A DNA stretch of 59,277 nucleotides, counting the filler, from Bipalium vagum (Eukaryota): assembly GCA_037834085.1 (NCBI GenBank). It is 3 parts of 3 records of this genome, joined end to end, with 100 filler letters (N's around TTAATTAATTAA, not from the genome) between each part and the next. Parts side by side here need not be neighbours in the genome. Positions count along the whole stretch, not along the records: positions 1 to 18,457 come from JBBMKC010023028.1; positions 18,558 to 36,150 come from JBBMKC010060147.1; positions 36,251 to 59,277 come from JBBMKC010214141.1. One strand, 5' to 3'. Position 1 is the stretch's first letter. Every line of letters begins with the position of its first letter. The notes beneath the pieces are model-generated. The model was not told the origin of the DNA. It saw nothing but the letters and a program-made list of their open reading frames with translations, and ran no database searches. A program made the translations under genes and the position numbers. Below are positions 1 to 59,277 of the stretch, one piece after another.

Positions 1-908
1 TAGATAAGAAACTTGAGGATATAATTATTGAAAATATTAATAATAGAGTAGACTAATGAACGAAATTAAACATATCATCAATATTATTACGCAATTTTCC
101 ATTATTTTATTTATGTTATTTCTATATTATTTTATTGTTATATTTTATTAATTAAAAATTTTTGAAATAATAACAGTGTCAGAAAATGAAGTAAAAATAT
201 AAAGCAAAAAAGAGATTCTAAAGAACATCCAAAAGTCTAATCTAGTATAATACATAATAATAATTATCTTTTGATATTTTGTATATTAAAATTATTTTAT
301 TAAAATAATTTATGGCTAAGAAGTAATGAATATGAAATGATGATATAAAATTCCGTTAATAGAATTTTTATTTTTTTATGAATTTAATATATTTATTTAT
401 TTTTCATTCTATTTATTATTAATATTTATTAAATAATAATTAGTGTAATTTGTGAAATCAAGTTGAGAAATATGAAAACAAAACAATTTTCTCCAGACTA
501 ATCTTTTACACTTAGTAGTCTAATAAGTTACAGAAAAAGACAAAAAAATTACTACTTATTTTTTAGTTAGAGTTTTAAAATAATTATATATTAATTAAAA
601 TTTAATCTACTTAAATTTTAGGTTGCAGAAAATTGACAACTGAACATAAAAATTGAATAAATAAATTTAATTAATATGTACTAAAATTATTCACAAAAAT
701 TATTCGGATTTTATATATCTTAATATAAAAAAAATCTGTGCTAATAGATCCAAAAGAAATTGAAATATTTTATATTTTTTTATAAATTATAACTGATGGA
801 AAAAAATTATCAAAGGTTCTTTGAAATTCATCGGAATAAACTATTTAGATGTTTGAAATGGGTATAATATGAAATATTTTATGAAATTTTAGAAATAAAT
901 TTTGTCCA

Positions 909-2377
909 GAGAGTCCACCAGCAAAATCCAGACAAGGTTTGTTGAGATATTGTGAAACAAAATTTAATTAATCTGAATTTAAGATATTTTTAAACGTTAA
1001 TAAATCTGGATTTTTTGAGAATCATAATAATAGAAAAAGTGACATCCGAATTTAATTGAAGAGTGGCAGTAATGGAAAGGCTGCAAGCTGGAATGTCGTC
1101 TTAGAAAATTATTGGGTTGGTTAGAAAGTTCGTGCGTTATTTTAATATTGAATTTGTAAATCAAATTTTCATAAATTAATCATTCAGTTGTTGTTTAAAT
1201 AATATAATAGTCTTAAGCGATAATTAAAATGTTATTATGGAAGAAAAAAACTGCATTTTGTCATATTTTTTATTTTGAAAAGGGTAAGTATTATATTATT
1301 TATAAATATTAAATTAATTTTAAAAAAGTTAAGCGCGCCTCGGATGGACATAGGGAAATATGTAAAGTATTATGAGATGATGCTTTATGAATACGATTAT
1401 GCAAAAAATGGTTTGCCAAATTCAGTTGTGGAGAATTCGATATGAACGATGCATCCCACTCCGCACGCCCTTCTCACTTTGATCCAAACCCTATTGGATC
1501 ACTGTTGAGTCTATTATCGAAAGGAATCCATTGAACACGGTTCGGGAAATCGATAATAAAGATATCGCAAAGAACGGTAGATAAACATTCAGGGACGATT
1601 AGTCTGGTAGAAGGCACATTGGCACTTTTTTCTGCCAAACAACCACAGTAGTCCTACGAACGTGACATCATAAATTTGGCGGAAAGATGGAGAAAAATCA
1701 ATAATAATAACGAGGAGCATAATAATATAATTGATTAAAAATTTTTTTAACAATAAAATATTTTTATTTTGTCTTTTCATTAAAAGTCGCACGAACTTTC
1801 TTGCCAACCCAATCATTTTTCGGGTATTCATGGTTCACCGTATATTTCACAAAAGTATTCTACTTTGGATATTTCCGGAGAAGATCCTGCTAATTCAGTA
1901 AGGATTATTTTCTGCAAGCCTTTATATGTGTGTTGTTTCAAGTGAGGGTAAAGTTATGTCATCATATTTCTTTGAATCTGGAGAAAACATTACAAAGGAT
2001 ATCTACCTTGGGGTTCTGGTGTCAACAGTACAACTTTGAATCACTGCTCCAGATAGTCCAGATTTAAATCCTTTAGACTATTTCGTATGGAGAATTATTG
2101 AAGGAGTTTCTAATAAGTCCAGCCATGCCAATAACTCAGATCTTCAAGCAGTTTTTGTGACAGAATTTGACAATATAGAAGGCAGCAGGTAACGAAAACA
2201 TGTTTACGCTTTCGGCAAAGATTATAGGATAGAATAAACTAACAAAGAATAAACTTACAAATCTAGAACTCTTTAATTAAAACATTATTTTATTTGTTAC
2301 ATTAACTTATTTTTTCAAATAAATCTTGGGTAGATATAATTTTGTTTCCTTTGTCCGGATTTTGCTGGTGGACCCTG
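909..2377 (+). mobile_element. Decayed, internally deleted maT/DD37D-type DNA transposon, interrupted by a nested mariner
   Basis: Terminal inverted repeats (TIRs): 909 GAGAGTCCACCAGCAAAATCCAGACAA vs reverse complement of 2351..2377 CAGGGTCCACCAGCAAAATCCGGACAA, followed by TA. Transposase remnants: KVTSEFN*RVAVMERLQAGMS..KI|SFFGYSWFTVY across the nested insertion, VVSSEGKVMSSYFFESGENI, and APDSPDLNPLDYFVW. Confidence 0.8.
1112..1812 (+). mobile_element. Internally deleted mariner (701 bp) nested in the DD37D element; transposase N-terminus contains a putative 45-nt intron
   Basis: TIRs TTGGGTTGGTTAGAAAGTTCGTGCG (1112) and CGCACGAACTTTCTTGCCAACCCAA (ends 1812). Frameshifted N-terminus MEEK.LHF.HIFYFEK[G]...KRASDGHREICKV..DDAL..RLCKKWFAKFSCGEFDMND. 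Confidence 0.85.
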
Positions 2378-5300
2378 TATAAATTGCATCATATTGGAAA
2401 CTTATAAAATTGAATAGAACATGTTTTGATTTCAAGTCGATTTTTTAATTAAACAATTGTCAGCTTTTAACTAAAAATGGAATATATTAAATGTCAACGA
2501 AAAATCGTAATTCTTATGACTGAATTCTCACTTGGAATTAAAAACTGAGGAGTTCAAAAATTAAAATATCAATTTTGATTCTGTCTGTATTTGAATATTT
2601 TTATAAAAGTTACCAAAAAAAGTAATACTTTATGAATTATTTTTATTTTTCAGAGTCTTCATAGAATTATTTTTATGTAAATCAGTACAACATGGTTTTG
2701 TACTTGGTTAAATTATTTTAGTTCTTATAAACGGATTTTGTTTCAATTCACGAAATGTTGTTTCCTGTTTATTCTTCTTACCTTAAAGCACATGATATAT
2801 TCTCGGAAAATGTTTATAAAATAATGCATGTACAATTTTTATTTTTTCCTCATTTTAATTTTTATTAAATAAAATATTTGCAAAATTGACTTTATGGTTT
2901 ATTAAAATATTATTATTCAATTAAACAAAAGAACATTTAGAAGATCGAATTTAATCATCATCTCTCAAATTTGGACCTCTTAAGTTAATGAATCAGTTTA
3001 TCGAGATTTTTTCTTTTCTCAATGTAACAACGAGATTTCGGAAGTCTGTAGAGTATTCTTTTGTCTTTTTACCCATTCAAATAATCAATTCGGAAATAGA
3101 TTTAGAGATCCTATGAAAACCTTGTAAAGCTATATAAATTAAAAATCCCTTACGTTTATTTACACAAAATAAAACGTTAAAAAAATATTTTTTTAAGATT
3201 AAAATGCTATTTCATAAAAGGTCAAGGTCGTACGAATAATTTTTGTATATTAATAATCAGAAAAATTCTAATTTAGAAAATTTAGAAATTTTCATTATTA
3301 AAAATCTACACCAACCTTAATAAATAAACGCATTAATAATGATAGTATTATAAACGCCGAAAACTTTTTAATACTCGTTGATTTTCTTTAAAAAATATAT
3401 GTTTCAAACATAAATGTAATATAATATAATCATACGGATAATTCTTGGAGTAAGTGTATATGTTTGATTTATAGCTTAATATGATGATCATAGCAACAAA
3501 TTTAAAATTGACAAGGTTTTGCACAGGAAAAATAAAGAAAAGGAAAATCTTCGATGTATAATGAAAAATTGAAGTAAATTGAGTATATAAGAAACAACTT
3601 ATAATAAAAGAGATTTACTTATTTTCCGAGGAATCTTGGTTTCATTGTAAATTTTGAAAGGAAATTTTTTCAGGTTTCCCGGTTATAATCTAAATGTAGT
3701 TACAACATTCTAATTAGAATTAGATAATTATCATTGTTTTATAATGGTTTTTCCTATGTTGAGAAATCTATCACTCGATTTTGGATCATTTGGCGAATGG
3801 TAAGACTCCAATGGGTGAATGACATTGAGACAGTGAGTCTAAGTTGACCTTGAAATCGTGATAGTGGACCTAAAATTCAGAAATTATGGTTGTTTCTGAA
3901 GAATAGCATGTTCAGGGCATATCGCAGTTCAGTCTAGTCCGACATAGAGTCAGATCGTAACTAGTTACCACGATATCAACGAAAGCTTATTAAAAGGTTT
4001 TTTGAGGCTTCGCAAGATTATTATAAGGACCAACCTCATCATTTATTTTATCAAATTACGTAATACATATTTTAAAAATATCTTCAATTTTATTACAATA
4101 TTTAATACTCTCAATTAACTAATTAATTATGTGATCACTTGGGTTTGTTTAGCTTATATTATATTATATAATATATATATACTAAACAAACGTGTTTCTA
4201 ATATTTATTACCATTACATCGTTCCAATCATGTAACCATCTCTTTATCTTCAGTTTTCTCTCTGAAAGACCATTGGTCATTTTATCTGCATCGTAATTTA
4301 TAAACTTGAATTAATACTTTTAGTATTTTTAGAAAATATGTCTACCAGGTCCATCTGTACACTATTTCCAACCATGTCTTCGTTAACATCAATCCTATTC
4401 ATTGAAGTGATAATTCGTCAGCTACAGTAAGAAAAAGCAGTAAAAATAATTTCTGAAAAATTTTCATGAAAGTTGCCTATGTTGTCGACTACTGTATTGA
4501 ACACCTTTCACTTTACAAACTATGCTTTCGGGGAAGTTTACATCTGAAAATATAATTTGCAACCATTTCAAATCACTATTACACAATAAGTAGTTTTTTC
4601 TCTGACTTTACTACTGAATCTGTAGACCTGTGACATCCAGCATTATTTTACGACAATCATTATGCCTCATTTTATGATCTGTAAATATACAGCATGAGAT
4701 GATTTACCAAACATCAATTCTATTCAAGATTTTTTATATGCTTATTTCATATTCAATATATATGTAGTTAATTTGGACATAGTTTTACACCTTACTTTTA
4801 GTACACCTTTTCTTGCACTCATTTTATTTAATCACTTAAAGTTTTTTGGTAAGATGAGGCCATTATTTTTTAGTTTCCATATCTTGATTTTTACCATTGT
4901 TAATATGTTAGATATTACCTAAGCGTCTACGATCTGAATCCACAATATTATAGTTGAGTCCCTATGAAATAAGCAAGCCAAAAGGTCCAAAACATTTATT
5001 AAATCGATAATTACAATACATACGATTAATCACAAATGTCTAGTAGTTGTATACGACTGTCAACACCTCACCAGTAACTATGTCCCACTCATATCTTTAA
5101 GCAGTATTCAACTCCCTCACAAAAGAACCAATGTTATCAAACTTAAATAACATAAAATGAAATCAAATAAATGAGATAACGAGTAAATGGATTATGTTCA
5201 AACAAAATCGAATAAACTAATGAACATAAACATTATCTAGTTCCAACTTCAGCTCGCTTCCAATGAAGATTGCCCAGGCATACAAGAGCATTAGTCACTC

Positions 5301-5937
5301 TTCACAACTCCATAGGAACTAGAACACAACACAAAAGGTCATGTCACTCAATAACATCTCTCATTTATTTTTATTATCATGAATAGCCAATAAGTTCTGA
5401 GAGATATTTTTATATATATATATATTTAATTTTTGCTATTAAGGCCAACAGTTCAGAGTTGATTAGTTCAGACAGCTTTCATCAACGGTTTTCCTTCTGT
5501 TTTAAGGCAGACGGGAAATAATTCGCTCAAAATTTAGACCTAAAAATAACAAACTAAATTCCCTTTGCCTTTCAGGAGGAAGGAAATTAATCAATTTTCC
5601 CCTAATCCTAATTGGAGAGAATATTCTCTCAAAAGTCACGCTTCTCGCTCAATTTTCATTATCTTAAAAGCCATACGCTAGCATTAATTGAATCTTATTC
5701 ATTCAGTACAGTTACATAATTTACGAGATTTGTTTTAATGAGAGTTTTTGATGACTAAATATAATCTTTACATGTCAATAGCCACATCCCCCGACTAATT
5801 TTCAATTTATCTCACAAGTGCTAAAAAGCATTTTTATTTGTGTTAATAAAAATTAAGTTTTTTCGCGTTAATCGCATAATGTATTTGTATTTTTTCAGAG
5901 TAAACAGTGTTTATCAACGTAAAAATCTTATATTATA

Positions 5938-7211
5938 TTGGGTTGTTCAAAAAGTCAGTGCTTTTTTATTGCACACTTTAAACACATTTATTTAATATAA
6001 CAAAAACAATATTAATCTATTATGTATTCCCCGTTTTGATCAATTACCTTCTGCCATCTCTGTGGTAGCTTCATTATTCCTCGCAGATAGAAGTCTGCGT
6101 TTTTTTCTGAAAAGAACCTCTCAAGGTGCTCTTTGATAAGACCCTCATTACTAAATGCTATACCATTCAATGAGTTTTGCAAGGAGCCAAACAGATGGAA
6201 ATCGGAAGGGGCAAGGTCTGGATTATAGAGTGAATGTGGCAAAACATCTCACCCAAGGTCGAGCAATTTTTGGCGAGTGATCAAACTGATATGTGGTCTT
6301 GCGTTATCGAAGTGGAAGACCACCCCCTTTCGATTGACCAGCTCAGGACGTTTCTGTTGGATAGAATCGCTCAATCTCTGCAGCTGGTCACAGTAGATTT
6401 CCGAATTTATAGTTTTATTCTTCTGGAGTAGCTCGTAGTAAACAGGTCCCTTCCAATCCCACCAGATTGAAAGCAAAACCTTTTTCTGGTGAATATCTGC
6501 TTTTGCTTGTCTCTCAAGCGCTTCATCTTTTTTAGACCAGCTTCTTTTTCTGTTTACATTGTTGTACACGATCCACTTTTCGTCGCCCGTAATGATGCAC
6601 TTAAGAAATGGGTCGATTTCTTCGCGGTTCATGAGTTGATCGCACATGTCAATTCTATTGATTTTGTGAATTTTTTTCAATTCGTGCGGGACCCAGACAT
6701 TCAATCTTTGGATGAAACCAGCGGACTTTAATTGACCGTAAACGCTTCCAAAAAAAACGCAATTTCTCTGACCGTCGAGTGTTTATTTACTTTCACGAAA
6801 TCCGTAATTGTGTCGATGTCAACCATAGAAGGTCTGCCAGACCGATGAGCATCTTTGAAGGAAAACTTTTCTTCACGGAAACGGGTGAATCACTTCTGGC
6901 ATTGTCTTTCTTTAATGACACCTTCGCCATACACTTTCACTATTTTCTTTCTTGCATCAGTGGGATTTTTTCCTTTTTTGAAATAAAAAAATAAAATATT
7001 CCGCACATGTTCGTCAAAGTTCTCAATTTTTGAAACCCTATAAAAACATGATAAGTTTAAAAAATGAAGGTCAAACTGTACTTACATTTTAATTTTTAAT
7101 GTAAATAAACAATCAATTGTAAATATTGATATATAGCGGTGTATATTAAGTAAAAATTCTCAATTTATCAAAACTACTAAAAAAAACGCACTGACTTTTT
7201 TAACAACCCAA
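5938..7211 (-). mobile_element. Near full-length mariner (DD34D) element, 1274 bp, pseudogenised transposase
   Basis: About 30-bp TIRs (TTGGGTTGTT(C/A)AAAAAGTCAGTGC) with TA on both flanks. ORF fragments carry WVPHEL, ITGDEKW, FHFDNARPH and YNPDLAPSDFHLF. The ORF has frameshifts and an internal TGA. Confidence 0.95.
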
Positions 7212-7261
7212 TATATTGCTAGTATCGGTAAAGAAGGTTAGCTATCAATCAACCTGTTATA

Positions 7262-7425
7262 TTTATAATGTGAGACCAGTGAACTCAGAGCTACCGGAAT
7301 AGGAAAAAATGATAAACCATGAATTGTATACTTTAAAATTGGCCCTAGCAAAGAAAAATTCTGAATTGATTAGCAGGAAAGGCGGTATTCTTCATGATAA
7401 CGCAAAAATGCACATTTCAAAAATG
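7262..7425 (+). mobile_element. Small degenerate mariner transposase fragment
   Basis: Remnant ..KKNSELISRKGGILHDNAKMHISK resembles the RK.VI..HDNA.PH motif. Confidence 0.55.
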
Positions 7426-8992
7426 AATTAAATATAAATGAGAAATTAAAATAAAATAACTTTATCAGTTAAGGTAAAACATTTAAAAGTTTAAGACATG
7501 AAATTTGATCTCTAAATCTTTTTTTTATATTGCGAAAATGACTAATCCTATTCGAATGGAATTCATTCGAAGAGTTATATTGAAAATATATAAATGATTT
7601 TTTGTTTTTTTGTTAATAAATAAAAGTTTGATTTTGATCTAAAATTTTCTTATTACTTTTCCTTCAGCCATAATAAACTTGTCTACTATCTAGCAAATTA
7701 ATAATTTTTATCGAAGTTTTTTCATGAATGATGGTTTTTCCTGAATCAAAACCCAATTCTACTTTTAAAACTAAATATAAATTCTGAAAATGTAATTTAA
7801 TATTTAAAAAGAAATGAATTATTTTTTCAATAATTATTATTCTATTGACAAACCTTTATAAAATAAACATTGTTATTCTATCAATGAAGTATCCTAAGGA
7901 TACAAAGAATATTGCAATTTTCAGTCATTCTAAAATAAACTTAGTTTAAAATTTTTTAAAGATTATAGAGAAATTCAAGAAATGATCAAGCTTGGAAGTA
8001 TTGTTTTGAAAAATTGCGCTGGAGACAAGCATAAATTTACCGATTCCTTTCACAGTACTATTTGTTTTGTTTAGAAATTAAAAATCTCTATTATTCCTAT
8101 TGATTTAAACAAAAATTTCCATTTTTATAAATATTTTTTTAAAATTAAAATTATTAGACAAAAATCCTTTTATATTTAATTTTTTTTGCTCATTATTAGT
8201 TGAAATATTACTTTTGATTTTATAATTTTCATTTTAATAAAAAATAGATTAAGATTTATTATTTAGTCTTTTAACCAAATAATATTGACAATTGTAGCTT
8301 AACAAAACTCAGAAATGAAAAGAGAATAGATTTAAATAGTTTATTCGATATTTCTTACAGGATAGAATTTTATCTATCAAAAAGCTTTTTTAAAGCTTTC
8401 CAATTTTCATAATCAAAATTGTAGAATCTCCTTATAAATTATAAAATATAAAAATTACGAACAATCTCTGATGTGTCAAAGATTGTGACTGAGAGATAAT
8501 GGCATGGATGTTTAAAATAAAAGTAATTTTTGTTAAAATATTGATGAAAAAAACATTTAGAGTACTTAAATAATGTTAAAATTCTCAAATTTCAGCTCAA
8601 CTTGTGAAAGGAACCGAGAAGAGTTTTAGAATATTTGCTAATCATTCTATCCTATAAGAACCCTCAAACACCATCGAAGTATAAAATATGAAACAAATTT
8701 ATATGTAAGCCTTAAAAAATATGGACAGAGGAGGATGACAATTCAATGATCTTTACATTTCATTATCAACAATTATCGATAAGTCATGAAAATAATATTA
8801 AACAAAATATTCAATACCAAACAATTATTTTCATCAATTTCGAATATGGTTCAATGGAATTCGTCGAGTAAGACTTTCGATCAATAACAACCGATAAATA
8901 AATAAATAATAAAAATAGTTCATTTCAATCATAAGAGTCAACTGATAATATGAAAATAATTATTGTGAATAAGTCAGTGAGTATTACAAAAA

Positions 8993-11638
8993 TCAAATAG
9001 CAGGCGGCTTCGGCCAGTGCTTCTTTATAACAACACTTGAGAATGATGTCGAACATTCCCAGTAACTTTCGCACTCTGGATAAAGCATTAATATTAAGAA
9101 TAATGAAAACAAAACGATCAATAAAATGGGGATCAATATTAGTAAAAATCGACAAATCAGCCTAGACCAAGACCTTTGAGCGGAAGGATTTTCAAATTCA
9201 AGCAATGGCGGTGACGAATTGACCCGTTCAGATAACAATCGTTGATTTTCAAAATGCGATACAGGAGTAGTCACATTCGACTTGTTGATTCTCTGTCGAA
9301 TATTTAATTCACAAGGCATTTGATCATCAGGCACGATAGGTGCAACACAAGACTGTTCAAAACTGTTAATAGACGGTACCAAAAGACTAGAATTGTTCAT
9401 ATTATCTTCATCATAATCATCGTCATATTCATAATCGTCATATTTCAAAGATGGAAATATCTGGATCAATGCTGAGGTATGGTCATCATCGTCGATGGGG
9501 AATGGTTTCAGTCTGATTATCAAAGAGGAAAATTAATCGAAACAATATAATTGGAAAGACTGATCATGCTTTTCCATATAATCACAAATACATGCATCTT
9601 GGTACACTAATAGAATGAACTCTTAAAATATGAGCTGTGAAAAAAAAGAAAGTTCAGTCTTTTGCTAAGAAATAACGATTATAATTAAAGTTAAAGATAT
9701 TTAATACTTTATTAAGGTAAAAGGATAATTTCAAAGAATATAGGCCTTTACTATGTTCAAGTATTATTAAAAAAATAATCATAATTATGGAATAAAATAA
9801 CACTTTCCGAACTCTCTGCATAGAATATCATGGGATATTTTCTAAAAATTATCCTTTTACTAATAAACAAAAAAATTTAGTCCAAGTTCGGTATAGTTGA
9901 ACAAAAGTTAAAGAAAACAAAATTATACATGGTAAATATAATATAAAAATTAGTTAGAGTTGATTTATCATTTTTCCTTATTTTTTTAAATTTCAAAATA
10001 CTTAGGAGGAAAACTGAATTGGATAATCTTGAATTAAATCCTTTTTTAAAGTAAAAAAGATCAAGCTTTGAAAGAAAATCAAGTGGATCATTATAGAAAA
10101 GAGAAATAATCAAAATGGAAATAGTTAAAAGAAAAATATACTCAAAATCATCAGAGCTCATTCAAATCAGATAAATAAAGAACCAGACCATCAGTAATAA
10201 TAATTGCCAATTTAATTAAAAGTCCGGTTTTTTATTATAATATTTAATAAAAATGTTTGATAATCAACATAAACTATAATCCATTTATATCTACCTCTTG
10301 GATTCATCGTTTCGCAAGCGCTAAATATGATAAAACAAGCAAATAGTAATATTGTCTAATAATAAAATTATAAAGAGATATTGTATTATAAAAAATTATA
10401 ATATTAATTTTATAATAATAATAATGGTGTATATGTACAATTATAACCTTAAGTTAGTCACAATAAACCATTCTGACTATGCCATAATAACGTCACATAT
10501 CACAAATAATAATAAATCAATAAAAATTATATTTTATCTACTTTATTATAATAAATTTATCAAAAATATTTCAACATTCGATCACGAAACCTGCCAAAAT
10601 TAATTTTAATATATTATATTGTAGTATAAAAGAAAACGGACTCGTTTCATATGAAATCAATCTTAATTAAATAATATAATAAATATCTTTATTAGAATCG
10701 TTGTTGGTATTCAAGAAATTTAATCTAAATTTATTGTTTTAATAAATGAAAAAAATTATAATAATTGAAAGTTTATAAGAATAAATTAAAATGAAAAAAA
10801 ATTTCAGAGATCCAAGCTCACATTTTGCCTTTGCTGTCAAAAAATTACCAGAACATTGAAAATTTCTAAAGCTATGTATATTGAAGTAGAATAAATAAAT
10901 AAATAAATATAATCAGATATTTAAATATGTGCTATAAAAAGTAATTATCTATTTATACAGTAAAACAAAAAAAAACTTTCGAGTTAAATTATTAAAATAT
11001 ATAATGTCAAACTTTGGATTTCGCAAATCCGATATTTCATACTTAATGATCTAATACTTTCAATATTGATTTTAAGACAATGGACAATTGCATTGTTTAA
11101 TATATTACAATCGATTTTACTAATAAACGTTATATTATTTTTTAATATAATGTATTTGAAGAAGATAGAATTATTTTATAAAAAAAATTTATTTATTGAT
11201 TTATTAAATTGTTTTTCTCAATGACTGAAATTTTTTGACTTGTATTAAAATTATATTATTATGTAAACTGAAATTAAAATAATTAGATTTATATAATTAA
11301 AATCAAATCCTATTGATTAAAATGAATTTTTTAGAAATTCCCACCAAAAAGTTTATTAAATTTGTTTCAGACACAAATTGATCAAAAATTCTAAATGTGG
11401 AGGCAGTTTAAAGTGCATAAAATCAATTCCATTTGGAGAGAAGAATAATAAAAAATATAACATTTCCACCAGCTTAATACTCATTATTTCCAAGTAAAGA
11501 AAAACAAAATTTTTTCTCCAAACCACCATCAGATCTTCAAATCACAAACTGACTTTCAAACAAATTTTATAAGAATGTTATCTCAAATTTTAAGAATGAA
11601 AGCTATTTTGGTTTTATAAATTTTTCAATTGAAAAAAA

Positions 11639-11695
<57 letters not shown>

Positions 11696-14600
11696 GTAAT
11701 AATAATAATAATGTATTATTATTTAAAAGATTCTCATATGTACAAAAAGAATAATAGATAATGGGAAGTAGAAGAATAAGTAGAAGAATAAGTAGAAGAA
11801 TGTTAAGAATTGAGAAAAATAACAAAAATCAAAACTGTTACCCATAAATCTGAGTCGACGATAATCTTCGATATTTTTAACACAGTTCTGTCCAGCTGCA
11901 TCAATTCATTCATATTTTGGTCGATCTTTTCAGTCAGTTCATGGTGCAGCAGAGTCACATTATGATTATTAAAACTCGATAGGGGGCGAATCTTGTTTTT
12001 CCAATACATTTGTTGTTCTTTGACTACATCAAATTTGTCGATGAAAGAGTCTGACAAGATAGCAATGTTTTTCAATTCATTTTTCAAGAAAAGAATCTGA
12101 TTTATGACTTCTGAAACTTCTCTTCTAACTTCAGGGGAATCGATGACAATCTGTGAAGTTTGAAACAGTTTACATATTCGTAAAATAATTTATCTGAAGT
12201 AAACTTAATGTCAATAAAGTTTCAATATAAAATCTCCAGAAATGTCAATGGACTCACCGGAAACAAATTACAATTCCACAATGCTTTGGCAAGCAGTCAG
12301 ACGTTTATATTTTTAACGATGATATTGAGTATTCAAAAGCAATCACTTAAATAAAAGGAGTTTGAAGATATTCGAAGAAGTACCTTCGAAATCAATCTCC
12401 AACATAAATAACAGATTTTTCAACAAAAATTATTTAACTTTAACAATTTGACGAATGAATTAAAAGCTAAAAGTAAACATTAAGCAATAATATTAGTTTT
12501 TCTTTTATTTCTTTTATTCATTATTGTATGATTATCAAAATGAAATAATTTTTCAGCAAAATTAGAAGATTATGAATTTTTATAAAAAATAACAAGATCA
12601 TGGAAATCTTTTTCTGTCTGAAGATAAATTTAATTGATTTTATAATGAAACTTAAATTAACCAATAAAGGCATTAACAATTTCATTAAAAGAAAAAATAA
12701 ATGTCTAAGGGTCAGCCATATATGACAACAGTCATAATTGTAAGTTTTCATCTTAATTTGATCCCACAGCCAATCTAAAAATCAGTGGGGTCAAGAACCG
12801 ACTGATTTTTATTTATTTTACATTTGATTTAGGTGAATTTATAAAAGTTCTGTGAAATTGTGGCTTAAAAGCCAAGCTAAAGAGATGTACGAAACCAATT
12901 TCAGAGTAATAAAATATTACACAAATCAAGTAGTTAAACCTTCATACCTTATCAGACATCATTAGTTGATATCTTAAAATATCTTATATCTGTATATAAT
13001 ACAAAAATTATACCATTAAATTAAATAATTAAATTTCACAATATATTTTATGAAACATTGAAATAAATAATAAAGAGGTTATGATTACTTTTAATGAGTT
13101 TTTTAAAATCGGAATGTTTAAAAACTGAAATGAAAAACATTATTATATTAAATTTTTGATATTTTTCAAACCAAAAATGTTTATGAAATTATTACACCAT
13201 GATAAAACAAATATATTTTTCAAATAATAATAAAAGTTATAATAACATAAAAATAAACTCAAACTATCCATTTAATCATACAGGGTGCTTCATAAATATT
13301 ATTGATTATTATTTGCTTTAAACGCCTATACATATTTATGAAACACCTTGTATTTGCTAAACCTGTAATATGTACCCATTTAAGAGAACAAAATATAAAT
13401 ATAAATATATATAAAAAGTTAAAGATGGTGACATTCATGAAATTACATGGTCAAAATAAGACATATAAAACCAATTTCTGAATGTCTCGGAATATTTCTT
13501 TAAAAAGATTCGAAAGATTTTCTATAAACTCTTGATAATTTTATTGCAACAGAATAATTGTGATTTTCTCATTTCCGTCTTAATTCCTCATAATAAACAG
13601 AAAGAACAGGGTCCGGAATATTTCTTTAAAAAGATTCGAAAGATTTTCTATAAACTCTTGATAATTTTATTGCAACAGAATAATTGTGATTTTCTCATTT
13701 CCGTCTTAATTCCTCATAATAAACAGAAAGAACAGGGTCCTCCCTAAAAAAACCTAAAAAAAATTTAAATCTAATGATCTTTAAATAATTTTCACTCAAC
13801 CAGTATTAAGTGAAAAATAATAATAATTATTTTTTGCAGAGAATAATAATTAATGCATTAGCCATAATTAACGTATTGTTTTTCCAATACTGACGATATT
13901 TTTACTTTAAAAGACCAGATATTGTGTCTAATAATAATTTAACTATACTTTCATGTAATATTAGAAAAAAATCTAAAGACTTATAAAAATTAAACATACA
14001 TTTTGCATGTTTATGATCCACAGTTCTAATATTTTTGTTAGATCTTTCCACTGATCTACTATATTATTAATCGTAGTAGACAATACTCCTTCCCGAGCTA
14101 TCACTACATTGTTGAAAATTTGATATCTATTCGTATAGTCCTTTAAAAACAGATCCAACGATTCAAGCTCTAGCTTGATACGACTGAGTTCTCCATTAGA
14201 AAGTTTTGACATATTTATGAAGTCAGATTTTGGCTGCACAATTAACAGTGAATCTTTGATCCACTGTTCTAGAGACAGTATATGATCATTGATTAAATCA
14301 GATTTCGCAGAAATTTCTGAAATTCCATAACTGTTGGTATCTTCAAGCGACTGCTTATTTGAATCAAATTTTGACTGAAAATTCTTATCTCTTTCAACAC
14401 AACGAGCGTACGCATTATTCCATCTATATTCGATTTCTGAATTTAATCGGTCAATAAGCTAAAATTATTGAATATAAAATCACCCCGGACAGCTTCATGA
14501 GAATAATTTTTCAAATCAGGGATATTATTCTCTGCCATTAAATGTTCTAATTCTGCTTGCAAGCCCTTAATGAGATCGATCTTATATCGACTGGCAATGA

Positions 14601-17600
14601 TTACATCGGTCTAGAAATTATTCAATATAAAAAAATTCGAAGAGGAAAATTTTCTATTACAAAAGAATTAAAAACTTTCGTATTATCTCCTATCGCTTCA
14701 AAAACAACGGACTTGATGTCCGTTGCCACCGATTTCAACAGATCATTAGTCCAGTCCAAGTACTGATTGACACCGTCAATATTTAAGTTTAATTCTTCGA
14801 CTAAGGCATTGGCAGTTCTATTAAATAATTTCGATGGAGAGTGTGATTTGAGAGGCGATTCTCTTTGTGCAGTCTGAATCGAAGACAATAGAAAATAGAA
14901 AAATCATTTTATAAAATTAACTATATTAGAATTTTTTGAAAGTGAGTTTTATTATTATTAAAATTAATACATTACAATTTTTCAAAAACAAGAGGGTTTC
15001 TGTATTTCATCTTTTACCTTATTCAACACCACAAAAACAATTATGATAAAAATGGAACTATGATAGTTACAAGTTATTTCTACTATAGGAGTGAAATTTT
15101 TACACAGGCTGAGGTAGGTTGACATTTCACCTAGAGTGAATAGTCAATAGGAAAAATTGATTCCTTTCTCATGTCCTGTATTATTAGAAAACCACTTTTG
15201 ACGAATCTTGCTGCAATATATTCTTTAATATGTGACAGGGATCTTCAACAAACTGCAATTCTCATTTATCTTTTAAGTCTGCGTCAATTGCGTACTCTGC
15301 ACACTCAGCCTGAATAATACGTTTTGACGAAACTGCATGGTTTAAAGAAATATCTCGAAGTTCTTGGTAAATATTTGGTTCGCGATGATCTCCTCCTTTA
15401 TTCTCTTTGCAATAATGCCATCTTCAAATTTCTGAACAATATTTTTGATGACCAAAAAGTTTTCCGCATAGTATTTTGCAGCATTGATCCAACTAGCCCA
15501 TCTTGTGAAAATTGGTTTTCGTGTTTCAGATGGGTCTTGTTTCCTTAGCATTATTTTTAGCATTAGCTAAAATAATGCTATAGAAACAAGGCCAGTCTGA
15601 AATAAGAATCGCTCTAGACAATGATTTTTAAAAATGTTAAGCGTTTCACGATATCTGCAATAACAACACTTGGTGTAATCAATTGATTATATATCGAGAT
15701 CAGTGATGTCCTTTTTAAGGTAACGTAGCTTTATGAATACTCACATAATTAAAAATGTATACTGTGAAATATTCGGGTCCAAAGATGATATTTGATATCA
15801 TTTAGACTGATTTTCTTAAATAAAATGAAGATTAATTTTTTTGAAGTTCTCAATAATTTATTTAGCAGTTTTAATATGTAAATTTCTAAATTTTAATGAT
15901 AAACCCATTAAACTAATAAGAATTTCTCTAAAAATTGACATTATTCTTAATATTTTAAAGTTACCTAGCGTACTTGATGATTTGTTAAAATCAGAATATC
16001 TTAACAAAAGTACCAAAATTACAGATACGAAAATATAATAATATACATAATTATTATATAGTAATATTGAAATAGAAAAATTACCTCGAGTTTTGTTAGA
16101 GGCAAAGTATTGATTTGGAAATCTGTTTCAATGCGGGAACTTTTGGTAGAAAAAAATAATAAAAAGATAAAAAAATGATTTTACAACCTTTTCGTTGTCG
16201 AACGAATGTTCTCCCTCAGTCTTGCAGACAAGTCGAGAATAACCTTTTCACTTTGCTTAACTTTATCGACAATATTCGCATACTTTGACGAGTCTGAATT
16301 GGTTTCATTCCACAAAGATTGGGTTTCAAATTCAATATCTTGGAGAAATTTCAATTGGTCGTATAAAAGCTCTTTGATTTCCTTTAAAATAATTTTAAAA
16401 AATTTAATCCTCCATTTCTCAAGTCAAAACTTACAAATAGTTCTTGTTTTCTAATATTGGAGTTGTTAAGCTGACACATGTTTACTAAAGAGACCTGTTC
16501 ATCAACTTCGTGTATCCAGGATTTGATAGCCTGACAACAACTTTTCAAATGCATCTTTATATTTAGTAGATTTGTCATTTGGGTAATTAAAACGGTGCTC
16601 TCCTCTCGAATATTTTCATATTTATTTTTGAGATTCTTCACTTGTTTTTCAATCTGGCCATTATTGTCCAGTTGATCTTGCTCACTCATATTTTCAAACT
16701 GATCTACAAGATTGTAGAGTTCCAACTCATACTCATCAATGTCAGCTTTTAATGTCTAAAGCAAGAATAATGAGCATATTAAAAATTTTTAAAGAAGAAA
16801 GTACCTGAAGGTTATCAAGAGATTTCTCTGGATTTTTATCAATATCCCTCACGATATCGTTTAATCGTTCATCAATCTGCTTGAGAAACTCTTCCATATT
16901 AGAAATTTTGGTTTTCATATCTTGCCAAGCCAAGATTATATTGTTAAGCCTGGAAATGAAAAACTAACAACTACAACCTTCATAATGAAACAATTTTAAT
17001 CGTTTGACCTCTAAACCGAAGAATATTATAAATATTTAGTATAATTTCTTTCAGAAATATAAAATCATACAATTCTACTTGAAAATTTCCATCCATTATT
17101 ATTATAGGGAAATATTATTAATATTAGTTCATTGATTTATTTAAATATAATTCAAAAAATCAATCAAAATATAATCTTATTTATTATATTTAAAATTATA
17201 CCTTTTTATTTTTAAATTCGCTCGATCGTTAATATTTTTCCATCGTTTCTTCAGTTTTTTATGTGTTTTGGAAATTCCATCTTTCTCATTGTAGCTGGGA
17301 CAAGCGTCTGCATTATGCACGAGCAAATTGCACAATAAAAGAAGCGATTCAACATCTCCACTGCGATCTTCTATATGTTTGCATTGGTTCTGAAAAAGTG
17401 ACGACCAATATCCCAGTTTCTTCAATGCAGCAGATTTTATTGAAACTTACTTTGATATGTTCTAATTGTTGGATTGGAATATCAACTTGAAATTCCTGTA
17501 GCTCTACTGCAGAACTCAGATTATTTTTCATTTCTAGCATCCAGTGTTTCAATTTAGCACTTTTTTCTTCGAAACTTCCAATGGAATCAAAAATGTCCTT

Positions 17601-17823
17601 CAGTTTTTGCAATCTTGACAAAAGTAAACAAACCAATTCTCATTATGAAAACATACTTATTTTTAGCCAATGAATTGGCATAGGTCCACAGATCTTCAAA
17701 CTTTTGAAATCGATAATTGATATCTTTGATTCGATTGTCCCCACATCTTTGTTGAATATCAATGCCTCGGGATTTTAGGTTTTTAAAGTTAAGTTGAAAT
17801 TGCTCAATTTGTGGAATTATTTC
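8993..17823 (-). CDS. SYNE1: Nesprin / SYNE-like spectrin-repeat outer nuclear membrane protein, 3' portion only, ending in TM + KASH-like tail
   Basis: Manually spliced in-frame exons: 17823-17657, 17613-17451, 17389-17202, 16949-16805, 16755-16435, 16381-16188, 16139-16085, 14873-14661, 14610-14484, 14436-14000, 12150-11842, 9460-8993. All are GT-AG; the last acceptor and possible extra exons in 9.5-11.8 kb are uncertain. HIEDRSGDVESLLLLCNLLVHNADACPSYNEKDGISKTHKKLKKRWKNI resembles a C-terminal spectrin repeat of nesprin-1 (recalled: DIEKHSTGVASVLNLCEVLLHDCDACATDAECDSIQQATRNLDRRWRNI). The C-terminus has a TM helix, then a 29-aa tail ending PKPPAI*. Upstream exons were not resolved; an assembly spacer lies at 18458. 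Confidence 0.85.
11641..11712. repeat. (AAT)n microsatellite in nesprin intron
   Basis: Directly visible; a 3x AAGTAGAAGAAT repeat follows at about 11766-11801. Confidence 0.95.
13281..13350. mobile_element. 70-bp Tc1/mariner-type MITE
   Basis: TA|CAGGGTGCTTCATAAATAT ... ATATTTATGAAACACCTTG|TA; TIRs match at 17 of 19 positions; TA target-site duplication (TSD). Confidence 0.85.
13488..13739. repeat. Tandem duplication of a 126-bp unit (13488..13613, 13614..13739)
   Basis: The two copies are identical by eye; this produces the repeated peptide in ORF 13532..13747. Confidence 0.95.
15190..15720 (-). mobile_element. Degenerate hAT-like transposase fragment in nesprin intron
   Basis: PIFTRWASWINAAKYYAENFLVIK resembles the TRW motif region. 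A decayed VERSxS-like dimerisation motif lies near 15230-15260. Confidence 0.6.
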
Positions 17824-18457
17824 CTGAAACCAAGAAAAAAGGGCATGACAAACAAATGTATCCCAACAATTAATCAACTACTTCAAAGGTTTTTCATACT
17901 TTTGTTATATCATATCAAAAAGTATAATCTGATTAAGTTGATACAGCTCAAACTCAGCAGCTTATCTTTAGCAAAGAACGAAAGAGAAATTACCACTGAT
18001 ACGATTTAAAGTGATTGGTGTTGTTGTTCGAAACAATTGTAAATTTTTTGTCAATCAGAACGAATTTGATATAATTGTTCAAAATTTTTTTTATATGAAA
18101 TGAATATTTGTATGCCAGGTCATCAAAAAAGTTTCCGGAGTATGTTAATGAACAATGAGTATGAACAATAAATAATAAATCAGAGGTAACTTTTTTGAAA
18201 TTACAAATTGCAATCACTGTAAGGATGTTATATTAAATTAGAATCTATTAATAACACAACAAATATTTATTACTAACACATCTGGCATGTTATATATATA
18301 CATATATATATTAATCAATGACATTATGAATCACCACTATACTTTTAGTTTTTGTTTGAAAATGTCATGAAAAAGTCTCGATATATTAGGTTGTCCCATA
18401 TGAAATGTCCGATTACGTAATATACAATAAAAGCAATAAAAGTCCAATAAATTCAAA

Positions 18458-18557
18458 NNNNNNNNNNNNNNNNNNNNNNNNNNNNNNNNNNNNNNNNNNN
18501 NTTAATTAATTAANNNNNNNNNNNNNNNNNNNNNNNNNNNNNNNNNNNNNNNNNNNN
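18458..18557. other. Artificial 100-bp assembly spacer (N44-TTAATTAATTAA-N44)
   Basis: Exact symmetric composition with a stop-in-six-frames linker; the same structure occurs at 36151..36250. Confidence 0.97.
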
Positions 18558-18600
<43 letters not shown>

Positions 18601-19880
18601 CTATAAATTTACAAAATGCTGCTACTTCTTGTCATTCAATTTTTGCTTTAAAAAAATTCATAAAAAATTATTTTCTCATACCAGAAAATTTCTCCGGGGA
18701 TTTTATGAGTAATTTCACTAATAATTAAAATGAAAAATTCTGCAATTTTTTTAATTTATCGGATTAACTGTTACATTTTTTCGCAAATATTTTACGAAAT
18801 GAATTCAATAATGTGTATGTGAACACAATGATATTTTATTTCCTTTTTATACATTTATGTTAAAAGTAACTAAAAACTCAATAAATATTACATTAAATAT
18901 GTATAAAATTATTGGTCCTCTGAAATTAATTTCAGAACGAAATAAGTCTTAATTAATTTTTTTATATTGTATATTTTATATTAATATTTTTATATTTTAT
19001 GTTTTCTACCAAATATTAACAATTTATAAATAATCTGCGAATAAAATCTCAATAGTTAGTCTTCATATATTTGAACTTTACCAAACTATACTTTATTATG
19101 TTTTATTTATATTTTATTGTTTATAAAGATATCACGTGATCCTTTTTATAAAATAGGGTCATTTAAAAAACAATGAGATCAACATTTTCTTAAACTTTGT
19201 TCTAACAAGATTAATTCACTGTAGTAAAAATTTTTTTTAATTAATATATTAATTAATTAATTTTTTTAATTTAAAAAAAATAATATTGTGTATGAAACAA
19301 ATAAAATAAAAAAAAATAACGATATAACCTTTCCCTTTCCTCTCTTACTAATAAAGAAAGCTGAAAACATGAAAATAAATGTTATTATTTTTTCTGTTTT
19401 ATTCAAAGTTAAAATGAGATTTAATTTGATAAAAAATTTTAAGATAAAAATAATTTCGAGAATATTTTTCAGATGAATCTTCATTTGAAATGATAAATTT
19501 TCTCTTTCGACATTAACATCAGTAATTAAGTTTCACAGATCCTTATAATTATTCATATTCTCCTTTTGATGACTGTTGTTATAATCGGCCAGAAATCATC
19601 TCTTATAAAATCTTCATTTAAAAATCCGTTTCGCTTGAGGAAAGTGAATATTAAAATAAATGGAAGCATTAAACTATTATCGAGGAGTGACGTGGAAAAT
19701 AATTAAAATTTTAAATATTATTTGATTAAAAAAAATAAAAAATGGCTGATATCTTTCTATTGGATAGTTGCATTAATTCCGCTGTTTGTTTTAATTAACT
19801 AATTTATTAAATATTTCAGAGATAATTTAAATCAGTTGGTAAGATTTCATAAGTATTAATATTCTACGGTTAAAACAATG

Positions 19881-20345
19881 GTATATTATTTAGTTAAGTT
19901 ATACAGGAAACGAAAACCGATAGATTTACTATGACCAATTTTATTCTAAGGTCAGCAAATTTTTCGGGAGATATTGGTGTTTGCTTTCATGTCAAACTAA
20001 ATGCTGCAGAAAGTCAGGATGAATCAGATGATATCAGAATCTTATGGTAGCCACGCTGTCTGAAACATGCAGTCGAGATTGGTTTCGGCAATTCAAATGA
20101 GTGACTTTGATTTGCAGGATAAACAACATCCAGGTCAACCAAACCTATTGATCACTTGGAGTAGATTCTATTCTTAACGAAAGTTGTGTTCCATCTGAAA
20201 TGTGCACATTTCGAAGGTCGAAATTTCTTGTGAAGCCAAGGTCAGATTTCAACAGCTCGGTCTATTAGCTTCTGCATGAAATGATAATTTGTGCTTACAA
20301 GAACGAGGTCAAATGAGATCGCATTATTTTATATCAGAATAGCAT
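19881..20345 (+). mobile_element. Degenerate Mos1-like mariner fragment
   Basis: ATG at 19931. Frameshifted MTNFIL..REILVF.FHVKLNAAES...SESYGSH...CRDWFRQFK.SDFDLQDKQHPGQP resembles the Mos1 N-terminus. Confidence 0.7.
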
Positions 20346-20919
20346 ATATTACTTAGACCCGAAGCAGTATTTTAACACCCTTCGTCTATAAATGGATTTC
20401 ATCAGATGAGAGAGGATAGGAGTCAAGATAAAGACTAAGATTTCCTATATCATTATTAGGCTAGTTAATAGAAGATGTAGAAATTGACTTCTTGTTATAA
20501 TAATTTTGTATACGATCTACGGGTGGAGTGAAATCAGCTACCGTTTTGTCAATTATAACTTAAGAATCAGTTGCAGATCTGTAATAAAAAAATTTTCGAA
20601 GGCTATAATCTGTTAGTGGTCTTTTCATTGATGATTGTTCTAAGAACAACGAATTGTCCTTTAGTATCTCATGAATAATTTTTAAAATATTTTCCTGAGC
20701 GTCATTGCTTGAAGATCTTAACTGCTTAATGTCATCTAGGAGTTTTCTAACGAGCTGTATTCTATAAACAACGGTGATTTTTATATATTCAAATGAACGC
20801 ATTGGTTTTAATTTATTATATTTTCTCCGCCTGTTATGAACTGTACCGTGCTTACTTAAATTTTATTTATGTTGATTACTGTTAATGATTCTCTGTTGAT
20901 AATTGAGTATATATACATA

Positions 20920-21585
20920 TTAGGGTTTTCAAGAACTTATTCACTATTAAATTTTAAAACGACAGTATTCCAACAAATTATCGTAATTTTTGTTTAATTA
21001 TATCATATTACGGCGCGCAATTTGTATTTCTAAATGATACAATATTTAATTAATAATTTTTAATGATTAACATAAACTTATATGTTTAGATGTCTATTGT
21101 CAAAATTGAAGTTCGTGCTTGTGTGTTTTATGACTAAGCGCGGTTGCAGTGTTGTAGAAAATATTCGTAGGATAGAAGAAGTCTTTGGTAAAGGGTTCTT
21201 ACGTATTTACGAAAAAATGGTTCCAACAATTTCTAAATATCAAAATGAGCCTTGAAGATGAAACACTGTCTGGCTGATATTTATGATGTTATTCTAAAAT
21301 CAATTCATTCCAATCCAAGGTTGACATTAGATAAGCTATCTTAAAACCTCAGCTGTTTCTTATCAATCATTTGGAATCATAAAAAACGATCAAAATTTAA
21401 CTAAAAATTGTGCCTCACAATTTAAGACAATCTCAACAAAAACATCAGTTAAACATTTGCTCTTCTTTGTTAGTGCGCATTTGACCGAATAAGTACGGTA
21501 GACGAGAAGTGGGTCTTGTATAATAATTCTAAATGTTCGTCTTTATGGGTACAACCTGGTCAAATCTCTGGTCGCTTTCCTATAT
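20920..21585 (+). mobile_element. Degenerate mariner 5' half
   Basis: TIR-like TTAGGGTTTTCAAGAACTTATTCAC near 20920. ATG at 21090 starts MSIVKIEVRACVFYD; later motifs KWFQQF, VPHNL and TVDEKWVLYNN. Confidence 0.7.
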
Positions 21586-21754
21586 AATAGAAGTTCAGCA
21601 GTATTTTTATTTCTCTTGAGAATTTCATTAATTGGATTGCATTTTCTAAAACTTTCCTTCATCTTATTAAGCCGTGGTAGTCGGGAATATGCAATAAATA
21701 ATTTTTTCTTGTGTTAAAATCTAGTTTTTCCCTCTATCTTATTAACTGTCTTTT

Positions 21755-22050
21755 ATCAGGTTATCACAAATGAAATGTCCAAGTTTGGAAATCGTTTTTT
21801 AAATGAATATAAGCCAAGTAATTATTATCATACAAAATTTATTTATATCAATTTGAAATTTGAAATCTGAATAATCATTAGATAATATTTGTTTTAATAT
21901 AAGAATGAAAGGAATTGAAAATAAAAAATACGGAATTGTGGACTATATTTATATATGAATGAAAATTGAAGCATAATGAAACAGAAGCTGCCATAAACAT
22001 TAATTTCGCATTTGGAGAGTTCAGCTAATGAAGGAACGATTCATGGTATT
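21755..22050 (+). mobile_element. Mariner 5' fragment (Hsmar1/cecropia-like)
   Basis: TIR-like TCAGGTTATCACAAATGAAATGTCC, similar to TTAGGTTGTCCCATATGAAATGTCC at about 18386. Remnant KLKHNETEAAININFAFGE..ANEGTI. Confidence 0.6.
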
Positions 22051-22998
22051 TAAATTTGGTCCTGTTCAGATTTTCAGGTTGAAAACTACCTGAATTTTAA
22101 TTATTTAAGCAACGCATTTTTTAAAATTTAAGGGAGCGGCAGATGAAATGTCGTTGCAATATATTTGAGTTGAAGCATTCGTTTGTCTGGTCATTTCCAT
22201 TGCAAACGATATTAGGGTACTCATTCATCATTGTGGAATTATAATTACATTATTTTCATTTGTAGTATTTACATTAACCTTTGTTTGAACGAATGTTATT
22301 GGTATTTATTTCATTGTTATTATGATAGAAAAAATTATTATTAAGACAAAAATTTAAAAACTATTTTATTCGCAATTCAAACATATATTGATCATTTGGA
22401 ACAGTACAAATTTCAAAAGTTTTCCAAGTTCTCGATTTGATGAATTAAAATTCTCATTTGAAAGTGAAATACCATCCTCGAAGAAAGTTGCGGTCTGAAA
22501 TTCACGTTACATTTAATTTTCTTTTGAAACATATATTAGGCAATCAATTCCACTCTTAAGGGTGTTAGTCGTTCTTGCGTAATCATAAAAACACGCATAT
22601 ATATCTGCATTGTAAAACATGTTCAGATGATTGCTGGTGATTACGTGAAAGTTTTGCAATCTATTACGTCTAACGTTGTTTTGTGGGGACTTATGTTTGC
22701 CGTGATTTATTATTACTAATGATAGAAATTATTTGGTTTCTATTTGGCTAGGTAAGTCATTAGACTTTGATCGGAAAGGAATTGCAGTTAAACTAATTCC
22801 ACGTTTTTAGAGATCCAGGTTGAGAATAAAATTGAAAACATCAACATTACAATTATTTTTATCATAATTGAAAGTATGAGGCTTTGAATAGATTTAATTT
22901 TAAAGAAATTTAATTCTTTAATTTAATAATTACGTAGTTATAAAGTAAATTATAAATTATTATTTTAAGTTTATTAAATTTAAACTACATGATTAATA

Positions 22999-23277
22999 TT
23001 AGGGATATGCATAAGTTCACATCTTTTTAAGACGTATAATTTTTATTATTATTTTTAATATTACAAATAAGAGAATACATTCAATGAGAATATTTCCCGT
23101 TATTATTTAAAACCTTTCTCACTTTTCAGGTAAAAGATGGATACTCCGAATAATGGTATAAATATAATCAATATTGACTAAACAAAATATAAATTTTTAG
23201 ATGTTACATTATTATTATTATTGATATTAATTTAAATTCCACATACATCAACAGTATGAACTTATGCATACCCCTAA
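22999..23277 (-). mobile_element. 279-bp mariner-derived MITE (internal deletion derivative)
   Basis: TIRs TTAGGG(A/G)TATGCATAAGTTCA with TA flanks. It retains the transposase C-terminal remnant IHLLPEK*EKVLNNNGKY on the minus strand. Confidence 0.9.
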
Positions 23278-24849
23278 TAAAATATATTAGTTATCATATT
23301 TATTGTTATTTTTCGTAAATAAATTTGCTTTTCTGAAATAANNNNNNNNNNNNNNNNNNNNNNNNNNNNNNNNNNNNNNNNNNNNNNNNNNNNNNNNNNN
23401 NNNNNNNNNNNNNNNNNNNNNNNNNNNNNNNNNNNNNNNNNNNNNNNNNNNNNNNNNNNNNNNNNNNNNNNNNNNNNNNNNNNNNNNNNNNNNNNNNNNN
23501 NNNNNNNNNNNNNNNNNNNNNNNNNNNAATAATGTTTATAGTATGAAGTTATTTAAACTTAAACATTTAAAATTGAAATATGTTTAATAAAAAATTTTTA
23601 AATGTTGAAATATGTATTTTTAAAATTTTTTAATATAATAAAAAGTTCAAATTATGCTTTATTGAAAAAAAGATTAATTATATTTCTTTTTGAATTTTTC
23701 AAATATTTTTTTATTTAAATATTGTAAGAGAACAATTGAATTTCAATTTCATTCAATTATTCACTTCAGAAAATAACATGAAAGTTTATGAAATATTTTA
23801 TTTAAACATTTCATAAGAGTAAAAAGAGTACATCAGTTTATAATTCCAAATTATAAGCCTTAATTATAAGCAGCACAGTCTTTTACCAACTTTGAAGTCC
23901 TTCAATCTTTTAAACGCAATTATATATTTTGGAGTACAAGTGTCGTAAAATGGTATTTATAATTTAATAAAATTCAGTGATATATAAACTGAAAACTATT
24001 AATTTATTATTTATTTTTTTGGATTGGCAAATAAGTCCATTCAGTTTTTAAGAATTAAAATAAATTGTTAATTATAGTTTTAAAAATTAGTTTTACAGAA
24101 AAATATTCAAAATATATATAATTCTTTTCAGAAATATATAGAAAAAATATTCGACTGTTTCTATTTGAATTTGATCGCATTTTAGTCGGCCAAAAACATC
24201 AGCTGCATGGTTGCTATTAAAATGATAGGTTTCATTGTTTCGTCATCTGTTTATTTTTTAAATCAAATTTAGAGCCATTTTATGCTTCGAAATCAAAGAC
24301 GGATCTTTCGATAGGGACTGTTTTATGGTCTTTATTAGTGACAAGCTATACAATCATTTCGATAGAAATTCTGGGGATGTATTGCTGATGGACAATTGAA
24401 GGTTCCATCACCGCAAAGATTATTAAATTGGTCACAGATTTCTACCATACTCGCCTCAACTACAAGTCGTAAATATCATCCTTTATGAGAACCATTATAG
24501 ATCAGGACAATTTATATGAATTAATTACCCAAGTACTCATGCATGACAATATCGATTTAAGTGATTATTTCGCAACATGAGGTGGTTTATAAAAAAAGCC
24601 TTGGCAAGACAAGAATCTATTTAGAATAAATTTCCACTATATATTTTGAATATTTTTATATACACCTCTGCATAACCCTGTAAAAACAAATTAGAAAAAT
24701 AGGTCTATTTATGTCTCAGAATATATTTTTGTTTAAATAATATATTTTTATCCAATATTTAAATAAATTAGAGTTATTTTGGATTATTGTAGTTAAAATT
24801 AAAGAGAAATTTTAGAAGGAATAAAATATTTACTAAATAAAATATTGTC

Positions 24850-25880
24850 TATGATTCTTGATCACCTCCTTTTATCTTTCGAAAGCGTCATAATTCCTTT
24901 TTTGAAAAAGCTCGAATATTGAGCTTCGAAAAGCTGATTATTGTGCAATTTTCATAATTTATAAATGTTTTCCATTCACAGAATTCTACAACAATTCAAA
25001 AAATGAGAAATTTGCTAGAGCAATATCAGGACTGTACGGTGAAGGGTGCAACATATTCCAATATTGTTCCCATTAGTTTTTGCCAAGTAGTCAAGGATGA
25101 GTGCGGTCCTTCACTGTCGTGAAAGAAGACGACACATTATCGATTGAGCAACTCTGATCGGCAAATTTTATGTCATTAAAATTGTTAACTGTTGAATGTA
25201 GGTAGCAAATTAATCGTTTCATCGCATGGTAAGAATTCAAGGTAAATATTTCCTTTGAAATCCCATCTAACTGACAGCACCACCTTCTTCTGATTGATTC
25301 CCCTTTGGGGATCATCTGTGCTGATTCACTTTTCTTTCACCACTATTTTTTTCGGATTACATTATTAAAAGTAATCTTTTTTTTCATCTCCTGTAATCAA
25401 TCGTTTTAGGAAAGTTTCAGTCTTGTTAGGTCTCAGTAGCAAATCAAATATGGTCATTAATTTCCTTAAATTCATAATGAATGCATACATCAAGATTTTT
25501 TATATATCCCAGTTTGTTTTAACCTTTTTTGATTCATGTATGTGAAACACAGAGGGCTTCTGCTAGCTGACCTGTTGTGAGATGGTGATCCGATTCGACC
25601 ATCTCTCTAATTTGGTCATCATTAATGTTCAGTAGAAGCCCAGAACGTGATTTATCTTTCCTCGTTGCAATTCTGTATACCAATTTTGTCATTGATTTTC
25701 CTTTAAGATCTGCTTGCTATATATATCACACATCTCTTTGTACGCTTGTGTTGCATTTATTCCTTTTGTAAATTTGAAAACTACATTGTGACGAAAATGA
25801 ATATTTTTCCTCAACATTTTCGAAATTGCCTATTATTACGCGGAATACATTTTCACTCCTCCCTCTCTGTACAACTAACA
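24850..25880 (-). mobile_element. Degenerate mariner transposase
   Basis: ATG at 25817 starts MLRKNIHFRHNVVFKFTKGINATQAYKEMCDIY. Later motifs: FLKRLITGDE, FHDSEGPH and HPSPYSPDIA. Confidence 0.8.
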
Positions 25881-26592
25881 TTACAATACATTATCTTGGT
25901 TATTCAACATTTTTTAGGAATGCTTGGTAATTTGAGCTTTGAAATAAACTTGTGTCAGTTCTATGTAAAGGTGAAAGTTGTAACCAGTATTAGATTGCAT
26001 TGGTTTTGAAATCACAGTTTTGATTTTTAAAAAATTTCATGTCTTTGTAGTAACAGAAACCACCTTTAAGTCTTCTTTTCTTCATTTATGATATGTAATA
26101 TTTTGTTTTAAAACTTTTAAATCCGTCTGAGCACAAAAGGAATCTTAGAAACGTTTTATTTTCACTTATTCATTAAAAATTGGATATTTGTGTTATTCAT
26201 AAATTTATCCATAGTTACTTCCATCATTTTTTCAATTTTCCAATGTAGTTAAGCATTCTTTAACCTTTCAATTTCATCCAATTCAATGTTAATGACCCAA
26301 CTTTAGTCTATTAAGCATTTCATTAGATTATTTTTTTTCTTTCTCCAGTATCAATTATTTGATGATTACAACGTGTCTCTGTTTTTTCTATAAATTATTA
26401 CGAATCGATTATTGTGCTGATCATTTATTATCAACACATCTGAAATGGTAATTTATTTATATATTTTTTCAATCATCAATTTGATATTTGATACAGATTA
26501 TTCATGTATTTTAGGAATGCATCAATTTCTTCTTTCTTGAATATTAGGAATACATCAAATTATTAATATCTTAATTTTATCTTTAGTTTTCC

Positions 26593-26595
<3 letters not shown>

Positions 26596-26669
<74 letters not shown>

Positions 26670-26670
26670 G
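26596..26670. repeat. (AAT)n microsatellite
   Basis: Directly visible. Confidence 0.95.
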
Positions 26671-27579
26671 TAATTTATTTTATAAATATTTTCAGTGATA
26701 AAAGGAATTTCTTCCATTATATTTTTAAAATAATAAATTAAAATCGGATTTTATTATATAATTGTTAATATAATTTTTGTTCAGATGAAATATTTAACAA
26801 TTTTAAATGTTGAGAATTTTTGGGTCAAGAAATGAATTTTATTGCATTTCTTCCATTCTAAATGGCTTAAAATGAAAAGATTTCCAAATATGTTTGATCT
26901 GTGGACTGGCTGTGTATTTTCTACTTATTCGGATCAACAGCTGCTTAGGGAAATCTGTTATTTCACGTGTGGTATTTCATCAATTAGAAATAACAGTTTA
27001 TGTTTATGCGTATTAAATCTCCGTTTCATTTATTTTAACATTTCTATCATCGTTCTAATGACGATTTTTCTTCATTATTTTTAATTACTACTTTATTAAG
27101 AAAATTTCATTTTAAAATAAATTTTATCAAACGGAATTCATTAAAACCATTAATTTTTTTGTAATCACAAATTAATATTAAAAATTTATAAAAAAAATAA
27201 ATATTTTCACGATTACTGTGGAGGGGGAACTCGCTTTATACAGTTATATTAAATTTAATAAAAAAACGGTTTAATTTATTTAAAATCATTCGGATTTCTT
27301 ATTTTATTTTATTTTACAATTATATTCCTCTCTTCTTTTATAATGTTATTTTCCATATAAGAATAGAGCTAATATAACATACCAAAAGTCTTCCGATAAT
27401 GGTATTTACATCTTAATTTCAATGTTGAAAAAAGATAATAAATAAATTAATAAATTTGAATATATCAATTTAAAGATTTTTATAGCAGAATTTAATTTAA
27501 TATATACTTTAAGGTTTTACATATTTTTAGTTAGTATTTGCCCATATATTATCAGTGACGTTATTCAAATTTAATATGT

Positions 27580-27815
27580 AGAAAACACGTTCTGCTGCAA
27601 CATGATATTGCTCCCGCTCATCAAACTCATTTGAGAAAAGCTTAAATTCAGAAAATGAATGATGTGCATTACTTCAACATCTGTTATACAGTTTGAACGC
27701 AGGGATTTTAGGATAAGGCTTATTTCGATAAATGGTTGCATTTTTTCGGGATCGGCAGTTTGAAATAGTGATGAGGTTGGACAGACTTTTCGTGAATTTT
27801 TTATCTCAAAATAAA
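27580..27815 (+). mobile_element. Degenerate mariner C-terminal fragment
   Basis: VLLQHDIAPAH ... LLQHLLYS ... RQFE.SDEV. Confidence 0.6.
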
Positions 27816-27883
27816 TTCATTCTTTTTTGTCTTACAAAAAATATGAAATTTTATCTAATGTCTAAAAGTTTAGAACTTTTATA

Positions 27884-29175
27884 AAGAGTGGCCCATATAT
27901 ATGGATACCGCCACTTCTAAAAATTGCTATGAAAAATTAAGCTACATAGTAACTAAAACAAAGACATTTTTGAAATCGTATTATATTGATCTTTTTATTG
28001 AATAATTTATTTAGCAATAATCCTCTAGATGAAAAGACAGCAACACGAATTTAACGCCAAGGCAATTATTGCTTTTTTCTAAGAAAATTCTCAAAATAAA
28101 CTGGTTACGGTTAATCACTTTAGGCAGCAAAATATTAAAGAGAGAACAATCCGGAATGTGATATCACGCTTTCTGAAGACTGGGGTAACAGATTAAAAGT
28201 CAATATGAGGTCGTAAACCGGTTGTTAACTCTCCCAGAACCCAAAGAAAAGTGTTGAAGCACGCGAAAAACAACAGATCACTGTCAGATCGCGTGACATC
28301 AAAGCAGTTGAATCTGAGTCGTAGTACCTATCAGAGAGTAAAAGAAGCGGTTGAATTGCGTAACAGAAAGAAGCAGAGGAACCTAAGTATAATAAGGTCA
28401 GATACAGCGTTCAATTAAGTGGTCAGCTAAGGTTTACAAGGATAGTCTTCCAAGTGGCAAAAATTACTTCTTTGTTTTGGATGACGAAACATATGTGCCA
28501 CTAGATCCGACGCAAGTGCCTGGTAACCAATATTATTTGTAGAATAATGAAGCGGAGACACCATTTGAATAGCGTGTAGTTCAAACCGATAAATTTGAAA
28601 AAAGGTTTATGATGTGGCAAGCGTTGGCAGAAGATGGATCTGTTTCAGAGCCGTTTGTGACTAATGGTGCCGTTAATGGTGAAATTTATCTAAAAGAATG
28701 TATTGAAAAGCGTCTTTTGCTGTTTTTACAAAAGTTATGTCTAAAGGCCAATTTTATTTTGGCATGATCTGACAACTTCGCATTATTGTAAAATTGTGAA
28801 ACCCAAATTCAGGAAAGAGGGCGTCAACTTTGTTACTAAAGAACAGAACCCACCGAATGTGCCACAGTTACGCCCAATTGAAAATTTTTGGGCACTTTGT
28901 AAGCACAGATATCACATGCTGAATAAACCAGTTGAGTCGAATCTGGACACGTATCTTTAAGGAAATTGCAGCTGAGTCTAGAAAAACCTTGTTTAAACAC
29001 TTTCGATAAAAATTGCGCACTTATTCCGAAAAAGGACTACTTTCTGTTTACATTTTGTATAAAAATGTTCTTGAATATAAATGTTATTCTTTCTAAAAGT
29101 TTACTTATGCTTATGTTTGCTGGTTTACCAAATGTAAAGGTTTGACTGCGCTGTATCTATATATGGGTCACCCTA
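27884..29175 (+). mobile_element. Full-length but decayed DD37E (ITmD37E-like) DNA transposon, about 1.29 kb
   Basis: TIRs AAGAGTGGCCCATATATATGGATAC and reverse complement TAGGGTGACCCATATATAGATAC, with TA flanks. ATG at 28029. Catalytic triad FVLDDETY, FWHD, then exactly 37 residues to the E of NPPNVPQLRPIENFW. Several stops. Confidence 0.9.
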
Positions 29176-31872
29176 TAAACTCTAAATTAAGAAGTCTGCT
29201 GTAAAATGAAAGAAGTATATCCAGCAGAACGACAAACATTGTATTGATTTCATATGATTTTGAAAAAAAGTATTTTTTACTTTCTATATAGAAAAAGACC
29301 AACAATATATCGAAGGTTGGGATAGGCAGTCTTTTTTGTAAACACAAAACAAGCAAATTATTTAATTTCGTGTCCTTTTCTTCATAACAAGAAGTCGTAT
29401 TACACTTGGATTTTGTATTGCTTCAAGACTATTTTCAAAATATTCTCTTTTAAATGAAAACAGAGATCAATATAATACAACCAAATTGATAAAAATTTGA
29501 TTATACACAAAAATATATACATGTACATCATATACATATATATAATGAATAAATAAATCTGTATAAATCTATCTTCTTTATGTGTAATAATATAATATTT
29601 TTTGTATAAATAAAAGTATTTCTTCGAAATTCTTAGTTGAAATTTGTTTTGCAAAGAGTTGCAAAATTTTTTCCGTACCCGGTATTTACAAAAGAAATTA
29701 AATTATTTTAAATTCTTTTCTCTGCAAGTGATAATACATATTGGGCGAACCCCGTAATTTTTTTTAATAAGTAAGTTTGATACATTGTATAATAAATTGA
29801 CATTTTTATTACCATTTATAAACATTAATTGTTAATTGCACTGCCTATCAGTATGATTTATCAATCAAATGAGAATTATAAAGAATATTTATGTGGAGAA
29901 TATAGAAGAAATATAGGCTCGCTGTAATTCTCGGATTGCTTTTATGAAATAACTTGAGTGATTACAAATAGCTTCAAATCAGAATCCTTGAAACATGTAC
30001 CCGTCGTCCACCGCTCCAGCTGCTATTTCCAATTATCTCCGACATCTATCAATTTGAGAGGAGAATCGTGGACATAATCAAATTTATTGAATCAATTTAT
30101 TGAATCAAAATGAAAAGCACTGTTGAAAATTAAAGAGATTTTTGAAATAAGAATCAGATTAATCAATTTTATATACATTTCTCAGAAATATTTTTAAAAG
30201 GAGAATTCATATTAATTTAATTTATCAAAAAAAATTGTAAATTTTTTATTTTCTCTATAAACTATCACAAAATAGCATAAGGAAAATTATTAAAAATGTA
30301 TAATTAATATTTTTATTTATTTAAAAATATATTAAATATAATATACAAATATAATAAATAATTATNNNNNNNNNNNNNNNNNNNNNNNNNNNNNNNNNNN
30401 NNNNNNNNNNNNNNNNNNNNNNNNNNNNNNNNNNNNNNNNNNNNNNNNNNNNNNNNNNNNNNNNNNNNNNNNNNNNNNNNNNNNNNNNNNNNNNNNNNNN
30501 NNNNNNNNNNNNNNNNNNNNNNNNNTTTTTATTAAAAAATATACTAGATTTTTTTTTCTATCAACTATCATAAAATAACATTGAGAAAACGAATAACAAA
30601 AATGTTTTTTTCATTATTTAATTATTTATTTACGAATACATTATTTTAGCGAAATAAACTGAAACATAAATTATTCATTTTAGAAAAAAAATTGTGGGAA
30701 AGAAATTTAATATTATTTCGATGTAATTTGATGAAGAAAGTTATTTAATTTTATACAATGATAAACATTCAAATTTCTTGTGAAAGGAAAGTGTTTTGTT
30801 TATTATATTTTATGATTAGAAAGAATCTTCAAAAAGTAAAACAAAAATTGCTAAAATTTCCAGCTTTCCAAACTTTCAGAGATAATTACATTTTGTTATA
30901 CTGCAATTAATAAAATATTGACAGATAAAACAAATAAATGTGTAATATTTCCACGGTTCATATAGACGATCATTCAAAGTTAGGGATATTCTTGTCATAG
31001 ACAGATATTTTAATTACTATAATTAAAGAAATGTCTTAAAAGCATATCTGAAAGACTTAGCAATATCTGAGATAAGTAACATGAATGGGCAGTTAATATT
31101 TGGCTGGAAATGACAATAGATCCGATGTTTATGTCACATAATTCCAATATAAATATAAAGATATATTCTCATATATACTTTTAACACGGGTTAAAGTTTG
31201 TCTTCATGATAAAATTAATATTAATAGAAATTAAGCGGAGTTACCGACCGCAGTTTCTGGAATAGATATGAGGATGGTGCATGCGGCGATTGATGATTGG
31301 CTTTGACTCGTAACAGTCTGTATGGAGACAAGGGGTTGTCATTATCAATAAACATTGAACAAAATTCATTGTCGTTTATTCTTATTTGTATTTCAATAAA
31401 AGTTTCTTTTCTAAATACCTATTGTGATTTCATAAGATTTTTTGAAGTTATGACCAAAGTTAAATATTCAATGAGAATACATTAGTCAAAAATGCAGAGT
31501 TAAACAACGGAGTTGTACTGGGCATTGTCTACCACTTTGATACCACAAAGTAAAGACGTTCCAAATTGATAAAATTGAGAAAGGATTTTAAAAAATTAAT
31601 ACAAAATTATAATTTTATATTTAATTCTCTGAAATGTCATCAAAAACGATTTTTGAAAAAGAATTTATTTGTATAATTAATATAGACAGAAAACTACAAG
31701 ATATCTTTCACTCATCCTGGCTGCCAGGAAAAGAGTATATTTTTTAAATTAGAAAAAGTTTCTGAACATTTTTTTGTCGCCTATTTTCAATTTACATCAG
31801 GATTTGGAATTTTTGTAACATTAACGATAAAATAATAATAATAATAATAATAATAACAATCAAAATAATATA

Positions 31873-31994
31873 AAGTGAAGCTTCGTTAATTCCTACTCGA
31901 ATCAGAGTTTAACAGACTTATTAATTTATTATTTGTCGGTTATTTATTACAAAGTTTTGTGTCCCGTAAGTTTTGAATTAGCGAGGTTTCACTG
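31873..31994. mobile_element. 122-bp pogo/Tigger-type MITE
   Basis: AAGTGAAGCTTCGTTAATTC vs reverse complement of the right end, CAGTGAAACCTCGCTAATTC. Confidence 0.7.
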
Positions 31995-32532
31995 TTTATA
32001 AAGTATCCTTAAATTTAATTAAAGATTTTTTTTAAAATCAATCATTTTTAAAAAAATAAAATTAAAGTGTTACTTAAAGAAAACATAATTCATGCTTTTA
32101 TTTCTGCTTTCTTGATTTGTTGAGCTAAACTCCCTTTTATTCTTTTCATCATCAATGACTTGCATATGACCTTGGAGAATTCATTTCAAGAGTATAACTC
32201 GTTCCTTCTCTCTTTTTAAAAAGCAACGTTTTGTACTCTTTGTTTGTTCTGTGTTTATTGATATGCTCACGAATTCGAACTTTAAAGTGGTGGTATTTGA
32301 AAACCCTATTAATTTGCATTAGTTTTGGAGTAAGTCTTAACTTTCAATAAACACTAATCTTTGTAGTTATTGGAATTTTATTTTTTATATTTCACCTCGT
32401 TGAATCTTTCCTTATTTTTGATTCATTATACACATTTTCGTTAAGCCCAAACAATAATCACATTGATTAATTGTTTGATATTAATGAAACAACTCAAAAT
32501 CCAATTAATAAATGAATTCACATTTTATTTTA

Positions 32533-35074
32533 TTAGGTGTAAGCATAATTTTTAAACAATATTTTCATCCTTGTTTTACTAATCCAAATATATATTATCA
32601 AATAACTGCGGCGAAATTTTACATGGGTAATCAATATATTAATTTTATAAATATATTAATTTTATATAAACCAAAATATCAGTCTTCAAAATGAGTGATG
32701 AAAAATTGTACGTTCGGTGTTGTATAAGATACGAATTTGATCAAGGCAAAAATGTATACCAGGCATTTAAATCAATATGTTGCGTTCTTGGTAATAATGT
32801 AGTTTCCCGCAGTACATGTAAATACTCGTATCGTCGATTCAAAGGCGGAAATTTTGATGTTACCAATCGACCACGTAGTAGTACTTCACAGATATTGGAA
32901 TCAGCCAAATTGGAAGAGCTGCTGAATGAAAATACGGCCCAGACGCAAGCAGAATCGCTAAAAAACTTGCCGTTGATCAAAGAATTGGTGGGAGACGGTT
33001 ACACGACATGGGAAAAATTCAGAAGGATGAAACGTGGATTCCGCACGAACTTTCAGAAAGCAATATTTTATGCTGATTAACAGCATGCGCATACCTTTTT
33101 GCTAGACAAATAAACAGAGTTTCTATGGAAAATCGTCATTGGAGATGAAAAATGGATTAATTACAATAATCCAAAACGCAAACATTCGTGGTTGGATCCT
33201 GGAAGGCAAGCTACTTCAGTTGTCAAAAAATATTCACAATAAAAAAGTACTTCTTTGCATCTGGTGGGATATGAAAGGACCCATTCATTATGACCTCCTC
33301 CAAGCTGGTGAAACCATTAATGCGGAACGTTATAGCAAACAATTGCTGCATTTGGCTAAACAAATAGAGAAAAAAAACCTTTTTTCGGGAAAGGATCGCG
33401 TAAGATTGTCCTGCTACGTGACAATACCAGAAAGCCTGTAGCGAAACATACTCAAGAAACAATTTTACAGTTAGGCTGGGAAGTTCTTCCTCACGTGGCT
33501 TATTTTCCAGACCTTGCTCTTACAGATTTTCATTTGTTTCGCATAAATTAGCCTGGCTGTCGTTTCAAAAATGTTTAGCAAATACAAGTTTTGTCAAGAA
33601 TTATCTTGTGTCGAAATCAATATATTTTTATCGTTCTGGGATTCGACAATTATCTGAAAGATGGCAAAAAGTGATTTCCAATAATTGATAACGGGTGGCC
33701 AATAAAGATGATAATTCTTTGAATGACGTTTGACATAGACAGCATAATGTTAAATTAACTCAATTAAAAATATTTAATAAAGAATAAAACCAAAATTTAT
33801 TTAATTAAAACAGTTTATTATTAAACCTCCTTTGTGCCTGTCAAGGGCCAAAACTCTTTGTCGAAAGGAATCGATGGCTTGGCGAATCATATTTAATGGA
33901 ATTTATGCAATTGTTTCTTTAATTTTTTCAATCAGTTTTGTACGATTTTCAATTTTTTTTGTTTTCAGTCTATTTGATACTTCATCCCAAAAGAAATAAC
34001 CAAGAAGACTAAGATCTGGTGAATTTGGTGGCCAATGATTTGGAGCTATTATCGAAATACCAGTCTATTTGAATGCCGCAATAGTTTCTTTGCTTCTATG
34101 ACAGCTAGCACCTTTCTGCATATATATAAAATCGCTTCCAATGAGCTCCATTTCATATTCTGCAACGATTGGAAGTACACTTGATATATAAAATCTTGTA
34201 TCAAAAGATGTTTTTGTCGGTAAGAATACAGGTTTCATCGGACCCTGATATGTCCAACCCATACTATCACTTTCAAAGGATATTTTCTGTTTGGAAAAAA
34301 ACCACTTTAAATTTTCATATTTTCTAGATACAGGATAAACGACGTCGTTTTGTGGATTAAACTGACCATCTACATCAAAAGATTTTTCATCACTAAACAT
34401 AATTTTGTTCACTGCCTGTTTACTAAATCTTTTTTTAACCAACATAAGCACGTCTTTCGTTTATTGATTTGGGACTCCGATAGACAGGGAACTTTTATTT
34501 TCTAGTAGCACTTAAATCCCAAGTCTTTATGTATAATATTCCCAATAGTTCCTCTTGAACATTTGAAATCTAAAGCTAACTTTCTAGCTGATTTCTTTTT
34601 TTTGTTTGTTGTAAAGTTTCTGATAATTTTTTTGATAAATGTTTTCGTTTTACGGTTCTTGGACGTCCAAGGGAATTTTGAGCACGTAAAGATTTTCCCT
34701 CTTTTATTAGTTTAGTCCATCTATAAATAGTGGAATTTGATATCGTTTTTGCTACAGCTTCATAAATTTCATCCAGTGTTTTCCCATTTTCACAATGGGT
34801 TTTTCTCAAATTTCTTACACAGCTCTCATACGTCATTATCTAAAAGAAAGTATTGCTAAAAATAACGTATGTTTATTTTGCAAGATATTAAAAACCTTGG
34901 CATAAATTAAATCAATTAATAATTCAAATTTAAAATTTTTTAGTTTAAAAATAATCCGTTATTATGCTGATGACTTATTTTTTGAATCCCTGTCGTATAA
35001 AAATACAAATATTACTTTAATAACATTTAATTTTTTTTTTAAAAAAATGGGCTAAAACTTATACCTACACTTAA
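32533..35074 (+). mobile_element. Mariner (DD34D) element; pseudogenised transposase 32691..about 33688, with a DD37D element inserted at its 3' end
   Basis: Degenerate TIRs TTAGGTGTAAGCATAATTTTTA and reverse complement TTAAGTGTAGGTATAAGTTTTA, with TA flanks. Motifs: [35 protein letters not shown] and RWQKVI. Confidence 0.9.
33691..34995 (-). mobile_element. maT/DD37D-type element nested in mariner; decayed transposase (ATG 34836)
   Basis: FSDEKSF, then Q[K for D]GASCH, then 37 residues to the [G for D] in WPPNSPDLSLLGYFFW. The TIRs match poorly, so the ends are approximate. Confidence 0.85.
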
Positions 35075-36077
35075 TATAATACTTAAACAAAATTTCCTTC
35101 TAAGTAAAACAAAATATATAATTTTGTGGATCTCACTAAACATTTAGCAAAAACGAATATTTTTACTAATTTTATTGATTTTTATATTTTCCTGTAAAAT
35201 TCACCAAACATGCAAAAGAGAGTTTCAATGTTAAGTACACACATATGACATGAACAATGTTTTTTAGTAATAATCATAAGTAAATAATTATTATTAAATA
35301 TTATTTTTTAATAATTTAATATTATAATTATTTATAATTTTTTGGTTTAGAACTCACAGTTTGATTTTCAATTCTCAGTTTGATGAGGTCAAACGTAATT
35401 TGCTCAGGGTGTATGTTATTCATAAAAGTTTATTTCCTTTTCTGTTATTATGGAAGTTGGAGCTTTGAAGGATTTCACATTATATGGTTCATATTGTTGC
35501 TTCAACGTGGTTGCCGCTCTTTGAAAATATATGATTATCATAAAGCTTCTGGATGTAAAACTTGTTCGGGATGATTTCTTAAGAAAACATTAGAAAAAAG
35601 AAATTTATTAATTACAAAAGTCGTTACAAAAAATCTTTGATGTGAAACTAAAGAAAATCATTTGAAAAGAAGATTAAAAAGATTATAAAATATAAAATAA
35701 TTATTTGGTATATAATTTATCTAACGTAAATTATTAAGACATTTGAATACCATTTACTTATACAAATAATATTAAAAAAATAAACTGTACACTTACTTAT
35801 ATAATAAAAAATAAAAAGAAAAAAATCAATAATTTTTCATATAAATATTCACAAAATATCTGATATCATTAGATATGTTTATCATTAATTTTCCTAATGA
35901 TTTTTTATCCCAAAATGAATTTTTCCACTTCTTTTTTTAATATATTTTGATAATGATAATATCCATTATATATTTCAATATTAATGTACACTTAAGAAGC
36001 ATTCAAGTTATCTCAACACGAAACTCAACATAAATCTAAAAGCAGTAAAATAATAAGAGAAAATAAAAACAATTACA

Positions 36078-36080
<3 letters not shown>

Positions 36081-36150
<70 letters not shown>

Positions 36151-36250
36151 NNNNNNNNNNNNNNNNNNNNNNNNNNNNNNNNNNNNNNNNNNNNTTAATT
36201 AATTAANNNNNNNNNNNNNNNNNNNNNNNNNNNNNNNNNNNNNNNNNNNN

Positions 36251-36315
<65 letters not shown>
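36081..36315. repeat. (ATT)n microsatellite spanning an artificial 100-bp spacer (36151..36250)
   Basis: ATT repeats on both sides of N44-TTAATTAATTAA-N44. Confidence 0.95.
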
Positions 36316-36945
36316 CGCTATTCACCATCATCTATCATCACCTTTATTGTTCCAAGAACCCAAAAGTTTAACAAAAGAATGATTTTTGACGTTTATCATT
36401 AATTATTATTTTGTTTCTTTTGTTTCCAAATGTCCAATTTCGTGTTCCAATAAAGAATTACGATCCTCTTATCCCTAGAACTCAACAATTGCAATTTCAA
36501 ATAAATGGTTTTCAAAACAGTTTCTTATTAAAATATAACAATTTTCAAATTATTCACTAGACAATATATTTCGAATCATATTACTAAGTTGATTTGTATT
36601 TTCGAATATAGTAAATAAAAGTGAGAATGATTTAAGTATCCTAAAATTATAAATGATTATTTAAAATTCATTTGAAATCTTTTTTAAAATTGAAAAATGT
36701 CTATAAATTTAATTAAATAACCGTACAACTTTTTTACAGTAATTTTAATATATATTTCCATGTTCTACTCATTATTTCAAATAACTTTATTGAAGTTTTA
36801 AATTACAAAATTGTTTAGTTAAGTAGTTGTAATTAATTTCAATAGCGCATTATCGAATTTATTTATTATTTTCGGAATCCAACACTAGTAAATATTTATT
36901 TTTATATTTTAAAATGTAATATCGTGTTTTAGATTTTTATGATAA

Positions 36946-50689: not shown

Positions 50690-52460
50690 AAAACAACTAA
50701 TTGTAAATCTTATAGATATAAAAAAAGTTTGTGATATTTGTAATGAAGAATATTTTAAATCATATCAACATAAGTGTGGTTATAAAAATTGTCCAGTTTG
50801 TAATGAACAATACAAACCTCATTTCAATAATCACAAATGTTATTTTAAAAAAAATATTAAAGAACATTTAAACAAAGTAATAAATATTTATTTTTTGATT
50901 TTGAAGCTACTGAAGAAAATACTGATTATCATGAAATGAATTATGCAATTGCTTAAGATTCGGAAAGCAAAATATATTTTAAAATACAAACAAACATAAT
51001 ATCATATTATAAACTTAGTACTGAAAATTTAGAAAATTTAACAATTGAAAATATTTTAGATAATATAGAGTTTTTAGAAGAAACAATAATTGAAAACTCA
51101 ATTTCTTTAATTGATACTTTTTGTAAATTTTTTATTTGTAAAGATTTTGAAAAATATACTTTTATAGCACATTATGCAAAAGGATATGAAAATCATCCAA
51201 TATTAGGTTGGTTAATTCAAAATAAATTGCCAGTTGAAAAAATTAGCTCAGGAAGTAAAATCAGATACATGCAAATAAAAAATTTTAATATAAGATTTGT
51301 ATATTCAATAAATTTTACTTTATGTCCATTAAAATCTTTTCCAGAAACATGTGGTTTTAAAAGTTCCAAAGGATATTTTCCGCATTATTTCAATACAACA
51401 AAAAATCAATATTACATTGGTAAATATCCAGATTTAGAATTTTATGGTTATAGTTATATGAGCAATAATAGTAAAGAAAAAAATTATTAAAACAATGGCA
51501 TGATGAAAAAATACTAAATAACGAAATATTTAACTTTTCCAATTCAAATTTTTTATTATTGTTTAACAGATGTTATGATCTTAACTAAAGGTGGTTTAAT
51601 TTTTAGAGATATATTTTTAAATATGTTACTATAATCTTTAGATGTAGCAACGTGTGGTCGTGACACCTCGCTTTTTATAAATCGCTTTAATAAAACATAT
51701 AAAGTTGATGGTTTCTATTATGATGAACAAAATAAAAATTATTATATTTATAAATTTAATGGCTGTTATTTTCATGGCTATTTTTTCAGTTTAACATGTG
51801 ATCATGATTGTAAAAAAGATAATAATAATTGTAATACAAAAATTGAATTTTTAGCAGAAAATATTGCTTATGATTTGGATATTGATAATATTAAATTTAA
51901 TTCTGATTTAAGATTTATAGCTAAAATTTGTTTAGTTAGTTTATGGGGACATTTTGGAATGAGAGATGATTTTGAAAAATGTTAATGTCTATAATTATAA
52001 TGATATTTATAAAATAATATTCGATGACAAAATTAAAGAACCAAATCCAATTTTTTTAAATGTAGAAGTTTGGATGATGAAATATAATATACAAGAAGAA
52101 AGGAAAACACAAAATAAAACTACAAATATTTATATAGCATTATTTACAACTGCTCATGCTAAAGATTAAGATTATACAATCTTTTAGAAACATTAAATGA
52201 AAGAGTCATTTATTGTGATGCTGATAGTACAATATTTATTGATGATTCTTGTGAAAATAAAAATTGTTGTCATGAAGAATGTATGCCTGTTAGAAAAATA
52301 GAAAAATTACAATGAGAAAATTTAGGAGATATAACAGAAGTTGAAAAAAACTATGGGATTGGATCTTATGTAACAAAAATACTTGTACGTGCTCTAAAAG
52401 ATTATCATATGGAAATTTGGAGTACTAATAAAAAAGAAATAGATACAACTGGTAAAACAA
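50690..52460 (+). pseudogene. Protein-primed DNA polymerase B of a Polinton/Maverick (adintovirus-like) element, decayed
   Basis: Cys-rich N-terminal part, then YFFDFEA, FIAHYAKGYE, KGYFPHYFN, YCLTDVMIL, YKVDGF...FNGCYFHG, IAKICLVSLWGHFG, TNIYIALFTTAHA and VIYCDADS. It has stops, frameshifts and deletions. Confidence 0.92.
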
Positions 52461-52479
52461 AAAACTGGTAAAAAAAAAT

Positions 52480-52618
52480 TTCTTACCTGGCATATTAAGA
52501 TTTCTCTACAAAATATAATTAAATCATTCATCAAAATTTATCAATAAAAAAATAAATAACTAAATAATAAATAACTAGGCTTTTTTACATGGTGGCCAAA
52601 GACTTTTGGCGGGGACTG
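52480..52618 (-). mobile_element. Isolated 5' end of a Tc1-like element
   Basis: TA|CAGTCCCCGCCAAAAGTCTTTGGCCACC on the minus strand. ATG CCA GGT AAG AAA lies about 125 nt inside. No partner TIR found. Confidence 0.55.
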
Positions 52619-52949
52619 TAGTATTTTAAGAAAGACAAGGAAATATAAGACAAGTGAAGATTCGAATATCTGACAACTAAAACGAGGCTGTGGCACCACA
52701 TACACTGCCAAATGGGCTGAACAGGCCCTGAAAGACATCAATTTTTTCATCTGAAAAATCAAATTAATAAAAAATGCTACTTATTATAATAAGTAATATA
52801 ATAAATATTTTAAATTTTAAAAAAGGTTTTTCTTAGATTACATCTCATAGAGAGCTTCTTTGAAGCTCTAAGACTTCGTCTCTCTGCAGTTCATTCTCAT
52901 AAAATCTGCCCAATATTTTTTCTCCATTTAAATCAATAATACCATAAAA

Positions 52950-53590
52950 AATTTTGATTTGTGAAAATAATTTCATTTATAATGAACATTTCATTTGTCC
53001 ATTTAGATTTATATCCTTTTTAAAATTTATTTTTGTATTTAAAAATTCTTACATGATCTCCAATACGATATTTTGGTTTAGCACTTAAAGGATTAAGATT
53101 TTCGTTTTCATCTTTTTGAATCTTTAACTTTTCTGGACTAACCGTAGGCTCAGCAAACTTTGTTGGACTGGTCGGAGTCCTTGACAGCTTTGCTGGATCT
53201 TTACTTACTTCTGTTTGGAAATACCAATTGAATTATGAATTTTGTTGTTATAGAAATTAATTAATTTGGTAGAAGATGTAACCATTTTCTATTTCCCGGT
53301 TCCGTAAATATGTTAAACATTAAAATTTTTAAAGTTCTATTAAATCTTTCAATGACAACTGCTTTTCCTTTTTTCTCTGTTGAATAGATTTAATTATCAT
53401 CACAAAATTCTTCAAATATTTTATTATAAAATTCAGTACCTTTATCAACCAAAAGTTTTTCAGAGCCCTATTCTTCAAATATTTTTTCAAACGCATCTGT
53501 AATTATTTAACCTGTTTTATTTTTTAGAAGAACAGCGAAAGCAAAACGAGTATATAAATTGATAACTGTTAGAATTATTTTGTAATCTTT
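52950..53590 (-). pseudogene. Polinton-type retroviral-like (rve) integrase, decayed
   Basis: ILTVINLYTRFAFAVLLKNK, LLVDKGTEFYN, KAVVIERFNRTLK, YNNKIHNSIG and KPKYRIGDHVRI...FKKGYKSKWTNEMF. Confidence 0.9.
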
Positions 53591-53649
53591 TTTTTAATTT
53601 TTCACGAATGAGAATTTTTGCTTTTTCAGAATTTTTCATTTGCCACATT

Positions 53650-54075
53650 TTTACTTGCTCTTTCTAATCCTAATCCTGGAGCTATCTTTCCTTTGATTAT
53701 TAATTTTACAATTGGCCTTTCAAGTTTTTCTCTTGGAGTTTGATTTTGAATATTGTTCATTTCATGAATATATTTCTACATCTGTAATATGTCAATATTT
53801 TAAATCTGTTGACATATATTTGACATCATGTTTCATTGCTGCTTGATCAACTCGATTTATTAGAATTGAATCAGGTTTTGGAATTCAGAGAATTGATAAA
53901 TCTTGATTTTCATTATAATTTTCTACTATTTCATTATAATTTTCTAAACGTTTATCAACGTTTTGTTCCAGATCCAGCAAACTGGATTTGTTTTATTTAA
54001 AGGATTTAAAGATTTTAAATGTAATTCACCTGGGTATTTTCCAGTTGTAAATTTATTAAAAAATTTATTATTTGT
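53650..54075 (-). pseudogene. Parvovirus-VP1-type phospholipase A2 domain protein of Polinton/adintovirus, decayed
   Basis: GELHL ... FAGSGT ... RL ... INRVDQAAMKHDVKY: the GPG-like loop and D..A..HD..Y catalytic motif. Confidence 0.75.
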
Positions 54076-54450
54076 GATTTGTGATTGGATGTCAACTTTG
54101 GGAAAAATAATTGGAAATTTTTCTTGAATATTTTTAATTTTTTCATTAGTCGTTGTTTTTATTCGTAGATATCGTTGATTTTTCGTTGAAATCGTTGAAT
54201 ATTTTTTTCATGTATTTTTGTATCTTCATGATGACTCTTATTCTTTTATTAAAAGATTTATCACAAATTTCACAATACCATTTTCAACCATTTTTTAGCG
54301 AATTTTTTAGTGATTTTTTTGAACTTAAAAAATATATATTTGTCCCCAGTACAATTATTTTTTTTGATTATTTTTTTGATTATTTTTTAGTGATTTCTTT
54401 TGTAATTTATATGACTTAAAATGTATCTTATATTTTTTATATTTGTATGA

Positions 54451-54659
54451 CACAAAGTGTACTCCGTTTGTCAACATATTTTTTACAAATAAAAAAACCC
54501 TGGATTTTTAAAATATATTTTTATGATTTTTTATATTTTTTCTATTTTTAGTAATTTTGTATAATTATTTTTTTGTTGGCAAAAGTATATTTTTAACCTA
54601 TTTTTTAAGTTTGTTTTTGTTCCTGAAAAAAATGGGGGATAAACGGGGTACACTTTGTG
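54451..54659. mobile_element. 209-bp MITE with CACAAAGTGTAC termini (Transib/Chapaev/CMC-like; family unresolved)
   Basis: CACAAAGTGTACTCCGTTTGTC ... GATAAACGGGGTACACTTTGTG; no clear TSD. Confidence 0.8.
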
Positions 54660-55598
54660 TTCGAAGCTTTTCGAGAATCAAATAAAGCTTTATTTTTACA
54701 ATTTACACAGCCGCTAGCTGGTAAATTGCTGAGAACTTTTGAGCATTAAACTAAGTTTCTGCCAAAAGATATCTGTACTTGATAATCCAATAACGAGTTT
54801 AATTGTAAAAATCAAATAAATATTTTAAAAACATCTGAGTTCTCTCATTTCATTTGAATTTTTATTTGATCGATTATTTTGAAAGTGATTTTTAGTTTTT
54901 GTGCTTGAACGTTCATCCGTAAATCCTTCTGATATTAAATACTTTTTAAAGTAATCTCAAAGCCCAATTTCGATATTTTTAACTTAAAATCAGTCACTTT
55001 TTAGGAACTTAACACATTTTAAAAGCTTTCTAGCTATTTTAGGATTGCTTTTTAAGTATATCAAGCTAGTGCACTAAATTTGTATCTATGAATTGTCCAC
55101 CTAGAAAGACCAGGTTATAATATCTCATAATCATATGTTGAAAATAACAATATCTTCAATTTTTGATAAAAAAAGATGTATCTTGGATCGACTATTTTCA
55201 TCAAAAATGTGGTTATTATTATCATTATTGTCCCACTAAAATTTAATTTATATTACAAATGAAGTAAAAAATTTATTTCATCAAATCACAAAATGTCTTT
55301 AATGATAAAATAGTTGAAATTGTTGTAACTATGGAACTGCTTTCTTGTCTTCACAACAAAAAATACACTATTTTTCATGAATGGTCTAAATATTATACAA
55401 TTTTATTAAAATATAAAATTCATTATATAAGTAAATGTCCGTAACTGGATTTAAAACTCTTAAAATATAAATTTCAAATCAGTCTGAAAATTAGGTTGAC
55501 TTTAAAGTTACAAAAAAATAGAAATTTATTTATTTTATTTATTTATTTATTATTTGCTTTAAAGGAAAATATTTGATTATAATAATTATTATTATTTA

Positions 55599-58500
55599 TG
55601 TCGTCATGAATTTGTAATTAATATCTATTTTTATATATTAATTACGAATGAAATTTAAAAGGATTTTTTTGAATTGACAAATCTTGGTGAAAAGGCCGTT
55701 TTCAAATTTATGTTTAATGATTCAAGCACATTCTGATTGTGCTTACATGGCAACCACACAACCAGACCCAATAGCTGAACGATTGTTGCTTAAATTCTAT
55801 GCAAATGAGATGTTGTTGAAAATTCATTGCACAAGCTCAAAGATATTTTGAAGCCCGGAACATTCCATCCAAAAGAAGAGAATCATTGATTTATTGTATG
55901 ATGTCGACGAGTATGCGAAGACATCCGGAAAAATTGCAGGATATGCCAGATCATGTACGAATGGCATTTATTCCGCCAGTAGGTATTGTTACAGATTGGG
56001 AAAACGTCTGGCTTACCGAAGAGAAAGTGAACTAATTAAGATATTTTCATAGAACATTGACAAACTGGTTAAGAAATCACTGTCCCACGATCTGCTAGAA
56101 GAACAGCTCAAAATACAGATGATGATCAAAACAATCAAAAACAAACGGATCAGCAATGAAATAAAATTATGGGAAACTCACCACAATGAAGGAAATCAAA
56201 GAATTAATCGTAGTGATGGACGAAATAGAGAATTCCAATCAGGAATCCATTGAAACAGTGAAAACCTATAGAGATGCGATGAGAATTACAAATATGCAGA
56301 ACGTAGGCCGTCCTCAATTTAAATATTATGAGCAGCGAACAGTTTCTGTAATAGTATCGGTCACATGGCTAGCAAATGTCCGACAAGAAGAAAAATAAAA
56401 TGTTGGTCATGTAATAAATTGAGATACGTCAGTAAAGAATACAAGGAACGAAAACCCCCAATATGCTTTGGATGTGGAAAAGTGTGGCACATAAGGAGGA
56501 CATGTACAAATTTTCAGAATACAAAATTAAGTCGAAATGGACAGTGACATTCAGTAGAGAAAACGACAATGATGAGGTACGGTAATAACGGACGAACCAA
56601 AATGAGCCACAGAAACGGGATTAATACAATGTACGACGAAAATTATTTCAGATCAGAGGACAGCATTTTGGAGGTTCATGAGAGTGTAGAGCACAGATAC
56701 CCAAACAAGAAGGCTCCACTATTTGGGGAGTTGGTGGCAGCCTTATATTAGACGTTATACAGTGCGCCACATATTAATTGCCGCTCAGACGATTCCCAAA
56801 AGCCAAAGACAAAAGGTATGGATGAAAAAATAGCTGAGAAGATATATAGGTTTGTGAAGAGGGATAGTTTTGTGTACAGAGAGCATGTAGAAGACAAGAA
56901 ATTTCCGAGTACACAGGTGGACGAGATTTTATACGATCGAATGCAAAGACGACTGAAAACAATCGTGGAAATTCAAGGAATAAAATTCAATTGCTTGTTA
57001 GGCACAGAGGCAGGAGTAAGTATTATGAATAATAGATATTTTCAGAAACTGCAGAAGATAAGTTTGAAAGATTAATACAAACGGATGAAAGAATCAGGAA
57101 AACTTTGATCTGAATAGATACAAGAGACGACGAGAGACTTAGATTAATCATTCAGAAACACGAAGATGCATTCATGGCTGATAAATGGGACGTTGGTCAT
57201 GAAACATCAAATTAAAACGAAAGAAGAGCCAATCATTGTCAAGGCGTTTAGACAACCAATAAATTTAGAGGACAAAATTGAGGAGGCCATAAAAAACGTA
57301 TTCTATATAAAATTATTAAGAAATTTAATTCTCCATGGAACACGCCTTTGACATGGGTGTGGAAGAAGAATAATGGGATGTGCGACTTTTTTTGGACTTC
57401 AGACAATTGAATGCGGTGGCAGAAAGACCAGCTTTCCCGATGCCAAATGTTAATGAAATGCTGGAAGAGGCAGATATTTTCAGTTTAATTGATCTGGGTA
57501 ACTCAAACTATCAAATAGAATTAGATGACGCATCAAAGGAAAAATCTGCTTTCTCTACGAAAGGAGGACAATTCTGTTCAATTGAATACCTTTTGGAATT
57601 CCAGTAGCCCCAGAAACGTTTCCGAAATTAACGCTGAAGGTCGTAGGAAATATCAAAGGAGAATTAGTATATTTGGACGACATACTGATATTTTTAGGAA
57701 ACAAGGAGGACCATTACGATCGATTAGACAAAGTACTTTGCAGGATTAAAGAGGCCGGATTAAGGATAAGCCTGGATAAGTGTCAATTTCTCAGATATAA
57801 AATCAATTTTTTTGGACACATCATTAACAAAAAATGGAACTAAGGCGGAACCGACAAAGATTGAAGCTATAAAGAATTTCTCAAGACATAAATGCGTTAA
57901 AAACCAACTTAGCTTTCTAGGCATATGCAACTATTATCGGAAGTTTATAAAAGACTATGAACCAAAAAGCTAGGGCGCTTGAACAACTGTGTAGTTCGAA
58001 TATCAAGCGACTGGAATGGACAGATAACATAGAACGGGCATTCGAAGACTTTTAAAAAAGAGTTTACTATTACGCCCGTCCTTTGCTCCGCCGAATGTCC
58101 AAAAAGAATTTATCCTGGAGACGGATGCTAGCTTCGACACAATGGGAGCATTATTATCACAGAAAGATGAGGAAGGCCGGGCACTTAATTGCAAACGAAT
58201 CGCATGCAATGTCAAGTCATGAGAAAGGATATTGTATTACCCGGAAGGAACTACTACCAAAATACTATTTTTGCAAGCATTTCAATCATTACTTGTACGG
58301 AAAAATGTTAACACTACGTACTGATCACAGGACTATCACGTTCATGATGAAGTCAAAAAGACTAATAACGTCTCAGTTCCAGACATGAATAAATTTTTTG
58401 AGCTCTTTAGACATCAGAAAGGATTACAGAAAAGACTCAATTAATAATAATGCCGATGTATTATTTCAACCGAAATGTGATATTTACACACAATGCTTGA

Positions 58501-59261
58501 TGAAGACCCAAAGAGAGATAAGATCAAGACAATACATTAGATGGTATTAGGAAAGAAACTAAACTATCAAGTGACAAACATGTACAGAGAGTTATCGAAG
58601 GCTGGCTCACAAAGGATCTTACTATTTAAGCAATACATTTGAAGTAAAGAATTTGGAAGAAAAGGTAAGAAAGATATTGAAAACTTGTGAATATTACAAC
58701 ATTTTAAAACATAAACAACAAAGTCAAAGGAAAAGACATACAAGGTAAAAGCTAAAGAAATGTTCGAGAACATATATGTAGATATTTGTGAATGAAAAAA
58801 GTATATTCTGTGAATTATAGATCAGTATATTAAGTATATTTCTTTGACTGCATTATCTTCACAGGACGAGCAAACTGTGAGATTCGGTAGCCCAAGAACA
58901 ATTAATGTGATCCATGGGAAAACATTTGTCTCGGAAGGAATGCGAGAATTTGCGAAACACTGAGGTGCAGAAATAAAATATTTTAGCCCCTATCATCATA
59001 ACACAAATGGTCAGATCGAGAGACAATTTAGAACTGTCAGAGAACTTACAAACGATATATCTTGGAAAGTGAAGAGGGACGAAAACTGGAACGGAATGTC
59101 GAAAAGCTAAAAAATTCTTAACAGGGAGGGTATAAGGAAAATCGTGATGAATTTGTAATTAATATATATTTATTATATTGAATTGATAGATCATTGTGAA
59201 AAGGCAGTTTTCAAATTTGAGTTTTAATAAATGATTCAAGTAAATTCTGATTGTGCTTACA
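55599..59261 (+). mobile_element. Ty3/Gypsy LTR retrotransposon, decayed, 3663 bp, short LTRs
   Basis: 5' LTR 55599..55747 (TG...CA) and 3' LTR ~59140..59261, both ending TTCTGATTGTGCTTACA. TTTA on both flanks. Primer-binding-site-like TGGCAACC at 55748 and polypurine-tract-like AGGGAGGG near 59123. Gag has three degenerate CCHC knuckles. Protease LLGTEAGVS; RT LDFRQLN and YLDDILIF; RNase H LETDAS; integrase SPYHHNTNGQIER, in Gypsy order. Confidence 0.93.
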
Positions 59262-59277
59262 TTTATTATGATTATTA

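Follow-up and report, generated by a model that had tools for sequence, protein, structure and literature searches.

Most Tc1/mariner elements in a stretch of 59,277 nucleotides of Bipalium vagum DNA, filler included (the window), carry host-type splice signals that enclose a host-sized segment at or just inside the transposase start. A segment scoring at least 8 bits was present at 8 of the 12 readable Tc1/mariner 5' ends, compared with 14.6% of 1342 random ATGs matched for AT content (binomial p = 5.9×10−5), so that the equal frequency in matched random sequence, which a preceding sequence-only reading had held to count against its proposal, was not observed. The segments are real and are likely to be introns. 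We propose, with a probability of about one half, that they are spliceosomal mini-introns, gained separately and retained as a promoter-proximal intron lifts transposase mRNA yield in hosts with tiny introns; splicing, gain (rather than loss elsewhere) and help to expression are the three steps that we infer here.

Host introns and scoring of the 5' ends

The splice model was trained on host introns (22 donors and 23 acceptors) and applied to segments of 40–70 nt with an acceptor at most 20 nt from the ATG, at a threshold of 8 bits. Host introns scored from 1.1 to 15.5 bits with the same model (median 9.9), and their donors are loose, with GTAAGT in two of 22. Short host introns, as already noticed in the sequence, were found in VPS35 and a nesprin-like gene, where 11 of the 20 introns placed measure 43–65 nt. 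The candidate segments measure 43–68 nt, a match in length that is partly built into the search. An open frame of 802 aa was assembled from 13 exons for VPS35, and a likely 5'UTR intron of 45 nt (36888..36932, + strand, 11.2 bits, p 0.02–0.045) ends 13 nt upstream of its ATG at 36946. One search for a VPS35 exon gave no match, and no tRNA was found with ARAGORN.

All nine GT...AG segments described beforehand, eight in transposons and one in VPS35, proved correct in coordinates, lengths and ends. The Tc1/mariner ends also exceeded dinucleotide shuffles in splice-model score (Fisher p = 1.4×10−4), and the non-mariner ends taken alone gave p 0.006–0.022. Mariner families from other hosts, which are less AT-rich (58–83%) than the window ends, reached an intron-like score in 2 of 15 cases, compared to 8/12 in the window. 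These p-values are optimistic, the search window having been shaped after the description in the sequence-only reading. Convincing one by one (shuffle p 0.002–0.04) are 1284-1328, 7085-7038, 32627-32682, 34895-34840, 24067-24131 and the VPS35 segment 36888-36932; as a group, the window's candidates have the GT-AG ends in host-like context expected of introns.

Chance and composition would explain the segments by AT-rich UTRs and loose host splice signals, with the insert at 1284-1328 a plain duplication. Some GT-AG pair of this kind is indeed present at 38% of random ATGs, several candidates are ordinary when taken singly, the five ends outside the initial 5'UTR list reached only p 0.025–0.16 depending on the setting, and duplication of Gly-Lys codons creates a GT and an AG automatically. 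This explanation is nevertheless improbable, as the group p remains at about 10−4 or lower in five search settings and the signal also holds against three nulls.

Donors alone were enriched (p 0.017), as were acceptors alone (p 0.004), which favours cis-introns over acceptors that act by themselves, either as spliced-leader trans-splice sites or as exon-trap acceptors borrowing an upstream leader. The spliced-leader alternative, raised in the sequence-only reading, is thereby weakened, and we consider an acceptor-only origin rather unlikely. It would fit the position of the acceptors, mostly 0–14 nt upstream of the ATG, and their being the stronger half of the signal; the best of them (24131) is paired with a poor donor. 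Acceptors carried by transposons immediately upstream of an ORF have been published (bioRxiv 2020.05.07.082677, accessible text), and spliced leaders are in use among flatworms according to the source text available. Against it stand the enrichment of donors by themselves, which is statistical and not functional, the sole good donor of two elements (E6 and E8, below), situated 56 nt upstream, and the segment of a third (E1), which lies within coding sequence. The host's group, moreover, is weakly placed, by a quick VPS35 tree with long branches.

The coding segment 1284-1328 and the other elements

The best case among the window's segments is found in a nested pair. Element E0 (905..2381, + strand, TIR pair 23/28) is DD37D-like and contains E1 (1110..1814, + strand, TIR pair 24/28, identified with tblastn), an internally deleted mariner with its ATG at 1237. 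The likely intron of E1 (1284..1328, + strand; splice score and family majority) is coding, measures 45 nt, a multiple of three, and sits within the G of a conserved KGK turn. Its removal, in E1 only, brings back the KGK turn, the helix spacing and an open homologous frame. The segment recurs in other host copies, with at least four further contigs running across it, and the insertion was present in none of 94 scorable mariner proteins. The family majority improves the donor context and restores the glycine, with GT and AG unchanged among the changes listed, and shows a direct repeat, identical at 16 of 17 nt, at the two junctions. An origin by duplication is likely, judging from this repeat. 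The insert is in frame and stop-free in the majority, a letter of which lies where unrelated AT-rich contigs inflate the depth, so that a non-autonomous family may simply tolerate it or be unaffected by it. No joint across the segment was found among the 15 listed of 16, in contigs that drop rare variants. For the region 925-1375, other sequencing runs gave distant fragments only (X8, X11) or no contig (X23).

The E0 family is multicopy. A start codon at 1021 was dropped, since the family majority places it at 1039, and with this start codon no GT-AG candidate of 40–70 nt was found in the majority. Majority sequences were made for three families (E0, E1 and E2), and the splice signals are kept in those of E1 and, among the entries listed, of E2; the E0 candidate is lost. 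Of the three ends first described as lacking a candidate, the one at 909 (E0) stands.

Element E2 (5936..7213, − strand) is a high-copy mariner of 1278 nt with a TIR pair of 26/28 and 92–93% identity to proteins P0001/P0124, in keeping with the mariner (DD34D) type, which measures about 1.3 kb and has TIRs, HTH_48 and Transposase_1. Its family ATG lies at 7027-7025 (ATT in the window copy), 10 nt downstream of a likely 5'UTR intron of 48 nt (7038..7085, − strand, 13.0 bits, p 0.01–0.02). GT and AG are unchanged among the listed entries common to all four runs. The same mariner in two other organisms also carries the segment, which was therefore not necessarily gained in Bipalium vagum. No joint across the segment was found among the 15 listed of 151, again in contigs that drop rare variants; the exact donor pattern was found in no genome contig and in three viral contigs, all unrelated, and the N-terminal extension expected from splicing was present in none of the 10 members of the E2 protein cluster. 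A start codon split by the intron, for which splicing would be needed, was rejected because the family ATG lies downstream. A sister family, 73–74% identical, has a UTR of equal length without splice signals. ‘Substitution in place’ is not supported, since the UTR identity to the sister (about 40–45%) equals that to distant families; what remains is the constant length.

The other mariners were assigned by profile (E3, E4 and E5, as E1), by HTH_48 (E6) or, for the ends at 21755 and 24014, by their TIRs and a resemblance at the N terminus that was judged by eye only. E6 (32531-35076, + strand), in which E8 is nested, has a likely 5'UTR intron of 56 nt (32627..32682, + strand, 11.7 bits, p 0.002–0.015). 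The decayed 5' end at about 24014 (E9), absent from the initial list, has a candidate intron (24067..24131, + strand, 12.2 bits, p 0.01–0.02) with the strongest acceptor in the set, an uncertain donor (65, 55 or 42 nt) and an inferred start codon. In E3, the segment 19881-19923 is probably misplaced: it reached p 0.3 against shuffles, and a revised candidate of 68 nt (19839..19906, + strand), ending 24 nt upstream of the ATG at 19931, scored far better with a 30-nt search window (17.6 bits, p 0.002). The candidate of E4 (21024..21089, + strand, 66 nt), which abuts the ATG, is borderline (8.0 bits, p 0.06). At the end at 21753, likewise first described as empty, a candidate of 64 nt (21818..21881, + strand, 8.7 bits, p 0.14) appeared 23 nt upstream of the ATG (21905) with the wider search only. 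The candidate of E5 (25830..25879, − strand, 50 nt) is purine-rich and no better than shuffles (p 0.3), and no 5' TIR was readable there.

Host-sized introns in unrelated families, as had been proposed, are borne out for mariner and DD37D, and less so for the DD37E and Tc1-like ends. The DD37D element E8 has a likely 5'UTR intron of 56 nt (34840..34895, − strand, 11.0 bits, p 0.01) that ends 3 nt upstream of its ATG (34836); in relatives such as P0266, which is intact, residue 1 falls at this start codon. The 37-residue catalytic spacing was counted by eye in the translation, and its two aspartates are mutated in the window copy. In the DD37E element E7 (27882..29177, + strand, TIR pair 20/28, D-37-E spacing by eye from the translation) the acceptor adjoins the ATG (28029) and the donor is uncertain (27978 or 27949). 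The segment 27978-28028 was not better than shuffles (p 0.13–0.16; p 0.06–0.19 for the 5' end of E7), and the rival donor gives 80 nt. The Tc1-like end (TIR at 52620, ATG at 52493), the last of the ends described as empty, at 52618, does have a candidate (52506..52560, − strand, 55 nt, 9.0 bits, p 0.05–0.14; 0.07 at that end).

Of the eight transposon segments in the initial list, three (25879-25830, 27978-28028 and 19881-19923) were no better than shuffles, which counts against the proposal.

Proposed gain and effect of the segments

Under the proposed explanation, different element lineages would have acquired mini-introns independently. The differing positions, the one coding duplication and the sister family of the 7085 element without the segment make the gains seem separate, and to this extent the convergence first suggested holds, with the reservation that the E2 segment also occurs in two other organisms. 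One route of gain may be turnover of the 5'UTR at unchanged length (7085-7038); another may be duplication of Gly-Lys codons, already spelling a donor, together with an all-AT filler (1284-1328). The intron, being promoter-proximal, would raise the yield of transposase mRNA and hence be retained. Intron-mediated enhancement offers a reason for a 5' intron helping a mobile gene, and has been shown in a nematode: introns near the gene start lift mRNA 10–17-fold in C. elegans (PMC12055998, accessible text). That mini-introns boost or gate transposase production is likely, and the benefit would be an advantage travelling with the element, not a strict need of Bipalium vagum.

Such a strict need is not supported. 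The sequence-only reading had suggested that this host may need a 5' splicing event; in its strong form, in which the host cannot express or silences transcripts without 5' splicing and no transposon could succeed without acquiring a mini-intron, we hold this to be very unlikely. The high frequency of segments across families and the same layout in VPS35 agree with it, as does the AGATGG motif, found in none of the 12 window elements and in 8 of 15 outside families. The E0 family (905) is multicopy without a candidate, however, and other organisms carry the E2 segment too. HUSH silencing of intronless DNA, described in human cells, is relieved increasingly with intron length and weakly or not at all by very short introns (PMC8770142, accessible text), and Schmidtea mariners are described as without need for constant piRNA repression in the text available of PMC10558129.

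Alternatively, the introns could be genuine but retained in most transcripts, serving as a brake or switch, with transposase produced only when splicing is permitted, as in C. elegans Tc1, which has a 41-nt intron and whose RNA is mostly unspliced, its splicing being repressed by the host (bioRxiv 2025.10.09.681459, accessible text). In unspliced E2 an upstream ATG meets a stop codon directly, unspliced E6 has an out-of-frame upstream ORF, and splicing would bring the upstream ATGs of both into frame. Contigs of the runs X10 and X16, from other organisms and RNA by guess only, run through 7085-7038 unspliced. An in-frame upstream ATG was gained in three of the five elements having one, which is no more than chance, however; the main ATG of E2 and E6 lies downstream of the segment, independent of splicing, and the family majority of the E1 insert contains no stop codon. 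A brake is thus an unlikely, though not negligible, option. The expression benefit of our proposed explanation might also be set in a wider frame: a guild of hosts, made up of this flatworm-like animal and the organisms with which it swaps mariners, could strongly favour spliced transcripts, and incoming Tc1/mariner elements could exchange an AGATGG-type promoter motif, as in arthropod-like mariners, for a mini-intron. This extension is speculative and we give it little weight; if true, a 5' intron would determine into which hosts an element can transfer horizontally, and would serve as a rule in designing transgenes for these animals.

Relation to known systems

As a rule, Tc1/mariner elements are said to lack introns (PMC10379824). 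The rule was judged on the ORF, and mini-introns in the 5'UTR would thus be overlooked. Earlier work has described acceptors directly ahead of transposase ORFs as well as the 41-nt intron of Tc1; a pattern of mini-introns in several families of one host was not found in the openly accessible literature searched. Mini-introns in several unrelated families of one genome, if real, would mean that transposons adjust their RNA processing to suit the host, and the pattern bears on whether the range of transposons and transgenes functional in such hosts is restricted by 5' splicing.

The nearest parallel to 1284-1328 is C. elegans Tc1 (bioRxiv 10.1101/2025.10.09.681459), an ITm element with one host-sized intron. 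According to its accessible text, Tc1 represents one family with a coding intron for which splicing was shown, whereas the window holds several families with candidates from sequence, mostly in the 5'UTR. Mlmar1/KRABINER and other vertebrate cases (bioRxiv 10.1101/2020.05.07.082677) likewise have an acceptor right upstream of the transposase ORF, in the family consensus, in eight of nine cases. These were studied as exon traps, and the accessible text describes no paired donor or mini-intron for them, while in the window donors occur in excess at the distance expected of a host intron. TLEWI, a bivalve Tc1-like group (bioRxiv 10.1101/656579, accessible text), likewise combines ITm transposases with GT-AG introns, which are described as rare among class II elements; it is DD36E, with 3–6 coding exons, no TIRs and a low copy number, and is probably domesticated. 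The window elements differ from TLEWI in bearing TIRs, being multicopy and having one 5' segment each.

E1 clearly qualifies as a candidate for intron birth through the doubling of two conserved codons. Tandem duplication of a proto-splice site is a known route to a new intron. Shared with it is the AG-GT direct repeat at both junctions of 1284-1328, removal of which restores the original codons; particular to E1 are the repeat of 17 nt, the 28-nt all-AT filler and the location inside a transposase.

Splice signals at transposase starts

The window is animal DNA with a GC content of 26% and many decayed transposons. It contains VPS35 (13 exons, 802-aa open frame) and a 3' portion of another gene, called nesprin-like because of the coiled-coil repeats and C-terminal tail read from its sequence; its Pfam matches were weak. 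In a quick VPS35 tree the host fell, tentatively, next to flatworms and had a long branch. Alignment to homologues located 12 introns in VPS35, and continuity of the reading frame located eight in the nesprin-like gene, giving 20 host introns after exclusion of a doubtful 32-nt one in the latter gene. Eleven of the 20 measured 43–65 nt, in agreement with the 43–61 nt given for short host introns in the sequence-only reading. Host donors are loose (GTAAGT in 2/22), acceptors end in CAG, TAG or AAG, and under a weight matrix trained on 22 donors and 23 acceptors left-out host introns scored 1.1–15.5 bits (median 9.9). An exact 126-nt tandem duplication within an intron (13488–13740) is possibly an assembly artefact.

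All nine GT...AG segments proposed by the sequence-only reading were found in place. Twelve transposon 5' ends were scored: the eight with a proposed segment, the three called negative and one at ~24014. The main setting required an acceptor at most 20 nt from the ATG and a length of 40–70 nt, with a cut-off of 8 bits; E0, a DD37D-like element, and E1, an internally deleted mariner, were entered as negatives after family correction. In the comparison with AT-matched and shuffled backgrounds which that reading had proposed, the window ends lay above both, with 8/12 reaching the cut-off, compared with 14.6% of the 1342 random ATGs matched for AT content (p = 5.9e-5); the comparison with dinucleotide shuffles gave a Fisher's p of 1.4e-4. 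Over five search settings p ranged from 5e-6 to 2e-4, the search window being copied from the first description of the segments. Enrichment was also seen for acceptors only (p = 0.004), donors only (p = 0.017) and the four non-mariner ends (p = 0.006–0.022); for the five ends beyond the originally listed 5'UTR segments p was just 0.025–0.16. Some GT-AG pair was present at 38% of random ATGs.

As an outside control, 80 metagenome mariner loci were fetched, of which 49 had a readable start and fell into 15 families, one member of each being scored. Two of the 15 reached 8 bits (Fisher p = 0.99), against 8/12 in the window (p = 0.007), the outside UTRs being less AT-rich. The motif AGATGG, presumably YY1-like, occurred in 8/15 outside families and in 0/12 window elements.

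Convincing candidates are 7085–7038, 32627–32682, 34895–34840, the new 24067–24131 and the VPS35 5'UTR segment 36888–36932. In vertebrate VPS35, the first intron downstream of the start codon has a similar position, so this host segment may be an ancient intron instead of an adaptation. Candidates 21024–21089 and 52560–52506 are borderline, and 25879–25830 and 27978–28028 weak. At 19881–19923 the reported GT and AG are present, but 19839–19906 is a far better pair for this mariner. Start codons have homology support for the mariners and E8, a DD37D element, and were judged by eye at 21905, 24134 and 52493. At 29736–29853 (+), a TIR-like start is followed by a perfect GTAAGT donor with an acceptor one base before an ATG (29771–29851, 81 nt); having no demonstrated transposase homology, this stretch was kept out of the counts.

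Families with and without a segment

The segment 1284–1328 of E1 is coding, and without it the first helix-turn-helix regains its KGK turn. Of 144 mariner proteins examined, 50 failed to fit the pattern; among the 94 scorable ones, 93 showed the standard spacing and none this type of insertion. Host contigs (run X1) include at least four further copies that run across the segment. The majority letters in this run give a better donor context (1282) and bring the glycine back (1329), and no majority change is listed for GT or AG. Both junctions have 16/17 nt in common in the family majority, with a 28-nt all-AT filler in between. This repeat would be the expected trace of a duplication of the Gly-Lys codons, since these already spell a donor. 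The majority letter at 1312, a noisy position, removes an in-frame stop, so that retention of the segment would give a 15-residue in-frame insertion. The 5'UTR candidate of E1 is gone in the family majority (1216), leaving this family with the coding segment only.

In the family of E2, another mariner, the ATG lies at 7027 (ATT in the window copy), which puts 7085–7038 in the 5'UTR. Intact relatives with 92–93% protein identity are present in ENA, JGI and Logan records. Because E2 depth is very high in the host run and in two other organisms, F and G (contigs, three studies), where the single-copy DNA neighbouring E2 is absent or thinly covered, we infer that E2 was shared horizontally between them. 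One 1286-nt contig (X16) and a 243-nt contig (X10) run through the unspliced segment, apart from a one-base gap at 7042; both come from runs taken as RNA by guess only. The X16 contig more likely represents read-through or DNA than transposase mRNA, as it covers both TIRs. A sister family at 73–74% identity, whose named members come from ants, matches the UTR length of E2 and lacks splice signals, which are missing from more distant families as well; gain on E2's branch without insertion would be the simpler reading on these grounds, the UTRs being too diverged for tracing how the segment arose.

In C. elegans, intronless genes are reportedly silenced by default. The proposal that this host requires a 5' splicing event is not supported by the family of E0, which is multicopy in X1. 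Its majority letters show a real ATG at 1039 and erase a weak acceptor, leaving no 40–70 nt GT-AG candidate in the majority sequence, so the negative call at 909 was upheld. The mini-intron is thus common here, not required.

Other repeats in the window

Two nested insertions were found, E1 (1110–1814) in E0 (905–2381) and E8 (33700–34996) in the 3' end of mariner E6 (32531–35076). High depth in X1 marked an unannotated AT-rich repeat (~3040–3480) and, very strongly, a short stretch at ~5780–5817 whose loose ends resemble tRNA-derived sequence; ARAGORN found no tRNA there. At 49586–50122, a 217-nt inverted repeat pair (88% complementary) flanks 103 nt, whose translation may resemble a Penelope-type endonuclease end. 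Broken Maverick/Polinton-like pieces (~50200–54600), polymerase-like and integrase-like by eye with 0 Pfam matches, enclose a Tc1-like 5' end at 52620. A broken LTR retrotransposon (56752–59277) matched RVT_1 and RT_RNaseH. Further TIR-like motifs at 13279–13352, 22998–23279 and 18384 comprise two MITE-like pairs and an end truncated at an assembly gap, none with a readable start codon.

Possible role and relation to known elements

Most likely, the segments would be cis-spliced mini-introns raising transposase mRNA yield; introns near the gene start raise mRNA in C. elegans, according to PMC12055998. The main rival is a brake role, as bioRxiv 2025.10.09.681459 has it for the Tc1 intron; splicing would bring 3/5 upstream ATGs into frame, which is suggestive only. 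A HUSH-like guard against intronless transcripts, also raised by the sequence-only reading, fits poorly, very short introns having given little HUSH protection in PMC8770142. In Schmidtea, according to PMC10558129, mariners can do without continuous repression by piRNAs. As mini-introns, the segments were likely gained several times, because the window mariners are just ~28–37% identical to E2's family and the segments lie at different places.

Flatworms possess spliced leaders. Paired 5' mini-introns across several ITm (Tc1/mariner) families of one host were not found in the literature searched. In published work, Tc1/mariner ORFs are intronless as a rule (PMC10379824), Tc1 has an intron (bioRxiv 2025.10.09.681459), TLEWI elements are intron-rich (bioRxiv 656579), vertebrates have an acceptor directly upstream of the transposase ORF in 8/9 cases (bioRxiv 2020.05.07.082677), and introns go unmentioned in PMC7325037.

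Follow-up and report, generated by a model that had tools for sequence, protein, structure and literature searches.

A mariner transposase remnant in the genome of Bipalium vagum is interrupted by 45 nt that start with GTAAGT and end with AG. The question raised by this locus is whether the insert is a spliceosomal intron and, if so, how a transposon came by it. The window analyzed here is a stretch of 59,277 nt (assembly GCA_037834085.1); all coordinates are positions along it, and positions 1-18,457 come from JBBMKC010023028.1. Judged from sequence, the insert is a candidate spliceosomal intron, probably gained recently through a duplication and an A/T filler. We put the probability of this reading at about 0.68, because the contig matches listed contain no insert-free helper, an extra loop at this site is tolerated in none of the relatives and the length equals that of the host's short intron class.

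The element that carries the insert lies nested in a second inverted-repeat element (Table 1). It is flanked by TA at 1110-1111 and by TC at 1813-1814, where other copies have A at 1814, and, like a DD34D mariner, it has short inverted repeats at its ends and a duplicated TA target. The N-terminal mariner helix-turn-helix (HTH) is recognized by PF17906 (HTH_48) at 34.7 bits against a cutoff of 24.1, and the A1 profile matches SETMAR and Mos1 chains. The copy is heavily decayed. Small deletions near 1255-1268 frameshift the first coding segment, and the second, which is 51% identical to residues 16-78 of the intact relative L001, contains stops and frameshifts. The catalytic domain is lost from about residue 90-110 to 290-300, including the D,D34D triad region, whose spacing is 34 in six intact relatives, the closest among them. 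A word-index protein search with the exon-2 fragment returned no match, and scanning viral contigs for the pattern of the split site gave 0 hits. The leader of the focal family (1112-1236) measures 125 nt, about 58 nt shorter than the 179-185 nt of relatives, with the gap aligned directly after the left inverted repeat. The outer element (910-2376) contains a decayed transposase-like remnant near 1902-2190; it has no Pfam match, and we read its SPDLNPLD motif as a sign of a transposase.

Table 1. Coordinates of the insert, its surroundings and the host gene used for comparison.
Feature	Position	Strand	Basis
Second inverted-repeat element, mariner nested inside	910..2376	.	arms 910-935/2351-2376, 26-nt
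Internally deleted mariner copy between inverted repeats	1112..1812	+	arms 1105-1136/1788-1819, 91% over 32 nt
5' UTR stretch, reverse complement of insert 1289-1302, possible filler template	1196..1209	+	14/14 exact
First coding segment, ATG to G of Gly codon	1237..1283	+	helix 1 of HTH
Direct repeat copy 1, over donor (12 exon + 5 insert bases)	1272..1288	+	junction comparison
45-nt GT-AG insert, candidate intron, phase 1	1284..1328	+	sequence, copy survey, relatives' spacing
A/T-only filler between repeats, 28 nt, imperfect hairpin	1289..1316	+	12/14 pairs with majority letter
Direct repeat copy 2, over acceptor (12 insert + 5 exon bases)	1317..1333	+	junction comparison, contig majority letters
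Second coding segment, remaining HTH_48 and beginning of second HTH	1329..1606	+	PF17906, E 2e-08
C-terminal ~40 codons	1607..1735	+	aligns to L001/L002 residues 302-342
Vps35 host gene	36946-46870		12 introns, 802-aa open model

The insert ends in AAAAAAG and holds 3 G/C letters in 45 (7%, against 42% in the next exon). It splits a Gly/Val codon after its G, within the F-x-K-G-K turn of the first HTH. The first-pass annotation held that removing the insert restores the spacing of this turn, and it does: the focal copy then reads F-E-K-V-K-R-A-S, and with family-majority letters the junctions become G|GT...AG|GT and the product reads F-E-K-G-K. When all donors in 1270-1299 were combined with all acceptors in 1305-1344, the 1284-1328 skip was the sole GT..AG skip that stays in frame. 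As in a U2-type intron, GT...AG ends with a donor consensus are present and excision restores the homologous protein. By itself, a GTAAG with an AG 45 nt on is not rare (3 of the 61 GTAAG sites in the window); what lies beyond chance is the exact location in a conserved turn together with the presence across copies. TTAAT occurs 11-15 nt before the insert end, such words being frequent in A/T DNA, and a pyrimidine tract is absent. Searched for in the window with up to 2 mismatches, as would detect an introner there, the insert sequence matched only itself. In-silico removal of GT..AG segments gave the best profile gain in the focal copy at 1284-1328 (+7.4 bits), which was not counted because most control loci also gain 3-15 bits from arbitrary skips. 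The removed and retained forms of the insert differed only as 81.3 vs 79.5.

Comparison with relatives suggests that the insert is derived. In the three other mariners of the window the turn is contiguous, as had been claimed, reading FKKGKNP (6982, -), FDQGKNV (32736, +) and FTKGINA (25772, -). Related mariners were collected from 62 metagenome loci, in 47 of which helix 1 could be placed (it could not in the other 15, nor in the frameshifted focal copy). None of the 47 had an extra 30 nt or more between helix 1 and the WF motif, and in 41 the spacing deviated by no more than 9 nt from the standard; as a control, the test retrieved a planted insert from 10 of 10 loci. Since many of the 62 loci are near-duplicates from few data sets, independent lineages number far fewer than 47. 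At the protein level, 54 of 102 usable hits (of 150) had a recognizable first helix; the spacing was 38 in 43 of 52 relatives and at most 46, an excess of 8 residues. The closest intact relatives, L001 and L006 (342 aa, D34D), are contiguous, and L010, L012 and L018 read AAA GGT AAA at the insert site. The comparison with insert-free sisters thus rests on relatives that share 72-78% DNA identity over matched segments, all of them contiguous.

Copies of the focal family were surveyed in contigs of a single run (X1), which may itself be the source of the window. The element is matched by 720 contigs at 80% likeness, and 47 contigs continue into unlike flanks behind 1813, at the right repeat, which shows that the family has many insertions. 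The region 1236-1400 is covered by 154 contigs, with A at 1282 in 45. Position 1329 is G in 17 contigs (depth 347/574) and A in 4. Letters other than G at 1284 were found in 13 contigs (14% of depth), as at other G sites of decayed copies, and substitutions at 1285 or 1328 were absent from those listed. The insert is present in dozens of contigs from this mariner family, and the majority letters give it G|GT...AG|GT boundaries. The first-pass annotation had named two findings that would speak against its intron reading, an insert private to this dead copy and an AG missing from other copies, and neither turned up in this survey. Being common to copies, the insert sets the family apart from the single intronless transposase gene that characterizes mariners.

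Insert-free copies were sought in the same contigs. No joint within 1236-1400 was listed at a 5% share. At a 1% share, a 45-nt skip was absent from the 15 of 51 joints and the 12 of 155 indels listed. All of the best 8 of 156 pieces cross the insert, with length differences of -1 to +17 nt from the reference and none 45 nt short; these 8 are the longest ones, a choice that favors pieces spanning the insert. Among the contig matches listed, no insert-free copy was present at a likeness of at least 80%, at a resolution that could hide less than 5% of depth. The insert is thus the main state of the family, and a rare insert-free copy may exist. Depth as a measure of copy number was rejected, as depth is higher on the insert than on its flanks, where chance matches to A/T sequence may contribute to the insert's count. 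Contig depth also drops sharply at 1320-1330, the 3' end of the insert, and several joints begin there, running from 1321-1326 to 1500, 1515, 1738 and 1744; these are either deletions starting at the A run or alignment breaks.

The two boundaries of the insert resemble each other, and the repeat is longer than first claimed. With majority letters its core comprises 17 nt (12 + 5) with one mismatch, and a G at the mismatched position is present in apparently 5 contigs. Matches across the junctions amount to 16/22 in the focal copy and 19/22 with majority letters, compared with 4-8 in 12 host introns, and the anchored match was reached by 706 of 100,000 interior shuffles. Translated in frame, each repeat copy gives F-x-K-G-K. 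When the insert core was aligned locally to its own exon end without anchoring, the match was not significant (1863/5000 shuffles), so the repeat claim depends on the register at the junctions. A tandem duplication of the full 45 nt was rejected, with only 8 of 23 positions matching further upstream. The origin of the repeat bears on what the ends can prove. Splice-like ends are indeed present, with the AG kept, but as evidence for an intron they are weaker than had been implied: duplicating any AG|GTAAG stretch gives GT..AG ends, which are then no independent proof of splicing.

A possible source of the A/T filler is suggested by an exact reverse-complement match in the 5' UTR. Such a match was reached by 881 of 200,000 mononucleotide and 303 of 50,000 dinucleotide shuffles, and real A/T 28-mers matched their own flanks equally well in 3 of 105 cases in reverse and in 11 of 105 in either direction. 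Templated end-joining leaves reverse-complement matches of this kind together with fold-back. Templating of the filler in reverse from the 5' UTR is suggestive only. The 3' end of the insert resembles the exon end of L006 (81/5000 shuffles), but this was the best of 9 comparisons, and derivation from an L006-like exon end was not established.

The length of the insert was compared with introns of the host Vps35 gene, which measure 44, 45, 1072, 1582, 1943, 863, 43, ~1412, 55, 242, 60 and 152 nt. Three of the 12 fall at 43-45 nt and five at 43-60 nt, which bears out the claim of a host-like length; in both length and composition the insert lies within the range of this 12-intron sample. An AAG acceptor is found in 1, possibly 2, of the 12, and A-rich ends in three. 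In a quick tree of 32 rows, the window's Vps35 protein grouped with four flatworms (SH-aLRT 96); the 31 other rows were chosen from 119 hits and include no named nematode or free-living flatworm.

Other features of the window were recorded alongside. A second mariner (~5937-7213, -) has a 48-nt GTAAGT...TTTTTATAG stretch at 7038-7085, ending 10 nt before the probable start, which is ATT here and ATG in relatives. Its leader of 184 nt compares with 179-185 nt in relatives, so the 48 nt are not extra length, and the stretch is either a candidate 5' UTR intron or chance. A third mariner has, just upstream of its ATG at 32691, about 56 nt that begin with GT, end with CAG and contain an internal repeat (~32627-32682, +); this stretch is possibly a leader intron. 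A multi-exon gene at ~9000-18000 (-) encodes long helical repeats, a hydrophobic terminal segment and a PKPPAI tail; we take it to be like a nesprin/KASH protein, and its last exon has no Pfam match. At 13488-13740, 126-127 nt are duplicated exactly in tandem, which may be an artefact of assembly. An inverted repeat pair of 187 nt spans 49591-50117, and frames at ~50600-54700 seem to us to resemble a protein-primed DNA polymerase B with an integrase-like piece, presumably a Maverick/Polinton-type remnant. The frames at ~55800-59277 are presumably those of a decayed LTR-retrotransposon-like gag/pol.

Returning to the insert, its splice-like ends could be a mere by-product. It could be a repair scar that is not spliced, carried by a non-autonomous founder which a transposase without the insert multiplied in trans, an account we consider unlikely. 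An AG|GTAAG duplication yields GT..AG ends by construction, the focal copy and many others are internally deleted, and a full-length insert-bearing copy was absent among the contigs, which are short. However, a trans-acting helper should be a close relative of the copies it mobilizes, and the matches listed held no insert-free copy at the 80% level. In addition, the joints show several different deletion end points, and in 9 contigs the sequence behind 1552 continues as shared, coding-like DNA, a sign of a longer ancestor. The length of the insert also equals that of the host's short introns.

The reading frame of the insert raises a different possibility. The in-frame TAA that retention creates, put forward in the first-pass annotation, is real in the focal copy (1310-1312) but does not hold as a family trait: position 1312 is T in 58 of the 154 contigs (depth 2370/2882), giving TAT. 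With majority letters the insert is in frame, stop-free and reads as 15 residues, and the argument that the family must splice to make protein falls. An active transposase might then contain the insert as a tolerated loop of 15 residues, with splicing rare or absent. We regard this as decidedly improbable. Filler shuffles were stop-free in 6859 of 20,000 cases (34%), so no selection is required for the open frame. The filler is free of G and C, and the relatives compared lack a loop of this kind. Translation would place a Tyr/Ile-rich peptide within a tight turn that SETMAR and Mos1 have without interruption.

That the insert is instead a long-standing intron of a host-resident mariner lineage, its repeat a chance likeness between A/T sequence and splice consensus, is very improbable. 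In its favor, the unanchored test was negative, and the nearest named proteins, the ant transposases EZA53808.1 (Ooceraea biroi), XP_018376647.1 and XP_018400177.1, are only ~50% identical, so that the gain cannot be dated. The 19/22 junction likeness against 4-8 in host introns and the in-frame F-x-K-G-K of both repeat copies argue against it.

The preferred reading is thus a recent intron gain, which may have proceeded as follows. The Lys-Gly-Lys codons of the founder element would already have read AAG|GTAAG. A staggered break or slippage could have duplicated about 17 nt around this site, and repair would have left the 28 nt of A/T filler between the repeat copies. The upstream copy would then have served as a consensus donor and the downstream copy as the acceptor AG, at a spacing that falls in the host short-intron class, and the host spliceosome may have accepted the product. 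Excision by the host would bring back the F-E-K-G-K turn that joins helix 1 to helix 2 in the DNA-binding domain. Early on, incomplete splicing would have been tolerable, since the insert keeps the frame and holds no stop. With the insert in place, the family presumably multiplied and decayed afterwards; the focal copy, with its stops, frameshifts and missing catalytic domain, displays such decay. Against the intron reading stand the open frame of the unspliced majority message, the rarity of AAG acceptors in the host, the missing pyrimidine tract, the ends supplied by the duplication itself and the absence of a full-length insert-bearing copy among the contigs.

A more elaborate version of the intron reading, which we hold to be improbable as a whole, combines three proposals. 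The retained and spliced forms might constitute a switch, the spliced form giving active transposase and the retained form a dimer-poisoning protein with a disrupted first HTH. The family might have spread because the intron protects its transcripts from a host silencing that acts on RNA without introns. Mariners resident in flatworms might gain introns repeatedly, trading horizontal mobility for a host able to splice 45 nt, and the 48-nt stretch in the leader of the window's second mariner might be another such case.

The element is like DD34D mariners of the mellifera-type clade in its short TTGGGTTG-type inverted repeats, TA target, HTH_48 and ~50% protein identity. We assume that the family belongs to the mellifera subfamily, a label taken from repeat likeness and from the ant relatives rather than from a tree. 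Within the wider superfamily, introns occur in Tc1, Tc3 and plant DD39D elements, and Minos, usually classed as Tc1-like, is a further case. Mariner-like elements are described as having "a single intron-less gene" (PMC3158080). The focal family, with its gene interrupted after the G of a Gly codon in the first HTH, is unlike the elements so described and would be an exception among true mariners. A literature search of titles and abstract openings, outside Repbase, subscription journals and supplements, found no report of an intron in a DD34D mariner transposase, and such an element may be on record in those other sources. The word 'intron' is absent from the main text of PMC7325037 and PMC2041818, and passages of PMC8664452 deal with host introns. 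The weight of the exception is limited, as splicing is read from sequence and other superfamily transposases are known to have introns. An element with a 45-nt intron would be bound to hosts capable of splicing introns this short, which may bear on the interspecies mobility of mariners.

Minos of Drosophila hydei is reported to have a two-exon transposase with a 60-bp intron and 254-bp repeats (PMC2874221). The focal element is like it in being a Tc1/mariner-superfamily transposase split by one short intron. It is unlike it in that Minos splicing is established, whereas here it is proposed, and in that the Minos repeats are 254 bp. The P-element likewise has an intron within the transposase frame; it belongs to a different superfamily, and its germline-specific intron is described as gating transposition, with retention truncating the protein (PMC6719617). 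In C. elegans and in human cells, introns are also reported to impede silencing (PMC5554785, PMC8770142), and such shielding would be a testable benefit for the focal element.

With respect to its origin, the insert resembles reported new introns of Daphnia and Drosophila. The Drosophila Bap170 intron has a 16/18-bp direct repeat at its splice sites (PMC2809761), and new Daphnia introns are flanked by direct repeats (Li et al. 2009, as cited in PMC2809761 and PMC3296678). In these accounts, repeats around a filler of unclear origin are interpreted as break repair or tandem duplication (PMC2809761, PMC3296678). Repeats of at least 5 bp are, however, no commoner at gained introns than at conserved ones (19/77 vs 26/100; PMC3296678). 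As in the Daphnia and Drosophila cases, a direct repeat overlaps both splice sites here, with filler between. New Drosophila introns are reported to tend to contain stops (PMC2809761), whereas the focal insert is stop-free in most copies. Those cases also lie in host genes, whereas the focal insert sits in a transposon that has copied it many times. Because the traces of an intron's birth decay, clean examples are scarce; here the transposon copied the event dozens of times, and the majority letters thus keep the boundary repeat and filler near their first state, against which duplication and repair models could be tested.
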